Source of the DNA: a virus
Taxonomy: Duplodnaviria > Heunggongvirae > Uroviricota > Caudoviricetes
Direction: 5' to 3' (one strand)
DNA: 64,000 nucleotides
IMG/VR virus record: IMGVR_UViG_3300042474_001151
Coordinates: 48,431-112,430 of that record
The position numbers and the translations under genes were made by a program. The notes below the pieces were generated by a model, which did no database searches, was not told where the DNA came from, and saw nothing but the letters and a program-made list of their open reading frames with translations. Of this stretch, positions 1 through 64,000 are shown piece by piece (the stretch's first letter is position 1; every line of letters begins with the position of its first letter).

Positions 1-3000
1 GTTGCAACAACTACTAATAATTTAAGTAGTTCAATATCTAGTTCAATCGGAAGTTTAAGTTCAAGTGTTGCGTCAATTAATAACGCACAAAATGGTAGAT
101 TAGATTCACTTGAAACTGCGAGTGGAAGTATACGGACTAATTTTAATACATTTACATCATCTTATACAACAGTATCAGGTTCAATAGATTCTAGACTAGA
201 TGTATTAGAAGCATATAGTGGATCACAACTTGTACCATCATCTTCAATGTCATTTAGAACATTACAGACTGATGTGTATTGTAAAAACATGTCAGGTACC
301 CAAATAAATAAGGGTACTGTTGTTAGAATTGTGGGATCGGTCGGTGACAACCCATTAATTGGTGTTGCATCATTTTTAACTGAAGGACAATCCGCAAATA
401 CGTTAGGTATTGCATCTGAAAATATTCCAAACGATGGTTTTGGTTTAGTAATAACTGAAGGCGTTTTAACTGGTGTTAACACAGACGGAATGACCGCAGG
501 TCAGTTATTATTTTTAGGTGCAAACGGGACATTCACAACTAGTTACCCAGTTCCTCCAAATCACGGAGTTAGATTAGGTGAAGTACTAAGAGTTCAACAA
601 AATCAGGGTTCAATTTACGTTCGTGTAGACAATGGTGCAGAATTAGGTGAAGCTCACGATGTATATGACACCACAACCAATTCATCATATGGTGATTTAT
701 TGGTAAAAAGTGGTAGTGTATGGGTTAATAGTAGAAGTTTAAATGGTGATTACGTTGTTACTGGTAGTTTAACTGTTACACAGAACTTAACAGTTCTTGG
801 TTCATCATCACTTGTATATGTTACCTCATCAAATTTAGCTGTAAGTGCTTCATTCATAAGTGTAAACGTATTTGAACCTGCAGAAAGATTTGGTGGTTTA
901 AAGGTGTATGATAGTGGTAGTGCGAACGCCACCGCATCTTTAGCGTGGGATAGTTTACATAACCATTGGGTTTACCAAAATGTAAGTGGTAGTAATTACT
1001 CAGGAGGTATGTTACTTTCGGGACCAAGAAATACAGGTTCATTAGGTGATGAACCTAATTTAATTAATGGTAGAATTGTTAAGTCAGTAGGTGGAGATCA
1101 TATCGATGTATCAATTATTTCAGAAACAGGAACAACAATAACAGTTGCCGGAGATTTAGTTGCGAATTCGATAACAGGAGCATTCGATTATTTTGGTTTA
1201 GTTAATCGACCAACATTGATTTCTGGAAGTTCACAAATCAATATAACAGGAACAACAGGTTATTCAACATTTAGTAGTTCAGTAAGTTCAAGTGTGGGTT
1301 TACTATCTTCTTCAGTTGCAACTACAACATCAGGATTAAGTTCTAGTATTAATTCATTAAGTTCTAGTATTGATTCACTAAGTTCTAGTGTTGCAACAAC
1401 AACACTTAATTTAAAAAATCGGGTTGATTCTATTGAAGGTATAACCGGTTCGATATCGTCATTGAATACCTATACAGGTAGTAACAATACAGTAATTGGC
1501 ACGTTACAAACGGCAACAGGAAGTCTTAATACCTTCACTTCAAGTGCGAGTGGAAGGTTGGATTCTTTAGAAAGTGCGAGCAGCAGTATCAGAACTACAT
1601 TGAACTCATATACAAGTTCAAATGATTCAACTAACACCACTCAAAACAGTAGATTAACAAGTATTGAAGGTATAACTGGATCTATCTCATCATTAAATTC
1701 ATTTACCGCTTCAATTAATACAACAATTAAAAGTAAGTTAGATAGTGAAAATGTTGTATCTGGTTCTTCACAAATTATTTATTCTGGATTAACAGGAATA
1801 CCTTCAGGTATTGTATCTGGTTCGATTCAAGTAGAGTTAACCGGAACAACAGGTTATTCAACATTTAGTTCTAGTATATCTACAAGTATTGGGGCGTTAA
1901 GTTCATCAATTTCAACAACAACATTAGGCACAAAAAATCGGGTCGATTCAATTGAATCTAAAACAGGAAGTTATGCAACAACCGGTTCAAATGTATTCAT
2001 TGGTAATCAAAATATAAATGGTAATTTATCTGTAACAGGTAGTGGTAATATAACGGGAGATTTAACTGTTCAAGGTAATTTAATCGCACAACAATATATT
2101 GTCTCATCTTCAGTAACATATTTAACCACATCATTCTCATCAGGTTCGACAAAATTCGGAGATAGTTTAGATGATACACATCAATTTACGGGTTCAGTTC
2201 TTATATCGGGTAGTATTGTATCAACAACAACACCTTTAGTTTCGGGAAGTAGTCAAATATCATATAGTGGATTAACAGGAATACCTTCAGGTATTGTTAG
2301 TGGAAGTTCACAAGTATTAAATGGTAGTGGTGTGTGGTCAGGTTCGGCTCAACTTCCAAGTGGAGTTGTTTCGGGTTCATCACAAATTATTTATTCTGGA
2401 TTAACAGGAATACCGTCAGATATAGTTTCAGGTAGCTCACAATTAACAGGTTCATATGACACACGTTATGTTCTTAGTGGTTCAATCACACAAACAACTT
2501 GGGATAATATTGCATCAAAACCACCTGGCATTATTTCGGGGTCTGTACAAATTGTTAATTTAGGATTTGCAACAACAAGTTCAAATGATTTATATGGAGA
2601 TAGGTATTTGTTTTCAACCGCACTATCAACAGGTTCATGGGTTATTAACCATAACTTAGGTTTTCAATTCCCAAATGTTGATATATATGATTCTTCTAAT
2701 CAAATATTAATACCACAAGCAATTACCGCCACATCAGCAAACAGTATGCAAATTGATTTTGCAACTCCAACTATAGGTAAGGCAATATTAACAATTGGTG
2801 GAGCAAGAAGTACAGGTTTATTTGTACAAAGTGGTTCATTCTACAATGCAACAACTAACATTGGAATCACAGGTTCATTGGTTGTAACAGGTGATGTGGA
2901 CGCTAATAATTTCAACACAACATCTGATAAGAAATTAAAAACAAATCTCGTTAGAATTGAAAATGCATTAGATAAGATTGAAAAATTAAATGGTTATACA

Positions 3001-3234
3001 TTTGATTGGTTAGAAGAATATAGTGAAGATAGAACAAGACAAATCGGGATGGTTGCCGATGAGGTATATGAAGTACAACCAGAATTGATATCACATAGAA
3101 ATATTGTTTTATCAAACAAAGAAGAAAAAATAAAATTATTAGACTACTCTAAAGTGACAGCAATATTAATTGAAGCAATTAAAGAGTTGAACGATAAGGT
3201 TACAAAATTAGAAAATAAAAAGAAGAAAAAATGA
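1..3234 (+). CDS. Ser/Thr-rich tail fibre-like protein with C-terminal S74 intramolecular chaperone/peptidase (5' truncated by window)
   Basis: Frame is open from base 1 (VATTTNNLSSS...), in frame with ATG 247. C-terminus from ~2923 reads SDKKLKTN...LDKIEKLNGYTFDW...QIGMVADEV...DYSKVTAILIEAIKEL, typical of S74. SGSSQ and SSSIGSL repeats. Confidence 0.85.
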   Translation, partial: VATTTNNLSSSISSSIGSLSSSVASINNAQNGRLDSLETASGSIRTNFNTFTSSYTTVSGSIDSRLDVLEAYSGSQLVPSSSMSFRTLQTDVYCKNMSGTQINKGTVVRIVGSVGDNPLIGVASFLTEGQSANTLGIASENIPNDGFGLVITEGVLTGVNTDGMTAGQLLFLGANGTFTTSYPVPPNHGVRLGEVLRVQQNQGSIYVRVDNGAELGEAHDVYDTTTNSSYGDLLVKSGSVWVNSRSLNGDYVVTGSLTVTQNLTVLGSSSLVYVTSSNLAVSASFISVNVFEPAERFGGLKVYDSGSANATASLAWDSLHNHWVYQNVSGSNYSGGMLLSGPRNTGSLGDEPNLINGRIVKSVGGDHIDVSIISETGTTITVAGDLVANSITGAFDYFGLVNRPTLISGSSQINITGTTGYSTFSSSVSSSVGLLSSSVATTTSGLSSSINSLSSSIDSLSSSVATTTLNLKNRVDSIEGITGSISSLNTYTGSNNTVIGTLQTATGSLNTFTSSASGRLDSLESASSSIRTTLNSYTSSNDSTNTTQNSRLTSIEGITGSISSLNSFTASINTTIKSKLDSENVVSGSSQIIYSGLTGIPSGIVSGSIQVELTGTTGYSTFSSSISTSIGALSSSISTTTLGTKNRVDSIESKTGSYATTGSNVFIGNQNINGNLSVTGSGNITGDLTVQGNLIAQQYIVSSSVTYLTTSFSSGSTKFGDSLDDTHQFTGSVLISGSIVSTTTPLVSGSSQISYSGLTGIPSGIVSGSSQVLNGSGVWSGSAQLPSGVVSGSSQIIYSGLTGIPSDIVSGSSQLTGSYDTRYVLSGSITQTTWDNIASKPPGIISGSVQIVNLGFATTSSNDLYGDRYLFSTALSTGSWVINHNLGFQFPNVDIYDSSNQILIPQAITATSANSMQIDFATPTIGKAILTIGGARSTGLFVQSGSFYNATTNIGITGSLVVTGDVDANNFNTTSDKKLKTNLVRIENALDKIEKLNGYTFDWLEEYSEDRTRQIGMVADEVYEVQPELISHRNIVLSNKEEKIKLLDYSKVTAILIEAIKELNDKVTKLENKKKKK

Positions 3235-5738
3235 GAATAGACGGACCTCAAATTACAGGTAGTTTTAATTTAAATGGTGATACCGTTGCTGATTTAGATG
3301 CTTTAGTAACCACGTCGTCATTTAACATGATGACAGCGTCAATGGCAACAACAGGTAGTAACTTATTTAAAGGAACTCAGACAACATCTGGGTCAATAGT
3401 ACCATCAGTTAATAATACATACGACTTAGGTAGTCCAACACATCAGTTTCGTCACGTCTATATCTCAACGGGTTCATTATATATCGATGGGACAAAAGTT
3501 TTAGGCTCAACAAGTTCTGAATTACAAATCACAACAGATGTTGGACAATCATTTAAAGTATTAGAGACAGGTGCCGACACAATCACATTACAAAGTAATG
3601 ATGGAAATGTTACATTAACATCAACAGGTGGCGGTGACATTGTTATGGACCCAAGTACGGGTGTTATTGGTTTAAAAGGTACTGTTACAATTTATACAGG
3701 AAATAAAATTACATCAAGTGACGGTAATGCAATTCAATTTGGTAATGGTATTTCTATTACGGGTAGTATTGTTGCAACAGGAACTAATTTAATATCAGGT
3801 TCATCACAAGTGTTAAATGGTAGTGGTATATGGAGTGGAAGTGCTCAGTTACCTTCAGGTATTATTTCAGGTAGTGCACAATTACCAAGTGGTATTGTAT
3901 CAAGTTCAGCACAAGTAACGGGATATGGATTTTCGACAACAGGTTCTAATAATTTTCAAGGTACACAAACAATTACAGGATCACTTTATATTAGTTCCGA
4001 TTTAGTTGTACAAGGTTCATCTTCACTTCAAAACATAACTGCATCAGCGGTAAACATTGGAGCAAACATAGTAAATCTTAATACCGCAAATCCAGCAATT
4101 AGATTCGCGGGTATAAGTGTTTTTGATAGTGGATCTATCGGTGGTTCTGGTTCTTTTTTATATGATGCTGTACAGGACGAATTTATTTTTATACATAGAG
4201 GTGATGGTACTAATATAACATCATCCGTAACGTTAATGGGTCCACAGACTTACAATAATGTTGGTAACGAAAGTTATCCTACGAATAATCGGATATTAAA
4301 AGGTACCGGTAACGAACACGTTGGGGATAGTATCATAAGTGAAACTGGCGGTGGTATTGGAATAAGTGGCAGTTTATCTATTACCGGTAGTATTGTTGCA
4401 ACAGGAACAAGTTTAGTTTCTGGTAGTTCACAAATATTAAATGGTAGTGGAATTTGGAGTGGTAGCGCACAATTACCGTCAGGTGTTGTAAGCGGTAGTG
4501 CACAAACAATTGCAAATTTACCAAGCGGAACGGTATCGGGTAGTGTACAAGTTGATGTTATGTCAACAACAAACATTGCTCGGTTGGCAACAACTGGTTC
4601 AAATACATTTACAAGTAATCAAATTGTTAGTGGTGCATTTACAACAACTGGAGATATTAACGTTAATTCAAGTGGTATTATAATTAATAGAAACACATCT
4701 GGAGAACCATATTTGTTTTTTAGAAAAGATGGTGTTAATAGAGGTTCTATATATGGTATAACAGGAGGTGGATTAAGATTATTTGACCAAAGTGATAATC
4801 AAGTTCTAACTATGACCGGTAGTATGATAGGAATAAATAAATCATCACCTAGTGGTACACTTGATGTTCAATCATCGGGAGCAAATGGTATTGTTTTATC
4901 TTCTGATTCTGCGGATACTAATAATAGTGGTAGATTATTCTTTATGAGAACCGGCGGTGAAGGTTGGAATATATTCAATAATTCCGGTAACTTAAGTTTT
5001 AGAAGTAACGCAATACCTGGAAACACTTCAGGTAGTGAAAGAATGCGTTTGGATAGTTCGTATAATTTAACATTAAACAATGGACTAACTGTTGCGGGTG
5101 CCACTAACCATACTGGTGCGGTACGGATGAATAATGGTACAGGAGGTTCTTCACCAAGAATAACTTTTGGAACTGAAGATGAAAGCGTACCTGGTAATAA
5201 ATCAATTTATCTTGATACCTATTGGATGATTCTTCAACCTCACGTTAATGAGGGTTTAAGAGTTAGATTCGTTAATGGGTCAGGAACACAAACTGAGACC
5301 GTTAGACTCCAATCAACACAAGCAAGTTTTTACACATCCATAAGTTCTTCAAGTAGTATATCCGCTTCAGGTAATATGGGAGCAAGAAACTTTAATAACT
5401 TAGTTAGAAGTTGGTCCTCAAATGGTTCATATGTTTGGCACGAACAATTAGATGCAATCGCAAGTGTTTTTGATGATGGTGGATTGTATAGAGCATTTAT
5501 TAGAGAATCAAATGCTGCACATTATTATGGATATATGTTTGACATTAATGTTAGTAGTAAAGGATATGGAGGAACATCACTTCAATATGTTGTTCGAAAT
5601 ATGACATCGTCTAATGGAGCGTGGCCAGCAGGTTGTGGAGCAACTTCATTTGCATCAATAGATAATAGTGGATTTACAAAACAAAGTAGTGGTTGTTTTG
5701 ATACTTTACATTTATATATAACAAAAATAGGAGGTTAA
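3231..5738 (+). CDS. tail fibre-like structural protein
   Basis: 835 aa. Shares YDLGS...YISTGSLYIDGTKVLGS and SGSAQLPSG modules with the 10557 fibre. ATGA overlap with the upstream gene. Confidence 0.75.
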   Translation: MRIDGPQITGSFNLNGDTVADLDALVTTSSFNMMTASMATTGSNLFKGTQTTSGSIVPSVNNTYDLGSPTHQFRHVYISTGSLYIDGTKVLGSTSSELQITTDVGQSFKVLETGADTITLQSNDGNVTLTSTGGGDIVMDPSTGVIGLKGTVTIYTGNKITSSDGNAIQFGNGISITGSIVATGTNLISGSSQVLNGSGIWSGSAQLPSGIISGSAQLPSGIVSSSAQVTGYGFSTTGSNNFQGTQTITGSLYISSDLVVQGSSSLQNITASAVNIGANIVNLNTANPAIRFAGISVFDSGSIGGSGSFLYDAVQDEFIFIHRGDGTNITSSVTLMGPQTYNNVGNESYPTNNRILKGTGNEHVGDSIISETGGGIGISGSLSITGSIVATGTSLVSGSSQILNGSGIWSGSAQLPSGVVSGSAQTIANLPSGTVSGSVQVDVMSTTNIARLATTGSNTFTSNQIVSGAFTTTGDINVNSSGIIINRNTSGEPYLFFRKDGVNRGSIYGITGGGLRLFDQSDNQVLTMTGSMIGINKSSPSGTLDVQSSGANGIVLSSDSADTNNSGRLFFMRTGGEGWNIFNNSGNLSFRSNAIPGNTSGSERMRLDSSYNLTLNNGLTVAGATNHTGAVRMNNGTGGSSPRITFGTEDESVPGNKSIYLDTYWMILQPHVNEGLRVRFVNGSGTQTETVRLQSTQASFYTSISSSSSISASGNMGARNFNNLVRSWSSNGSYVWHEQLDAIASVFDDGGLYRAFIRESNAAHYYGYMFDINVSSKGYGGTSLQYVVRNMTSSNGAWPAGCGATSFASIDNSGFTKQSSGCFDTLHLYITKIGG

Positions 5739-5749
5739 AATTTAAAAAT

Positions 5750-6085
5750 ATGGCAATTAATATTACTATAGTATCAATTAAAAAAACAGATAATTTAGAG
5801 TTACCAAATGTGGTTACAGAAATTACCTATAAAATAACTAAAGAAGAAAATGGTAAAACCGCTTCATTAGAAGGTTTTGCTAATTTAGATTTTAGTGAGT
5901 TAACACAAGAAAATTATATTCCAATTTCAGGATTAACTGAAAATATGATTAAAGATTGGGTATTGAATTCAATTGGAGATAGAATCACATCAATTGAAAG
6001 TTATTTGGATAATGAAATTGAAACTCAAGAAGAGAAATTAAAAATTGTTTCTACTGAAATAAAATTACCTTGGGAAACTAATTAA
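5750..6085 (+). CDS. small acidic protein, possible fibre assembly/accessory factor
   Basis: 111-aa ORF directly after a fibre gene. Function inferred from position only. Confidence 0.55.
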   Translation: MAINITIVSIKKTDNLELPNVVTEITYKITKEENGKTASLEGFANLDFSELTQENYIPISGLTENMIKDWVLNSIGDRITSIESYLDNEIETQEEKLKIVSTEIKLPWETN

Positions 6086-6088
6086 AAC

Positions 6089-6096
6089 TATTTATA
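6089..6096 (+). promoter_or_regulatory. putative late-promoter motif TATTTATA
   Basis: Intergenic, before fibre gene 6101. Confidence 0.45.
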
Positions 6097-6100
6097 ACTA

Positions 6101-8680
6101 ATGGCAAACGGAGCATTTAAATTTAAAGACAATTCGGGTAATGTAGTATCATTTATTTCAGGAAGTGGTTCAAATATATCATTTTCAGGAGGTACGCTTG
6201 ACCTATCAGGAATGACAGGTTTAACCTTGGGTGGTTTAATAATGAGCGGTTCAATTACAAACGCTCTAACAGCATCCTCGGCTCCAAGTTATTTGTTAAC
6301 ATCTTCTTTTAACACATATAGCTCAAGTTTAGCAACTACGGGTTCAAATACTTTTATTGGTAATCAAACAATATCAGGTAGTATTGTATCAACAGTTACA
6401 ACATTAGTATCAGGTTCATCACAAATTACATATTCAGGATTAACAGGAATACCATCAGGTATTGTATCTGGTTCATCACAATTGACATCATCATATGATG
6501 ATAGATATGTGTTGAGCGGTTCAATTACCCAAACAACTTGGGATAACATCGCATCAAAACCATCAGGTATTGCATCAGGTTCATCACAAATTGATATAAC
6601 AGGAACAACAGGATATTCAACATTCAGTTCAAGTATATCCACAAGTATTGGAAGTTTGTCTGGTTCTGTGGCAATCACAACATCAGGATTAAGTTCTTCC
6701 ATAGGAAGTTTATCCTCAAGTTTTGCAACAACTACAATCGGATTAAAAAATCGGATTGATTCTATTGAAACAACAACAGGTTCCTTAAACACATTCACAT
6801 CAAGTGCGTCAGGAAGATTAACTTCTTTGGAAACTGCAAGTGGTTCAATACGTACAGATTTTAATACTTACACAGGTTCTAACGATTCGACAAATACAAC
6901 TCAAAATAGTAGATTGACAAGTATCGAAGGAATTACGGGGTCAATAAGTTCACTTAACACATACACAGGTAGTAACAATACCATAATAGGTACATTACAA
7001 ACTGCAACAAGTAGTTTGAATTCATATACAAGTTCTAATACAACTAATATAAATGCAATTCATACTTCAACGGGTTCGTTTAAATCGTTCACATCATCGT
7101 TCGATACTGCATTTGGAATGAGTGGTGCTGACGTTACCGTTAAAGGTAATTTAACTGTTTCAGGGACACAAACAATTGTCAATTCAACAACGGTAGCAAT
7201 TGGAGATAACATCATTCAATTGAATGGTACAGGTGCAACAAACGCAGGTTTGGTTGTGAGAGATGCAACCGCACCAAATACGGTGTCAGGTTCATTTCTT
7301 TGGGATAGTACCAATGATAAATGGATAGCGGGATCATTGGGTTCAGAAGACGACATCGTATTAAGAACGGCAACTCAAACATTAACAAATAAAACAATTA
7401 ATGCATCCCAATTAGTGGATGCGTCTGTAACAAATACTAAATTAGCAAATTCATCTATAACAATAGCTGGAACATCAACATCGTTAGGTGGTACAATATC
7501 TGCGGCGACAATATTATCAGGTACAGGAACGGTATCAGGTTCATCTCAAATTGATTTAACTGCAACAACCAATTATGCTTCAGGTATATTAACAAGATTA
7601 AATGCTGTTGGTGTTTTTAGTGGTTCTGCTCAGGTTACCGGAATTGGTAATGCACAATTAACAAATTCATCGTTTTTTGTTGGTACAACATCAATATCAT
7701 TAGGTCGGGCAAGTGCATCACAAACGTTAACTGGTGTTGCAATTGATGGAAATGCCGGTACAGTTACAAATGGTGTTTATACAACTGGAGACCAAACAAT
7801 TGGTGGAACAAAAACATTTTCATCGACAATTGTTGGGTCTATTAATGGAAGTGCCGCACAACTTGATGGACAAGGTCAGGCATACTATTTTAGTAAAGCC
7901 AATATGGATGCCGCAAGAAGTATTGTTTCTGGTACTAACTTAGATACTGATTTAGAAAACGGAGGGGCTTATAGTTCTTATGGTGCTGGTGGTACAAGTT
8001 GGAACGCACCATTTGGTTATGGTGGTGTTATAGCATACGCCTTTACAAGTGGGATTAGAGCTCAGTTTGGTTTCGATATTAGACACACGGCTTCTGATTA
8101 TGGTGACCTTTGGTATAGAACTAAAAATAATGTGGGTTATAGTACGTGGAGAAAAATGTGGCACGACGGTAACTTAACAAACTTAAATCAACTTACTAAC
8201 GGTCCCGGATATATTACATCAGATTCCACCAAACTTCCTTTAGCGGGTGGTACAATGACAGGCACAATCCGGTTCTCGAATGTGGTGGGTAACAAAATAG
8301 ATTTTTATTTTCTTGACACTGATAGATACGGTATACAAGTTCAAAGTAGTGAACTTAGAATTCATTCTGGAGCTCAAGGGGCTTCAACGGGAGGTGTTAC
8401 ACTTGGTAAAAGTACGGACACCACATTTACTGAATATTTAAGAGTAAGAAACGATGGTCACGTAGTACCTGGAGGTAACGGTACACAAAATTTAGGTTCA
8501 TCATCATTAAGATGGGCCACAGTCTTCACTTCCGATTTATCCATGAGTAATGGTATTGGTGATTACACAATAGTGGAGGGTGAAGAAAAATTATACTTAT
8601 ATAATAATAAAAATAATAAGGTTTATTCTTTTGTTTTACAAGAAGAAGACCCGGCAACAGCGACACCAAAAATGTCTTAA
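6101..8680 (+). CDS. tail fibre-like structural protein
   Basis: 859 aa, S/T/G repeats. C-terminal NLGSSSLRW..VFTSDLSMSN...TIVEGEEKLYLYNNK module of the kind seen at the ends of T4-like marine/freshwater phage fibres. Confidence 0.75.
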   Translation: MANGAFKFKDNSGNVVSFISGSGSNISFSGGTLDLSGMTGLTLGGLIMSGSITNALTASSAPSYLLTSSFNTYSSSLATTGSNTFIGNQTISGSIVSTVTTLVSGSSQITYSGLTGIPSGIVSGSSQLTSSYDDRYVLSGSITQTTWDNIASKPSGIASGSSQIDITGTTGYSTFSSSISTSIGSLSGSVAITTSGLSSSIGSLSSSFATTTIGLKNRIDSIETTTGSLNTFTSSASGRLTSLETASGSIRTDFNTYTGSNDSTNTTQNSRLTSIEGITGSISSLNTYTGSNNTIIGTLQTATSSLNSYTSSNTTNINAIHTSTGSFKSFTSSFDTAFGMSGADVTVKGNLTVSGTQTIVNSTTVAIGDNIIQLNGTGATNAGLVVRDATAPNTVSGSFLWDSTNDKWIAGSLGSEDDIVLRTATQTLTNKTINASQLVDASVTNTKLANSSITIAGTSTSLGGTISAATILSGTGTVSGSSQIDLTATTNYASGILTRLNAVGVFSGSAQVTGIGNAQLTNSSFFVGTTSISLGRASASQTLTGVAIDGNAGTVTNGVYTTGDQTIGGTKTFSSTIVGSINGSAAQLDGQGQAYYFSKANMDAARSIVSGTNLDTDLENGGAYSSYGAGGTSWNAPFGYGGVIAYAFTSGIRAQFGFDIRHTASDYGDLWYRTKNNVGYSTWRKMWHDGNLTNLNQLTNGPGYITSDSTKLPLAGGTMTGTIRFSNVVGNKIDFYFLDTDRYGIQVQSSELRIHSGAQGASTGGVTLGKSTDTTFTEYLRVRNDGHVVPGGNGTQNLGSSSLRWATVFTSDLSMSNGIGDYTIVEGEEKLYLYNNKNNKVYSFVLQEEDPATATPKMS

Positions 8681-8683
8681 TAT

Positions 8684-8968
8684 ATGGAAGAGTTTGATTT
8701 CCCAGAAATGGATCCGAATAGAATTATAACAGAAGACAATCCAATGTATTATGTTATTATTAATACATCGGATTTAGTAAATATAAATTTTGATGATGTG
8801 TTTAACAACGTTGATGAGGATTTAAGATACTCTTTTGATGGCACAAAAACGTTTATAAAATTTAGAGGTGAAATACCATCATGTATACAAAATTTAGAAA
8901 CAAAATCTGAAACATTAACATCAGAAGAAATAAGCAACATTCTTCATACAGAAGAATGGAATTTTTAA
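8684..8968 (+). CDS. hypothetical small acidic protein
   Basis: 94-aa ORF with tight spacing between fibre and LamG genes. Confidence 0.55.
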   Translation: MEEFDFPEMDPNRIITEDNPMYYVIINTSDLVNINFDDVFNNVDEDLRYSFDGTKTFIKFRGEIPSCIQNLETKSETLTSEEISNILHTEEWNF

Positions 8969-8980
8969 TTATATTTTAAT

Positions 8981-9736
8981 ATGCCAATAGACGTTAATAG
9001 TAATGTGATAAATTCATTAGGTACTAAAATTTTTAATTCCACACAAATTGTTTCGTCTGGATTAGTTTGGTATTATGATGCGGGAATTGCGGATTCATAT
9101 GCTGGTAGTGGAACATCTGTTGTGGACCTTACTGGTAATGGAAACAACTCAACATTAAGCGATTTTTCATATGTAAACACATATGGAGGTTCTTTTCAAA
9201 ATACTACGAGTCGGAATGGGTCTCCAGGTATTCAAGTTCCCTTAACTAATTTTTCAAAATTGGTGGGTACTTGTGAATTTTGGGTTAGACCAACAACATA
9301 TAGTAGTGGAAACGGTATGTTTGTAAATCGTGCCGATGATACAGCTAATGCGAGTGATTGGTGGTGGTTAGGTATTTGGGATAGTGGTCAGCGTTTATAT
9401 CTCAGATTAGGTAACAGTGCTGGATGTTGTGGAAATGACAATTCACCTGTTTGGACAGGTGTTCATCCAGTAAATACATGGGGGCACTATGCCGCTACAT
9501 GGAATTCAGGTGTTGAATCGAAAATATATTTTAACGGGGTGTTAAATTCAACAGTATCAATTACATCAATACCAAATTCTAACCCATCTTCAACAGGTAG
9601 GTGGGGTTTAGGTCATAATACTACCAATTCACAATGGTTAGGACAAATGGGGACATTTAAACATTATAATAGAGTATTATCGGCTGCAGAAGTTTTACAA
9701 AATTACCAAGCGGATAGACCGAGATTCGGAAAATAA
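8981..9736 (+). CDS. LamG/concanavalin A-like domain protein
   Basis: GLVWYYDAG..SY.GSGT...DL.GNGNN start, HYAATWN...IYFNG, FKHYNRVLSAAEVLQNY end. Confidence 0.8.
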   Translation: MPIDVNSNVINSLGTKIFNSTQIVSSGLVWYYDAGIADSYAGSGTSVVDLTGNGNNSTLSDFSYVNTYGGSFQNTTSRNGSPGIQVPLTNFSKLVGTCEFWVRPTTYSSGNGMFVNRADDTANASDWWWLGIWDSGQRLYLRLGNSAGCCGNDNSPVWTGVHPVNTWGHYAATWNSGVESKIYFNGVLNSTVSITSIPNSNPSSTGRWGLGHNTTNSQWLGQMGTFKHYNRVLSAAEVLQNYQADRPRFGK

Positions 9737-9745
9737 GATAAGACT

Positions 9746-10495
9746 ATGCCATTTGATATAAACGGAAATATTTTTAATAGCTTCGATGCTAAATTACACA
9801 ACTCAACGAGTGTTATTCGTGATGGGTTGGTATGTTACTTAGATGCTGGAAATGCCGAATCATATGGTGGTAGTGGGTCAACTTGGTACGATTTAAGTGG
9901 TAATGGTAATAATGGTAATTTAAATAGTGTCGATTGGTTACCATCAAATGGGGGGATTTTTCAAACAAACGGATCTAGTTCAAGTTTTATAGACATACCA
10001 TCACCCAATTTATCTTCAAGTAATTACACAGTTATTGGTGCTGCAAGATATACAGGATTAGGTGGTAATAATAGAGAAAGAATGATTAACGCCAAAAATA
10101 ATAACTGGTTGATGGGTCATTGGGGTAATAGTGTTTTGAATTATTATGCTGTAGGGTGGGTTAGTAGTGTTGGTACAGGTGGAACTGATAATAATTGGAG
10201 AATATACTCAGCAACAGGAAGAGGAACATATAGTCTATATGAAAATGGGATTTTAAATGTATCAAATACAAATGGTACCGAAGGTCCAAATGGTCTTACA
10301 ATTGGTAAAATTGGGTATTCAACGAGTGAAGTTAGTAATGGTCAAGTTGGATTTGTATTAGTTTATAATAGAATATTAACTAACCAAGAAATTTTACAAA
10401 TGTATCAAGTTTTTAGACCACGTTATGAAAGATATTTTGATTGTGGTTACGGATGTCAATTGTATAATTACGATCCGGGCTGTACCGCCTGTTAA
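9746..10495 (+). CDS. LamG-like domain protein with Cys-rich C-terminal extension
   Basis: GLVCYLDAG..SYGGSGSTWYDLSGNGNN, YNRILTNQEILQMY. Ends FDCGYGCQLYNYDPGCTAC. Confidence 0.8.
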   Translation: MPFDINGNIFNSFDAKLHNSTSVIRDGLVCYLDAGNAESYGGSGSTWYDLSGNGNNGNLNSVDWLPSNGGIFQTNGSSSSFIDIPSPNLSSSNYTVIGAARYTGLGGNNRERMINAKNNNWLMGHWGNSVLNYYAVGWVSSVGTGGTDNNWRIYSATGRGTYSLYENGILNVSNTNGTEGPNGLTIGKIGYSTSEVSNGQVGFVLVYNRILTNQEILQMYQVFRPRYERYFDCGYGCQLYNYDPGCTAC

Positions 10496-10529
10496 AAACT
10501 TTCTTTTTTTTCCACATAACCCATTCCCT

Positions 10530-10540
10530 AAGTATTTATA
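10530..10540 (+). promoter_or_regulatory. putative late-promoter motif AAGTATTTATA
   Basis: Intergenic, before fibre gene 10557; AAGTATTTAT also at 50030. Confidence 0.55.
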
Positions 10541-10556
10541 GTTAAACTATAAATTA

Positions 10557-13500
10557 ATGGAATTTTACGGTTCAATTGACTCGGTTTCAGGTTCGATAAC
10601 AGCTTCCCTATTTACAGGTTCATTTAAGGGAGATGGTGGAGGTTTATATAACCTTGCAGCATCAGGTGTTACAGGTCTAAACCTATCACAAATAGCAAGC
10701 GGAAACGCCACAGCATCAATTTCATCAACGGGTTTTACCGTTAATAAAAGTACCCAAATTCAGGGTGATTTATCCGTTACAGGGTCAATTATTGCAACCA
10801 ACTACATTGTAAGTTCATCAGTAACTTATATGACTACAAGTTTTGCTAGTGGTTCATCCATGTTTGGTAACGATGATAATGATGTACATCAATTTACAGG
10901 TTCTGTTCAAATTACGGGTTCAATATCATTAAATGGACAAGCGATTGGTACGGGTAAATTAGACGAAACAACGTTTCAATCATATACATCATCAATATCA
11001 AGTTCAATTGGTTCATTAAGTTCATCAATTGCTTTAACAGATGTTTCACAAAGTAATAGATTAACAACGATTGAAGGTAATTATGCAACGACTGGTAGTA
11101 ACTTATTTAAAGGTAGTCAAACCATATCTGGTTCAATTATACCATCAGTAGATAATTTATATGATTTAGGTAGTTCAACATATCAATGGAGAGACGTTTA
11201 TATCTCTTCAGGGTCATTATATATCGATGGTACCAAAGTATTGGGAAGTACCTCACAGGAACTTACAATTACAACTGACACAGGTCAATCAATTAAAATA
11301 TTAGAGGCAGGTTCGGATTCAATTATATTACAATCTGCGGATGGTGATATCGAATTAAAATCATCAGGTGGTGGAGATATATTATTTGACCCAACAAACG
11401 GTATTATATCAATTAAGGGAACAACACAAATACAAGATGGTTTTAAAATAACTTCATCAGGTGGTAATAGTATTGTGTTTGGTGATGCAGTAATTGTTAG
11501 TGGTTCAATAGATTTAACAGGTAATGTTGACGGTATTGATTTACAATCATTCAGTTCATCGGTATCTGCAAGTATTAGTTCATTATTAGGTGGAAATACA
11601 TCATTAAGTACTAGTATTGCAACCACAACTAGTGGATTAAGTTCTAGTATTAGTTCGTTGAGTTCTAGTGTTGCAACAACAACATCAGGATTAACAAGTA
11701 CCATAACAAGTGTGAGTTCATCTTTGACATCTTCAATTGGTTCTTTGTCAAGTTCATTGGCAACAATAACTAGCGGACTTAGTTCTTCTATTGGAAGTTT
11801 ATCATCATCAGTTGCAACCACTACATCAGGATTAAGTTCTAGTATTGGTTCTCTATCGTCATCTGTAGCGACTACAACATTTAGTTTAAGTTCTAGTATT
11901 GAAAGTTTATCTAGTTCAGTTGCAATCACAACAAGTGGACTGACAAGTACAATTACAAGTTTAAGTTCTTCTTTAACAAGTAGTATTGGAAGTATATCAA
12001 GTTCAATTAATTCAACAATTAGTTCGTTAAGTTCATCGGTATCTACAAGTATTGGAGGTTTATCTTCATCTGTTGCAACAACAACAAGTGAATTAAGTTC
12101 TTCTATCGGGTCTCTATCAAGTTCAATCGCAACAACAACTATAGGTGCAAAAAATCGGGTAGATTCAATTGAAACAACAACAGGTAGTTTGAATACATTT
12201 AGTAGCTCAATTAATACTACCATTAAATCTAAATTAGATATTGAATCAGTTATATCTGGTTCGGTACAAGTTGTTATAACAGGAACAACGGGTTATTCAA
12301 CTTTTAGTTCTTCTGTCTCAACAAGTATTGGTGCGTTAAGTTCTTCAGTATCAACAACAACATCAGATTTATCTTCAAGTATTGGAAGTTTAAGTTCTAG
12401 TGTAGCAACTACAACAAGTGGATTAAGTTCTTCTGTGGCCACCACCACAAGTGGATTGAGTTCTAGTATTGGTTCGTTAAGTTCTAGTATTGCAACAACA
12501 ACATTAGAAACAAAAAATCGGGTCGATTCCATTGAATCAAAAACTGGTAGCTATGCAACAACCGGTTCAAATATATTTCAGGGTATTCAAACAATCACAG
12601 GTTCGTTGTATATTTCACAAAACTTAATTGTACAAGGTTCATCATCTTTAGAAAATATAACAGCATCAGCCGTTAGTATTGGTACGAATAAAATTATACT
12701 AAATTCGGACACACCTGCAATTAGATATGCGGGTATTTCCGTTTTTGATTCTGGGTCAACAAACGTCACTGCGTCCTTGTTTTATGACTCACTAACAAAC
12801 AATTGGAAATTCCAACATTCAGATGTTGGAACCGATGACGCAAGTATTTTATTATATGGGCCGTTAGGTACAGGTATCGATAACACACAAACACTAGTTG
12901 GAAATTTTTTAACCAAGGTTGAGGACAATGGACACGGACACCATTTAACCACTTCAAGTATCTTTGATAATGGAAGTAAAATTAGTCTAAAGAATAATAC
13001 AGAAATTACAGGTTCATTAATTGTTGCAGGCGGTAATAAAATAACAGTAAATGGTGTTGGTGGTGATGAAGGTGGTGAAATTTTATTAGGTAAGGCATCA
13101 ACCAACACAACACTTGCGGGTGAAGGTGTAACAATAGATGTTTGGCAAAATAGATTGAGATTTTTTGAACAAGGTGGTAATGCGAGAGGTGCTTATATTG
13201 ATATCTCATCATTAGCTAATGGTGTTGGGACTAACTTATTAGACACCGCAGCAACCGCATCGTATGTTGAATATTCTAACGTCGCAAATAAACCTACATT
13301 AGTTTCTGGTTCTTCACAAATTACGTTTAGTGGAATAAGTGGTTTACCAACATTAATATCAGGTTCATCTCAAATTGATTTAACCGGTACAACAAACTAC
13401 GCTAGTGGTATATTAACAAGATTAAATGCGGTAGGAGTATTCTCAGGTTCATCACAAGTTACACACGATTCAACAACAGGATACGTTGCAAATAGACATA

Positions 13501-15281
13501 TTGACCACACCGCAGTATCGATTAGTGCAGGTAATGGTTTGAGTGGAGGCGGTGATATCTCAACAACACGGACACTTACATTAGATACTGGTTCTGTACA
13601 TTTCTTAGATGGGGTTAAAAAAGAATTAAATACCGAAGGGGTTGTGTCGGGTTCTTCACAAGTATTAGCTGGAACAACAATACATTCAGGTTCATTCTTT
13701 AATAACATATCAGTTGTATCGGGATCGGCACAAATATCTTTTAATGGAATTACAGATAAACCAACATTGGTTTCTGGTTCAAGTCAAATAACATATAGTG
13801 GTATATCTAGTATTCCAAGTGGAATAGTATCAGGTTCATCTCAAATTGATTTAACCGGTACAACAAACTACGCTAGTGGTATATTAACAAGATTAAATGC
13901 TGTTGGTGTATTCTCAGGCTCAGCACAAGTTACATTATCATCCACAACTGGATATGGTTCTGTTTTAAATCAAGCGGTTCTAACATCAAGTTCACCTACA
14001 TTTGCAGGATTAACTAACAACGGAACATATACCCAAGCAACGACATCAACACAACCACTAACAATTAATGGTGATAGTGGAGATACAAATGGGTTATTTA
14101 GAATTCAAATGGATAGTGTTAGTGATTCATTTGCTTCGGGAGCAAGAACATATTTGGGAGATGGTGGTATTGATATATTTTTAGGTACTAGCAATAGTTC
14201 ATATACACCATCAAATACATATATAGCCTTAAATCATAGTGGTGAAATATCTATGGGTGCTGGTTCGGCAAACAAACACTTCACTTTATCAACTAGTGGA
14301 AATTTAACTATTAGTGGTACTATTGGTGCATCAAACTTTAGCGGAAGTTCATCGGGAACAAATACTGGTGATCAAACATTAAGTGGTTTAGGAGGATTAA
14401 GTAATAATACGGACTCAGAACAAACAATAGGAGGTAGAGCATATTATTTTAATAGTGGTGCGGGAAGAATGAACGCAGACCCAAGATGGAACGAAAGTGG
14501 ATATGACGCGGATTTAGGGTGTCTACACTTATGGTCTTGGACTGCTGCTGGTGTTGCTTATGGTAGGGCAGGTATTGCATTCTATAACGACAACGCATAT
14601 CAATATTTAACAACAAAAAGTAACACAACTGGTTTATTTGTTAATAATAGTTTGATAGCAACTGCCGGAAGTACCCCAACTTTTGCGGGATTATCGTCTA
14701 ATGGAACAATAACAATAACCAGCGGAACACCAACAGGTGCGGCATCTAACAATGCTAATTCATATTTGAGGATAGACTCCGCGGCAAATCAATATATTGA
14801 ATTAAGAACGAATGCAAGTGCAACTGGTGCGATGCAGGGAATGTTATTTACTGATAACGGTGTAAACGGTTTTATTGGATTTAAAGAATATACTGGAGGG
14901 GCTAATTATGGTGAAGCAATACACATTTCAGTTACAGATTATAGCTCAAGTGATGCTGGTAATGGTATTTATCTTGGTGCGTCATCAAATAACGCAAACG
15001 GAGTAACAACACCTTGGTTTTCAATTAGAGGTGGTACTTCATATTTTTACGGAAATGTTTTACCTGATACAAATAATTCAAGAAATTTAGGTTCTGCATC
15101 ATTTGGATGGGCAAACGTTTATACAAACGACTTACACTTAAGTAACATGAATAAACCTGAAGGTAATGATGTTGACGGAACAAATGGTAACTGGACAATT
15201 CAAGAAGGTGCCGAACAATTATACATCATAAATAATAATAATGGAAAGAAATACAAAATAGATTTAACAGAAATTATTTAA
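10557..15281 (+). CDS. long tail fibre-like protein
   Basis: 1574 aa with an 18-aa Ser/Thr repeat array. C-terminal NVYTNDLHLSN...NDVDGTNGNWTIQEGAEQLYIINNNNGKKYKIDLTE module. Confidence 0.8.
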   Translation: MEFYGSIDSVSGSITASLFTGSFKGDGGGLYNLAASGVTGLNLSQIASGNATASISSTGFTVNKSTQIQGDLSVTGSIIATNYIVSSSVTYMTTSFASGSSMFGNDDNDVHQFTGSVQITGSISLNGQAIGTGKLDETTFQSYTSSISSSIGSLSSSIALTDVSQSNRLTTIEGNYATTGSNLFKGSQTISGSIIPSVDNLYDLGSSTYQWRDVYISSGSLYIDGTKVLGSTSQELTITTDTGQSIKILEAGSDSIILQSADGDIELKSSGGGDILFDPTNGIISIKGTTQIQDGFKITSSGGNSIVFGDAVIVSGSIDLTGNVDGIDLQSFSSSVSASISSLLGGNTSLSTSIATTTSGLSSSISSLSSSVATTTSGLTSTITSVSSSLTSSIGSLSSSLATITSGLSSSIGSLSSSVATTTSGLSSSIGSLSSSVATTTFSLSSSIESLSSSVAITTSGLTSTITSLSSSLTSSIGSISSSINSTISSLSSSVSTSIGGLSSSVATTTSELSSSIGSLSSSIATTTIGAKNRVDSIETTTGSLNTFSSSINTTIKSKLDIESVISGSVQVVITGTTGYSTFSSSVSTSIGALSSSVSTTTSDLSSSIGSLSSSVATTTSGLSSSVATTTSGLSSSIGSLSSSIATTTLETKNRVDSIESKTGSYATTGSNIFQGIQTITGSLYISQNLIVQGSSSLENITASAVSIGTNKIILNSDTPAIRYAGISVFDSGSTNVTASLFYDSLTNNWKFQHSDVGTDDASILLYGPLGTGIDNTQTLVGNFLTKVEDNGHGHHLTTSSIFDNGSKISLKNNTEITGSLIVAGGNKITVNGVGGDEGGEILLGKASTNTTLAGEGVTIDVWQNRLRFFEQGGNARGAYIDISSLANGVGTNLLDTAATASYVEYSNVANKPTLVSGSSQITFSGISGLPTLISGSSQIDLTGTTNYASGILTRLNAVGVFSGSSQVTHDSTTGYVANRHIDHTAVSISAGNGLSGGGDISTTRTLTLDTGSVHFLDGVKKELNTEGVVSGSSQVLAGTTIHSGSFFNNISVVSGSAQISFNGITDKPTLVSGSSQITYSGISSIPSGIVSGSSQIDLTGTTNYASGILTRLNAVGVFSGSAQVTLSSTTGYGSVLNQAVLTSSSPTFAGLTNNGTYTQATTSTQPLTINGDSGDTNGLFRIQMDSVSDSFASGARTYLGDGGIDIFLGTSNSSYTPSNTYIALNHSGEISMGAGSANKHFTLSTSGNLTISGTIGASNFSGSSSGTNTGDQTLSGLGGLSNNTDSEQTIGGRAYYFNSGAGRMNADPRWNESGYDADLGCLHLWSWTAAGVAYGRAGIAFYNDNAYQYLTTKSNTTGLFVNNSLIATAGSTPTFAGLSSNGTITITSGTPTGAASNNANSYLRIDSAANQYIELRTNASATGAMQGMLFTDNGVNGFIGFKEYTGGANYGEAIHISVTDYSSSDAGNGIYLGASSNNANGVTTPWFSIRGGTSYFYGNVLPDTNNSRNLGSASFGWANVYTNDLHLSNMNKPEGNDVDGTNGNWTIQEGAEQLYIINNNNGKKYKIDLTEII
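11600..12510 (+). repeat. coding tandem repeat, 18-aa unit SSSIGSLSSSVATTTSGL (about 54 nt, degenerate)
   Basis: Read directly from the translation; one interruption near 12150-12300. Confidence 0.85.
13357..13900 (+). repeat. 73-nt exact direct repeat (13357-13429 and 13828-13900); diverged third copy near 7533-7615
   Basis: tatcaggttcatctcaaattgatttaaccggtac...attaaatgc is identical in both copies. Confidence 0.85.
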
Positions 15282-15282
15282 T

Positions 15283-16077
15283 ATGGCAGTATATGGTAAC
15301 GGTGAATTATTTCGGATATATACACACGATGGAAGCACAAAAGAAAGGGCAGCACCATCTTTAAATCATTTGGTTGAAATAGGAATTTCAACGAATGGCT
15401 TTTATTGGGTCAATCCAAGTTTAGGTTCAACAACACCAATTTATATTTATGTGAATTTCACATATAGAACAAAAGAAGCGTGGGCTTTAGTACTCTCAAA
15501 TAGAATTAATACAACAGGTGTTGCTAATAGTACAACAACCCCTGATGGTGTGAATAGTACATCTTCACAAGCATCAGTTACATATTCAAATGCAGTTAAT
15601 AATGTTAATTACAAAGGTTCGTATGGTAATACTAATTTAGACTTTAACTGTATGATTGGTGTTAAGTATTGGAAATTATTAGGAAGAAATGTTTGCCAAT
15701 TTGTATCATCATCGGCGGTTCCAGTTTCATCAACAGGTAGTCATAATAAAAGATATCGTTGGGCATTTATGGATATGAGCGGAACGTACGCATTTCAAAA
15801 TGTTAGTGGAATTGCAGATGAAACGTCAACTGGAACACCAGGTTTCTATAATTATCACGCGGCAAACGGTTATTCATTAACGACCTTTGATAATGACCAA
15901 GACGTTAATGGTGGAGGAAACTGTGCCACATTTTATAATAATGCCCCAAATTGGTATGGTGCGTGTTGGAGTGGAAATCCGTGGGGTGGAATGGGTGCTG
16001 GATATGCGGATGCATATTTTTGGGATGGTTCTGGTGGTGACTACTATAATTACGGAGCAATTTATATAGGAGGATAA
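15283..16077 (+). CDS. fibrinogen C-terminal-like (FReD) domain protein
   Basis: HDGST..AAPSL..NGFYWVNP...WALV and YHAANGYSLTTFDNDQD..NCA..WYGACW resemble the FReD Ca-binding/P-domain region. Confidence 0.7.
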   Translation: MAVYGNGELFRIYTHDGSTKERAAPSLNHLVEIGISTNGFYWVNPSLGSTTPIYIYVNFTYRTKEAWALVLSNRINTTGVANSTTTPDGVNSTSSQASVTYSNAVNNVNYKGSYGNTNLDFNCMIGVKYWKLLGRNVCQFVSSSAVPVSSTGSHNKRYRWAFMDMSGTYAFQNVSGIADETSTGTPGFYNYHAANGYSLTTFDNDQDVNGGGNCATFYNNAPNWYGACWSGNPWGGMGAGYADAYFWDGSGGDYYNYGAIYIGG

Positions 16078-16081
16078 TATT

Positions 16082-16867
16082 ATGGCATTTTATATAGGAG
16101 GAAACAAATTTAGTGCAAGATTTCATGACGGGTCAACATCCGCCAAGGCCGCACCATCTCTACAACATCTTGCGGAGTTGGGTATAAGAACTAATGGTTT
16201 CTATTGGGTGAATCCACAAGATGCATATTCACCAATTTATATTTATGTCGATTTCAATTATAGAAGAAATGAAGCATGGGCGTTGGTCCTCTCAAATAGA
16301 ATTAATACAGGAGCATTAAATAGTGGTAGTGTTACTGCTGATGGTAACACTGGTATATCAGCACAATCTTTTGTAACATATTCAAATGCGGTTAACAATA
16401 TAAACTACAAAGGTTCGTATGGTAATACTAATTTAGATTTTAACTGTATGGTTGGTGTTAAATATTGGAAACAATTAGGTAAAAATATTTGTCAAATTGT
16501 TTCAACATCCGCACGGACATTATCAGATACGGGAAATCATACAAAAAGATTTCGTTGGGGATTTCGGGATATGTCTGGAACGTATGCGTTTCAAAACATT
16601 TATGCAATTAAGGATGAGGGTGGAGGAACACCAGGGTTTTATTCATATCACGCGGCAAATGGTTACTCATTATCTACATATGATAATGACCAAGATGGAT
16701 ACGGAGCTAGTTGTTCAGTAGCTTACAGTAATTATCCTTGGTGGTATGGTGCTTGTTGGGACGGCAATTACTTTGGAGGTACCGGTCACCAAGATGGACC
16801 GTATTGGTCAGGGTCGAGTGGTGATTATCATAACTATGGAGGAATCTATATAGGTGGTTATATTTAA
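16082..16867 (+). CDS. fibrinogen C-terminal-like (FReD) domain protein, tandem paralog
   Basis: Closely similar to 15283-16077 (shared NYKGSYGNTNLDFNCM, YHAANGYSL.T.DNDQD, WWYGACW). Confidence 0.7.
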   Translation: MAFYIGGNKFSARFHDGSTSAKAAPSLQHLAELGIRTNGFYWVNPQDAYSPIYIYVDFNYRRNEAWALVLSNRINTGALNSGSVTADGNTGISAQSFVTYSNAVNNINYKGSYGNTNLDFNCMVGVKYWKQLGKNICQIVSTSARTLSDTGNHTKRFRWGFRDMSGTYAFQNIYAIKDEGGGTPGFYSYHAANGYSLSTYDNDQDGYGASCSVAYSNYPWWYGACWDGNYFGGTGHQDGPYWSGSSGDYHNYGGIYIGGYI

Positions 16868-16878
16868 AATTTAATACT

Positions 16879-17109
16879 ATGGATACACAATTAAAAGAAA
16901 TGAAATTATTCGTTAAAAAAATATCATCTGACAAATATGTTAGAACGATAAAAGACATGAATGGTTTAGAAATATGGAATGGTGGAGAACAATACTTCAT
17001 ATACATGGGAGACATTGTAATGGATAATGATAGAATGTCCCAATTAATAAACCAAATGCAACAATTACCAGTTTGGAATATTGTTGACATTGAAAACGAT
17101 TTTAGTTAA
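16879..17109 (+). CDS. hypothetical protein
   Basis: 76-aa ORF, tight spacing on both sides. Confidence 0.5.
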   Translation: MDTQLKEMKLFVKKISSDKYVRTIKDMNGLEIWNGGEQYFIYMGDIVMDNDRMSQLINQMQQLPVWNIVDIENDFS

Positions 17110-17118
17110 ATTTAGATA

Positions 17119-17898
17119 ATGGCACCTTTATATATAGGAACAAAAACTATCACATCTTCAGACACATTTGGGTCTACTGGTGCCTATAAAAATAAGTTTG
17201 AATTACCATTGGGTGGTTTAAAATTATATTTAAGTGGTGACTCATATCGGGCTGGTCCATATTGGACTGACATTGCTCAAAATATTGTATTTGAGGCTAG
17301 AACAACATCAGGCCCATATAATACAAGCCCAACCCCAAGAGCGAGTGTTGGTGGTGTTAACTGTGTTGATTTTAATGATGGGTCTTATTGGGAATCAACA
17401 CAAGCTGGGGCGGATTTAGTTGATATGCGTTATGATTTTACATTGGTGATGATTTATTATTATGAAGGGTTTGCAGCAAGAAGAACAATATTTGAAAAGG
17501 CGGGCAATTCATATGCATCATATCAACAAGAGTTAGCATGTACCATGGAAACTAACGCAACAATGACATGGTATAGAGGACATACAGATTATGATTATTC
17601 AACAACAAAAACATATTCAACTGGTGAATGGAGGATGATTGCAATTAATAGTACTGGTGTTACATCTAGAACTGGTCAATATTACGATGGTAGTGGTTGG
17701 GTAACAGATTATACCAATCGGACAACTAATCCAATTATTGCTGCTGGTCCAATAAGAGTTGGTTTTGGTTATGCGGGAGTTGTTCAAGCGGGTTATATGC
17801 ATGCTTGTTGTGTGTGGGATAGAAAACTAACAACGGCGGAAATTAATAACACATACAGATATTTTCAAACTAATTACGTAACAGGATTAACTGCATAA
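17119..17898 (+). CDS. LamG-like domain protein
   Basis: GLKLYLSGDSY, NCVDFNDG, CVWDRKLTTAEINNTY. Confidence 0.65.
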   Translation: MAPLYIGTKTITSSDTFGSTGAYKNKFELPLGGLKLYLSGDSYRAGPYWTDIAQNIVFEARTTSGPYNTSPTPRASVGGVNCVDFNDGSYWESTQAGADLVDMRYDFTLVMIYYYEGFAARRTIFEKAGNSYASYQQELACTMETNATMTWYRGHTDYDYSTTKTYSTGEWRMIAINSTGVTSRTGQYYDGSGWVTDYTNRTTNPIIAAGPIRVGFGYAGVVQAGYMHACCVWDRKLTTAEINNTYRYFQTNYVTGLTA

Positions 17899-17899
17899 T

Positions 17900-18070
17900 A
17901 TGAATAGAAGATTTATAAATATGGATATGGATAACACCAATTATGGTTATTGGTGGGTAGATTTCATAAATGAAAATGGGGAAATAGAAAGAAGAACATT
18001 TGAAAATGATTTATCTGCTAAATTATTCTATGACGAGTTAATTTTAGAAACAAATACTCCACAATCTTAA
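17900..18070 (+). CDS. hypothetical 56-aa protein (not in ORF track)
   Basis: ATG 17900 just after the upstream stop. Reads MNRRFINMDMDNTNYGYWWVDF...TPQS*. Confidence 0.5.
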   Translation: MNRRFINMDMDNTNYGYWWVDFINENGEIERRTFENDLSAKLFYDELILETNTPQS

Positions 18071-18092
18071 TTTTTTTTCTTATATTAGTCAC

Positions 18093-18818
18093 ATGAATAA
18101 TATAGGATTTGGAATATTTTGTTTTGGTGAAGACTATTATTATAGAGGAACCAAAGAAAAAATAAAAGAATTATTGAAGGTGGGTTTATCTGTATATGTA
18201 CTGACAGATAAACCTGAAGAATTTACAGAAGTAACTGTGATTCAATATGATAGACATTTAAAATCATATTCAGATAAGATGATATTACCAAAATACATCT
18301 TAAAAAATCATGACATCTGTATATTACTTGATGCAGACACACACGTCACAGATTATTCATTTTTAGAATCATTAAAAACATATAATTTTAAGAAAGGTGT
18401 ATCATATATTGATACTTTATTAAATCATAGTGCAAAGAAAGAATTTGTAAAAGACTTAGTGAATGAAACCAATCCTGAATGGAAAACATATGTTGAATAT
18501 GCGTCTAAATTGTATCCACCATTTTTTAATTTTGAAACAATGTGGGAATACTTTTTGGTAATCAATAAAGATGGGTTTGATATGGATTCATTTTATTATT
18601 ATTATGAAAAATTACAAGTAGTAAAAGAATATTCGGACCTACCTTTGAAAAAAGAGATAAATGGTGCGGGAGAAGGAATATCAATACAAATAAGTTGCAA
18701 ATCAGCTAATATGAATGTACAAAGAGATACCGAATTGTATAAATTATTAGAAGGTAAGATGATAAGTATAAGTAGAAGACACACACCACGACATTTGTGG
18801 CCAAATTGGATGAGATGA
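18093..18818 (+). CDS. GT-A-like nucleotide-diphospho-sugar transferase (putative)
   Basis: ILLDADTH DxD motif, first gene of the enzyme island. Confidence 0.45.
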   Translation: MNNIGFGIFCFGEDYYYRGTKEKIKELLKVGLSVYVLTDKPEEFTEVTVIQYDRHLKSYSDKMILPKYILKNHDICILLDADTHVTDYSFLESLKTYNFKKGVSYIDTLLNHSAKKEFVKDLVNETNPEWKTYVEYASKLYPPFFNFETMWEYFLVINKDGFDMDSFYYYYEKLQVVKEYSDLPLKKEINGAGEGISIQISCKSANMNVQRDTELYKLLEGKMISISRRHTPRHLWPNWMR

Positions 18819-19543
18819 TAACGAATGATGATTTCATAAAAAAGAATATCACCAACAATGGTGATGAACCGGTACCATATCGTTGGACACACGGTGCAAC
18901 CGATTTACACATGGGTGACGGACTTTTGGTGTATTCTATCATCCAACACATGAGAGCTAAAATTTGCGTCTGTATAGGGTCAGGAGGAGGGTTCATTCCA
19001 AGAATCATGACACAAGCAAGAATTGATTTACATAAACAAAACATATTTGAAGGAAATGGAGACTATAACTGGGGTGACATTGGTACTAGCTATGTCGTTG
19101 ACGCTTGTAATGGTGTTGGCGGCCCAAATGATTTGGATAATGAAGAATCATTCTATCGGACAAATTTTTATCCGAGGTTTATTAAATCGACTTCTGTCGA
19201 CGCGTATTATGACTTTTTTGTTAGACAAGATATTAAAATAGATGTACTATTCATTGATGGTGACCACTCATATGAAGGGGTTAAAACAGATTTTGAATTA
19301 TATTCAAAGATAATGTCAGATAATGGTATAATCATTATACATGACACAGATGAGAACTATGAAGAAACGTTAATTGTTTCCGAAGATTCAAAAAAAGACC
19401 ACCACAAGTTTAACGGACCGGCAATATTTGTTAAGGAACTTGAAAAAAATCCTAACTATAATTTGATTAATTTACATAATTTTCGTATATTAATGGATAA
19501 ACCATCATCAAGTGGTATAACCATTATTAATAAGAAAAAATGA
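18815..19543 (+). CDS. class I SAM-dependent methyltransferase (Methyltransf_24-like)
   Basis: CVCIGSGGGF motif I, LFIDGDHSYEGVKTDF, IIIHD. Start reassigned to ATG 18815 (ATGA overlap). Confidence 0.8.
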   Translation: MITNDDFIKKNITNNGDEPVPYRWTHGATDLHMGDGLLVYSIIQHMRAKICVCIGSGGGFIPRIMTQARIDLHKQNIFEGNGDYNWGDIGTSYVVDACNGVGGPNDLDNEESFYRTNFYPRFIKSTSVDAYYDFFVRQDIKIDVLFIDGDHSYEGVKTDFELYSKIMSDNGIIIIHDTDENYEETLIVSEDSKKDHHKFNGPAIFVKELEKNPNYNLINLHNFRILMDKPSSSGITIINKKK

Positions 19544-20391
19544 TTCGTTTAGTTACAGTTATAGGTCACGGAACAAATTTACTACCACATTTTATTAATC
19601 ATTATAAAAAATATGTTGATGAAATAAACATAGCTGTTTATGAAACCGACATGTATCCATCATTAGGTGATGAGATTAAGGAAATAATTAATAATCATGA
19701 TAATGTAAAAATTATCAAGGTTATTAAAAATAGAGTTTTCGATTGGGAGAAAGTCACACAATTATATAATTTTGTTAAAAATACACAACCAAATGATTGG
19801 TGGGTAGTTGCCGATATTGATGAATTTCATTTATATCCCGAAGACGATTTAAGAAAATTAATTAGTAATTGTGATGAGAATGGATGGGACGTTGTGAGAG
19901 GTGGATTCATTGATAGAATAGGTGAAGATGGGAAGTTCTCTGAAATAAAAAAAGATAAACCGATATTTGAACAATTTCCTGTTATGGGATTTTTCAGATA
20001 CCCGATGAGTAAGGCATGTCCTAATAAGATATGCGTAATGAAAGGATATGTTGAAATCACATCAGGTCAACATTATGCTAAAATTGATGGACAAACAACT
20101 TGGAAATGGCAAGGATGGAACCACCCACTAATTAATCCAAATGAATATGTGCAAGTACACCACTTCAAGTGGGATAAAACTTGTATTGATAGGATTAAAT
20201 CAGTTGCTGATGTAAAACAAGAATATGCATACTCAAATGAATATTCAACGATGTACCATAGTCTAAGAAAAAGTAAATTTAAAATTGATGTTAACCATAA
20301 AGATTTTATGATTGAACATTCATACGGAGAACCAGAATTTAAAAGATATAAACAATGGAATAAATTAATTAAAAAAATCATATCAATATGA
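19540..20391 (+). CDS. GT2-like glycosyltransferase
   Basis: HFINHY, WWVVADIDEF motif. Confidence 0.65.
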   Translation: MIRLVTVIGHGTNLLPHFINHYKKYVDEINIAVYETDMYPSLGDEIKEIINNHDNVKIIKVIKNRVFDWEKVTQLYNFVKNTQPNDWWVVADIDEFHLYPEDDLRKLISNCDENGWDVVRGGFIDRIGEDGKFSEIKKDKPIFEQFPVMGFFRYPMSKACPNKICVMKGYVEITSGQHYAKIDGQTTWKWQGWNHPLINPNEYVQVHHFKWDKTCIDRIKSVADVKQEYAYSNEYSTMYHSLRKSKFKIDVNHKDFMIEHSYGEPEFKRYKQWNKLIKKIISI

Positions 20392-20639
20392 CAGAAAAAG
20401 AAGAAAAAACGGAACAATTACTTTTAGAACAACGTAAAGTAAAGGCGCTAGAAAAAATTGCTAATTCAATGGACGCATTAACCATTTGGTTTGAAGAAAT
20501 TAATAAGGACGAATGGAGCGATAGACTTCAATTTTATTTACATGAATGGCATAAGGGACAAATTGATAAACAATCCGATTTTAATACAAAAGAAGAAAAG
20601 GTAATATTAGGTAAAAAAGAAAAAAATGACAAAAAATAA
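20388..20639 (+). CDS. hypothetical protein
   Basis: 83-aa ORF overlapping both neighbours. Confidence 0.55.
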   Translation: MTEKEEKTEQLLLEQRKVKALEKIANSMDALTIWFEEINKDEWSDRLQFYLHEWHKGQIDKQSDFNTKEEKVILGKKEKNDKK

Positions 20640-22050
20640 GTTAGGTATCATAATACCTTATAGGGATAGATACGAACAACTTATTGGATTTAAAAAAACA
20701 CTAATAGAATATCTAAATTCTAAAGGAATTGATTTTGAATTGATTGTTGTTGAACAAGACGATGCCAAAATTTTTAATAGGGGTAAACTATTAAACATAG
20801 GTTTTATTTATGCCAAAAAATTAAAATGTAACTACGTTGTTTTTCATGATGTGGATATGTTACCTTTAGATGTTGATTATTCTTATTCAGAAATACCATT
20901 ATTATTGGCAAGTAATTTTAAAACAACCGACGGAATCAAAAAAGTTTCATCCGACCAATATTTTAGTGGAGTCACTTTATTCCCTATTGAACTTTTTGAG
21001 AAGATAAATGGATACTCAAATGAATATTGGGGATGGGGATATGAGGATGATGATATGTTATATAGATGTCAAATATCTGACATACCATTAGACAAAAAAG
21101 AAATTCCACAAATGGGTGGAAATACTGCGGCATTAAAGTTTAACGGAGAAAATGCATATGTAAAGGGTAAAAATATTATTGGCAATAGTAAACAAATTAC
21201 ATTTTTTGTTACATTTTATCCTGATGAATTAACGTGTAACCATGAAACATACGACGATTCGTTTTCCGTTTTTACAATACCTGGATTTGATTTATCAATC
21301 AACTATAGTTCATATTCAAGATATAATTTTGAAATGTATGATAATAAAAAAAATATCATATATATCAATTCTGACATTAAAAAGAATTACAAGACAAATA
21401 TTGCAGTTACGATAGATTTTAGTAAAAAAGAAATCATAATGTATCAAGACGGTGTTCTTGTTTCCAATATTATATACACTGAAAGGAACTATGATTATAG
21501 AAAGGTAGATAATTTTTACTTAGGTGTTGGTAACCCCGATAGGGAAAAAAACGAAAAATATTTTAAAGGATTAATAAGTTCATTTTCGGCATTTTCTAAA
21601 ATATTAAACGAAAAAGAAATTGAGGAGATATCTAAAAATAAATTTTTTGGACTAACTCAAAATTTTGGAGAATACCAATCATCACACGATTTAAAAGTCT
21701 ATTATGATGCTAAATTTATTAAAGATTACAAGTTAATAGATTTATCTGGTAATGAAAATAATGGAGAAATTGTTAATTGTGAAATGGTTGGTTATTTATT
21801 CGACGAGGTTAAATTAATTGATGTTCCCTTTAAAAAAGAATGTACATTTGAACTTATACCACATGAAGAAAATGGTTACATTAATGGTGGATGGAAAAAC
21901 ATTACAACCAGATATAACCAAATGAGATTTCATAATGAAGTATCAAAAGGACATAAAAACATAAAAGACGACGGATTAAGTAATTGTACATATAAAGAAC
22001 ACAGTTACTCACATGTCAATAATCAAAAACATGTTGTAGTAGGAATATGA
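20626..22050 (+). CDS. GT7 (beta-1,4-galactosyltransferase-like) with inserted LamG domain
   Basis: IIIPYRDR, FNRGKLLNIGF, FHDVDMLP, GYSNEYWGWGYEDDD, then ALKFNG...LKVYYD...DLSGNENNG insert. Confidence 0.85.
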   Translation: MTKNKLGIIIPYRDRYEQLIGFKKTLIEYLNSKGIDFELIVVEQDDAKIFNRGKLLNIGFIYAKKLKCNYVVFHDVDMLPLDVDYSYSEIPLLLASNFKTTDGIKKVSSDQYFSGVTLFPIELFEKINGYSNEYWGWGYEDDDMLYRCQISDIPLDKKEIPQMGGNTAALKFNGENAYVKGKNIIGNSKQITFFVTFYPDELTCNHETYDDSFSVFTIPGFDLSINYSSYSRYNFEMYDNKKNIIYINSDIKKNYKTNIAVTIDFSKKEIIMYQDGVLVSNIIYTERNYDYRKVDNFYLGVGNPDREKNEKYFKGLISSFSAFSKILNEKEIEEISKNKFFGLTQNFGEYQSSHDLKVYYDAKFIKDYKLIDLSGNENNGEIVNCEMVGYLFDEVKLIDVPFKKECTFELIPHEENGYINGGWKNITTRYNQMRFHNEVSKGHKNIKDDGLSNCTYKEHSYSHVNNQKHVVVGI

Positions 22051-23459
22051 GTCATAAATTAGGAATCTGTATACCGTACAGAAATAGAAAGGAACATATT
22101 GATAGGTTAATTCCACACCTCTCAACACATTTAACAAATCAAGGAATTGACCATACGTTCTATGTGGGACATCAGATAGACGATAAACTATTTAATCGTG
22201 GAGCAATGAAAAACATTGCATCGCACTACGCTTTTGAAGACGGATGTGATTATATCGCTTGGCATGATGTTGATATGTTAACCTATGGTGAAGAAGGTCA
22301 AATATTAGGTGATTATTCATATCCTGAAGAAACACCAATACATATTGCAACTAAATTATCAAAATATAATTATGGGTTGGGTTATGATCAATACTTTGGT
22401 GGGGTTGTTTTGTTTAATAAAGAACAGGCATATAGAACAAACGGATATTCAAATGAGTATTGGGATTGGGGTCAAGAAGATGACGATTTATTTTGGAGAT
22501 GTTATTTTGAGGGTTTAACTACTGGTAGAATTATAAAAACAGAAAAAGATAAGTTAATTGCAACCTTTAATGGAGATAATTCTGCAATATATGTACCAAC
22601 AAATAGAGAAATTAGTTCATGTTTACATAATGACCACACAATAACATTGACGTTTAGTGCCGACCAACAAGAGGATAAGGTACCAATTTGGTTAGTGGGG
22701 GACGAAAACAAACAATTCATTGAATACCCTTTATTGAGAAAAGATGGAAGTTGGACGTGGGGATTATCGTTTAACAATTCAAGAGCGGTAACAATGACTG
22801 TATTTGATAGAACAAATATGCGACATTATAATTGGGTAAAAAGATTTGAGGGGATGTGGACACAAGTCACGTTGAGTTACAATTCAGAAGAACAAAATAC
22901 GTACTTCTATGTTAATGACGAATTGATATCTCAAATGAATGGATTAAAACAAAATATACCATTTCCAATTAGAGAACAACTAAAAACACATGACGCGATT
23001 AAACCATTTATATTAGGATTTTGTCCTCATGTTAATACAAGATTTAAAGGTAAGATATCCGACTTTAAAATATATAATAAGTTTTTTAACAATATAAATG
23101 ATGTTTACGAAAATACGGAAAATATTGTTTTAGATATGGACATGAATAGTGAACATATTGTTAATCAAAATACTAATTTATCAATCGAAGATATTGAAAT
23201 AATTGAAAATATTATTCCACATAGAAGAGAGGGTAGTTTTTATTGTTTACCGCACGTAGATGAAGGTTTCATGAACGGAAAATGGGCCAAAGGAGAAACA
23301 ACGGCCAGAAATGAAAAACGATTTGTTACCGAAATGCAACAAGGTAAGATAAACTATAAAGAAGACGGACTAAACAAAATTTTAGATGTTTTAGATATTG
23401 ATAGTATCGACGATACGTTGTACCCTAACACTAAATTCATAAATGTAAAAATGAAATAA
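22047..23459 (+). CDS. GT7-like glycosyltransferase with inserted LamG domain, tandem paralog
   Basis: ICIPYRNR, FNRGAMKNI, WHDVDML, YFGGVVLF, GYSNEYWDWGQEDDD, then LamG-like insert. Confidence 0.85.
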   Translation: MSHKLGICIPYRNRKEHIDRLIPHLSTHLTNQGIDHTFYVGHQIDDKLFNRGAMKNIASHYAFEDGCDYIAWHDVDMLTYGEEGQILGDYSYPEETPIHIATKLSKYNYGLGYDQYFGGVVLFNKEQAYRTNGYSNEYWDWGQEDDDLFWRCYFEGLTTGRIIKTEKDKLIATFNGDNSAIYVPTNREISSCLHNDHTITLTFSADQQEDKVPIWLVGDENKQFIEYPLLRKDGSWTWGLSFNNSRAVTMTVFDRTNMRHYNWVKRFEGMWTQVTLSYNSEEQNTYFYVNDELISQMNGLKQNIPFPIREQLKTHDAIKPFILGFCPHVNTRFKGKISDFKIYNKFFNNINDVYENTENIVLDMDMNSEHIVNQNTNLSIEDIEIIENIIPHRREGSFYCLPHVDEGFMNGKWAKGETTARNEKRFVTEMQQGKINYKEDGLNKILDVLDIDSIDDTLYPNTKFINVKMK

Positions 23460-24874
23460 TGAATTTTAACGAAACTAAAATAAAGTTGGATAAAATTGGT
23501 TGTGGGTTCTGTTTAGCTAAATGGACTCAGGTTACTATGCACTTACACAATGGAATGACACATTCTTGTCATCATCCAGCTCCCCATAAAATAAGTTTAG
23601 AGGAGTTAGAACGAAACCCAACAGCATTACATAATAGTAAGGTAAAAAAACAAGCAAGAAAGGAAATGATGGAAGGTAAACGACCGTCCGAATGTCAATA
23701 TTGTTGGAACATTGAAGACAACTCAACATCATTTTCTGATAGAGTATTTAAATCGGCAGAACCATGGTCCGAACCTCACTTTGAAGATATTAGTAAATTA
23801 CATTGGAGAGAAGACTATATACCGAAATATGTTGAGGTTAGTTTTTCAAATGTGTGTAATTTTAAATGTGCCTATTGTGGTCCACTATATTCATCTAAAT
23901 GGATGGATGAAATTAATAAACACGGGGGATATGAATTACCATCTTCAACATATAATGGGTTAGATGAGATTGACAGAGATAAAACAAAACCATATAAACA
24001 CTCAGAACAAAATCCATATGTTGATGCGTTTTGGGATTGGTGGCCGAAGTTATATGATAATTTAGATACTTTTAGAATTACAGGAGGAGAACCCCTACTA
24101 TCAAAAGATTTTTGGGGTGTATTGGATAATATATTAAACAACGAATACCCCAATAGGAATCTTAAATTGTCCATTAATAGTAATTTAGGTGTTGATGATG
24201 TTTTAATCGATAAATTAATCGAAAAAGTTGGTAAGATTATAGACGAGGACAGAATTAAAGAATGTATAATTTATACATCATGTGACACATACGGAGAACA
24301 AGCTGAGTATATTAGATACGGATTAAAATTCGATACATTAATATCCAATATAGAAAAAATCCTATCAAAATTAAATAAGGTTACAATTGTTGTTATGTCA
24401 ACATTTAATATCTTTAGTGTTTTTTCATATGAAAAATTAATAAAAAAAATATACGAATTAAAGGTAAAATATTATAATCCAAATAGATATTGGAGTTCGT
24501 CAATTATTTTGGATACGTCTTATCTTAGACATCCAAACTTTTTAAGTTTCACATTATTAGCCGATTATATTAATGAAGATTATTTTGAGAGATTTGAAAA
24601 ATATATGAAGTTTAATTCAACATATGATAGTCTTAAATTTAATCCCCCAAAATCGATTAACGATGTTGGATTTTCACTAAAAGAAATTGAGAAGATAACA
24701 AGATTAAAAGATTATTTTATTAACGAATTTAAAAAGGATGACAAATATTATACTAATCTGAAAGATTTTAATAGTTTCATAAATGAATATGAAGTAAGGA
24801 GAGGTTTGAATTGTATTGAATATTTTCCTGAATTAAAATCGTTTATCAAAAAAATTAACGATAATGAAAATTGA
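23459..24874 (+). CDS. radical SAM protein with N-terminal twitch/SPASM-like Cys cluster
   Basis: CNFKCAYC (CxxxCxxC), ITGGEPLL; N-terminal CLAKW...SCHH...ECQYCW. Confidence 0.85.
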   Translation: MNFNETKIKLDKIGCGFCLAKWTQVTMHLHNGMTHSCHHPAPHKISLEELERNPTALHNSKVKKQARKEMMEGKRPSECQYCWNIEDNSTSFSDRVFKSAEPWSEPHFEDISKLHWREDYIPKYVEVSFSNVCNFKCAYCGPLYSSKWMDEINKHGGYELPSSTYNGLDEIDRDKTKPYKHSEQNPYVDAFWDWWPKLYDNLDTFRITGGEPLLSKDFWGVLDNILNNEYPNRNLKLSINSNLGVDDVLIDKLIEKVGKIIDEDRIKECIIYTSCDTYGEQAEYIRYGLKFDTLISNIEKILSKLNKVTIVVMSTFNIFSVFSYEKLIKKIYELKVKYYNPNRYWSSSIILDTSYLRHPNFLSFTLLADYINEDYFERFEKYMKFNSTYDSLKFNPPKSINDVGFSLKEIEKITRLKDYFINEFKKDDKYYTNLKDFNSFINEYEVRRGLNCIEYFPELKSFIKKINDNEN

Positions 24875-25610
24875 GTATAAAAAACCGTATTGGATAAAAT
24901 ACAAATGGGAACGAAAGGACAACGATAGTCAATTAGTTTTTGTTACTCCGTATAATAGATCACTCGCAAATGAAGTCTCTAATTTTATATATAATGATTG
25001 TTTTTCAATTATGTGTAAATTTAAAATAGAGAATAATTTTACTAAAGATGTAAAGGCAGGAATATACGGTAAGTCTGGTCAAAATTTCGGATTAAATTTT
25101 GATTATTCAATTGATTCGTTGGTTTTTGAATTTAGAACGATAGACATTAATAATGAAATTAAATTTCACTGTATTATTATTGACAAGGTTAATTCAAAAT
25201 TGATAAACGATGGAGTAAACATTATTATTGTTAAAAATAAAAATCAAATTATAATTTATTGTAACTCAAAGGTTGTATTTAAATATGAATATAATGGTGA
25301 CCCACTTATCGAAGATTATAGGGACTTACCGTTTTATTTAGGATGTTTAAATCCTGGCGCCACAGATAAAAAAGATAGATGTTATACAGAAATGAATGTT
25401 AATCACTTCTCAATTATTAATAATAATAAATCAGCGGAAATTGCATTATCATTAATCAATTCTGAATATCATACTTTACCAATGAAATCATATTATAAAG
25501 ATATTTTATGTTTATATGATTTTGAATTAATAAACAGTTACGGTAACATTTTTGATAATTCAAAATACTCTAATTTTTTAGAATTAATACCTAAAAATTA
25601 TGTAATATGA
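24864..25610 (+). CDS. LamG-like hypothetical protein
   Basis: beta-rich, IIIYCNSK...PFYLGC...LCLYDF pattern. Confidence 0.45.
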   Translation: MKIEYKKPYWIKYKWERKDNDSQLVFVTPYNRSLANEVSNFIYNDCFSIMCKFKIENNFTKDVKAGIYGKSGQNFGLNFDYSIDSLVFEFRTIDINNEIKFHCIIIDKVNSKLINDGVNIIIVKNKNQIIIYCNSKVVFKYEYNGDPLIEDYRDLPFYLGCLNPGATDKKDRCYTEMNVNHFSIINNNKSAEIALSLINSEYHTLPMKSYYKDILCLYDFELINSYGNIFDNSKYSNFLELIPKNYVI

Positions 25611-26983
25611 TAAATTTTGGATTTGACGGTGTAATAAGTTATAATGAAATGGGTGAGATAGAGATACCCTACCCAAACGCATACAACAAGGAATTATATT
25701 GGTTTAATATGGATGTGTACTGTGACAAGTACGGCAATTTCCCAATACAAAATAGTTTAATCGATAAAGACGATTTCTTATTTTTAAACGGAAGATCCAT
25801 TTATTCTAATTTAAATGATGATTTATATGCATTTAGAAAAGATACGATAGACAACTACATAAAAAATAACGAATCGTTTCTATATCCAATTTTGATATGG
25901 AATAATGATTTGTTTGATGGACGTGCCGATATTGTTTTATCCGATAAAATCAAAGAACAAGTTAAATTAAATAAATGTAAATTAGTAATCTTCTACATTA
26001 CTGAACCATGGTTTATGTATGAACATTGTTACATTTGGATGTCCGAATTTTCAAAAAAGAATGAACTCAACAAAGATAATTTTATATTCGTCTCATCGAA
26101 TCTATTATCTCCGGAAGTTAAAGATAGATATGTAAGTGAGGGTTTAATTGAGAATAATTTTACCATAATAGAATTTAACTATTTTTTTCATAGGTTATGG
26201 TTCAATAAAGATAATTTTCATAGAGACTTCTCGGAAGATTTGTATGAAAAAATAATGACCGAAAATTTAAGAAAACAAAAAAACACAAAAGAAAAACATT
26301 TTTTATGTTTTAATAGGAAACCACACGACCATCGAGTAGCGATTTTTGCTGAAATAATGACAAACTCAAAGCTAAGGAACAAAAGTATCGTAACCTTAGG
26401 TAGTGAAACATTAATCTATGGTCAAAAAAACAAAGAGGCTATTCGTAGATATATTGACGATTCATATAAACATGGACATCAAAGATTGTACGATTTCATA
26501 GACAATTACGATTCACAAATAGATTACACATATGACACAGAATCATTGGTGGATGAACAATCTATACACATTAACATAGATGCTCAAACTAAGACGTTTT
26601 GTAATGTGGTGACCGAAACATTAACTGCAGAAGATTTATTGTTTTTTTCCGAAAAAATTATAAAACCAATTTTTTCATTACAACCATTTATAATTTTTGG
26701 TAACAGAAATAGTTTAAAAAAATTAAAAGAATATGGATTTAAAACTTTTGATAAATGGTGGGATGAAAGTTACGATGAATTGAAATACCAAAATAGGTTT
26801 GAACGTATTGTGGAGGTAATGGAAGATATCTCAACGTGGGATGATGATAAAATAAATAGAACATTGGAAGAGATGGAATCTATATTAATACATAATTTTA
26901 AAATGTTAATTGAAGATAAATCAACAATTCAATTCTTTGATAAATTCATAAATAAAACTACTAACACAATAAAACCTATATAA
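25607..26983 (+). CDS. putative GT-B glycosyltransferase-related protein (GT10/exostosin-like C-terminus)
   Basis: HFLCFNRKPHDHR, CNVVTET, FSEKIIKPI..QPFII.G...LK.YGFKTFDKWWDESYD. Confidence 0.5.
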   Translation: MINFGFDGVISYNEMGEIEIPYPNAYNKELYWFNMDVYCDKYGNFPIQNSLIDKDDFLFLNGRSIYSNLNDDLYAFRKDTIDNYIKNNESFLYPILIWNNDLFDGRADIVLSDKIKEQVKLNKCKLVIFYITEPWFMYEHCYIWMSEFSKKNELNKDNFIFVSSNLLSPEVKDRYVSEGLIENNFTIIEFNYFFHRLWFNKDNFHRDFSEDLYEKIMTENLRKQKNTKEKHFLCFNRKPHDHRVAIFAEIMTNSKLRNKSIVTLGSETLIYGQKNKEAIRRYIDDSYKHGHQRLYDFIDNYDSQIDYTYDTESLVDEQSIHINIDAQTKTFCNVVTETLTAEDLLFFSEKIIKPIFSLQPFIIFGNRNSLKKLKEYGFKTFDKWWDESYDELKYQNRFERIVEVMEDISTWDDDKINRTLEEMESILIHNFKMLIEDKSTIQFFDKFINKTTNTIKPI

Positions 26984-27828
26984 TGAATTTTACATATGTA
27001 TATGTCCCTAAAGAAGATGATAAGAAATTAGATTCAGAGTTCTATCTAATCGATGTAATATTACTTGTTTTGAGCGTGTCTAAAATAAAAAGATTTAAAA
27101 CTGAGGACGACAAGTTAATATTTTATTCAACCAAAGAGTTCTATGAATACTTAAAACCGTTGAATTTGTTTGATGATTTTTATGAAATTAAAGATGAGAA
27201 TGTCTACATAAAAAATCAACAACATGAATATTGTCATAAGAATAACATATATAAAATATATGTAACTACTTTACAATCAGGACCCTTCATCAATTTTGAC
27301 CATGATTTTGTTGTGTACGATAAGGGATTTTTGGATAAAGTAAAAACTATGGATTTGGTATTGGCTCACCAAGAATTTTTAACCGAACCGGTGTATCAAC
27401 CAACATACTTACCAACTTTAGATTTAGTAATAGATGAAATCGGAGACCATCATGAATTATTACAAAATTTAGACAAAGACTACTCAATTAATGTGTCCAT
27501 CTATGGTGGTAAACGTTCAGATATAATAAAAGACTCATATCAAAAAATATGGAATTTTTATATTGAAAACTACGTAGGATTAAATAGGATTCCACTTATG
27601 GTGATGTTCTTAGATCAATTTCTTTTAAAAACACAAATATACAGAACTGATGTGAGACCATACTATTGTTGGAACGATATTGGGGAGGGTAAATGTGTAC
27701 ACTTCACTGGTTTTAGATATCATTTAGAAAATAGAAAAAGGATAGTGAAAGAACTTATCGAGGAAAATCGTTCAGCATACGACTATATTGTCAAAGAATT
27801 TGGGTTTCATCCAAATTATATGATTTAG
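26983..27828 (+). CDS. GT-A-like hypothetical protein
   Basis: KIYVTTLQSGPFINFDHDFV (DxD) pattern. Confidence 0.4.
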   Translation: MNFTYVYVPKEDDKKLDSEFYLIDVILLVLSVSKIKRFKTEDDKLIFYSTKEFYEYLKPLNLFDDFYEIKDENVYIKNQQHEYCHKNNIYKIYVTTLQSGPFINFDHDFVVYDKGFLDKVKTMDLVLAHQEFLTEPVYQPTYLPTLDLVIDEIGDHHELLQNLDKDYSINVSIYGGKRSDIIKDSYQKIWNFYIENYVGLNRIPLMVMFLDQFLLKTQIYRTDVRPYYCWNDIGEGKCVHFTGFRYHLENRKRIVKELIEENRSAYDYIVKEFGFHPNYMI

Positions 27829-27844
27829 ATTAGGATTTTATTGG

Positions 27845-27873
27845 TTGATTAATTGAATTTTTTGATATATATT
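27845..27873 (+). promoter_or_regulatory. sigma70-like promoter TTGATT-N17-TATATT
   Basis: 17-nt spacer, 12 nt upstream of ATG 27886. Confidence 0.6.
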
Positions 27874-27885
27874 TGTATAGAATAT

Positions 27886-29196
27886 ATGAAAAAATCAAAA
27901 ACATTTTGTGCCATGCCATTCGTTAGTACGATGGTAAATAGTGATGGAAAATATAGATATTGTTGCATCGCTGAGGGTAAACCCGACATTATCGATTTAA
28001 CGAACAACGGAAAAGTTTTACACGTTACCAATTCAACAATAGAGGAAACCTACAATTCAGATACTGTCAGAGACATTAGAAAGAAAATGATTGCCGGTGA
28101 AGAAGTACCCGCATGTAGTAAATGTCAATTACAAAGTAAAATCGGTAGACAAAGTTATCAAGACTTAATGACCAACGAATGGGTATGGAGATTGGGTGCC
28201 GATAAAATAGACGCGTTAGTTAAAGAGGCGGCTGAAAACGATGGATGGATTAATGATTCTCCAGTTTATTTGGATTTACGTTTGGGTAACCTGTGTAATT
28301 TCAGATGTAGAATGTGTAACCCATACAATTCAAGTTCAATCGCAAAAGAACACTTTGACCTTTGGGAGAGAGATGAGAAGTACAAAGAAATCTACCAATC
28401 AGAGTATGGTGGAAACCCAACACATTTAAAGGACCAAGCTACTTGGTTTGAAAGTGATATGTTATGGGACCAAGTCGAGGCGTTGATACCATCATTAAAG
28501 AAGGTTTATATGACTGGCGGGGAACCCACTTTAATAGAAAATAACTATTATTTTATGGAGAAGTGTATTGAAATGGGTAGAAAAGATATTGTTCTATTCT
28601 TCAATACTAACTGTTCAAATTTAACCGATAAGTTCTTAAATATATTATCTAAGTTCGATAAAGTATCGATTAATGCAAGTGTCGACGGTTTTGGTAAATT
28701 GAATGATTATATTAGATACCCATCACATTGGGAAAAAATCAGTGCAAACTTTGAAAAATTAGCTCAATTACCTAACATAGATTTAGGTATGAGTCCGGTT
28801 GTACAAGTTTATAACGTTTTTGATATTGATAAAATAATAGATTATGTTTTTGAGGTTAATAAAAAATACAATAGAGACATTTTTATTGATTTCTTAATTG
28901 ACACTAAACCGAGAAATTTGGATGTCAAGATTTTACCTGACGTTATTAGACAAGCAGCTAAAAATAAGTTAGAAAATTATTTAGAACAAAAGTTTAAAGA
29001 TGGTGTACATGATTATACAAAAAATAGTACATACGCCATATTGAATTTACTAACTGAAGAAAGATTAAAAACAGCCGAATTAGATTTAGAGAGTTTTAAA
29101 TCGTACACCTCAATATTGGACAAAAACAGAAAACAAAATTTCGAAGAGGTGTGTATTGAATTAAATGAACATTTAAAAAAATACTATGCTCAATAA
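27886..29196 (+). CDS. radical SAM protein with N-terminal twitch-like cluster
   Basis: FCAMPF...YCC...CSKC, LGNLCNFRCRMC, TGGEP. Start moved to ATG 27886, downstream of a promoter. Confidence 0.85.
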   Translation: MKKSKTFCAMPFVSTMVNSDGKYRYCCIAEGKPDIIDLTNNGKVLHVTNSTIEETYNSDTVRDIRKKMIAGEEVPACSKCQLQSKIGRQSYQDLMTNEWVWRLGADKIDALVKEAAENDGWINDSPVYLDLRLGNLCNFRCRMCNPYNSSSIAKEHFDLWERDEKYKEIYQSEYGGNPTHLKDQATWFESDMLWDQVEALIPSLKKVYMTGGEPTLIENNYYFMEKCIEMGRKDIVLFFNTNCSNLTDKFLNILSKFDKVSINASVDGFGKLNDYIRYPSHWEKISANFEKLAQLPNIDLGMSPVVQVYNVFDIDKIIDYVFEVNKKYNRDIFIDFLIDTKPRNLDVKILPDVIRQAAKNKLENYLEQKFKDGVHDYTKNSTYAILNLLTEERLKTAELDLESFKSYTSILDKNRKQNFEEVCIELNEHLKKYYAQ

Positions 29197-30454
29197 AGAT
29201 AGAGAACAAAGTAAAACCTTCTGTATTTTACCATGGGTACATACCGCAACATACACCGACGGAACTGCATTATTATGTTGTGTTGCTTCACCGGATAGTG
29301 GTTTAAATTTAAATACAAGTACAATTAATGACGTTAAAAATAGTGATTACTTTAAGAACGCTAGAAAGACATTATTAAGTGGTGATAAATTTAGTGCATG
29401 TAGTGTTTGTTATAAGGAAGAAGCCGTTGGAGTAAAAAGTCATAGGTTAAATGAAAATCGTTTATGGGATACCCTACTCACTAAAGAATTAGTGGATGAG
29501 ATTGTAAAGAACACACATGAAGACGGTACAATTGATAATGATTTATATACATTAGATTTTAGATTAGGAAACACATGTAATTTGGCGTGTGTGATGTGTA
29601 GACCACAAGATAGTTCTAAGTGGTTAAATGAGGCGAAGAAATTATCTAATGAACTTGAGACTGATGCTAAGTGGGATTGGAAACACAAATCACAAATTGA
29701 CTTAAGTAAGTTTGAATGGTACAAGAGAAAAGAATTCTTAGAAGATTTCTACGAGAGTTGTGGTAATATGAGATTAATGATTTTTGCTGGAGGAGAACCA
29801 CTATTAATCAAAGAACATAAGGAGATGATTCGTGAAATGGTAAAACGTGGACACGCAAAAAACATCCAAGTTAATTATCACACAAACGGAACAATATATG
29901 ATACAGAATTGATGGAGTTATGGAAAAATTTTAAAAAAGTCGAACTATTCATATCAATAGACGGTATTGATAAAGTAACCGAATATGTAAGATACCCATC
30001 AAGTTTCGATGTGATTAAACGTAACCTCAAAATGTATGATGATAATGCCCCCGATAATATGACATTTAAGATTCTTTATACGGTACAAGCATTAAACATA
30101 TTCTATTTACCTGAGTTTGCGGATTGGTTGGAATCACAAAACTATCGTAAGATTATTTTTAGAAGTAAATACGATACCATATTTCACACAGGAGTATTAT
30201 GGGGACCTGATTATTTATCAACTAAAATATTACCAACTAAAGTCAAAGAAATAATCACTAAAAAACTAGGTGACTACGTTGAACTAAAAAAAGATACGTT
30301 GAACGTGTGGAATTTTAATGAAATGGTAAATATTATGAATTCATCTGATGATTCACATTTGTTAAACCAATTCGACGAATATCTAATAAAAATGGATCTT
30401 TATAGAAATTTAAATCATAAGGAAACATTTAAAGAACTACTTAATTTATTTTAA
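29186..30454 (+). CDS. radical SAM protein with N-terminal twitch-like cluster, tandem paralog
   Basis: FCILPW...LCC...CSVC, LGNTCNLACVMC, AGGEP. Confidence 0.85.
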   Translation: MLNKDREQSKTFCILPWVHTATYTDGTALLCCVASPDSGLNLNTSTINDVKNSDYFKNARKTLLSGDKFSACSVCYKEEAVGVKSHRLNENRLWDTLLTKELVDEIVKNTHEDGTIDNDLYTLDFRLGNTCNLACVMCRPQDSSKWLNEAKKLSNELETDAKWDWKHKSQIDLSKFEWYKRKEFLEDFYESCGNMRLMIFAGGEPLLIKEHKEMIREMVKRGHAKNIQVNYHTNGTIYDTELMELWKNFKKVELFISIDGIDKVTEYVRYPSSFDVIKRNLKMYDDNAPDNMTFKILYTVQALNIFYLPEFADWLESQNYRKIIFRSKYDTIFHTGVLWGPDYLSTKILPTKVKEIITKKLGDYVELKKDTLNVWNFNEMVNIMNSSDDSHLLNQFDEYLIKMDLYRNLNHKETFKELLNLF

Positions 30455-30456
30455 TT

Positions 30457-31431
30457 ATGGCAAAGATTTTAAAAGTCACAATGACTAAAAAAGATGGTAC
30501 AACATTACCATTACACTATGCACTTTATGACAACAATCCAGTTGTTGATAGATGGATTCAAATGACAAAACAATCATTGGGGAAGAATATGGAAATAAAG
30601 GCTAGAGTGACAAATAACGAATTTAATAATATTGGTTATTTGATGGAACAAATCAATGAAGTACTTGTCTTTATTAATCAAAACTACGATAAGGAATTAC
30701 CAACCTTTACTGACTTTAATGAATTAGATAGCGCAATTTTAAATTACTTACATGAAGAGTTTGAAGTATATGGAGATAGAATCACCTTACTACAAGAGGA
30801 AAATAGGTGGTCGTTTGAATTACATGAGAAATTCTTATCGTTAAATGAATTTATCCATATGATTGAAACTGCAATTCATAGTGCGGAACATAAGTTTCCT
30901 AATTTTAGTTGTTTATATGATTTTTTACCTGCCGGATTACACGAACCCGTAACTGAAGTTGATAAATTGTTCTTAGAAGATAGATTTGAGTGGGGAGGTT
31001 TATATTGTGGATATAATACCTTAGGTAAAGATTATCTTTCAATTGCACCTGAAAATGATTGGGAAGTGATTTACAGAGATGAGGTTAGACCACAAATAAG
31101 ATTTGCACCGGAAACATGGATGAACTTTGGTCCCGACATGACTAATACAATACGAGAAAGTTTTTATAAATGGTACACCACATTATCACCTGAAGTACAA
31201 GCTAAAGTCCCAATAGATGATATGCATAAATTATCTTTAGGAAGATATAAGTTAGGTAGATTAATTTTAGATGATAGTATTAAACAAATTGAACCTAATG
31301 TCGAAAAATGGTTTGTGCCTGCGGGACCATCAGTTGCGTGGGCATTAGGTGACGATAGTTGTAAGGCAAAATGGAATAGAGAAATATTCACACAAGTTAA
31401 CGGGATACAAAAAATTGAAATTTTTGATTAA
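30457..31431 (+). CDS. hypothetical protein within radical SAM cluster
   Basis: 324 aa, translationally coupled. No motif recognised. Confidence 0.6.
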   Translation: MAKILKVTMTKKDGTTLPLHYALYDNNPVVDRWIQMTKQSLGKNMEIKARVTNNEFNNIGYLMEQINEVLVFINQNYDKELPTFTDFNELDSAILNYLHEEFEVYGDRITLLQEENRWSFELHEKFLSLNEFIHMIETAIHSAEHKFPNFSCLYDFLPAGLHEPVTEVDKLFLEDRFEWGGLYCGYNTLGKDYLSIAPENDWEVIYRDEVRPQIRFAPETWMNFGPDMTNTIRESFYKWYTTLSPEVQAKVPIDDMHKLSLGRYKLGRLILDDSIKQIEPNVEKWFVPAGPSVAWALGDDSCKAKWNREIFTQVNGIQKIEIFD

Positions 31432-32405
31432 TGAGAATACCAATAAAAGAAGTAGTTAATAACTATCCCGATGTTTTACAAGTAACTTGGGTAATCAACA
31501 CAATATGTTCCAATAAATGTGCGTATTGTGTTCCCGCATTACATAGTGGACATAATCACGGATATACATGGGAAGCAGTTAAAGCATTTTTTGACGAACT
31601 ATTTCTAAGATACCCAAAAATACACGTATCAATCGCAGGTGGAGAACCAACAATGTCACCATTTCTTTTAGATTTATGTAAAATGATACATGAGAAAGGA
31701 AGTACTGTGGGATTAACATCAAACGGCACCAGAAATGTTGAGTATTATTCTGAACTATCTAAGTATGTTAATTATATAGTATTTTCATATCATCCACAAT
31801 ATGGTGATAAAAATAAAGTTCTTGAAAAAATAAGAGCGTCTATTAATAATTGTTATTGTTCATTAAGAATAATGATGGACCCAAAACATTGGGACGTTGC
31901 TGTTAATATGTTTAACACAACTAAAGAAAGTGACGTGATGGAGTATTTTAATATGGAGGCGGTTAAGATTTTAGATTGGGACCAAGTTGATAGGGATACT
32001 TTAGTATACACCGAAGAACAATTAGAATGGTTTAAAGGTGATAATCGAGTTAACACAAAAACATTAATACCAACAGTCAATAAACCAGCATTAATTGGTG
32101 CACATTTTATTTTATCCGACGGTACTGTTGACACAAAAGCAGATGCTGTTGACTACATTAATGAAGGATTAAGTAATTTCTTTGGGTATCAATGTGACAT
32201 TGGATTGGAATCTTTATTTATTTTTGCTGATGGTGAAATAAAACGAGGTAATTGTGTTGGTTTTGATCTTGGTAATATTAATAAATTACAAGAAATAAAA
32301 TGGCCAACTGGTCCTATTACTTGTCCATGGCATATCTGTCATTGTGCAACAGATGTTATGATAAGTAAAAGAAGTCCGGAGTTAGTAAAAGGAAAATTAA
32401 TATGA
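31431..32405 (+). CDS. radical SAM protein with C-terminal Cys cluster
   Basis: ICSNKCAYC, AGGEPT; C-terminal C...GNC...CPWHICHC. Confidence 0.85.
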   Translation: MRIPIKEVVNNYPDVLQVTWVINTICSNKCAYCVPALHSGHNHGYTWEAVKAFFDELFLRYPKIHVSIAGGEPTMSPFLLDLCKMIHEKGSTVGLTSNGTRNVEYYSELSKYVNYIVFSYHPQYGDKNKVLEKIRASINNCYCSLRIMMDPKHWDVAVNMFNTTKESDVMEYFNMEAVKILDWDQVDRDTLVYTEEQLEWFKGDNRVNTKTLIPTVNKPALIGAHFILSDGTVDTKADAVDYINEGLSNFFGYQCDIGLESLFIFADGEIKRGNCVGFDLGNINKLQEIKWPTGPITCPWHICHCATDVMISKRSPELVKGKLI

Positions 32406-33088
32406 TAAAAAATTTTTTTGATGATGCGTTAACTAATAGTTGGACATCTGATGGTATACCTGAAAATATATTTGATACAAATTGTAATTGGCCATATTCT
32501 GTGATTGATTTTGATAATGATTTTGATGGGATGTTAGAAGAAATTAAATCATTAGAAAAAACATACTTTGTTAAACATAGGGATAAAGATAAAATTAAAT
32601 CGTATAATCATGAAGGATGGAATGCGGTGACGTTACACGGAATTGATTCAACTAAGACGGAACACTTTGACAGATATGGATTTAAAACACAAGAAGAGGC
32701 AAATTATAATTGGACCGACGTTTGTGAATATCTTCCAAAATTAACTAACTTTATAAAATCATTAGGATATGAACAATACGATAGAGTTAGAATTATGAAA
32801 TTAGAGGCGGGAGGTTTTATTATGCCACATACCGACGGTAAAGGAAGAATTTTTGGACCATTTAATATAGCAATAAACAATCCTGAGGGTTGTCAGTTCG
32901 TATTTAAAAACCATGGGTTGGTACCATTTAAAAAAGGTAGAGGGGTGTTCTTAGATTTGGGTAGAGAACATGCAGTTTGGAACAATTCTGATGAGGATAG
33001 ATACCACATAATTGTACACGGACACATTAACCCAAAATTATTAAACGATTCGATAACTTATACTAACACCATTTATGGACATAATTAA
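32402..33088 (+). CDS. 2OG-Fe(II) oxygenase, Asp/Asn beta-hydroxylase-like
   Basis: IMPHTDG...EHAVWN...RYHIIVH (HxD..H..R). Confidence 0.8.
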   Translation: MIKNFFDDALTNSWTSDGIPENIFDTNCNWPYSVIDFDNDFDGMLEEIKSLEKTYFVKHRDKDKIKSYNHEGWNAVTLHGIDSTKTEHFDRYGFKTQEEANYNWTDVCEYLPKLTNFIKSLGYEQYDRVRIMKLEAGGFIMPHTDGKGRIFGPFNIAINNPEGCQFVFKNHGLVPFKKGRGVFLDLGREHAVWNNSDEDRYHIIVHGHINPKLLNDSITYTNTIYGHN

Positions 33089-36000
33089 TAACGTTTTTAC
33101 AAATAATTTAAATTTATCAATTTGCATATTTCCGGCCGATACGTTACACAATGACGAATTGTCCGAACGGATGATTGAATTTACAAGATTCTACACATAC
33201 AGAATAAAAGAAATTACTGAGAATGGTGCAATTGATGTTATTGTTGATAAATCAATAGATGAAGCGTTGATTAACAATCATGAAAAATATGATCATATAT
33301 TATTCATGTCTGCTGGTGTTAGAATTTACGATAGTAGTATAATATTTGATATTGAAAATGAAATATTAAATAATCCAAATTATATGGCGGCCGGTCATAT
33401 TTTGGAATGGAAAGAAAATTGGTACGAATTACACCACCAATTTATTTTAGTTAATACTAAAAATTGGGTAAAAGCTGGTAAACCTTTTTATGGTGGATGG
33501 GAAGGTAAGTACGATGATTTAGTGGTAATAGAAAGGAGTGTTGAAAATTTTCATGATGATTATACACCATTATGGATTAGAAACACCGGCACCATTGAAA
33601 ATAGATTTCACCAAAAACAAGGATGGAATTTTATTAACGAAGCATTGAAAAATGGATTTGACGTCATCAATTGGAATCAAACCATTAGAAATAAAAGAAC
33701 GTATTATTATCCCGAATCCGACAGTGATAAATTTTTAGAATGTTTAAAAACACAAACTGTTGATACAACATTAAACGTTAATCAAGTTAAATTATTACAG
33801 AGTCCGGATTCAGTTAAAAATCAAATATGGTTGTTAAATTCTGAAGATATGAATTTAACATTCTACAATAAAGAAAGTAGATTAGATGTTATTGCAATAC
33901 CTGCTGGAGGATTTAAGTTTTTGGATATCATTAAAAACAAACATTTAAATGAAAACGGAAAAGTTATAATATACGACTTTAATCAAAAAAGTTTAGATTG
34001 GTTTGATTTTATATTAAAAAACGATACAAGTAATATTAAGGAAACTATAAAAGATTTCCAACACAATAGAAATTTTCACTTTTTAGGAATGGGTCAGAAA
34101 GTTTTTGGAATGGATGGAAATTTCACAAATAATTTCATATTAAGTTTAGATAGAACATTTGAATATTATGGAGGAGAAGATAATTTTCATCAATACCTTA
34201 CTGAATTTAAAAAATTAAATGTCAAATTAGTTAATTCTGATTTAATACGCCATCCAGAAAAACTAATTAATGAATTGGACGGTAGAAAAAATTACATAAG
34301 TATTTCTAACATATTCTCAACGGATTACACAAATACATTTATTGGACTTAAAGAGACTAATGAATATTATTTAAAATTAAGGAGTTTATTACCAAACGAC
34401 ACACTATTGGTTGGTTTTACTCCTGACTGTAAGTATATTGATGAGATTCTTTATAAGAATGAATCCATAAAAGAACAGTTAGATAATATTAGTGGAGATA
34501 GAGACCAATTAATATTAAAACACATTTTAGAAAGAGATTCGGAGAGTACGAGAGAAGTTCCTAACAACCACGCTTCGGCACATATAGGTGGAGTTAAAGG
34601 TATTTTAAAATATCAAAATTTTAATGAACCGGTTGCGTTAAAAGATTTCAATGAAGGTAGAGAGAGAGTTATTATGGCAATTTGTCCCAGTTGGGGGGTT
34701 ATATTCCCACCATACGGTGTGTCAAAAATTGTCGGTACATTAAGAAAAGAGGGATTTGCATGTAAGGTATATGACCTAAACGTTCAACTGTATCATAACT
34801 TAATTGAAAGAACCGGTGAAGACTATTGGAGATCTGAAAAGTTTTTCTATTGGGAAGATTCTTGGTTTTTTAAACAATATCTTTTGGATGAAGTGGAACC
34901 GTACCTTAGTAGGGCTGCGGATAAAATAATATCAGATAACCCAACAGTAATTGGGTTAAGTATGTACACCACGAACAGTCAAGCATCTTTAGTACTAATA
35001 AAGAAATTAAAAGAAAGAGCGCCACACATACCAATCGTTGTTGGAGGACCTGCAGTTGCAACAGAAGAATGGTTATTAAACAACGAGTTCTCAAAATACG
35101 TGAGTTACTTTTTCAAAGGTGAAGCTGAAGAGAGTTTTGTTAAATTTTTAAATGACGGAGTACACTTAAAGAAATTACCAATAGATGGAATTTTTATTGG
35201 GGACACCAATAGTAAAATAAACTTAGACGAAAAGGCATACGCCGATTTTTCTGATTATGATTTGGAGTCTTACTTACATCGAGACGGTGTTAGTATCGAA
35301 ACATCGAGAGGATGTGTTGCACAATGTAGTTTCTGTGCTGAAACTTATTTTTGGAGATTTAGGTCAATGACACCGGAAAGAGTAATTGATGAGATGAAAT
35401 TTCAAATTGAAACATATGGTGTTAAAAGATTTTGGTTTGTTGACAGTTTAGTTAATGGTAACCTAAAGAATTTCCAAAGGTTAGTTGATTTGATATTGGA
35501 AAACAAACTTGAGATTGGATGGAATAGTTATAGTAGATGTGATGGAAGAATGACAAAAGAATTTATCGACAAGGTTGCCGACTCTGGTTGTACTGCATTA
35601 AGTTATGGTGTCGAATCTGGAAGTCAAAAGGTCCTCAATGACATGAGAAAAAAAATCGAGATTTGGGAAATCGAAAATAACTTAAGGGACACATACACCA
35701 CCAATAAAATATTCACTCACGTTAATTGGTTAATCGGATTTCCAACTGAAACTTACATTGATTACTATCATAGTAACATTCTAATTTATAATGTTAGAAA
35801 ATACATACACCAATTAAGTCCTGGTATGGGATGTGGACCGAGTGTTTTAAGTGACTTACAGGAAAGATTTGACCTATATGGAATTGCTTGGAAAGAAAGA
35901 ACGTGGGATAATCAATTTTTAGGTAATTGGTATACACATGGTTTTAAAAATACACAACTAAACAGATTCATTAGAATTAAATTATTTCACATATGGATGG

Positions 36001-36587
36001 AAATATTAAAAAATAGTGCCGGTAGTGTGGTCGATAATCCTCAGAGACATAGTGATATAAACGAATCTTACACATTTAAAACAAATAACTATAATATTGA
36101 TGAATATATGATTCAAGAAGAGAATATTAATTTTAAATTAATTGAAGAGTCTGAGTCAAATTCATTGTTAAGTACATATGTTGCAAATGAACCACTACCA
36201 ATATTCTTTGGGTTATATAAGATATTCAAAGGTTTTGAAATGAATATCACATTTGACCCTGATAAAGATATAAAGTCATGGGGAAGTATTTCTGTCAATT
36301 ACTTTGCAAATATTAACTTTAAAATAGATAATTCTGGAAATTATACATATTCAATTAATCATGGAATGAGACATTATGGAATGACTCCTAAAATTGAAGA
36401 AACATATAAATGGGAAAGAAACAATACTCATGGTGACATGAGTTTTAGTGACCAATTTATTAAAAGTGGAAACATAAAAAATTGGATTACTAATGAAGAT
36501 TATGTTGATGAAACTATTCATGAACAGTATAGAAATAAAACTAAAAAACATTTAACACCGGTTACGGTCACAAAAAGACTAATATAA
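33075..36587 (+). CDS. multidomain protein: unknown N-terminal region fused to B12-binding radical SAM (class B methylase-like)
   Basis: PPYGVSKI..LRKEGF..YDLN and IVVGGP (B12-binding); ETSRGCVAQCSFC; YGVESGSQKVL; HVNWLIGFPTET. Confidence 0.8.
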   Translation: MDIINNVFTNNLNLSICIFPADTLHNDELSERMIEFTRFYTYRIKEITENGAIDVIVDKSIDEALINNHEKYDHILFMSAGVRIYDSSIIFDIENEILNNPNYMAAGHILEWKENWYELHHQFILVNTKNWVKAGKPFYGGWEGKYDDLVVIERSVENFHDDYTPLWIRNTGTIENRFHQKQGWNFINEALKNGFDVINWNQTIRNKRTYYYPESDSDKFLECLKTQTVDTTLNVNQVKLLQSPDSVKNQIWLLNSEDMNLTFYNKESRLDVIAIPAGGFKFLDIIKNKHLNENGKVIIYDFNQKSLDWFDFILKNDTSNIKETIKDFQHNRNFHFLGMGQKVFGMDGNFTNNFILSLDRTFEYYGGEDNFHQYLTEFKKLNVKLVNSDLIRHPEKLINELDGRKNYISISNIFSTDYTNTFIGLKETNEYYLKLRSLLPNDTLLVGFTPDCKYIDEILYKNESIKEQLDNISGDRDQLILKHILERDSESTREVPNNHASAHIGGVKGILKYQNFNEPVALKDFNEGRERVIMAICPSWGVIFPPYGVSKIVGTLRKEGFACKVYDLNVQLYHNLIERTGEDYWRSEKFFYWEDSWFFKQYLLDEVEPYLSRAADKIISDNPTVIGLSMYTTNSQASLVLIKKLKERAPHIPIVVGGPAVATEEWLLNNEFSKYVSYFFKGEAEESFVKFLNDGVHLKKLPIDGIFIGDTNSKINLDEKAYADFSDYDLESYLHRDGVSIETSRGCVAQCSFCAETYFWRFRSMTPERVIDEMKFQIETYGVKRFWFVDSLVNGNLKNFQRLVDLILENKLEIGWNSYSRCDGRMTKEFIDKVADSGCTALSYGVESGSQKVLNDMRKKIEIWEIENNLRDTYTTNKIFTHVNWLIGFPTETYIDYYHSNILIYNVRKYIHQLSPGMGCGPSVLSDLQERFDLYGIAWKERTWDNQFLGNWYTHGFKNTQLNRFIRIKLFHIWMEILKNSAGSVVDNPQRHSDINESYTFKTNNYNIDEYMIQEENINFKLIEESESNSLLSTYVANEPLPIFFGLYKIFKGFEMNITFDPDKDIKSWGSISVNYFANINFKIDNSGNYTYSINHGMRHYGMTPKIEETYKWERNNTHGDMSFSDQFIKSGNIKNWITNEDYVDETIHEQYRNKTKKHLTPVTVTKRLI

Positions 36588-37381
36588 TGGCTTTAATGTT
36601 AATAAATGGATGTAGTCATACTGCCGGTTCTGAAATCGAATACACCGGTCAAGCTATTTGTTATAATAAATCTTGGGGTAAATGGTTAACAGATATGTCC
36701 GGCGATGAATATGTTAACATATCAATGTCAGGTGCCGGAAATGAATATATATGTAGAACCACAAAAGATTGGATAATTGAGAACGTATTTTTAAATAAAT
36801 TACATAATAAAGAAGACTTACATGTTATTGTAATGTGGTCAGGATTTGATAGAAAGGAAGTATATTACCCCGATTCAAATCGAATGGATAGTGTTAACCC
36901 ATTAAGCGACCCAAAACTTTACACGAAAACAATGCAATATGAAATGAAAAAATTACAAGAAGTGATTGTTTATTTTCATGACGTTATTTATTCAAACTTA
37001 AAAAATATTATTATATTAAACGATTTATTATATTTTTTAAACACATATGAAATAAAATACACATTTTTAAATGCATTAAGTCCATTTATAACGTTTGAAG
37101 AATTGAATGGTTACAAGAATCACGTCTTATACCAATCATACTACAATAATTTATGGATTTTTAATGAAATAAATAAAGGTAAACATTTAGGTATTTTCAA
37201 TAAAGATGAAACGTTTTATCACCATTTAAATAATCATAAAAATTTTAAATGGTCTAAATTTAGTGAATATGGTCATTTTGGTGAGGATGGTCACAAATAT
37301 TGGGCGGAAAAAATTTATGACCTTATTTTTAACAATAAACCAATAAGTAATAAAAAATTAGGTCCAGAAATATTTTTTTAA
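36587..37381 (+). CDS. SGNH/GDSL-like protein
   Basis: INGCSHTAG, SGAGNEYI, GHFGEDGHKYWA. Confidence 0.6.
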   Translation: MALMLINGCSHTAGSEIEYTGQAICYNKSWGKWLTDMSGDEYVNISMSGAGNEYICRTTKDWIIENVFLNKLHNKEDLHVIVMWSGFDRKEVYYPDSNRMDSVNPLSDPKLYTKTMQYEMKKLQEVIVYFHDVIYSNLKNIIILNDLLYFLNTYEIKYTFLNALSPFITFEELNGYKNHVLYQSYYNNLWIFNEINKGKHLGIFNKDETFYHHLNNHKNFKWSKFSEYGHFGEDGHKYWAEKIYDLIFNNKPISNKKLGPEIFF

Positions 37382-37392
37382 AGATTAAAACT

Positions 37393-38541
37393 ATGAAAGT
37401 AGGATTTATTGGTGTAGGTAAATTAGGTAAAGAGGCGGCGGAAGTAATGCACGAAGCGGGTCACGATGTTTTAGGTTATGATACCAGAATAGTTAATGGT
37501 TGTAAACATGAAATGACGTGGTTAATTGAGGATGTCTGTAAACACGGAGAGATAATATTCATTGCGGTACCAACACCTCATCATTCAGATTATGACGGTA
37601 GTCAACCAACATCTCATTTGGAACCAAAGGATTTCGATTATTCAATTGTTAAAAGTGTATTAGAAGAAATAAATCAATACACAACCAAAGAACAATTAGT
37701 TGTATTAATCTCAACAGTTTTACCCGGAACAACGAGACGAGAGTTTATACCGTTGGTTAGAAATTATAGATTCATATATAACCCATACCTAATTGCAATG
37801 GGAACAGTTAAGGAGGACATGGTTAAACCTGAAATGTTAATTATTGGTACCGAAGATGGGACTATGACAGGTGATGCAAGTAAACTTACAGAATTTTATG
37901 GTACATTCATATACCCTAAGACAAGATGTGAAATCGGTACATGGGATGATGCTGAAGCAATTAAAATATTCTACAACACATTCATATCAACAAAAATCGC
38001 ATTGGTTAATATGATTATGGACGTGGCGGAAATAAACGGTAACATGAATACCGATGTTGTGACTGGTGCATTAGAGAGAAGTACATATAGAATATTAGGA
38101 CCGGCATATATGAAAGCTGGTATGGGGGACGGAGGTTCCTGTCACCCAAGAGATAACATTGCGTTAAGATATTTGGCCAAAGAGTATAATTTAGGATATG
38201 ATTTATTCGATTCAATTATGAAGTCTAGAGAGGTACAGGCGAAGAATATTGCAAGTAAATTAATTGAACTACATAATGAAAATGAATTACCTATTGTTAT
38301 TTTGGGTGAAAGTTATAAACCGGGTGTTCCGTATACTGACGGTTCATACACTAAATTAATTGCACATTATTTAAACTACGATTGGTTATATTATGATAAG
38401 ATAGTTGAACCTGCCATATACCTATTAGGACATAGAGGTGTGTATAATGAAACCACATTTCCCGAAGGAAGTATTGTGTTAGACCCATGGAGAGAAAGGA
38501 AAAATAAGGACACTATTTATTATGGATACAAAAGAGAATAA
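37393..38541 (+). CDS. UDP-glucose/GDP-mannose dehydrogenase family protein
   Basis: GFIGVGKLG Rossmann motif, FIAVPTP, STVLPGTT, YNP, KIFYNTFISTKI, GGSCHPRD catalytic Cys. Confidence 0.9.
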   Translation: MKVGFIGVGKLGKEAAEVMHEAGHDVLGYDTRIVNGCKHEMTWLIEDVCKHGEIIFIAVPTPHHSDYDGSQPTSHLEPKDFDYSIVKSVLEEINQYTTKEQLVVLISTVLPGTTRREFIPLVRNYRFIYNPYLIAMGTVKEDMVKPEMLIIGTEDGTMTGDASKLTEFYGTFIYPKTRCEIGTWDDAEAIKIFYNTFISTKIALVNMIMDVAEINGNMNTDVVTGALERSTYRILGPAYMKAGMGDGGSCHPRDNIALRYLAKEYNLGYDLFDSIMKSREVQAKNIASKLIELHNENELPIVILGESYKPGVPYTDGSYTKLIAHYLNYDWLYYDKIVEPAIYLLGHRGVYNETTFPEGSIVLDPWRERKNKDTIYYGYKRE

Positions 38542-40205
38542 TGTATATAATTGGAATATCAGCATACTATCACGATTCATCAGTTTGTTTATTTAGAAAC
38601 GGACAATTAGTCTATGCTTGTGAAGAAGAAAAATTTACGGGAATCAAACATGATAGTTCCTTTCCCATCAATTCGTTAAATTACGTATATAAACAATACA
38701 AACTAACGAAAGATAAGGTCGAAGCAATTTGTTATTACGAAAACCCAAAATTAAAATTAAACAGGGTTATCGATAATGCAAAGAGTCAATTACTCACTAA
38801 TCCAATATATTGTATTAAATCATATTTTAATATTAAAAAAAATATATGGAATTTAAATAAATTGTTACCAAAATATGGTAATAAGGTATTTTACTCTAAC
38901 CATCACGATTCCCACCTTTACTATTCTTTTTATAGTTCAAATTTTGATAACGGTATTTGTTTATCAATAGATGGTGTTGGCGAATATGAAACAATGTCCA
39001 TGGCGTTAGCGGATAAAAAAAATATAAGTAAAATATCAATGGCGGAATACCCCCATTCTATTGGTTTATTTTATTCTGCGATGACATCATTCTTAGGGTT
39101 TAGACCAAACGAAGGTGAATATAAGGTAATGGGATTGGCACCTTACGGTAATCCAGATGTTTACATTGAAAAAGTAAGAGAATTGATTAAGTATAAGAAT
39201 AGTAAACTAACTTGTAACATGGACGTATTCACATGGAACACATCTGACAAGTTAATGTTCAACGAGAAGTTAATTGAGTTATTGGGTATAGAACCAAGAG
39301 TCCCTGAAGGGGGTTTAGAACCTCATTATAAGGACTTAGCCGCCTCGGTACAGAAAAGATATGAGGAAATACTTTTTGAGGTCTTAAAATCGATTTCTAT
39401 AATAAATGACAATCGAAATTTATGTTTGGGTGGTGGTTGCGCATATAATGGAGTTGCTAACGGTAAAATAGTTAGAAATAGTCATTTTAACAATCTATGG
39501 ATACCACCTGCACCATCTGATGCCGGTTCCTCAATTGGATCTTGTATTAACTATTTGGTAAATAATAATAAACTAAATGGTAGAATTAATAAGAATCCTT
39601 TTATTGGTCCACATTTCTATGATAATCAAATAGTTGCATCAATTAAGGGATATCGGTATTTTAAACTTAATTCTAGAGAAACAATGGTTAGAAATATTGC
39701 AAAAAAATTAAACGAAGGTAAAATTGTTGGATGGTATCAAGGACCTTGTGAATTTGGATCTAGAGCCTTGGGTCATAGATCTATTTTGGCTAACCCAACA
39801 ATTGTGGGTATGAAAGATAAGATTAATAAAACTGTAAAGAAACGAGAAGAATTTAGACCATTCGCACCAATGGTAATAAAAGATAAACAACATGTTTATT
39901 TTAATGTTACTGACGATGTACCATATATGAATCAAGTAGTTACCGTTAAAGATGAGTACTTAGATAAACTACCGGCCGTCACACATGTCGATGGAACCGC
40001 AAGAGTACAAACAATATACAAACATACAATTATGTATGATTTACTAATTGAATTTGAGAAACTAAGTGGTTATCCAATATTGTTGAATACGTCATTTAAT
40101 ATAAAAGATAAAACAATGGTGTTAACACCAAAGGATGCAATAGATACATTTCATAATACCGATATTGATTTGTTAATAATAGACAATTACTTAATATACA
40201 AATAA
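38541..40205 (+). CDS. carbamoyltransferase (NodU/CmcH family)
   Basis: GISAYYHDSS, EEEKFTGIKHD, NHHDSH, EYKVMGLAPYG, GGCAYNG, EFGSRALGHRSILA, FRPFAP, HVDGTARVQT, LNTSFN. Confidence 0.92.
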   Translation: MYIIGISAYYHDSSVCLFRNGQLVYACEEEKFTGIKHDSSFPINSLNYVYKQYKLTKDKVEAICYYENPKLKLNRVIDNAKSQLLTNPIYCIKSYFNIKKNIWNLNKLLPKYGNKVFYSNHHDSHLYYSFYSSNFDNGICLSIDGVGEYETMSMALADKKNISKISMAEYPHSIGLFYSAMTSFLGFRPNEGEYKVMGLAPYGNPDVYIEKVRELIKYKNSKLTCNMDVFTWNTSDKLMFNEKLIELLGIEPRVPEGGLEPHYKDLAASVQKRYEEILFEVLKSISIINDNRNLCLGGGCAYNGVANGKIVRNSHFNNLWIPPAPSDAGSSIGSCINYLVNNNKLNGRINKNPFIGPHFYDNQIVASIKGYRYFKLNSRETMVRNIAKKLNEGKIVGWYQGPCEFGSRALGHRSILANPTIVGMKDKINKTVKKREEFRPFAPMVIKDKQHVYFNVTDDVPYMNQVVTVKDEYLDKLPAVTHVDGTARVQTIYKHTIMYDLLIEFEKLSGYPILLNTSFNIKDKTMVLTPKDAIDTFHNTDIDLLIIDNYLIYK

Positions 40206-40206
40206 C

Positions 40207-40323
40207 ATGAACAAAATATATAAGTGGATATTAGAAAAGATAGAAGATTATAAACGTAAGAAACGTTTTAAGAAGAAGTTATCCGAGTTACAAAAACGAG
40301 ACCCATTCATATATAAACATTAA
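40207..40323 (+). CDS. 38-aa basic peptide ending RDPFIYKH (not in ORF track)
   Basis: ATG 1 nt after the carbamoyltransferase stop. Reads MNKIYKWILEKIEDYKRKKRFKKKLSELQKRDPFIYKH*. Short PFIY peptides commonly follow carbamoyltransferase genes. Confidence 0.65.
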   Translation: MNKIYKWILEKIEDYKRKKRFKKKLSELQKRDPFIYKH

Positions 40324-40327
40324 TAAG

Positions 40328-41053
40328 ATGCAAATAGTAAGGTCATTATGGGGAGATTATGAAAATTACATTAATGAGATTGGGAAACCAAAATACAATG
40401 ATGTTGTTTATGTGTGGGGTGAGGAGAATAATGAGTTTCTTAAAAGTTTTGGTTACGAGACAAAATTAATCTCAAAGAATAAATGTATACATTGTGACAT
40501 TAATAATCAGTTTATACAAAAACTACAATCTTTTAAGTTTGCAGAAGAAGACTATAATGAATTTCTATTTTTAGATTGGGATGTGAAAGAATTAAAACCG
40601 TTAGATAATAATTTTTACACCGTATTAAAGACCCAAGAATTTTCTGCTAGTTTATACGGTTACCCAAAGGAATTTACTGAGTTAAAAAATAAAGTAGATG
40701 ATTGGACCGACAAACAAATAAATCTAATGGATAAACACTGTTGGTTTTATGATGATGTATATATTTTACCAAACGCTGGGTTTGTTTACAATAATAAAAA
40801 AGGTTTTGGTGATGATTTGATTAAAATTGTAAAAGATTTTAATATTGAGACATTAATTGAAGAGTTTGCCATTCAAATATATTCAAACATGTCATTGGAG
40901 GATTATGTTTTAAATCATGAGTCTAAAGTAATCAATGGGAGACCAGAATGGTATTCGGTTAGCGTGAACGGTACCAACATCAACTCACCAAAAAGAATCA
41001 ACGACTATGTTACAAAATTGATTAAAAAAGATATCTATTTTATTCACGAATAG
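40328..41053 (+). CDS. GT-A-like hypothetical protein
   Basis: FLFLDWDV DxD, PNAGFVY. Confidence 0.45.
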   Translation: MQIVRSLWGDYENYINEIGKPKYNDVVYVWGEENNEFLKSFGYETKLISKNKCIHCDINNQFIQKLQSFKFAEEDYNEFLFLDWDVKELKPLDNNFYTVLKTQEFSASLYGYPKEFTELKNKVDDWTDKQINLMDKHCWFYDDVYILPNAGFVYNNKKGFGDDLIKIVKDFNIETLIEEFAIQIYSNMSLEDYVLNHESKVINGRPEWYSVSVNGTNINSPKRINDYVTKLIKKDIYFIHE

Positions 41054-41055
41054 AT

Positions 41056-41084
41056 TTGACATTATCGATTAATTTTATTATATT
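41056..41084 (+). promoter_or_regulatory. sigma70-like promoter TTGACA-N17-TATATT (predicts a leaderless cysC mRNA)
   Basis: Perfect -35, 17-nt spacer, ATG 41091 exactly 6 nt after the -10 hexamer. Confidence 0.75.
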
Positions 41085-41090
41085 AAATCT

Positions 41091-41528
41091 ATGATTATAT
41101 GGTTAACAGGTCAACCTGGAGCAGGTAAAACAACATTAGCAGATTGGTTAAAGGCACATTTCTATAATAATGCAATCATTATAGATGGTGATGACATTAG
41201 AGACGTTTATCAGAATAAAGATTATTCTGAGGAAGGAAGACGACGTAACATTGAAAAGGCTCAGGATTTGGCGTTATTTTTACATCATAAAAAATTAACC
41301 GCAATAGTGTCGTTGGTTTCACCATATCGAGACCAAAGAGAATCGTTTAAACAAAGGTTAGGTGATGACATAAAGGAAGTATATGTCCATACTACTGACA
41401 TTAGGGGTAGAGAAGATTTTCACGTTCATAATTATGAACCACCTTTAGAAAACTTCATTGATATTGATACAACAAATGAGGATCAATACACATCATTTCA
41501 AAAAATTAAAAATCAATTATATGAGTAA
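41091..41528 (+). CDS. cysC: adenylyl-sulfate (APS) kinase
   Basis: WLTGQPGAGKTT P-loop, IDGDDIR, GRRRNI, SLVSPYR, YEPP. Confidence 0.88.
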   Translation: MIIWLTGQPGAGKTTLADWLKAHFYNNAIIIDGDDIRDVYQNKDYSEEGRRRNIEKAQDLALFLHHKKLTAIVSLVSPYRDQRESFKQRLGDDIKEVYVHTTDIRGREDFHVHNYEPPLENFIDIDTTNEDQYTSFQKIKNQLYE

Positions 41529-41901
41529 AAAATATGCATTATACGTGGGACGTTGGCAAAATTTTCACGCTGGACACGAATGGTTAATTAACCAACAATT
41601 AGAAAAAGGTAAAAATGTTTGGGTTGCAATTAGAGATGTTCCACAAGATGAGAACAACCCTAAAACGGCAATACAAATTTTAAATGAGTTATCAAACGAA
41701 CCTTTCTTCAAAGATAAGTTTGATAGAATATTATTATCAATTATACCTGACATTGAAAGTATTAATTACGGAAGAGGGGTTGGGTATGATGTGATATATC
41801 ACGAACCACCAGCGGATGTTGCGGTTATTAGTGGGACAGCAATTAGAACTGGTCACATGACACCCGATGGTACCATGACTTATGATAAAAACAAGGGATA
41901 A
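41521..41901 (+). CDS. HxGH nucleotidyltransferase (cytidylyltransferase-like fold)
   Basis: YVGRWQNFHAGH, ISGTAIR. Start reassigned to ATG 41521. Confidence 0.75.
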   Translation: MSKKYALYVGRWQNFHAGHEWLINQQLEKGKNVWVAIRDVPQDENNPKTAIQILNELSNEPFFKDKFDRILLSIIPDIESINYGRGVGYDVIYHEPPADVAVISGTAIRTGHMTPDGTMTYDKNKG

Positions 41902-42461
41902 TGAATTTTAATTACATAGGAAGTGTGGATATATCCAATATCAAATTAAAATTATTAAATATGAATGAAAGTGTTTGGTTGGAGAATACTATAAGACAAA
42001 CTACATTTGATGTACATAGACACACTGAAACCATTTATTTAATGTGGGATATGGAATCATTGGCTACAAATGTAAAAGGAACTATTCATCCTAATTTTTA
42101 TAATTTTGGTGTTGATAAATTACTTACAATTTTATCTCCTTTATATGAAAAAACATATGGAAATGGAGAATTTATAAGAGTTGTTTTAGCTAAATTAAAA
42201 AAGAATACCAAAATATATCCTCATATAGATAGTGGGGAAAGTTTATCATCTTGCAAAAGAACACATATACCAGTTATATCAAATCCACTTGTTAAATTTA
42301 CAATTGATGATGAAACTAAATTCTTACAAGAAGGAGAAATTTGGGAAATTAACAACCAAAACACACATTCAGTTGAAAATATGAGTGAGATTGATAGAAT
42401 ACATTTTATTATAGATTATATGGTATCAGATAAAATTAAAAAAATAAAATCGTTACTATGA
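41901..42461 (+). CDS. 2OG-Fe(II) oxygenase, Asp/Asn beta-hydroxylase-like
   Basis: IYPHIDSG, RTHIP, HSVEN...RIHFIID. Confidence 0.8.
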   Translation: MNFNYIGSVDISNIKLKLLNMNESVWLENTIRQTTFDVHRHTETIYLMWDMESLATNVKGTIHPNFYNFGVDKLLTILSPLYEKTYGNGEFIRVVLAKLKKNTKIYPHIDSGESLSSCKRTHIPVISNPLVKFTIDDETKFLQEGEIWEINNQNTHSVENMSEIDRIHFIIDYMVSDKIKKIKSLL

Positions 42462-42673
42462 TAGTAGAGCATAAAAGACATATAGCTAAAACCATCTCAT
42501 ATCGTATTTTAAGTACCCTTATAGGGGTTTTAGTAATGTGGTGGATAAGTGGTTCAATTAAGATAGGAGCTGCATTTGGAGTTGTAGAATTAGTGTATAA
42601 ACCAGTTCAATACTATATTCATGAAAGAGTATGGTATAAATTTATAAAATACGGATTAAAAAAGAAAGACTGA
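42458..42673 (+). CDS. small membrane protein, DUF2061-like
   Basis: KRHIAKTISYRIL...YYIHERVWYK; two short hydrophobic segments. Confidence 0.7.
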   Translation: MIVEHKRHIAKTISYRILSTLIGVLVMWWISGSIKIGAAFGVVELVYKPVQYYIHERVWYKFIKYGLKKKD

Positions 42674-43233
42674 TGGATAAATTTCATATTATAAAAAATT
42701 TTTTAACCGAAGAGGAATGTTTTAATATTTTAGTAAAATACAAATCTGAATTAAAACTAAAACCTGCCGAGATAGCTAAAATGGGGGGTAATACAATTAG
42801 TGATAAAAGGAGGTCATCCATAGCGTTTATCGATAGTATAAAAACGATAGATGAAAGACTTAATAATATATTAAAGAATACAATACAAATCAAGGGATTT
42901 GAAGTAACAGGTTTAGGTCCATATCAATTTACGGAATATAAAGTTGGTGAACATTACGATTGGCACACCGATTCATCACCCATTGGAGATGAATATAAGG
43001 GTAGATTTTGTTCTATTGTTATTCAGATTAATGATGAATATGACGGTGGATACCTTCAGTTAAAAGATGAGAATGGTGATAATATTCAATTGGATAAAGG
43101 TACGGGAAATATGTATATATTTTATTCAAATATAACTCACAGGGTGGTACCTGTTACAAGTGGCGTGAGATACTCTTTGGTTAATTGGATTTCATTAAAC
43201 CCCATAGAAAACTTTAAAAAAACAATAATATAA
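42673..43233 (+). CDS. 2OG-Fe(II) oxygenase, prolyl-4-hydroxylase-like
   Basis: YDWHTDS, YDGGYL, HRVVPVTSGVRYSLV. Confidence 0.85.
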   Translation: MDKFHIIKNFLTEEECFNILVKYKSELKLKPAEIAKMGGNTISDKRRSSIAFIDSIKTIDERLNNILKNTIQIKGFEVTGLGPYQFTEYKVGEHYDWHTDSSPIGDEYKGRFCSIVIQINDEYDGGYLQLKDENGDNIQLDKGTGNMYIFYSNITHRVVPVTSGVRYSLVNWISLNPIENFKKTII

Positions 43234-43251
43234 AATATTCTAAAAATAAGA

Positions 43252-43259
43252 TATTTATA
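43252..43259 (+). promoter_or_regulatory. putative late-promoter motif TATTTATA
   Basis: Intergenic, before the ATP-grasp/Hint gene. Confidence 0.45.
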
Positions 43260-43282
43260 TATAAAACTATAACTCATTAGAT

Positions 43283-44734
43283 ATGAAATCACTATTAATC
43301 GCAACAGACTTAATAAAAACAGTCTCAGGAGATATAAAAGTATTGGAAACAAATACAAACGCTCTCGTAAATTATAATTTTAACGACAATATACATTATT
43401 TGGACAATCTTACTACGTTTATCCAAGCCAATCAATTTCAAACGGTACATTGTATATATCCAATTAACTCATCTAATTTTACTAAAAAACTAAAAGAAAT
43501 ATGTGAACCACTAAATATAGAGATTGTTGACCACCTTACGGATGCCGGTTCGGTTACAGTTCCTTACATTGAAGATTCGGAAGATATTTTGATTATTAGA
43601 ATCTCATATGATACAACCGCAATCATTGACGAGGATTATTGTAAAGATAAATTCAAATTACAGAATATTATTAATAATAAGACATATGGTTCTAAAACAT
43701 TTATACCAAACGAGTTAGATAATTTTGAGTTAATACCAGATTTTCAATATTCGGATGATGTACCAAATTTCATTGTAAAAAAGAGATTTCCTAACTACGA
43801 TAGGGAAATTTACCCCAAATTATATAAGATTCAAAATTTGGTGGAATTAAATGAATTAAAGACCACAATAGAATCCGATTGCTACTTACAAGAATTTCAC
43901 CATTCTCAATTGGTAGAAGACAAAAGATGTGTGATTAGAAGTTTAGATCTGTTATATGGTAACAATTTGGACGTATTAAATATTTGTAGTTTTTATAAGA
44001 CAAATCAATTGGCTGAGAATCAATGGGAAAACACATTTAATGAGGATGGGTTGTTGGCTAAAAAAGATAGACCAAAATATATAACAAACACAAATGAAAA
44101 TGCTAGTTCTTTTTGGCCTTATGTTTATGATGTTGATCAAGAATTAATTATGGGTGATGGAGGTAGAAAACCATTTAATGAATTACAAATTGGTAATAGT
44201 GTTAAAACTGTACATATTGATGGGTTAGATTTAGATGAAAGAACTTATAAAATGTTTGAGTGGGTGGGGAATTACAATGATTTCGTATCTAATATATATC
44301 TTAAAGAAACTCAGGTCACATCCATATTTACATCCCCACCAACATCGCAATTATTTTTAAGAGTTACTTTAGACGATGGTGTAACAGAATGGGATGATTT
44401 GAATGAAACACCACTATTAGTAAAGGTTGGTGAAACAATAATTTTTAAGGAGTTCGGAGAACTTCAAATTGGAGATAGTATTGTGACATTTAACTTTGAA
44501 ACTAATTTACCCGAAATTAAAAACGTACAATCTATTGATGTTGTCTTTAAAGATGAACAAGTGTTAGGTTCTATTGATGTTGAACCAGAAGATGTCTATA
44601 TGCCATTAGTATCACAATACATTACAATTATTCAACACAACCAATGTAATAAGGGGTGTAAATCAACAGCATGTGCAGACGCATATTATTGTGGAGACTG
44701 TTCACCTATTTTCTGCGGACCACCCCCAAAATAA
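43283..44734 (+). CDS. putative circularly permuted ATP-grasp domain + Hint domain + 30-aa Cys-rich C-terminal peptide
   Basis: N-term ATDL..GDIKVLETNTN, FIVKKR, YLQEF. Hint-like LIMGDG.RKPFNELQIGNSV ... ELQIGDSI ... IDVEPED ... IIQHN (about 44123-44641). Then QCNKGC...GPPPK. Confidence 0.65.
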   Translation: MKSLLIATDLIKTVSGDIKVLETNTNALVNYNFNDNIHYLDNLTTFIQANQFQTVHCIYPINSSNFTKKLKEICEPLNIEIVDHLTDAGSVTVPYIEDSEDILIIRISYDTTAIIDEDYCKDKFKLQNIINNKTYGSKTFIPNELDNFELIPDFQYSDDVPNFIVKKRFPNYDREIYPKLYKIQNLVELNELKTTIESDCYLQEFHHSQLVEDKRCVIRSLDLLYGNNLDVLNICSFYKTNQLAENQWENTFNEDGLLAKKDRPKYITNTNENASSFWPYVYDVDQELIMGDGGRKPFNELQIGNSVKTVHIDGLDLDERTYKMFEWVGNYNDFVSNIYLKETQVTSIFTSPPTSQLFLRVTLDDGVTEWDDLNETPLLVKVGETIIFKEFGELQIGDSIVTFNFETNLPEIKNVQSIDVVFKDEQVLGSIDVEPEDVYMPLVSQYITIIQHNQCNKGCKSTACADAYYCGDCSPIFCGPPPK

Positions 44735-44761
44735 ATTTAAAAATAAAATAAATTATATATT

Positions 44762-44872
44762 ATGTCAATAAAAACTATATTCGCACCCACAGAAGAGGGA
44801 ACTAAAACAGTCGTTGAAACCACAATACAAGATATGGTTTTGACAATCTTGTCAGATGTTCAATCTTCTTAA
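44762..44872 (+). CDS. 36-aa Thr-rich peptide (not in ORF track)
   Basis: MSIKTIFAPTEEGTKTVVETTIQDMVLTILSDVQSS*. Fills the gap between neighbours, with an A-rich leader. Confidence 0.5.
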   Translation: MSIKTIFAPTEEGTKTVVETTIQDMVLTILSDVQSS

Positions 44873-44893
44873 TTATTTAATTAGTTCATATCC

Positions 44894-45190
44894 ATGTCAT
44901 CAATAGATATACGAGAAATTACATCAGCTTGGTGGGATTCTTATTTTGCAGATGATAAACAAAAAAAATTAGCAAAACAAAGGTTTAATGTTTGTGAAAG
45001 TTGTCCATCGTTAGAACAAAAATTTAAACAAATAAGAAAAATAACGATTAGCGTTTGTGGTGAATGTGGATGCCCAATCGACAAAAAAATATTTTCAAAT
45101 AAGTTTAATGCATGTCCTTTGGGTAAATGGAAAGAAATAGATGAATCACAACCAGAGTTGTTTAAAATCCGAAAAGATAAAATGTTATGA
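44894..45190 (+). CDS. small Cys-rich metal-binding protein
   Basis: CESC...CGECGC...CPLGKW. Confidence 0.7.
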   Translation: MSSIDIREITSAWWDSYFADDKQKKLAKQRFNVCESCPSLEQKFKQIRKITISVCGECGCPIDKKIFSNKFNACPLGKWKEIDESQPELFKIRKDKML

Positions 45191-45786
45191 ATTACCCCTT
45201 TTATCAAGAAGTTATTTTTACGCAAGAAGAATGTAAAAAAATAATAGAATACTCTAAAGTTTATCCAGCATCTGCTGAAAAAAGAAAATTAGAACCTAAT
45301 ATAAATCTCGAAACAAATCGTGCAGAACAACATATACCATCTATTGATGGAAATAAAAAAGGAAAGGCATTCTTTGTTTATGATATTGTCAGAGAAAAAA
45401 ATACGGAATGGGTTTTTGAAAAACTATTAAATTGGTTTCAAAAAGTTTCAAATATTAAATTAAAAGAAACACCCACACTAAATGGTATGACTTTACTTAA
45501 CTATAAAGTTGGGGATTTTTTTATGAAGCATACCGACATATATAAAAATTTTGAGTGGAGGAGATGGACAATAAACATTCAGTTAGGTAATCAATATAAA
45601 GGAGGTGATTATGTTTTATATTTGGATGATACTGAAATTATTTTGAATAAAGAGATGGGTAATGCAATTGCATATTGGGCTGGTACAGAACACGAAATTA
45701 AAGAAATAAAAGAGGGTGAAAGATGGTCAATTGTGTGTTCGGTAGGAAAACATATGATTATCGAAAACGAAAAAAAGTTATTATAA
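45187..45786 (+). CDS. 2OG-Fe(II) oxygenase
   Basis: FMKHTD, YKGGDY, EHEIKEIKEGERWSIV. Confidence 0.82.
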   Translation: MNYPFYQEVIFTQEECKKIIEYSKVYPASAEKRKLEPNINLETNRAEQHIPSIDGNKKGKAFFVYDIVREKNTEWVFEKLLNWFQKVSNIKLKETPTLNGMTLLNYKVGDFFMKHTDIYKNFEWRRWTINIQLGNQYKGGDYVLYLDDTEIILNKEMGNAIAYWAGTEHEIKEIKEGERWSIVCSVGKHMIIENEKKLL

Positions 45787-45787
45787 A

Positions 45788-46483
45788 ATGTCTTTATTAA
45801 TAAATAATGAATTGATTTGGGTATCAGTTCCAAGATGTGCTAGTCACTCAATTGAAACATCTTTTTACAATTCAAAATTAAAAATAGAACATTACGCCAC
45901 TATTTTTAAGGATTTAGTTCCGACTGATGTTGAATTTAAACATCAACATTACAATTTATATGATTTAAATACTAGATGGTTAAATAAAAAAACAATTAGA
46001 ATCAAACGAGATTGGATGGAACGATGGGTATCTGCGTTAGAACATCTTTGGTTTACTATTGAAAAAAACAATGGAACACCAATTATACCATATAAGGAAA
46101 TTGATAACAATTTTATTTATCGAACGTTCACAAAAAAATTTGGGAATGAATTATACTCTGAAGGGGGGCAATATAAAATATTTTATTACTTAATAAAGGA
46201 TTTTGTTCTAACAGAAAGTTTCAAATTAGGAACGAGAACCGGATTATTATGGTCTCAAAATTATTGGTTAAGTGGTGAAAAAAAGTGTGACTTCGAATTT
46301 GATATATATGAATTAGATAAGTTCGCGGATTTTATTGAAAAAAAGTACGGTGAAAAATTAATTATTGAACATCAAAACAAATCAAAAAAGAAGACAAATA
46401 AAATTGTTATAAACGATGATTTAAAGAATCACATATGGGAAGTTTTTGAATCTCCATTTTATAAATCTTCAAAAATTTTTTAA
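45788..46483 (+). CDS. sulfotransferase-like protein
   Basis: WVSVPRCASHSI (PSB-loop-like), RDWMERWVSA. Confidence 0.55.
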   Translation: MSLLINNELIWVSVPRCASHSIETSFYNSKLKIEHYATIFKDLVPTDVEFKHQHYNLYDLNTRWLNKKTIRIKRDWMERWVSALEHLWFTIEKNNGTPIIPYKEIDNNFIYRTFTKKFGNELYSEGGQYKIFYYLIKDFVLTESFKLGTRTGLLWSQNYWLSGEKKCDFEFDIYELDKFADFIEKKYGEKLIIEHQNKSKKKTNKIVINDDLKNHIWEVFESPFYKSSKIF

Positions 46484-46495
46484 TTTTTAATAAAT

Positions 46496-46524
46496 TTGAC
46501 AATGTGGACTTTTTTTCGTATATT
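46496..46524 (+). promoter_or_regulatory. sigma70-like promoter TTGACA-N17-TATATT
   Basis: In the intergenic gap before the SET gene; ATG 8 nt downstream. Confidence 0.75.
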
Positions 46525-46532
46525 CATATCAT

Positions 46533-46904
46533 ATGATCATTAAAAATAAAATTCAATTAGAGGTAAAATATATAGACGAAACAATGGGTTTCGGTGTTTT
46601 CGCTTCACAGGATATTGACGAAGGTACTATCATTGAAACTTGTTATAGTATTAAAACATACAATCAAACGTTTAACCCGTGTTTTGACTATCTTTTCAGT
46701 TTAAGTAACACAGAATCTTTACTACCTTTGGGTTATGGTTCAATATATAACCACAGTTACACACCAAATATACATTGGAGAGTCGTAAACTACGAAAAGC
46801 CCATCATTGAATTTTTCTCATTAAAAAAAATAAAATCGGGCGATGAGTTGTGTCACAACTATGGTGCTCATTATTGGAAAGTTAGAGAAAAAAAATTACT
46901 ATAA
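46533..46904 (+). CDS. SET-domain protein (lysine methyltransferase-like)
   Basis: GFGVFA..DI..G, GSIYNHSYTPN, IKSGDELCHNYG. Confidence 0.85.
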   Translation: MIIKNKIQLEVKYIDETMGFGVFASQDIDEGTIIETCYSIKTYNQTFNPCFDYLFSLSNTESLLPLGYGSIYNHSYTPNIHWRVVNYEKPIIEFFSLKKIKSGDELCHNYGAHYWKVREKKLL

Positions 46905-46905
46905 T

Positions 46906-47580
46906 ATGGGAACCCTTTGGACATTTGGAGATTCGTTTACGGCGGGTGATGGATGTGTGGAAAATATACCTATTAGAGATGGTGATTTTAAATATTATAA
47001 CGAATATAAACAATTAGATAGTGATATATGGCCAAACATATTAGGTGAAACTATTAGATATAATGTAAAAAATATGGGAAAAAGTGGGGCAAGTAATGAT
47101 TATATTTTAGATTCTATTATTGATAATTTTAATATGATAACGATGGATGATGTGGTTATAATTGAAAAAACATTTTACCAAAGATTCGATGTCCCTAAAT
47201 TAAATAGTGATGAATTTCAAACAATATATGGTGAAGCTCTTTATATAATGGATACTGATTTAAAAAAAAATAAATATAATAAAGATAAATTAGAGATTGA
47301 AACAATATTAAATTATGGTGTTTTATTTTGTCAAAACTCGCTGTTTCAGGAAAGACAGAACAAACGATTTCGATTTATTGAAACATTATTAAAATTAAAC
47401 GTAAAAAAAATTTTAATTTGGGATATTGATAGTGATTTAAGAAAATCAATTGAAACAATTTCACGACACACAAAAGGTAAAATAAAGGATTATCATTTTA
47501 GTTTTAATGGTCATAAAGAATTTAGTGAACTTTTATATAAAAAACTATACACTAAAGATATTAAACTCACATTAATTTAA
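46906..47580 (+). CDS. SGNH/GDSL-like protein
   Basis: TFGDSFTAG, GASNDYI, DYHFSFNGH. Start reassigned to ATG 46906. Confidence 0.65.
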   Translation: MGTLWTFGDSFTAGDGCVENIPIRDGDFKYYNEYKQLDSDIWPNILGETIRYNVKNMGKSGASNDYILDSIIDNFNMITMDDVVIIEKTFYQRFDVPKLNSDEFQTIYGEALYIMDTDLKKNKYNKDKLEIETILNYGVLFCQNSLFQERQNKRFRFIETLLKLNVKKILIWDIDSDLRKSIETISRHTKGKIKDYHFSFNGHKEFSELLYKKLYTKDIKLTLI

Positions 47581-48630
47581 ATGAAAAACAAAATAGATTT
47601 AAAAGATTATGTATGTGGTGTGCCATTCGACTCATTGGAAATACATAATAACCAATATTTTGTATGTTGCCCGTCATGGTTAAGTGTTTCGTTTAAAAGA
47701 GATGATTATGAATTGAATGAAATATGGAATAGTGAACCCGTTCAAAATATTAGAGAAAGTATATTAGATGGTTCATTTAAGTATTGTAATAAAGAACTTT
47801 GCCCATTTTTAAGTAAATTGGTAAATTATGGGGTAGCAACGGGCCCAATTAGTTTGAAATCAAATTCACATATTAATAGTTCTATTATGGAAAATGATAC
47901 TCCTAATATATTAATGATGAATTTTGATAGAACTTGTAATTATAAATGTCCATCATGTAGAGTAGATTTAATCGTTGAAAATGGTCAAGGAATAAAGAGG
48001 GTTGAAAAAACAATTGAAGATATTGATAATTATTATTCTGCAAATGTGAAATCATTATACATAACAGGTTCAGGAGACCCATTTGTATCGGTGGCATTTA
48101 GAAATTATTTAAGAAACTTCAACCCTAAAAAATACCCTAAATTAAAATCGATACATTTACACACCAATGCTTCAATGTGGAATAAAGAAATGTGGGATAG
48201 TATGCCAAACATACACAAATATGTGCGCACTTGTGAAATTAGCATAGATGCTGGAACTAAAGACACTTACGAAAATAAAACAAGATTAGGTGGGGATTGG
48301 GAAAACTTGTTAAATAATCTTAAATTCATAAGTACCTTACCAATAAATGTGAAAACGTCTTTTGTTGTGCAAGATTCCAACTATATGGAAATGGAAACAT
48401 TTTATAATTTAATGTATTCTATATTTGGTAAAAAGGTAAATGTATTTTTTGGTAAGATAACCAATTGGGGAACATTTTCCGATGGAGAATTTAAATTAAA
48501 ACAAGTGTGGGATACAGAACATCCCGAACATCACTTATTCAAAAAAGAGTTTAATAAAATATGGAAAAATCAAAACCTTTTTCATAATCTATATGAGTTT
48601 ATAGATAACACTAAGAAAACTTTAATATAA
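47581..48630 (+). CDS. radical SAM protein with N-terminal twitch-like cluster
   Basis: VCGVPF...CCP...CNKELCP; RTCNYKCPSC; GSGDPF. Confidence 0.85.
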   Translation: MKNKIDLKDYVCGVPFDSLEIHNNQYFVCCPSWLSVSFKRDDYELNEIWNSEPVQNIRESILDGSFKYCNKELCPFLSKLVNYGVATGPISLKSNSHINSSIMENDTPNILMMNFDRTCNYKCPSCRVDLIVENGQGIKRVEKTIEDIDNYYSANVKSLYITGSGDPFVSVAFRNYLRNFNPKKYPKLKSIHLHTNASMWNKEMWDSMPNIHKYVRTCEISIDAGTKDTYENKTRLGGDWENLLNNLKFISTLPINVKTSFVVQDSNYMEMETFYNLMYSIFGKKVNVFFGKITNWGTFSDGEFKLKQVWDTEHPEHHLFKKEFNKIWKNQNLFHNLYEFIDNTKKTLI

Positions 48631-48634
48631 TTTA

Positions 48635-49201
48635 ATGGTTATAACAATACTCGCTGAACCAAGAACGGGTTCAACAAATTTGGCAGACTGGTTTAAATCA
48701 AATAATGATTTTACCGTTTTACAAGAACCATTAAATAAATATGGAAAATCATATAAAAAAAATAATCCTATTAATACTTGGATATACAATACACCACATT
48801 TATTAATTAAGGAAATATATGACCCAAATAAAGATTTAAGTGAACTAATAGAATTTTCAGATAAAATAATTATTCTTTATAGAGAAAATAAAAAGGAACA
48901 ATTAGAATCTTGGTTAGTTGCGAAGGTGACCAATAATTGGGGAGGTAAATGGGTAAATAGTAAAATTAATATACCCGACAAAGAATTAAAAATTGAGTTT
49001 TTTAATGAAATGGTAAATGGTTTCGAAAAAGAATATAGGTCATGTGATAATATGTTTAAAATATCATATGAAGAGCTTTATTACAATAATGGTTTTGAAA
49101 AAATTGTGAATTATCTTAATATTGATACAGTTAATAATATTGATTTCCCATATGGTCAAAAATATAGGTTGGAAAACATAGAAACAAATAAATTAATATG
49201 A
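48635..49201 (+). CDS. sulfotransferase-like P-loop protein
   Basis: AEPRTGSTNL, QEP, IILYRENK.EQL.SW, ISYEELY. Confidence 0.6.
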   Translation: MVITILAEPRTGSTNLADWFKSNNDFTVLQEPLNKYGKSYKKNNPINTWIYNTPHLLIKEIYDPNKDLSELIEFSDKIIILYRENKKEQLESWLVAKVTNNWGGKWVNSKINIPDKELKIEFFNEMVNGFEKEYRSCDNMFKISYEELYYNNGFEKIVNYLNIDTVNNIDFPYGQKYRLENIETNKLI

Positions 49202-50007
49202 ATCCATTAAAATATTGGGTCCCCGACACATTCGAAATTTCATCTTACAAATACCCATTAAAAGAAAGAATAAATAAAACTTATACGACCTCCGGTGGGG
49301 ATGATACTGGTAAATGTATTTACACGTACAATGAATTAGGTTTTAGGGGAGACAGTGTGAAAAAAAAAGGATTTAAGATAATGTCAATAGGGTGTTCATT
49401 TACGGAAGGGGTTGGTGTGGACGATACCGAAACTTGGCCGTACCAATTTACTAATTTAATACCAGATGGTGTTAATATGAATTTTGGAACTGGTGGAAGG
49501 AGTAACGATTTTATAACGAGATGTTTATTAACGTATTATGATTTAATAAAACCAGATTTGGTATTAATAATGTATACAAATCCACAAAGAAAAGAAATAT
49601 ACACAAAAGATGGTGGAGTAGAACCATTTATGCCCACTGCCAGTTGGGGTTGGATGGAATTGACCAAAGAAGGACGTGAAGTACAAAATAATTTGGTATC
49701 ACTACAAAACGAAAACGAAGATTTCATAAATTGGTATAAAAATCATTTGCTTATAAAATATTTTTTAGAAACAAAGAAATGTAATTGGGTATGGAATGGT
49801 CATTTTGGTATACCAAACGATTATAATGAATTTAATAGATTTGATGGTGATTACGAAAAACCATTTTTGGATTATGGAGTTGATAAGGTACATCCAGGAC
49901 CAAAACATAATAACGAATATGTTAGACGTTTATTTAATCACATATATATAAATTTTAGAGAGTACTTACCAGAAGACCTAACCCAACCCAAAAAGAGGTT
50001 AATTTAA
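49198..50007 (+). CDS. SGNH/GDSL-like protein
   Basis: SIGCSFTEGVGV, TWP, GRSNDFI, DKVHPGPKHN. Confidence 0.65.
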   Translation: MNPLKYWVPDTFEISSYKYPLKERINKTYTTSGGDDTGKCIYTYNELGFRGDSVKKKGFKIMSIGCSFTEGVGVDDTETWPYQFTNLIPDGVNMNFGTGGRSNDFITRCLLTYYDLIKPDLVLIMYTNPQRKEIYTKDGGVEPFMPTASWGWMELTKEGREVQNNLVSLQNENEDFINWYKNHLLIKYFLETKKCNWVWNGHFGIPNDYNEFNRFDGDYEKPFLDYGVDKVHPGPKHNNEYVRRLFNHIYINFREYLPEDLTQPKKRLI

Positions 50008-50029
50008 TTCAGTCACAATACGAACTCTC

Positions 50030-50040
50030 AAGTATTTATC
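50030..50040 (+). promoter_or_regulatory. putative late-promoter motif AAGTATTTATC
   Basis: Intergenic, before fibre gene 50062. Confidence 0.55.
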
Positions 50041-50061
50041 TAAGTATAATACCATATTTAG

Positions 50062-53000
50062 ATGAAAATATTTGACGCACACATATCGGGGAGTTTATCA
50101 GTATCCTCCTCAGCCGAAATTTCGAATGATCTACTCGTTTCGGGTAACTTAAACGTGCTCGGCACCATTAATGGTAGTATTTCAGGAAGCACAACCAACG
50201 CTGACACCGCTTCTTTCGCTCCAAAATATAGTTTAACCTCTAGTTTCAACACATTTACCTCCTCTTACAACACAGGTTCATTTACCGGATCATTCAAGGG
50301 AGATGGTTCTAATTTATATAACATACCCGCAAGCGGAGTAACAGGATTAGAGTTAAATAAAATAGTAAACGGTTCTGCAAGTGCCTCAGTTTTAAGTGAT
50401 GGTACTTTTAGAGTAAATGGAGATGCCTATATTGATGGTACATTAACCGCAAAAGAAATACATACGAGTATTGTTACGTCTTCAGTACTTTACGAAAGTG
50501 GTAGTACTAAATTTGGAGACACGGTTGATGATACTCATTCATTTACTGGTTCTGTTAACATTACAGGTTCAATATCGTTAAATGGACAAGCAATTGGTAC
50601 AGGTAAGTTAGATGAAACAACGTTTCAATCATATACATCATCAATATCAAGTTCAATAGGGTCATTAGAAACTGCGAGTGGTAGTATTAGAACTACATTA
50701 AATTCATATACAAGTTCAAACGATTCAACAAACACAACTCAGAATAGTAGGTTAACATCAATTGAGGGGGTAACGGGTTCGATAGGATTACTTAACACTT
50801 ATACAGGTAGTAATAATATTAGATTGGGTAATATTGAAACCTCAACTGGAAGTTTGAACACATTTACTTCGAGTGCGAGTGGAAGATTAACATCACTTGA
50901 ATCTGCAAGTTCTAGTATTCAAGGTGATTTTAATAGTTTTACCTCTTCGTACAATACTGTAAGTGGTTCCATTAATAATAGATTAGGTAGTTTAGAATCC
51001 TTTAGTGGTTCATATACAGGTTCATTCTCAGGGTCTTTTAAAGGTGACGGTACAAACTTATTTAACATCCCCGCAAGTGGGGTTACAGGTCTTAATTTAA
51101 CACGGATTGCCGATGGAGCAGCCACAGCATCTATTTCAAATACAAACGGACTAAGGGTTAACTCAAATACCGAAATTACGGGGACATTAAAACTTAATAA
51201 AGTAAACTTAGGTAGTAACAACATTGTTGATATTACTCTAACAGATGGGGGAGGGAAATATTTCATCAACGGACTGAAAGCCCCGAGGTTATCCTTCATT
51301 AAGGGATTCAAATATAGATTTTATTATAATAACATTGCTACTCACCCATTACTTTTCTCGTTAACTAGCGACGGGGAACATAATGGAGGAACAATATATA
51401 CTACTGGAGTAACAACCAATTCTGACCCTTTTTATATTGAGGTTGATGTTACCGATGCAACAGCTGCAACATTCTATTATTGGTGTGACCATCATGTTGG
51501 GATGGGTAATTCTATAACAGTATATTCGGATTTTCTACATGGTCAATCTAGTATTGGTCTCATTAACGTAGATACAACTGCACTTGCCACAACCGGGTCA
51601 AATAACTTTACAAATATTCAAAGAACAAGTGGGTCCTTAGTGGTGACCGGTTCCGTTGATATCACAGGTTCAATTACATTGAATGGTCAAGCAATTGGAA
51701 CAGGAAAATTGGATGAAACAACATTTCAATCATATACAAGTTCAAACGATAGTAGAGTTTCATCTTTAGAAAGTTCAACAGGATCTTTAAATACGTTTAC
51801 AAGTTCAATTGACACCACTATTAAAAATAAACTCAACACAGAAACAGTTATATCTGGAAGTGTTCAAGTTTTAATAACCGGAACCACAGGATATTCGACA
51901 TTCAGTTCAAGTATATCTACAAGTATAGGCTCATTATCTGGTTCAGTTGCCACCACAACAAGTGGATTATCATCTAGCATTGGTTCATTAAGTTATAGTG
52001 TTGATTCTTTATCCTCATCAATTGCAACAACAACTAGTGGATTGAGTTCTAGTATTGCAACAACAACATCCGGTTTAAGTTCAAGTATTGGTTCTTTGAG
52101 TTATAGTGTTGCAACAACAACATCTGGATTAAGTTCTAGCATCGGAAGTTTATCTTCATCTGTGGCAACAACAACATTAGGACTAAGTTCTAGTATCGGG
52201 AGTTTATCCTCATCAATTGCAACAACAACATTAGGATTAAGTTCTAGTATCGGAAGTTTATCTTCATCGGTTGCAACAACAACCCTTAATTTAAAAAATC
52301 GAGTTGATTCTATTGAAACAAGCACTGGTTCGTTAAATTCATTTACTAGTTCAATTAATACAACAATAAAAGACAAGATGAATTCTGAAAGTGTTCTATC
52401 TGGTTCTATACAAGTTAATCTAACAGGAACAACTGGTTATGGTACATTTAGTTCTTCAATTGCAACAACAACCAATGATTTAAGTACTAGTATTGCAACT
52501 ACAACATCTGGATTAAGTTCATCCATCGGAAGTTTATCTTCTAGTGTTGCAACTACAACATCAGGATTAAGTTCATCCATAGGAAGTTTAAGTTCTAGTA
52601 TTGCAACAACCACATTAGGGACAAAAAATCGGGTTGATTCAATTGAAGCAAAAACTGGAAGTTATGCAACAACAGGTAGTAATAATTTTCAAGGAACACA
52701 AACAATAACAGGTTCACTCTACATTAGTCAAAATTTAATTGTACAGGGTTCATCATCTTTAGAAAATATTACTGCATCTGCAGTGTCAATTGGAACCAAT
52801 ACAATTGTATTAAACACAGATAGCCCAGCATTTAGATATGCGGGTATTTCCGTTTTTGATTCTGGTTCAACAAACATTACCGCTTCATTATTTTATGATT
52901 CATTAACAAATCAATGGAAATTTAAACATGTGGATACGGGTACCAATGATGCAAGCATCATGTTATTTGGTCCTTTAGGTAATGATATTGACAACGCACC

Positions 53001-55497
53001 ACTATTAGATGGGAATTACCTAACAAAGGTAGAAAATAACGGACACGGTCACCATTTAACAACTTCAAATATATTCGATAATGGTTCTAAGGTATCTATT
53101 AATTCAAATACAGAAATAACGGGTACGTTAAATGTCACAGGAAATATTATTAACCCTAATATAACCGCAATTCAATCATCAACTGGAAGTTTAAATACTT
53201 TTACAGCATCATTATTAAGTGCAATAGAATTAACAGGTTCTAACTTAACCGTTAGAGGTAACTTATTGGTTAAAGGAACAACAACAAACGTTAATACATC
53301 AACATTAGATGTTGATAACAATTTAATTAACCTTAATGGAGCTGGAGCCGCCAATGCTGGTCTAAGAATAAAAGATACCACCGGTGTAAGCCAACTTTCA
53401 GGTTCATTATTATGGGACGCAACAAATGATTATTGGATAGCAGGTCAATTAGGTTCAGAACAAAGATTAGTTAGAGAAACAGAATTTAATAATGCTGTCA
53501 CAAGAATAGGTAATGTTGAATCAAGTACTGGTTCATTGAATTCATTTACTTCATCTATTAACACAACCATTAAATCAAAATTAAATAGTGATGGTGTTTT
53601 AAGTGGTTCCATTCAAGTAAACCACAACGCAACAACAAATTATGTTGCAAATCAACACATAGACCACACAACCGTTTCAATTACTGCGGGTAGTGGTTTA
53701 ACAGGCGGTGGAGATATATCATCTACACGGACAATTAACGTTGGTGCTGGTAATGGTATAACAGTAAACGCAGATGATATTGCAATTGATACGTCATCAG
53801 CAACATTTACAACGGGTGTTAAATCAAAATTAAATGCTGATGGTGTTGTCAGTGGTTCATCACAAATAGACGGATCACAATTAGGACTTAATAAAACAAT
53901 TACAATTGGTTCCACATCAACAACATTGGGTGGGACATCAACAACACTTGTTGGATTAACATCTGTAACATCGACAGCATTAACAGGTTCACTACAAGGA
54001 AGTATATCGGGTAATGCGGGTACGGTTACAAATGGTGTTTACACAACAGGTGACCAAACAATTGGAGGTATTAAAACGTTCAGTAGTGCAATAACCGCAT
54101 CAAACTATAGTGGAACACATACAGGTGCATCATCAGGAACAAATACGGGTGATGAAACTTTGGCAAGGGTAAATGCGTTAGCGATAACAACCGTCGGTAC
54201 AATTGGTACGGGTGTTTGGAATGGTTCATCGATTAGTACAACATACACCGCAGCTAAAGTTACAAGTGTAAGTTCAGGAACTGGTATTAGTGTTGATACA
54301 ACAACAGGTGCCGTTACAGTCACAAATAGTGGTGTAACATCTTTAACAGGAACAACTAATCAAGTAACGGTTAGTGCAAATACTGGTGGTGTTACATTAA
54401 GTTTACCACAAAGTATTGCAACAACATCAACACCAACATTTGCGGGAGTAACCTCTACCTATTTAAGAAGTGGTACTGCAACATCAAATCTTGTTAAATT
54501 TTCATCTGGTGCGGGTAGTGTAACATTTGGTAATTCATTTGGTGGAAATGCAACAGACACAAGTAGAACAGTATATTTTAGAGGTACATCAACCGCATCA
54601 GTTTGGTGGGGAGCACCAGATGTAAATGGAGATAACGTTCCACATGGTGCAATTGATAGTCTTAGTACTGGTGGTTTAACTCATTGGTACAACTCAGCCG
54701 GAACGGGTGGAGGTACTTGGACCAAAATAATGACCGTTGACAGTGCGGGGGTAACAATGAACTCCGGTAATTTTGTTGGTACATTAACTGGAAATGCAAC
54801 TAACATAACCGCATCATCAAATACATCTTTAACATCTTTAGCGAACTTAGCAACTGTTGGTACAATCGGTACAGGTGTTTGGAATGGTAGTTCAATTGCA
54901 ACAACATACACCGCAGCTAAAGTAACTGCAGTTAATGCGGGAACAGGTGTTGGTGTTGATACAACAACAGGTTCAGTAACAGTTTCGATTGGTCAATCGG
55001 TTGCAACGTCAGCGGTACCAACATTTAAGGCTGCGATATTTACCAGTGACACAGATAGTCGGGTTTTAAAATTAAGAGAGTTAGCTTCAACTAGTGGTAA
55101 CATTATTCAATTTCAAGACTCTGCGGGAAATAACAAATGGGAAATAGTTGGTAGATCTAATACAGATGCAACGCCATTTTACATTTATAAAAATGATGGA
55201 ACAAATACCGGGTATATATTTTCAATTAGTGGAGGTGGTATACCAAATTTCCACACCGCATTAACTATCGGTGGAAGTACCGCTAAATCAATTTCAAACT
55301 CATCATATTCAACATCATTTAGTAGTGTATCATCAGTAACAGTTACACATAGTTTAGGAACAAAAGACGTGGCGGTATTTGTTTATGACAGTTCAGATAA
55401 TATGTTCTGGCCATCATCAATTGTTACAACAAGTACATCCGTTGTAACAATAACTTTTGCATCTTCTAGATCAGGAAGGGTTGTAGTTGTAAGATAA
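50062..55497 (+). CDS. giant tail fibre-like protein with cupredoxin-like insert
   Basis: 1811 aa. Modules shared with the 1-15 kb fibres, 18-aa repeat array, THP...YYWCDHHVGMG at about 51340-51507, C-terminal VTHSLG.KDV.V.VYDS module. Confidence 0.8.
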   Translation: MKIFDAHISGSLSVSSSAEISNDLLVSGNLNVLGTINGSISGSTTNADTASFAPKYSLTSSFNTFTSSYNTGSFTGSFKGDGSNLYNIPASGVTGLELNKIVNGSASASVLSDGTFRVNGDAYIDGTLTAKEIHTSIVTSSVLYESGSTKFGDTVDDTHSFTGSVNITGSISLNGQAIGTGKLDETTFQSYTSSISSSIGSLETASGSIRTTLNSYTSSNDSTNTTQNSRLTSIEGVTGSIGLLNTYTGSNNIRLGNIETSTGSLNTFTSSASGRLTSLESASSSIQGDFNSFTSSYNTVSGSINNRLGSLESFSGSYTGSFSGSFKGDGTNLFNIPASGVTGLNLTRIADGAATASISNTNGLRVNSNTEITGTLKLNKVNLGSNNIVDITLTDGGGKYFINGLKAPRLSFIKGFKYRFYYNNIATHPLLFSLTSDGEHNGGTIYTTGVTTNSDPFYIEVDVTDATAATFYYWCDHHVGMGNSITVYSDFLHGQSSIGLINVDTTALATTGSNNFTNIQRTSGSLVVTGSVDITGSITLNGQAIGTGKLDETTFQSYTSSNDSRVSSLESSTGSLNTFTSSIDTTIKNKLNTETVISGSVQVLITGTTGYSTFSSSISTSIGSLSGSVATTTSGLSSSIGSLSYSVDSLSSSIATTTSGLSSSIATTTSGLSSSIGSLSYSVATTTSGLSSSIGSLSSSVATTTLGLSSSIGSLSSSIATTTLGLSSSIGSLSSSVATTTLNLKNRVDSIETSTGSLNSFTSSINTTIKDKMNSESVLSGSIQVNLTGTTGYGTFSSSIATTTNDLSTSIATTTSGLSSSIGSLSSSVATTTSGLSSSIGSLSSSIATTTLGTKNRVDSIEAKTGSYATTGSNNFQGTQTITGSLYISQNLIVQGSSSLENITASAVSIGTNTIVLNTDSPAFRYAGISVFDSGSTNITASLFYDSLTNQWKFKHVDTGTNDASIMLFGPLGNDIDNAPLLDGNYLTKVENNGHGHHLTTSNIFDNGSKVSINSNTEITGTLNVTGNIINPNITAIQSSTGSLNTFTASLLSAIELTGSNLTVRGNLLVKGTTTNVNTSTLDVDNNLINLNGAGAANAGLRIKDTTGVSQLSGSLLWDATNDYWIAGQLGSEQRLVRETEFNNAVTRIGNVESSTGSLNSFTSSINTTIKSKLNSDGVLSGSIQVNHNATTNYVANQHIDHTTVSITAGSGLTGGGDISSTRTINVGAGNGITVNADDIAIDTSSATFTTGVKSKLNADGVVSGSSQIDGSQLGLNKTITIGSTSTTLGGTSTTLVGLTSVTSTALTGSLQGSISGNAGTVTNGVYTTGDQTIGGIKTFSSAITASNYSGTHTGASSGTNTGDETLARVNALAITTVGTIGTGVWNGSSISTTYTAAKVTSVSSGTGISVDTTTGAVTVTNSGVTSLTGTTNQVTVSANTGGVTLSLPQSIATTSTPTFAGVTSTYLRSGTATSNLVKFSSGAGSVTFGNSFGGNATDTSRTVYFRGTSTASVWWGAPDVNGDNVPHGAIDSLSTGGLTHWYNSAGTGGGTWTKIMTVDSAGVTMNSGNFVGTLTGNATNITASSNTSLTSLANLATVGTIGTGVWNGSSIATTYTAAKVTAVNAGTGVGVDTTTGSVTVSIGQSVATSAVPTFKAAIFTSDTDSRVLKLRELASTSGNIIQFQDSAGNNKWEIVGRSNTDATPFYIYKNDGTNTGYIFSISGGGIPNFHTALTIGGSTAKSISNSSYSTSFSSVSSVTVTHSLGTKDVAVFVYDSSDNMFWPSSIVTTSTSVVTITFASSRSGRVVVVR
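51900..52620 (+). repeat. coding tandem repeat, same 18-aa unit
   Basis: Read directly from the translation of 50062-55497. Confidence 0.85.
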
Positions 55498-55509
55498 AAT
55501 TCGTATATT
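55481..55509 (+). promoter_or_regulatory. possible sigma70-like promoter TTGTAG-N17-TATATT
   Basis: Weak -35; ATG 55517 is 7 nt downstream. Confidence 0.4.
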
Positions 55510-55516
55510 ATAGAAT

Positions 55517-56656
55517 ATGTTAAGAGAGAATGTTGAAGTAAGTGGTTCATTAAATATAAGTGGACAATATATTATACCAAGAGGGCCAAGAGCAAATAGA
55601 CCGTCTAGTCCTGATATTGGTTCTTTATATTTGGAAGAGTCAACAAGTGGTAGTTTTGTTGTAACATACACAGCCTCATCAAATTATGATGGTGGTTGGG
55701 AACCAGTTGGTTCACAAAATACAGATAGAACAGGATTTAAATACAGACAGGTTATTAATTACTCATACTTAGCTGGTGGTTATAAATCCGCATCACCATG
55801 GAAGAATGTTCATAGAACAACAAATTCAACAGACCAAACGGTTCACTTAGGTGAATTATTAGATTACCCAGCATCATATACATCTGGTGCTTGCAGTAAA
55901 AGTATTTTATTTCTATGGTCAACAAACACAGATGGTACATTTAAAGGAGATAGTACTATTCATTCAACATGGACTAGTGGTGTACACATGGTTAATGAAA
56001 CCGCATATGCTCACCAATCAAAATGGGATTTAGCAAATGCAAGAGATGACTGCGGTACTTTACATCAAGAAACAGAGTTTGCGTGGATATTCGGTGCTGG
56101 TGTGGCTGCTGTTGAGAAATTTAATTTAACAAATGAAACGATGTATAGTGTGTACTATGGTGGACCGTACACTTTAACTGCAATGGAAACATCAATTACA
56201 GGTAGTGGTCCTTCTGGTGCATCAGGATTTTCAGATGAGAATTATGGTTATGGATGGACACAACAAAGTGGCACAAAACTATTCTTCGCAAATGATACAT
56301 TCACAAATAATCAGCAGTGGGGTGCGAGCGGTCAACAAAAAGGTATTAGTTCAAAGGTGGGTAAAGGTTATGCGGGAAATGAAGGAACATATAATGGGGG
56401 TTATAATTTAAGAAGATGGAATGTTTTTACTGAAACTAATTTAGGTAACGTTTCAAAACCGCACCCTAACTGCGGAGAAGAAAACTTTACAATGGGACAA
56501 GATCATCAATATATGTTAGGTTGTTATGACGGTGCACAGGTAAATACTAGTTGGAAATTTGGTTACACTACGGATACTGGTACAGTAAACCCTAGTGGTT
56601 TGGCGCCAGGAGTAAATGATGGAACATCATCAGGTCATTGCGGTTGGAGAACATAA
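55517..56656 (+). CDS. Kelch-like beta-propeller protein with fibre-type N-terminal module (paralog 1)
   Basis: E.SGSL...RANRPSSP..GSLYLE, YLAGGYK..PWKNV, GYAGNEG.YNGG, GTSSGHCGWR. Confidence 0.6.
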   Translation: MLRENVEVSGSLNISGQYIIPRGPRANRPSSPDIGSLYLEESTSGSFVVTYTASSNYDGGWEPVGSQNTDRTGFKYRQVINYSYLAGGYKSASPWKNVHRTTNSTDQTVHLGELLDYPASYTSGACSKSILFLWSTNTDGTFKGDSTIHSTWTSGVHMVNETAYAHQSKWDLANARDDCGTLHQETEFAWIFGAGVAAVEKFNLTNETMYSVYYGGPYTLTAMETSITGSGPSGASGFSDENYGYGWTQQSGTKLFFANDTFTNNQQWGASGQQKGISSKVGKGYAGNEGTYNGGYNLRRWNVFTETNLGNVSKPHPNCGEENFTMGQDHQYMLGCYDGAQVNTSWKFGYTTDTGTVNPSGLAPGVNDGTSSGHCGWRT

Positions 56657-56662
56657 AATTTA

Positions 56663-56670
56663 TATTTATA
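56663..56670 (+). promoter_or_regulatory. putative late-promoter motif TATTTATA
   Basis: Intergenic, before propeller paralog 2. Confidence 0.4.
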
Positions 56671-56674
56671 AGAT

Positions 56675-57781
56675 ATGCTACACGAAAATATTGAAATTAG
56701 CGGGTCCCTAAAAGCACAAGGTGTGATAAAATCACCAGTAGGCACGCGGGCAAATAGACCTAGCAGTCCACAAACTGGTTCTTTATATTTAGAGCAGGCA
56801 ACTAGTGGTAGTTTTTTAATGGTTTATGTTGGTTTAAGTAATAGTGATAGTGGATGGGTTAGGGTATCTTCTCAAGTAAATGCCAATGTTGGTTTTAAAT
56901 TTAGACAGATAATTAGTGTTTCTTATCTTGCGGGTGGTTATAAAGATTCATCCCCTTGGAAAAATGTCCACAAAACAATTAATGCGACCGATCAGACAAC
57001 ACACATTGGTGAGTTATTAGATTTTCCTGCGTCGTATACATCTGGAGCTTGTAGTAAATATATTTTTTTTGTTTGGTCTGTCAATGAAGACAACGTTTTT
57101 AAGGGGCCAAGTGATGTTAATGGTGTGAGAACATCTGCAATTAATATGGCAAACGATACCAAGTATGCACATAATTCTAAGTTTAACATAACAACAGCTA
57201 GAAGCGATGTTGGAACTATGCACAAAGAAACTGAAATTGCATATCTATTTACAGGCGGTAGCTCCACTGTTGAAAAATTTGACCTAAGTACGGAGACAAT
57301 TGCAACTGGTTTTAATTTATCAACAATAAATGGTGGTGATGGTGGTTCAGCATTTTCTGATGAAAATTTTGGATACGGTTGGACATCTAGTGAAGGAATT
57401 AAAATGAGTTTTGCCACAGAAACATTTACATCATCTGGAATGTGGGGGGCACATTCACAACAGAAGGGAATGAGTTCTAAAGTTGGAAAAGGTTATGCTG
57501 GAAACGAAGGTTCATATAATGGTGGTTACAACTTAAGAAGATGGAGTAATGCTAATGATACCAACATTGGAAACGTATCAAAGCCTCATCCTAATTGCGG
57601 TGAAGAAAATTTTACAATGGGACAAGATCACCAATATATGTTGGGTAATTATGATGGCGCTCAAAATAATACAAGTTGGAAATTTTATTACTCAACGGAC
57701 ACCGGGACGACCAGCGTAAGCGGTCTAGCCCCTGGCGTAAATGCGGGGACATCATCCGGACATTGTGGTTGGAGAGCATAA
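56675..57781 (+). CDS. Kelch-like beta-propeller protein (paralog 2)
   Basis: Colinear with and highly similar to paralogs 1 and 3. Confidence 0.6.
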   Translation: MLHENIEISGSLKAQGVIKSPVGTRANRPSSPQTGSLYLEQATSGSFLMVYVGLSNSDSGWVRVSSQVNANVGFKFRQIISVSYLAGGYKDSSPWKNVHKTINATDQTTHIGELLDFPASYTSGACSKYIFFVWSVNEDNVFKGPSDVNGVRTSAINMANDTKYAHNSKFNITTARSDVGTMHKETEIAYLFTGGSSTVEKFDLSTETIATGFNLSTINGGDGGSAFSDENFGYGWTSSEGIKMSFATETFTSSGMWGAHSQQKGMSSKVGKGYAGNEGSYNGGYNLRRWSNANDTNIGNVSKPHPNCGEENFTMGQDHQYMLGNYDGAQNNTSWKFYYSTDTGTTSVSGLAPGVNAGTSSGHCGWRA

Positions 57782-57794
57782 AAATAATTAAATT

Positions 57795-58904
57795 ATGATA
57801 TACGAGAATTTAGAAGTTAGTGGTAGTTTAACATCGGATAGAGTGGTGAATAGACCACCTAGAGGAACAAGAGCAAATAGAGTTGGTTCACCATTGTCTG
57901 GTTCATTATATTTGGAAGAATCTACGAGCGGTAGTTTCTTAATGTTATATACTGGAGTGTCAAATATTGATAATGGATGGGAAAGAATTGCCGCACAAGA
58001 AACCATACCAATTGCGTTTAAATATAGACAAGTTTTATCATACACATATTTGGCCGGTGGTTATAAAGACTCATCACCGTGGAGAAACGTACACAAAACA
58101 ACAAACTCAACAAGTCAAACAACACACGTTGGTGAATTATTAGATTATCCAGTATCTTATACATCAGGAGCGTGTAATAAAACAATATTGTTTATTTGGT
58201 CAGTAAATGACGATGGAGCATGGAAAGGGCCGGATAGTATTCATGGAACTCGGACATCGGCAATCAATATGTTTAATGATACAAACTATGCTCACCAAGC
58301 TAAATTTAATACAGGTATTGCTAGAAGTGACGTTGCTACCATGCAAAAGGAAACGGAATTTGCTTACTTAATATCAGGTGGATCAACCACTATTGAAAAA
58401 TTTAATTTATCTAACGAAAGTTATGTAAGTGGATTTGGTGTAACGTCAATAAGTGGAACGGATGGTGCTGGTGCATTTTATGATGAAAGTTTTGGATATG
58501 CATGGACAACATCCGCAGGAATAAAATTTAATTTTTCCAACGAAACACCAAGTTCCTCAACACAATGGGGCGCACACGCACAACAAAAAGGTGTACCATC
58601 TAAAGTCGGTAAGGGATATTGCGGTAACGAGGGATCATATAATGGTGGTTATAACCTAAGAAGGTGGAGTAACTCCACAGATACGAATCTTGGTAACGTA
58701 GCTAAACCACACCAAAACTGTGGAGAAGAAAACTTAGCATTAGGACAAGATTGGCAGTATATGTTAGGTAATTACGATGGAACGGGTCAAAATAACACTA
58801 GTTGGCAATTAATATATGCAACCGACACTGGATCAAATGCGGTTACCGGATTAGCTCCAGTGGTAAATGCCGGAACATCATCCGGACATTGTGGTTGGAG
58901 ATAA
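57795..58904 (+). CDS. Kelch-like beta-propeller protein (paralog 3)
   Basis: Colinear with and highly similar to paralogs 1 and 2. Confidence 0.6.
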   Translation: MIYENLEVSGSLTSDRVVNRPPRGTRANRVGSPLSGSLYLEESTSGSFLMLYTGVSNIDNGWERIAAQETIPIAFKYRQVLSYTYLAGGYKDSSPWRNVHKTTNSTSQTTHVGELLDYPVSYTSGACNKTILFIWSVNDDGAWKGPDSIHGTRTSAINMFNDTNYAHQAKFNTGIARSDVATMQKETEFAYLISGGSTTIEKFNLSNESYVSGFGVTSISGTDGAGAFYDESFGYAWTTSAGIKFNFSNETPSSSTQWGAHAQQKGVPSKVGKGYCGNEGSYNGGYNLRRWSNSTDTNLGNVAKPHQNCGEENLALGQDWQYMLGNYDGTGQNNTSWQLIYATDTGSNAVTGLAPVVNAGTSSGHCGWR

Positions 58905-58907
58905 CAT

Positions 58908-58936
58908 TTGACTTTATGAATATTTTTCACTATATT
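58908..58936 (+). promoter_or_regulatory. sigma70-like promoter TTGACT-N17-TATATT
   Basis: Intergenic gap before 58955. Confidence 0.7.
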
Positions 58937-58954
58937 GTATAAAAACAATTAATT

Positions 58955-59719
58955 ATGGAACAAGGTTACAAATACGACAGGTCTAATTTTATCAATAACC
59001 CATTTGATGAAAAACTAATGCAAATATCTGAAAGCATGTCATTTGCATTACCGAAATATAAGGCATATAATTTCGTTGGGGGTGCACAAATAACTCCATA
59101 TGCGAGATTAAAACAATGGTTATTGGAATTAAGAGGTAGAGAAGATGCTGTTGAACATTTGGAATATACAGTAAGAAAGGCCGAACTTGAAATTCAAATG
59201 GACGAAGAAAGTAAAGAATTTATTACCGACACCAAAAGAAAAGAAATGGTCGATTTAACCATTGCAGATAAACGTATTGATTTAAGAAAATTTAATAGAA
59301 ATCTTAAAGATGCGTATAGAGAAAGACAAGGGTTTATTGATTTAATTAAGGAATATTTGGAATCAGATGATGCCACCTTACCCGATGGTACCAAATTAAT
59401 TGATGTTTTTGGTAATCCAGAATTGGAAGAAAAATATGAGCACGAATATTGGACTGTTCGTATGGCTAAACAAGCAATGTTGGATATGATTTCATATGGT
59501 AGAATTGGTACAGGTAACTTAGATTCAATTCTTATGATGGACCCTGAACAACAAAAACAAGTTTTAACTTTGGCTTCAGCATACACGATTTCTATTGATA
59601 AAAATATAAATCAATTAATGTCACAAGCTACAACAGATAATTTCTCAATTGAAGAGTCGTTAAAGAATCAATTGAAATTAACAGAACCAAATAAAATAGA
59701 AACAGAAAAATTATTATAA
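58955..59719 (+). CDS. helical/coiled-coil hypothetical protein
   Basis: 254 aa, YARLKQWLLELRGRE; preceded by a sigma70-like promoter. Confidence 0.6.
   Translation: MEQGYKYDRSNFINNPFDEKLMQISESMSFALPKYKAYNFVGGAQITPYARLKQWLLELRGREDAVEHLEYTVRKAELEIQMDEESKEFITDTKRKEMVDLTIADKRIDLRKFNRNLKDAYRERQGFIDLIKEYLESDDATLPDGTKLIDVFGNPELEEKYEHEYWTVRMAKQAMLDMISYGRIGTGNLDSILMMDPEQQKQVLTLASAYTISIDKNINQLMSQATTDNFSIEESLKNQLKLTEPNKIETEKLL

Positions 59720-64000: not shown

Follow-up and report, generated by a model that had tools for sequence, protein, structure and literature searches.

Why do enzymes of different folds, encoded together in one phage genome, end in the same few residues? The question arises from a 64,000-nucleotide stretch of phage DNA (the window) belonging to a 176-kb record, for which the original prediction listed 11 gene products ending in [K/R]-x-[L/I][L/I], and three looser matches. 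On re-reading of the window translations, with endings labelled by gene start coordinate, the motif was present in all 11 listed genes and every quoted ending was correct, from KGKLI at 31431 through TEKLL at 58955, as were the looser TIKPI (25607), KDKML (44894) and SSKIF (45788) and the untagged endings quoted for structural genes, the APS kinase and the Hint fusion. The observation of a shared C-terminal tail is confirmed. The spacers downstream of 42673 and 49198, said to be about 50 nt long, measure 49 and 54 nt. The genes concerned, including the untagged ATP-grasp-Hint gene and the micro-ORF next to it, are the following.

25607-26983, plus strand: protein of 458 aa without family assignment, ending in TIKPI, a decayed copy of the tag.
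31431-32405, plus strand: radical SAM enzyme ending in KGKLI (Pfam Radical_SAM, E 4.7e-12); the tag is the last 5 codons, 32388-32402.
33075-36587, plus strand: B12-binding radical SAM enzyme of 1170 aa ending in TKRLI (Pfam B12-binding and Radical_SAM).
41901-42461, plus strand: Asp/Asn beta-hydroxylase-type oxygenase ending in IKSLL (Pfam Asp_Arg_Hydrox, E 2.5e-11).
42673-43233, plus strand: P4H-type 2OG-Fe(II) oxygenase ending in KKTII (Pfam), followed by the 49-nt spacer.
43283-44734, plus strand: predicted ATP-grasp ligase with Hint domain and Cys-rich tail (structure model and fold matches), untagged and single-copy.
44762-44872, plus strand: micro-ORF of 36 codons directly 3' of the ATP-grasp-Hint gene (weak homology).
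44894-45190, plus strand: Cys-rich small protein of 98 aa ending in KDKML, a degenerate tag (PHROG 13558).
45187-45786, plus strand: 2OG-Fe(II) oxygenase ending in EKKLL, a paralogue of 42673 (Pfam, BLAST family).
45788-46483, plus strand: sulfotransferase-like protein ending in SSKIF, a loose tag (Sulfotransfer_2, a language-model lead only).
46533-46904, plus strand: SET-domain methyltransferase ending in EKKLL (Pfam SET, E 3.4e-14).
46843-47580, plus strand: protein without family assignment ending in KLTLI; the start may be 46906.
47581-48630, plus strand: radical SAM enzyme ending in KKTLI, the canonical tag (Pfam).
48635-49201, plus strand: sulfotransferase-like protein ending in TNKLI (Sulfotransfer_3/Stf0, a language-model lead only).
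49198-50007, plus strand: protein without family assignment ending in KKRLI (weak SGNH/DUF6071 lead), followed by the 54-nt spacer.
58955-59719, plus strand: protein without a Pfam match ending in TEKLL, downstream of the core block.

The tagged enzymes had been described as unrelated, which holds for four Pfam-distinct folds in the window (radical SAM, 2OG/cupin-type oxygenase, SET, and B12-binding fused to radical SAM), with language-model leads to further sulfotransferase-like and SGNH-like folds. It does not hold throughout, however, as BLAST groups 42673 and 45187 in one family and radical SAM enzymes account for three of the tagged genes. The description of the tag as a mark of modification enzymes also proved too broad: the tag does group a tailoring pathway, but the island also contains several untagged genes for radical SAM enzymes, glycosyltransferases, methyltransferases, carbamoyltransferases and UDP-sugar dehydrogenases. 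Untagged members of tagged classes include radical SAM 27886, 29186 and 60470 and hydroxylase 32402. Across the 176-kb record, 21 of 226 ORFs end in [LI][LI], against 4.9 predicted from the in-frame dipeptide rate of 2.2% (p = 3e-8); against a harsher control, Leu/Ile codon pairs before off-frame stops (5.0%), the excess gave p = 0.005. Such ends occur in 8 of the 12 genes of the core block (41901-50007) versus 5% at off-frame stops. Comparison of the island with the rest inside the window alone gave a p of only 0.07 because the numbers are small, and the decisive support for the motif comes from its orthologues.

These comprised 227 unique tails of ten window genes, collected from ~160 related phage contigs. 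Conservation at the protein level, a check named in the original prediction, was borne out, with the hydrophobic pair at the very end kept in 212 tails. The consensus is K(-4)-[T/S/K/N](-3)-[L/I](-2)-[I/L](-1)-COOH, typically K-T-L-I-COOH after Lys-rich sequence. Leu is preferred to Ile at -2 and Ile to Leu at -1, with T or S favoured at -3 and K at -4. Of the tails, 216 have L, I or F as the penultimate residue and 213 end in I, L, M, V or F (Ile in 164); T or S stands third from last in 132 (58%), and K, N or Q in most others. Residue changes are conservative exchanges between L, I, M, F and V. Gene by gene, unique orthologue tails are tagged in 46/46 cases for 47581 (down to 53% identity), 41/41 for 45788, 35/36 for 48635, 32/34 for 44894 (mostly K-T-[IL][IL]), 9/10 for 46843 and 28/38 for 49198. 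The two orthologues of 41901 end in KTLL and KSLL, and eight of the nine unique tails for 25607 end in KTLI, SSLI or NSLI.

The same tails bear on a null explanation raised with the original prediction, that AT-rich codons double as the next gene's initiation region; a promoter-like TATAAT or a recombination junction would likewise act at the nucleotide level. Many tagged genes do overlap or abut the next start, Leu/Ile pairs are commoner off frame than in frame (5% against 2.2%), and ATA is mildly over-used for the last Ile. However, 61 distinct 9-mers encode the ending among the unique tails, synonymous usage of its Leu, Ile and Thr codons equals background, and TAA, TGA and TAG are all used as stops. 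Tag retention within tagged families is independent of how far off the next gene lies (100% at 30-60 nt, 97% above 60 nt), families are either tagged or untagged, and linkers are family-specific with no shared 3' cassette. By these tests of 9-mers, codon usage, spacing and family split we rejected a nucleotide-level artefact, to which we attach almost no credence. Judged from the orthologue sequences, the tail is kept by selection on the protein and not on the DNA, in keeping with the earlier view of it as a protein-level signal that groups a tailoring pathway.

Tagging is a property of families. Among the 87 with at least five unique tails the distribution is bimodal, with 25 tagged at 80% or more and 42 at under 10%. 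The Pfam folds tagged are Radical_SAM, B12-binding with radical SAM, 2OG-FeII_Oxy_3, Asp_Arg_Hydrox, SET, Cupin_2, Trp_halogenase and FkbM, with weaker matches to GDSL/DUF6071 and SDR, and a sulfotransferase is probably among them. Judged by sequence, this lineage of uncultured T4-like giant phages maintains the tag in 25 or more tailoring-enzyme families that are unrelated in sequence. Comparison with homologues, proposed earlier as a check, agrees: among 150 cluster representatives listed for the 2OG oxygenases, the tag is found in 29 of the 30 closest versus 5 of the 50 most distant, and the distant homologues lack the tail, ending in GPxF[KR] a few residues past the last core strand. In the structure model of 42673 the last core strand spans residues 166-177 and is followed by coil of lower pLDDT (178-186); the SET domain of 46533 stops 12 residues short of the C-terminus. 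Each enzyme bears the tag at the end of a flexible extension of ~8-12 residues that follows its last structural element.

We found no published description of this C-terminal tag in the literature, and several known signals resemble it in part. Class I PDZ-binding motifs (x-[S/T]-x-hydrophobic-COOH) give low-affinity, exchangeable docking to scaffolds and are likewise four-residue motifs at a free C-terminus, matched by the T or S two before the last residue in 58% of tails. However, the tag has a strictly hydrophobic penultimate residue, which PDZ ligands do not need, K, N or Q replaces T/S in ~40% of tails, and the tagged enzymes are cytoplasmic bacterial-phage proteins. PTS1 (SKL-COOH, read by Pex5) and the CIA tripeptide ([LIM]-[DES]-[WF]-COOH), both eukaryotic, are also three- or four-residue C-terminal addresses by which unrelated enzymes share one receptor, but the tag has its basic residue at -3/-4 instead of -2, and Ile last, and the analysis identified no TPR or CIA reader. 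Both were rejected as candidates: the PTS1 pattern [S/A/C]-[K/R/H]-[L/M] is at odds with a penultimate residue that is not basic (L, I or F in 216/227) and with Ile last in 164/227, and the profile shows neither the acidic penultimate nor the aromatic last residue of the CIA signal.

Docking onto a phage small heat-shock protein (sHSP) would offer a hub of another kind, as the alpha-crystallin groove of sHSPs binds short hydrophobic C-terminal motifs (I/V/L-x-I/V/L). In some relatives the enzyme cassette includes an Hsp20-family gene, and a complete relative also encodes one, but there it is ~145-180 kb from the island, and no Hsp20 gene was found in the 176-kb record of the window's genome. 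Moreover, phage sHSPs have their own IKV/IKI motif, and the tag was rejected as an IxI/V ligand: its hydrophobic residues are adjacent where that ligand needs a spacer residue, and positions -3 and -4 are polar or basic. We consider an sHSP hub very unlikely.

Tagged genes concentrate around a single-copy gene, the ATP-grasp-Hint gene at 43283-44734. The comparison covered 79 loci anchored on this gene, whose copies there mostly share 28-33% identity with that of the window. Genes at offsets -1, -2 and +2 to +4 have [LI][LI] ends at a fraction of 0.76-0.87, and those at +5 at 0.74; the fraction is 0.05-0.12 at +12 to +15 and 0.03 at -10, but 0.33 at -9. The ATP-grasp-Hint gene itself is tagged in none of the 79. 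It is present in all 36 loci that were anchored on the tagged radical SAM gene and had at least 8 kb upstream, and it is single-copy in both whole records (the window's genome and the complete relative). The enzyme set around it is modular and shuffled between relatives. Some tagged genes lie farther off, namely 31431 and 33075 (10 kb from it) and 58955 (14 kb) in the window, and several at tens of kilobases in the complete relative; such distances, like the untagged island enzymes of tagged classes, speak against docking at this gene's product.

Co-location of this kind would be predicted by a shared degron or sorting signal as well as by docking. As a C-terminal degron, the basic-then-hydrophobic tail would be recognised by an AAA+ protease or unfoldase of the host or phage, giving the pathway enzymes a short, timed life or remodelling them. 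Non-polar C-terminal determinants of degradation are known, and the MuA end RRKKAI is ClpX C-motif 2; the tag resembles this motif and ssrA-type C-degrons in its basic then hydrophobic C-terminus, in the free carboxylate that would be needed, and in its position after Lys-rich sequence. A degron reading is also favoured by the absence of a PDZ_2-type reader gene from both whole records, where PDZ_2 (PF13180), the only PDZ model searched, had no match at E <= 1. However, the position-specific preferences of the tag resemble a specific pocket more than general hydrophobic recognition, ~25 families keep it, several having probably acquired it independently, and a degron predicts neither a gradient centred on one gene nor obligate co-occurrence with it. 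We know of no degrons that mark a whole biosynthetic toolbox or track one neighbouring gene, and regard this explanation as unlikely.

A sorting signal that loads the enzymes into a compartment or virion, read by the HK97-fold capsid or another shell, appears improbable. Encapsulin and microcompartment encapsulation peptides are likewise short C-terminal extensions with a flexible linker, borne by unrelated enzymes and missing from homologues elsewhere. However, the encapsulin cargo-loading consensus is of the G-S-L-x-I-G-S-L-[K/R] type, with a shell gene nearby or in the same genome; the last-ten-residue profile of the tag lacks this pattern, by which we rejected it as such a cargo peptide, and the tag is far shorter. 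Tagged genes follow a biosynthetic gene and not the head module or a linked shell gene, and cofactor-hungry radical SAM and 2OG enzymes would be odd virion cargo.

The ATP-grasp-Hint protein comprises an ATP-grasp ligase part (residues 1-273), a Hint domain (278-455) with H452-N453 at its end, and a Cys-rich tail of 30 residues. The ATP-grasp part gave no hit in Pfam or PDB at the sequence level. In the structure model (pLDDT 81), it matches YgiC, GspS and glutathione synthetases (Z 8-9.6 over 200-230 residues) and also resembles TTLL and LysX/ArgX in fold (Z 6-7), a Z of about 9 pointing to the fold class only. Across 99 sequences, conservation is at least 97% for residues E22, N24, R106, D110, K166 and R219 and for H452 and N453 of the Hint domain. 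With an ATP-grasp fold in the model and conserved charged active-site residues, residues 1-273 are predicted to form a ligase. The Hint domain has matches at Foldseek E 9e-9 and below and superimposes on the NpuDnaB intein with Z 17.4 and rmsd 1.8 over 139 residues; its modelled Hint fold and C-terminal His-Asn place the protein in the Hint/intein superfamily, and self-cleavage is predicted. The ~30-residue tail is hypervariable and rich in Cys (20%), Gly (12%), Ser (10%), Pro (9%), Tyr (8%) and Trp (6%), a composition that would fit the specificities of the tagged enzyme types. The association of a Trp halogenase with Trp in the tail is weak (p = 0.024, without phylogenetic correction).

Solved members of this ATP-grasp subfamily extend or amidate peptide C-terminal carboxylates, among them glutathione synthetase, glutathionylspermidine synthetase and, more distantly, TTL/TTLL and LysX/ArgX. 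The tag might be a ligation substrate of this kind, its alpha-carboxylate being activated by the ATP-grasp domain and the enzyme joined covalently, in ubiquitin-like fashion, to an amine or thiol, for example of the released Cys-rich peptide or a target protein. The fold matches to GspS, YgiC, glutathione synthetases, TTLL and LysX/ArgX, the invariant charged residues, the strict placement of the tag at a free C-terminus and a weak pass in complex prediction favour such chemistry. Nevertheless, it would use up 10-20 different enzymes stoichiometrically without obvious benefit, and the ligase could equally well take the conserved micro-ORF peptide or the Cys-rich tail as its substrate. We give ligation a slim chance.

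The complex prediction paired the ATP-grasp-Hint protein, with ATP and Mg, with a tagged oxygenase, alongside three controls. The pair scored 0.59 (runs 0.60, 0.59 and 0.57) against 0.00 for the best of the three controls; the runs shared at least 50% of contacts, with partner pLDDT of at least 82. In calibration, 58 of 80 solved complexes passed the mark, as did 2 of 110 mismatched pairs; passes at 0.60 or under came from only 7 of those 80 complexes and included both mismatches. The present run differs from the calibration in its custom alignments and riding ligands. The result hints that the ATP-grasp-Hint protein may bind the tagged oxygenase. The prediction would also fit an ordinary enzyme-substrate pose on the Cys-rich peptide in place of a contact with the tail.

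Among the mechanisms that the original prediction had left side by side (hub, compartment, virion loading or degron), co-occurrence, the positional gradient and the weak complex prediction favour docking. We propose, with what we consider an even chance of being right, that the tag is a docking label recruiting interchangeable tailoring enzymes to a common scaffold or precursor, the ATP-grasp-Hint protein being the candidate reader. A low-affinity C-terminal label would recruit hydroxylases, radical SAM enzymes, SET and FkbM methyltransferases, Trp halogenases and probable sulfotransferases in turn to one common partner. That partner might be the ATP-grasp-Hint protein itself, as the complex prediction hints, which would present its own C-terminal peptide for modification, followed by Hint-mediated release. 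Against docking, the catalytically intact-looking ATP-grasp domain would be superfluous for docking pure and simple.

Docking of this kind would invert the logic of RiPP leader peptides and RREs because the enzymes carry the address and the precursor or scaffold carries the reader. RiPP leaders with RREs and NRPS/PKS docking domains also use one recognition element for many unrelated tailoring enzymes and one peptide substrate; here, however, the element is on the enzymes and has 4 residues versus a 20-40-residue leader or docking helix, and the putative precursor, unlike those of RiPPs, shares one polypeptide with an ATP-grasp ligase and a Hint domain. By Pfam, no RRE was seen in the tagged enzymes. 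It is conceivable, though we think it somewhat less likely than not, that the tag and the ATP-grasp-Hint-peptide gene represent a new type of ribosomal-peptide factory with inverted addressing, in which a self-cleaving scaffold holds both core peptide and reader. If so, any enzyme could join the pathway by gaining a four-residue C-terminal tail, and by shuffling >25 enzyme families the phages would diversify a Cys/Trp/Tyr-rich peptide that is heavily modified. In a stronger variant, the ATP-grasp domain may act chemically on the tagged C-termini. Relatives also have, in the position of micro-ORF 44762, a conserved ORF of 45-48 aa, with HMM matches in 83 of 141 loci and a weak match in the window copy (E 7e-4).

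The window covers positions 48431-112430 in a 176-kb IMG/VR record of an uncultured T4-like giant phage (estimated completeness 53%), has a G+C content of 32% and carries nearly all of its genes on the plus strand, opening with T4-type long-tail-fibre genes that are followed by a long island of modification genes. With genes named by start coordinate, rereading showed the endings quoted in the original prediction to be right throughout. A total of 11 proteins end in [K/R]-x-[L/I][L/I] or K-[L/I][L/I] and three have looser endings (25607, TIKPI; 44894, KDKML; 45788, SSKIF); no tag is present on the structural genes, the APS kinase (41091) or the Hint fusion (43283), as claimed, and the spacers after the tagged genes 42673 and 49198, put at about 50 nt, are 49 and 54 nt. 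Eight of the 12 genes in the block 41901-50007 are tagged. Over the whole record 21 of 226 ORFs end in [LI][LI], compared with 4.9 expected from in-frame dipeptide frequency (p = 3e-8). Under a harsher control, comprising all stops other than gene ends, 5.0% of stops are preceded by two Leu/Ile codons, and the genome-wide excess against that rate has p = 0.005; comparing island with rest in the window alone gives only p = 0.07.

The comparison was extended to 80 related contigs fetched with the tagged radical SAM gene 47581, 79 more fetched with the ATP-grasp-Hint gene 43283 and one complete 335-kb relative (G001). Megablast and tblastn searches of 50,697 deposited phage records with these two genes returned no match, and full-text literature searches turned up no description of either the tag or an ATP-grasp-Hint fusion.

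Two hydrophobic residues end 212 of 227 non-identical orthologue tails of ten window genes, so that the tag is kept at protein level, as the original prediction expected, while synonymous nucleotides vary. The commonest residues of these tails are K (57%) at position -4, T (46%) at -3 with K, S or N as alternatives, L (70%) at -2, where I also occurs, and I (72%) at -1, where L does. Orthologues of the three loosely ending genes are themselves tagged (44894, 32 of 34 unique tails; 45788, 41 of 41; 25607, 8 of 9), and by this comparison the window endings are read as degenerate copies of the tag. The original prediction had named as its null explanation AT-rich codons doubling as the next gene's ribosome-loading region. 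Tag endings are encoded by 61 different 9-mers, with Leu, Ile and Thr codons used as in the background, and each of the three stops (TAA, TGA and TAG) occurs; in tagged families, retention does not depend on how far away the next gene lies (100% at 30-60 nt, 97% above 60 nt). Because of this codon variety and spacing-independence, the conservation in orthologues and the off-frame-stop control, we reject ribosome loading, composition and gene overlap as the source of the tail. A shared 3' DNA cassette or recombination junction was likewise rejected, since the polar, variable linkers ahead of the tag are specific to each family and the 212 tagged tails contain 146 distinct 15-mers. Tag variation within one genome is as great as between genomes. 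The tail is almost certainly a selected protein signal specific to the pathway's toolbox, and a nucleotide artefact is scarcely credible.

Comparison of the tagged P4H-type 2OG-Fe(II) oxygenase 42673 with 1.84 billion cluster representatives shows the tail to be an add-on to the enzyme core. Among the 150 matches listed, 29 of the 30 best are tagged versus 5 of the 50 most distant. All aligned homologues share the last core strand (RYSLVxW), a few residues past which the distant ones end with GPxF[K/R]; in the phage lineage this is replaced by an 11-13-residue extension ending KKTLI. In the AlphaFold model (pLDDT 92) the last strand, which ends at residue 177, is followed by coil (residues 178-186), and pLDDT is 73 in the last block. 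Similarly, the Pfam SET domain of the methyltransferase 46533 stops 12 residues short of the C-terminus.

When the 4143 ORFs of all loci were clustered, 87 families had five or more distinct tails; 42 of them are less than 10% tagged and 25 at least 80% tagged, with few between. Tagged Pfam families include radical SAM, B12-binding radical SAM, several P4H-type 2OG-Fe(II) oxygenases, the Asp/Asn beta-hydroxylase type, SET (two families), Cupin_2 and FkbM methyltransferase, together with an NT5C nucleotidase family ending NKLL or KRLL and, as weaker matches, GDSL/DUF6071 and SDR. A flavin-dependent Trp halogenase family (E 1e-89; 1.8e-60 against solved Trp halogenases) is also tagged:

L163:7003-8247 and 43 related ORFs: short form (about 414 aa) of the flavin-dependent Trp halogenase, ending K-E-L-I

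Solved Trp halogenases have 510-550 aa; the short form adjoins the ATP-grasp-Hint gene. The abundant tagged families 45788 and 48635, which have no known assignment, resemble sulfotransferases in language-model features, a lead only, although one in keeping with the APS kinase gene that lies just upstream. The island's untagged families are carbamoyltransferase, UDP-sugar dehydrogenase, APS kinase, DUF2061, a GT4-FkbM fusion, Methyltransf_24, Hsp20, the radical SAM/hydroxylase genes 27886, 29186, 60470 and 32402, and a propeller triplet:

55517-58904: three paralogues in tandem, each of about 370 aa and ending G-H-C-G-W-R(-T/A), untagged; PHROG 1417 (unknown function)

The triplet sits between a large fibre gene and the tagged gene 58955. 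Since such families share the island, the tag marks a subset of the modification enzymes; the original assignment to modification enzymes holds for that subset and does not extend to the class as a whole.

Tagging is centred on the ATP-grasp-Hint gene. In 79 loci anchored on this family, where most copies share just 28-33% identity with that of the window, the proportion of genes ending in [LI][LI] is 0.76-0.87 at gene offsets -1, -2 and +2 to +4 and 0.74 at +5, and drops to 0.05-0.12 at +12 to +15, with 0.33 at -9 and 0.03 at -10; the anchor itself is tagged in none of the 79. When loci are anchored instead on the tagged radical SAM gene, all 36 with at least 8 kb upstream contain the family, which is single-copy in both whole records. 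Its one match in 185,579 cellular genomes lies on a 2-kb MAG contig and gives no clue to the host. Close relatives share a gene order in which four genes precede the 43283 family and a run of tagged enzymes, differing in membership from phage to phage, follows it:

41091-42673: carbamoyltransferase, APS kinase, a 141-aa protein of unknown family and DUF2061 membrane protein, kept directly upstream of the 43283 family in close relatives

This block and the two sulfotransferase-like tagged families suggest PAPS supply for sulfation. G001 has a further, looser set of proteins ending K-[L/I]-I, two GDSL-type hydrolases among them, at 304-335 kb and 20-23 kb, tens of kb from the main island; the tag is therefore not confined to neighbours of the ATP-grasp-Hint gene.

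The 43283 model (pLDDT 81) has three parts, whose domains were identified by fold comparison only, the family profile giving nothing significant against PDB sequences. Residues 1-273 form an ATP-grasp domain of the YgiC/glutathionylspermidine synthetase/glutathione synthetase type (Z 8-9.6 over 200-230 residues), with lower scores against TTLL and LysX/ArgX (Z 6-7); across 99 sequences, conservation is 97% or more at E22, N24, R106, D110, K166 and R219. Such a domain might use the tail as a substrate, ligating its free carboxylate, a role we consider improbable. Residues 278-455 adopt the Hint/intein fold (Foldseek E 9e-9; VIA Z 17.4, rmsd 1.8 over 139 residues), with an invariant H452-N453 at its end, and residues 456-483 are a disordered segment, hypervariable across 94 distinct tails:

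44642-44731, with equivalents in L002-L178: hypervariable peptide after the Hint H-N

These putative precursor tails are rich in Cys (20%), Gly (12%), Ser (10%), Pro (9%), Tyr (8%) and Trp (6%), residues that would suit hydroxylases, halogenases, sulfotransferases, methyltransferases and thioether- or crosslink-forming radical SAM enzymes. Those of the window clade end in Lys, and those of the distant clade often have a CWCPWSYCG-like core and end P-K-L, E-K-V or G-K-L; the precursor tail therefore has its own conserved basic C-terminus. Trp occurs in the tail at 25 of 28 loci with the Trp halogenase versus 44 of 66 without, an association set aside as too weak (p = 0.024, no phylogenetic correction). 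The 159-nt gap after the gene holds a further small ORF:

44762-44872 (+): 36-codon ORF

It shows weak homology (E 7e-4) to a conserved ORF of 45-48 aa found after the 43283 family at 83 of 141 loci, which has a conserved E-R-P...I-K motif near its N-terminus and ends K-H-L-S/G. The 36-codon product may be a partner peptide, a leader or a ligase substrate.

When the 43283 family alignment, supplied with ATP and Mg, was paired with that of the tagged oxygenase, complex prediction gave a score of 0.59 (runs 0.60, 0.59 and 0.57; best of three controls 0.00), which counts as weak support; the runs agreed in at least 50% of contacts and partner pLDDT was at least 82. In calibration, 58 of 80 solved complexes and 2 of 110 mismatched pairs reached the mark; those that did so with 0.60 or less were just 7 of the 80 solved complexes and both mismatches. 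The alignments and ligands used here differ from the calibration conditions. The prediction is compatible with tail docking as well as with an ordinary enzyme-substrate pose; it hints that tagged enzymes work on or with the 43283 protein, reading of the tail being a separate question. We regard it as about evenly balanced whether the tail serves as a docking label to a single shared partner; were it so, that partner would probably be the ATP-grasp-Hint protein.

The closest formal match to the tag is the class I PDZ ligand, with T/S two before a hydrophobic free C-terminus, but in the tag the penultimate residue is also fixed as hydrophobic and T/S is not obligatory; the PDZ_2 domain had no match in either whole record. 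Nor does the tag fit the PTS1, CIA-tripeptide, encapsulin or sHSP-ligand patterns. Sorting into a compartment or the virion appears improbable, if slightly less so than carboxylate ligation, and a C-degron unlikely, though less remote than either. Docking to another hub, such as a phage small heat-shock protein, is the most doubtful of these; the Hsp20 gene of G001 is some 145-180 kb away from the island, and the IxI motif has a one-residue spacer that is missing from the tag.

L043:11515-11901, L058, L073 and G001:111949-112218: Hsp20-family small heat-shock proteins, ending I/L-K-V/I-G

These endings are an IxI-type motif of their own, and the genes lie inside the tagged-enzyme cassette in some relatives and remote from it in G001. 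Functionally, the nearest analogues of a docking label would be RiPP leader/RRE recognition and the docking domains of assembly lines, except that here the enzymes rather than the precursor carry the address. It would be a portable four-residue address plugging arbitrary enzymes into a biosynthetic pathway, and giant phages would run a modular peptide-modification system whose addressing logic is opposite to that of known RiPP pathways, pointing also to an abundant lake and sea phage product of unknown function. For annotation, the tail offers a simple sequence rule for finding pathway members in phage dark matter and already groups several families without Pfam assignment with known tailoring enzymes; in engineering, a minimal tag/reader pair would serve enzyme co-localisation. 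A natural tagged/untagged pair occurs elsewhere in the source record, about 49 kb past the window end:

G000 161681-163268: two 48635-family paralogues with one small gene between, one ending KTLI (tagged) and the other SSKNR (untagged)

Follow-up and report, generated by a model that had tools for sequence, protein, structure and literature searches.

Organization of the fusion protein

The gene at positions 43283 to 44734 (plus strand) of the window, the whole 64,000-nucleotide stretch of DNA that was analyzed, raises the question of what a phage could do with a ligase, an intein-like domain, and a short cysteine-rich peptide encoded in a single chain. The gene belongs to a large, uncultured, T4-like phage and is present as a single copy across the 176-kb viral record. 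In the ORF list of the window it is an open frame of 483 amino acids, and its N terminus can be aligned with those of all homologs. Its product, P0001, is composed of an ATP-using amide ligase, an intein-like Hint domain, and a 30-residue tail with six cysteines, which confirms what the first-pass annotation had observed. The motifs quoted there are all present (D9, E22-x-N24, FIVKKR at residues 163 to 168, YLQEF at 201 to 205, and IIQHN at 449 to 453), and the Hint segment that it had placed at 44123 to 44641 corresponds to residues 281 to 453. Because 90 close and 226 representative homologs show the same three-part order, the layout goes beyond chance. P0001 showed no match to Pfam, even at an E value of 10, or to PHROGs. 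The AF2 model of the full-length protein has a pLDDT of 91.1 and a pTM of 0.87.

A predicted permuted ATP-grasp ligase at the N terminus

Residues 1 to 272 (43283 to 44098, plus strand), where an ATP-grasp ligase had been suspected, were modeled with a pLDDT of 95.7, and the AF2 model and structure search place them with the permuted GspS/YgiC-type ATP-grasps. The top structure matches are YgiC (Z of 9.9; E of 4e-7 in Foldseek) and GspS (Z of 9.7), followed by glutathione synthetases and Cp1B. The best ten matches are all permuted amide ligases, with aligned spans that run from residues 1 to 4 up to residues 242 to 272, whereas canonical ATP-grasps align with P0001 only from approximately residue 52 onward. 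The match is moderate (Z of ∼10, rmsd of 4.1); identity to YgiC and GspS is 11 to 16%, and the Pfam model GSP_synth does not match P0001 at E values up to 10.

The fold search is led by ATP-grasp chains, and the Mg ligands and the Lys and Arg residues typical of this superfamily are conserved. No substitution is seen at E22, N24, R106, D116, or R219, and 138 of the 139 homologs have K166. In biotin carboxylase, the positions aligned with D9, E22, and N24 (stretch 9 to 31) are its three Mg ligands; taken alone, this alignment has an E value of ∼1. The E-x-N strand, with the motif at residues 9 to 24, precedes the ATP-binding strands, which is the arrangement of permuted ATP-grasps. The domain is thus assigned to the GspS/YgiC lineage of circularly permuted ATP-grasps, as a predicted carboxylate-amine ligase in which the Mg and ATP residues are conserved.

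The same permuted ATP-grasp, with D...E-x-N at the start of the domain, is found in GspS (2io7), YgiC/YjfC (7uka, 7uk6), eukaryotic glutathione synthetase, and the fungal Cp1B (9cjn). Enzymes of the GspS type are described in passages of PMC12568646 as carboxylate-amine ligases that often act on a peptide C terminus. P0001 differs from this family by its low identity (9 to 16%), its smaller domain (272 amino acids), and the fusion to a Hint domain and a tethered peptide. A graspetide-type (microviridin-type) ligase was also considered but is less likely in view of its weak structural match (7mgv, Z of 4.8 over residues 52 to 272, far below the permuted ligases); the tail of P0001 carries no leader.

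A Hint domain predicted to retain only the asparagine step

Residues 281 to 453 (44123 to 44641, plus strand) have the fold of the Hint/intein superfamily, as had been proposed. The closest Hint structures are Hedgehog (6tyy; Z of 16.6, rmsd of 2.0, 142 aligned residues) and Tetrahymena BUBL, with a Z of 16.5 for 6y75; BIL domains and inteins also match. More than 100 chains have a Z of at least 8, and Foldseek returned E values of 1e-7 to 5e-9. In a profile search of the PDB, the best sequence match of the family profile was the KlbA intein (Ala1), with an E value of 1.5e-8. Structural alignment places residues 281 to 453 of the model on the intein from its first to its last residue, with Val281 in the place of intein residue 1 and Asn453 in that of the terminal residue.

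The catalytic positions of this domain are unevenly preserved. As noted in the first-pass annotation and borne out by the structural alignment and the homologs, a valine occupies the Cys1 position and the block-B TxxH motif is missing. Among 139 homologs the Cys1 equivalent is unconserved (H, I, K, V, L, and others, never Cys), and the block-B region, which reads T-E-W-D-D-L, has no conserved histidine. There is no cysteine anywhere in residues 281 to 453, and hence no block-F Cys nucleophile of a class 3 intein. The residue following Asn453 is a glutamine; at this +1 position, just 11 of 138 homologs have C, S, or T. At the end of the domain, however, the block-G His-Asn pair of inteins and type A BILs is present as His452-Asn453 (44636 to 44641, plus strand). 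The histidine is kept in 132 and the asparagine in 138 of 139 homologs, and the ligase signature and His-Asn are intact together in 127. Conservation and the intein alignment make this pair a predicted site of Asn cyclization and C-terminal cleavage. Four homologs that have lost the His or the Asn also lack the Cys tail.

Val281 at position 1 and the missing block-B TxxH do not agree with a class 1 intein. The mechanisms of classes 2 and 3, which the match to the Ala1 KlbA intein had brought into consideration and the residue requirements of which were taken from the relevant passages of PMC4031507, were rejected because there is no +1 nucleophile, TxxH, or block-F Cys. Since Cys1, TxxH, and any cysteine are absent, only the Asn step can remain. 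Judged by its residues, the domain has lost all the requisites for the first splicing steps while retaining the terminal His-Asn.

BIL type A domains and pretoxin-HINT (PF07591), compared here partly through passages of PMC4031507, likewise combine the Hint fold and a terminal His-Asn with the absence of a +1 nucleophile, are expected to cleave, and are followed by variable C-terminal cargo. They differ in having the N-terminal thioester Cys, which P0001 lacks together with TxxH and any other cysteine in the domain, and P0001 matches neither Pfam model. Moreover, its cargo is a 30-residue Cys-rich peptide rather than a toxin domain, and an ATP-grasp stands in front. In Hedgehog and Tetrahymena BUBL, Hint chemistry also matures the adjoining polypeptide, but at an N-terminal Cys via a thioester, whereas the Hint domain of P0001 lacks that Cys and has only the C-terminal Asn.

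A fast-evolving tail behind a nearly fixed His-Asn

The tail comprises residues 454 to 483 (44642 to 44731, plus strand), with cysteines at positions 455, 459, 464, 470, 473, and 478, a Pro-rich end, a C-terminal Lys, and a mass of 3128.6 Da in the reduced form. It is modeled with a pLDDT of <50, and its contact with the ligase site therefore cannot be read from the model. The contrast anticipated between a fixed His-Asn and a variable tail is apparent among the homologs, where the pair is nearly invariant and the tail is short, Cys rich, and fast changing. The number of cysteines is even in 92 of 93 short tails (6, 8, 10, or 12 in 91 and 4 in one) and is 1 in the other, and the Cys framework and its spacing vary from clade to clade. 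Tails usually close with a Gly/Pro-rich stretch and a Lys; approximately one-third of the short tails have no Lys in the last three residues. The tail evolves faster than the body, with identities of 0.74 and 0.70 at body identities of 0.94 and 0.84, respectively. This was judged from identity by divergence class, dN/dS having been dropped because of the shortness of the tail and because synonymous changes have reached saturation in most pairs. Eight tails searched against Pfam at E values up to 10 gave one meaningless match and no Cys-rich family.

Knottins, cyclotides, and conotoxins resemble the tail in size (27 to 35 amino acids), in a fixed scaffold of six or eight cysteines whose loops change rapidly, and in being associated with similar tailoring enzymes, among them prolyl and Asp/Asn hydroxylase-like proteins. 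The tail differs from them in lacking any sequence or family match, in its clade-variable Cys spacing, in its phage source, and in that its disulfides are deduced solely from the even Cys count.

Three homologs (P0143, P0163, and P0203) keep the His-Asn in front of a tail of only 5 to 7 residues, so release of a Cys peptide is not a universal function of the family. A split form, with the Cys peptide encoded separately, was rejected, as no separate Cys-peptide gene was found behind these three homologs, only the micro-gene described below.

Proposed maturation of a tethered peptide

We give a probability of about one-half to the reading that P0001 is a single-use peptide-maturation protein carrying its own tethered substrate, in which Asn cleavage behind the Hint domain is combined with ATP-dependent amide ligation on the tail. 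Asn453 would cyclize to a succinimide and the N453-Q454 bond would be broken, so that the 55.6-kDa chain is split into a ligase-Hint part of 52.5 kDa and a peptide of 3.1 kDa whose alpha-amine is free. One amide bond would be formed by the ligase on the tethered tail, at its C-terminal carboxylate, at a Lys, or at the new alpha-amine. The even Cys count suggests disulfide pairs and with them a role outside the reducing cytoplasm. The earlier proposal, that the protein may modify its own tail and then release it, is supported in part: every computational check suggested with it, namely fold prediction for both domains and the comparison of His-Asn and tail among homologs, turned out favorably. 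The accompanying late promoter and the sulfotransferase and SGNH labels have fared less well, as detailed below.

A more specific version, which we regard as very unlikely, is that the acyl-phosphate of the ATP-grasp stands in for the Cys1 thioester, and thus for the lost first half of splicing, and is attacked by the alpha-amine of the tail, which cyclization of Asn453 would expose directly beside the ligase. Should the activated carboxylate be the C terminus of the tail, the product may be a head-to-tail cyclic, disulfide-knotted, cyclotide-like phage peptide.

An unlikely alternative is that the tail stays attached. The His-Asn would then be kept for the fold or for rare cleavage, and the Cys-rich end would form a knot, held by disulfides or a metal, to anchor, stabilize, or localize the ligase, for example on the virion or an assembly; the ligase would act on another substrate. 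Such a role fits a tail without a known peptide family, the position of P0001 in a window with tail-fiber genes, and the Peptidase_S74-like chaperone module behind the tail in some distant homologs, although the S74 matches lie below the Pfam cut-off. It is harder to reconcile with an Asn kept in 138 of 139 homologs while the other Hint catalytic positions drifted freely, which can hardly be ascribed to the fold alone. Structural knots are also normally conserved, whereas here the tail changes faster than the body and the Cys framework is clade specific.

Neighboring enzymes share a C-terminal tag

The neighboring enzymes, all encoded on the plus strand, end in a common tag, K-x-[LI]-[LIF]-COOH. 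Upstream are an Asp/Asn beta-hydroxylase-like protein (41901 to 42461; PF05118, E of 2.5e-11), of a family also found near distant homologs, and a P4H-like 2OG-Fe(II) oxygenase (42673 to 43233; PF13640, E of 5.8e-15) present in 70 of 82 loci and tagged in 89%. Downstream are a second 2OG-Fe(II) oxygenase (45187 to 45786; PF13640, E of 2.3e-8; 66/82 loci, 91% tagged), a SET-domain protein (46533 to 46904; PF00856, E of 3.4e-14) whose 10 homologs are all tagged, and a radical-SAM protein (47581 to 48630; PF04055, E of 2.4e-8; 25/82 loci, 86% tagged). These are accompanied by a 231-residue protein without a Pfam match (45788 to 46483; 45/82 loci, 92% tagged), a possible sulfotransferase whose counterpart in L003 has a faint PF00685 record, and by a 245-residue protein with weak GDSL/SGNH likeness (46843 to 47580; PF00657, E of 0.011, below the cut-off; 35/82 loci, 81% tagged). 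Two further tagged proteins of 188 and 269 residues (48635 to 50007) match nothing in Pfam and occur in 34 and 13 of the 82 loci, with 93% and 62% tagged, respectively.

The tag is found in 81 to 100% of the members of eight linked families and in 62% of the ninth, the 269-residue one, as opposed to 0 to 4% in four untagged neighbor families. In the window it is carried by 10 of the 13 genes around the fusion gene and by 4 of 40 elsewhere (Fisher p of 1e-5, for a pattern picked post hoc). The suggestion that neighboring genes could encode tailoring enzymes is supported in part: across distant phages, the genes for the oxygenases, the SET protein, and the radical-SAM protein stay linked with the fusion gene, whereas the sulfotransferase and SGNH labels are weak. 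The synteny may result partly from shared descent, and 2OG oxygenases are common in such phage islands. As predicted from the genes, the RiPP-type layout and the tailoring-type neighbors are consistent with a precursor-modification pathway, in which the tagged oxygenases, SET, radical-SAM, and other enzymes would gather at a common assembly and modify the tail.

The tag also invites a different explanation, which we consider quite unlikely: the ligase would activate the K-x-L-I carboxylate of the tagged neighbors and join it to a tail Lys or to the alpha-amine freed at the Asn, so that each receives a Cys-rich peptide. The nearest solved relatives, GspS and YgiC/YjfC, link the C-terminal carboxylate of a peptide with a primary amine, and a passage of PMC12568646 (citing Pederick 2023) terms the latter peptidylpolyamine synthetases. 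Many unrelated enzymes around P0001 bear the tag, and type A BILs ligate through the amine freed by Asn cyclization, as references 36 and 37 of PMC4031507 indicate by their titles. Nevertheless, the tagged proteins resemble ordinary tailoring enzymes that need no peptide, and one ligase molecule could serve only one target.

Family distribution and relation to known systems

The family comprises approximately 226 clusters at 50% identity and 249 viral contigs, and is almost absent from cultured phages and cellular genomes. A tblastn search of 50,697 deposited phage records returned no match to P0001, though near-identical records possibly lie outside this set. Distant homologs carry one, two, or three additional Hint domains of the canonical kind, matching PF07591 and PF14890, inserted after the degenerate one. 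It is very unlikely that the Hint and tail are the leftover of a mobile intein-like element and that the ATP-grasp works by itself on small molecules (producing, for example, a polyamine or thiol conjugate), unlinked to the tail: these insertions indicate that mobile Hints visit the site and the closest ligase structures are small-molecule ligases, but no ligase without the degenerate Hint was found among the 226 clusters, where shorter entries look like contig-end fragments, and the His-Asn and even Cys count are clearly constrained where a relic would be expected to decay. Peptidase_S74-like modules, mentioned above for some distant homologs, are also carried by tail fibers and tailspikes.

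Borosins (OphMA type) likewise carry in one chain a modifying enzyme and a C-terminal peptide as its presumed substrate. In borosins the modification is made by a SAM-dependent N-methyltransferase and a separate protease cuts the peptide off, whereas P0001 has an ATP-grasp and a built-in Hint domain as the likely release device. Literature searches on ATP-grasp with Hint in phages, on GspS in phages, and on phage RiPPs found no description of a ligase-Hint-peptide layout, and this design possibly represents a novel route to the production or attachment of a modified peptide.

If the tail is indeed matured in this manner, large aquatic phages would make disulfide-rich, heavily tailored peptides by a route for which those searches found no description. 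Enzyme, release device, and peptide would be united in a single chain, and the tailoring enzymes would be recruited by their own tag, not by a leader in the peptide. Some of the many unexplained 2OG oxygenases and other auxiliary genes of large phages from marine and fresh waters would thereby acquire a function, and protein engineering would gain a natural cleavage-only Hint and a compact permuted ligase. What the phage uses the peptide for would be a further question, with host takeover, competition, protection from grazers, and virion decoration as examples.

Other features of the locus

A late-type motif upstream of the gene had been taken to suggest expression with virion genes. TATTTATA is found at 43252 to 43259, upstream of P0001, but the T4 late consensus TATAAATA lies there on the opposite strand only. 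The window contains that octamer less often than shuffled sequences do (5 versus a mean of 17.5), and the claim of a late promoter is not supported.

The first-pass annotation had included neither the common C-terminal tag nor two small genes, a micro-gene and a zinc-ribbon partner, downstream of the fusion gene. The micro-gene (44762 to 44872, plus strand) encodes 36 amino acids directly behind P0001. Its position is conserved, the start lying 1 to 38 nucleotides past the stop codon of the fusion gene in 81 of 82 related loci, and a pooled dN/dS of 0.24 over 64 pairs indicates purifying selection. It is also found behind tail-less homologs. The second gene (44894 to 45190, plus strand) encodes a tagged, zinc-ribbon-like protein of 98 residues (CxxC...CxxCxCP...C). 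Database matches of both products are unnamed viral clusters, with a weak lead to DUF6171 at most (31 of 55 zinc-ribbon members, every match below the Pfam cut-off). A complex prediction for P0001 and the 98-residue protein scored 0.07 against a mark of 0.32, a value uninformative either way. The invariant residues of the zinc-ribbon family include W13, R30, and six cysteines. Of the 82 loci, 76 encode a homolog on the same strand as the fusion gene; it follows that gene in one clade and immediately precedes it in the other, and the two genes thus adjoin despite the inverted gene order between clades.

Architecture and distribution of the fusion protein

The fusion gene (43283 to 44734, plus strand) is an open ORF that encodes P0001, a 483-aa protein composed of an ATP-grasp ligase domain (residues 1 to 272), a Hint domain (residues 281 to 453), and a tail (residues 454 to 483). 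Structure modeling and comparison with homologs established these two folds, which catalytic residues are kept and which are lost, and how the tail and the neighboring genes evolve. In the reading favored here, the protein is probably cut C-terminal to the Hint domain by cyclization of Asn453, the ligase probably creates an amide linkage on the tethered tail, and neighboring enzymes that share a C-terminal tag probably tailor this tail; the three steps taken jointly are given a probability of about 0.5. Literature searches retrieved no description of a ligase-Hint-peptide combination. Borosins are enzyme-plus-core fusions too, but their chemistry differs from that of P0001.

The gene is present in a single copy in the 176-kb IMG/VR viral record containing the window, which also encodes T4-type tail-fiber proteins. 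P0001 has no match in Pfam and PHROGs, and no tblastn match among 50,697 deposited phage records. The family comprises 90 close homologs and 226 cluster representatives (E up to 1e-3) and is found on 249 viral contigs, some of them longer than 300 kb. Among 185,579 prokaryote species genomes, the only match lies on a 3.7-kb contig (L090; VHCC01000082.1) assigned to a Pelagibacterales MAG. The contig probably derives from a phage and entered the MAG through binning; as a clue to the host it is weak at best.

The Hint domain

The full-length AlphaFold2 model of P0001, computed from an alignment of 139 homologs, has a pLDDT of 91.1 and a pTM of 0.87, with residues 457 to 483 below 50. The motifs named in the first-pass annotation are all found in the protein (D9, E22-x-N24, FIVKKR at 163 to 168, YLQEF at 201 to 205, and IIQHN at 449 to 453). 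Foldseek matches the Hint part to inteins, the Hedgehog autoprocessing domain, and BIL domains in the PDB (E values of 5e-9 to 1e-7, target TM up to 0.83), and structural alignment with VIA-align gives a Z score of 16.6 and an RMSD of 2.0 over 142 residues. Many VIA-align rows pair the first to last intein residues with residues 281 to 453 of the model, which places Val281 at the position of Cys1 and Asn453 on the terminal Asn. Sequence comparison with the family profile, independent of structure, also reaches inteins (E value of 1.5e-8 for the KlbA intein), and in this alignment the block B TxxH lies opposite an unconserved W-D-D-L stretch. The proposal of a Hint fold with Val in place of Cys1 and no TxxH is thus borne out.

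Position 281 is occupied by H, I, K, V, L, and others in the 139 homologs, never by Cys, and residues 281 to 453 of P0001 contain no cysteine at all. The residue after Asn453 is C, S, or T in just 11 of 138 homologs. Class 2 inteins require Cys+1, Thr B:7, and His B:10, class 3 inteins require a block F Cys, and cleavage at the C-terminal site is an Asn cyclization that runs without the earlier splicing steps (PMC4031507). Judged by its residues, Asn-cyclization cleavage is the sole reaction still possible for the Hint domain of P0001. The predicted pair for this cleavage, His452 (132 of 139 homologs) and Asn453 (138 of 139), is by its conservation what selection has retained, as anticipated for a fixed His-Asn. 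The domain would work like BIL type A and PT-HINT domains, yet it lacks their Cys1 and does not match their HMMs.

The cysteine-rich tail

The tail of P0001 spans 30 residues, with cysteines at 455, 459, 464, 470, 473, and 478, and most family members carry 23 to 67 residues behind His-Asn. These tails contain 6 (48 tails), 8 (34), 10 (8), 12 (1), 4 (1), 1 (1), or 0 (6) cysteines. The number is even in 92 of the 93 Cys-bearing tails, which points to paired cysteines, with disulfides as the simplest form of pairing. Typically, the first Cys comes two residues past the Asn, a Lys is found within the last three residues of about two thirds of the tails, Cys spacing varies from clade to clade, and no tail matches any Cys-rich Pfam family. 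Tail identity is 89%, 74%, and 70% in homolog pairs with body identities of 98%, 94%, and 84%; by this measure the tail is evolving faster than the rest of the protein, in agreement with the short, Cys-rich, variable tail described earlier. In one pair of loci (L066 and L083), the gene bodies are almost identical (dS of 0.05 to 0.07) and the tails strongly different, at synonymous sites too (tail dS of 0.67, from very few sites), which suggests a swap by recombination rather than point mutation alone.

Four homologs without the His or the Asn are also without a Cys tail. In three others, His-Asn is retained but followed by just 5 to 7 residues, and no Cys peptide is encoded separately; cutting at the Asn therefore seems important even without Cys-rich cargo. 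A tail that remains attached in a structural or anchoring role is considered unlikely, and release at Asn453 is preferred.

Distant homologs carry up to three canonical Hint domains in tandem, placed either after the tail or immediately after His-Asn. These domains begin with Cys, give hits to the intein and PT-HINT models of Pfam, and are followed at the chain end by a short Lys-containing stub (e.g., K, KK, or KKF). In six homologs (P0228, P0189, P0233, P0234, P0236, and P0230), the degenerate Hint leads straight into two or three such domains without an intervening Cys-rich segment, and a short Lys stub closes the chain. These tandem domains look like mobile Hint elements inserted repeatedly at one site. 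Other homologs have a module resembling the Peptidase_S74 chaperone of tail fibers, below the Pfam cutoff, whose conserved Ser often immediately follows a Lys; if it cuts at this Ser as endosialidases do, the tail would acquire a Lys end like that of P0001.

Neighboring genes and a shared C-terminal tag

In a comparison of gene neighborhoods at 82 related loci, 81 have a small ORF (about 28 to 50 codons) that begins 1 to 38 nt past the fusion-gene stop; its counterpart in the window (44762 to 44872) encodes 36 aa, and a pooled dN/dS of 0.24 (64 pairs) indicates a real gene. The zinc-ribbon-like gene (44894 to 45190, 98 aa) has a same-strand homolog at 76 of the 82 loci. It follows the small ORF in the clade of 40 to 54% identity and lies upstream in the clade of 28 to 33% identity, at most 125 bp from the fusion-gene start in 57 loci, and linkage of this kind, kept despite the changed order, speaks for a functional connection. 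The protein has six invariant cysteines (CxxC...CxxCxCP...C) and only subthreshold matches to DUF6171 and zinc ribbons. Among the neighbors listed in the first-pass annotation, the hydroxylases (two 2OG-Fe(II) oxygenase genes and an Asp/Asn hydroxylase), SET, and radical SAM are confirmed by Pfam. Two labels are weak: SGNH has an E value of 0.011, and sulfotransferase goes back to a faint record at a different locus.

Many neighbors end in a tag of Lys, one or two residues, and two aliphatic residues (e.g., K-T-I-I, K-K-L-L, or K-T-L-I). It is found on 10 of 13 genes at 41901 to 50007 versus 4 of 40 elsewhere in the window (Fisher P of 1e-5, for a pattern chosen post hoc). At the related loci, the tag occurs on 89 to 91% of two oxygenase families, 86% of zinc-ribbon proteins, 92% of a 231-aa family, all SET proteins, 81% of GDSL-like proteins, 86% of radical-SAM proteins, and 93% of a 188-aa family, versus 0 to 4% of the carbamoyltransferase, APS-kinase-like, 147-aa, and DUF2061 families and 5% of opposite-strand ORFs.

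Within 10 kb of the fusion gene at L002 to L083, 374 of 768 other same-strand ORFs of at least 100 aa fit a loose form of the pattern. Outside the core block, three genes (31431 to 32405, 33075 to 36587, and 58955 to 59719), one encoding a 1170-aa protein, end in K-x-L-[IL], so the set of tagged proteins may exceed the cluster. At 41091 to 41901, the APS-kinase-like gene overlaps a 147-aa ORF whose weak match (E value of 0.021) is cytidylyltransferase-like. Linkage to the fusion gene is seen for the former in 29 and for the latter in 39 of the 82 loci, and both are untagged.

The ligase domain

Residues 1 to 272 modeled alone reach a pLDDT of 95.7. The best Foldseek matches are YgiC (E value of 4e-7), glutathione synthetases, YjfC, a putative GspS, and Escherichia coli GspS. 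An exhaustive structural search ranks YgiC first (Z score of 9.9, 200 residues, RMSD of 4.1), followed by GspS (9.7), glutathione synthetases, and the E-64 amide ligase Cp1B (8.5). These alignments begin at residues 1 to 4 and span essentially the whole domain, whereas canonical ATP-grasps (LysX/ArgX, RimK, and TTLL) align only from about residue 52, as expected for circular permutation. A PDB profile search gave a nonsignificant match (E value of about 1) of residues 9 to 31 to the Mg-ligand segment of biotin carboxylase and D-Ala-D-Ala ligase, pairing its three Mg ligands with D9, E22, and N24. E22, N24, R106, D116, and R219 are invariant in the 139 homologs and K166 is present in 138; with the YgiC and GspS matches, this conservation supports the permuted ATP-grasp layout proposed from the D..ExN motif. 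The signature is unbroken in homologs with added Hint or S74-like modules. The domain fits the permuted GspS/glutathione synthetase lineage by structure but belongs to none of its sequence families.

The solved relatives all couple a carboxylate, often a peptide C terminus, to a primary amine, and YgiC and YjfC are cited in PMC12568646 as peptidylpolyamine synthetases. With relatives of this kind and so many tagged neighbors, P0001 could instead be a protein-tagging ligase that couples tagged C termini to the tail; amide formation on the tethered tail is preferred over this quite unlikely alternative. An unrelated small-molecule ligase carrying a leftover Hint domain is improbable, with glutathione synthetases among the matches on one side and the retained His-Asn pair on the other.

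Other features of the window

The late-type promoter noted upstream of the fusion gene is unsupported: although TATTTATA occurs there, the late consensus is confined to the other strand, and the T4 late-promoter octamer TATAAATA is rarer than chance, with 5 occurrences in the whole window versus a shuffle mean of 17.5. Elsewhere, at 55517 to 58904, three colinear paralogs of 379, 368, and 369 aa (phrog_1417) share the C-terminal motif G-T-S-S-G-H-C-G-W-R.
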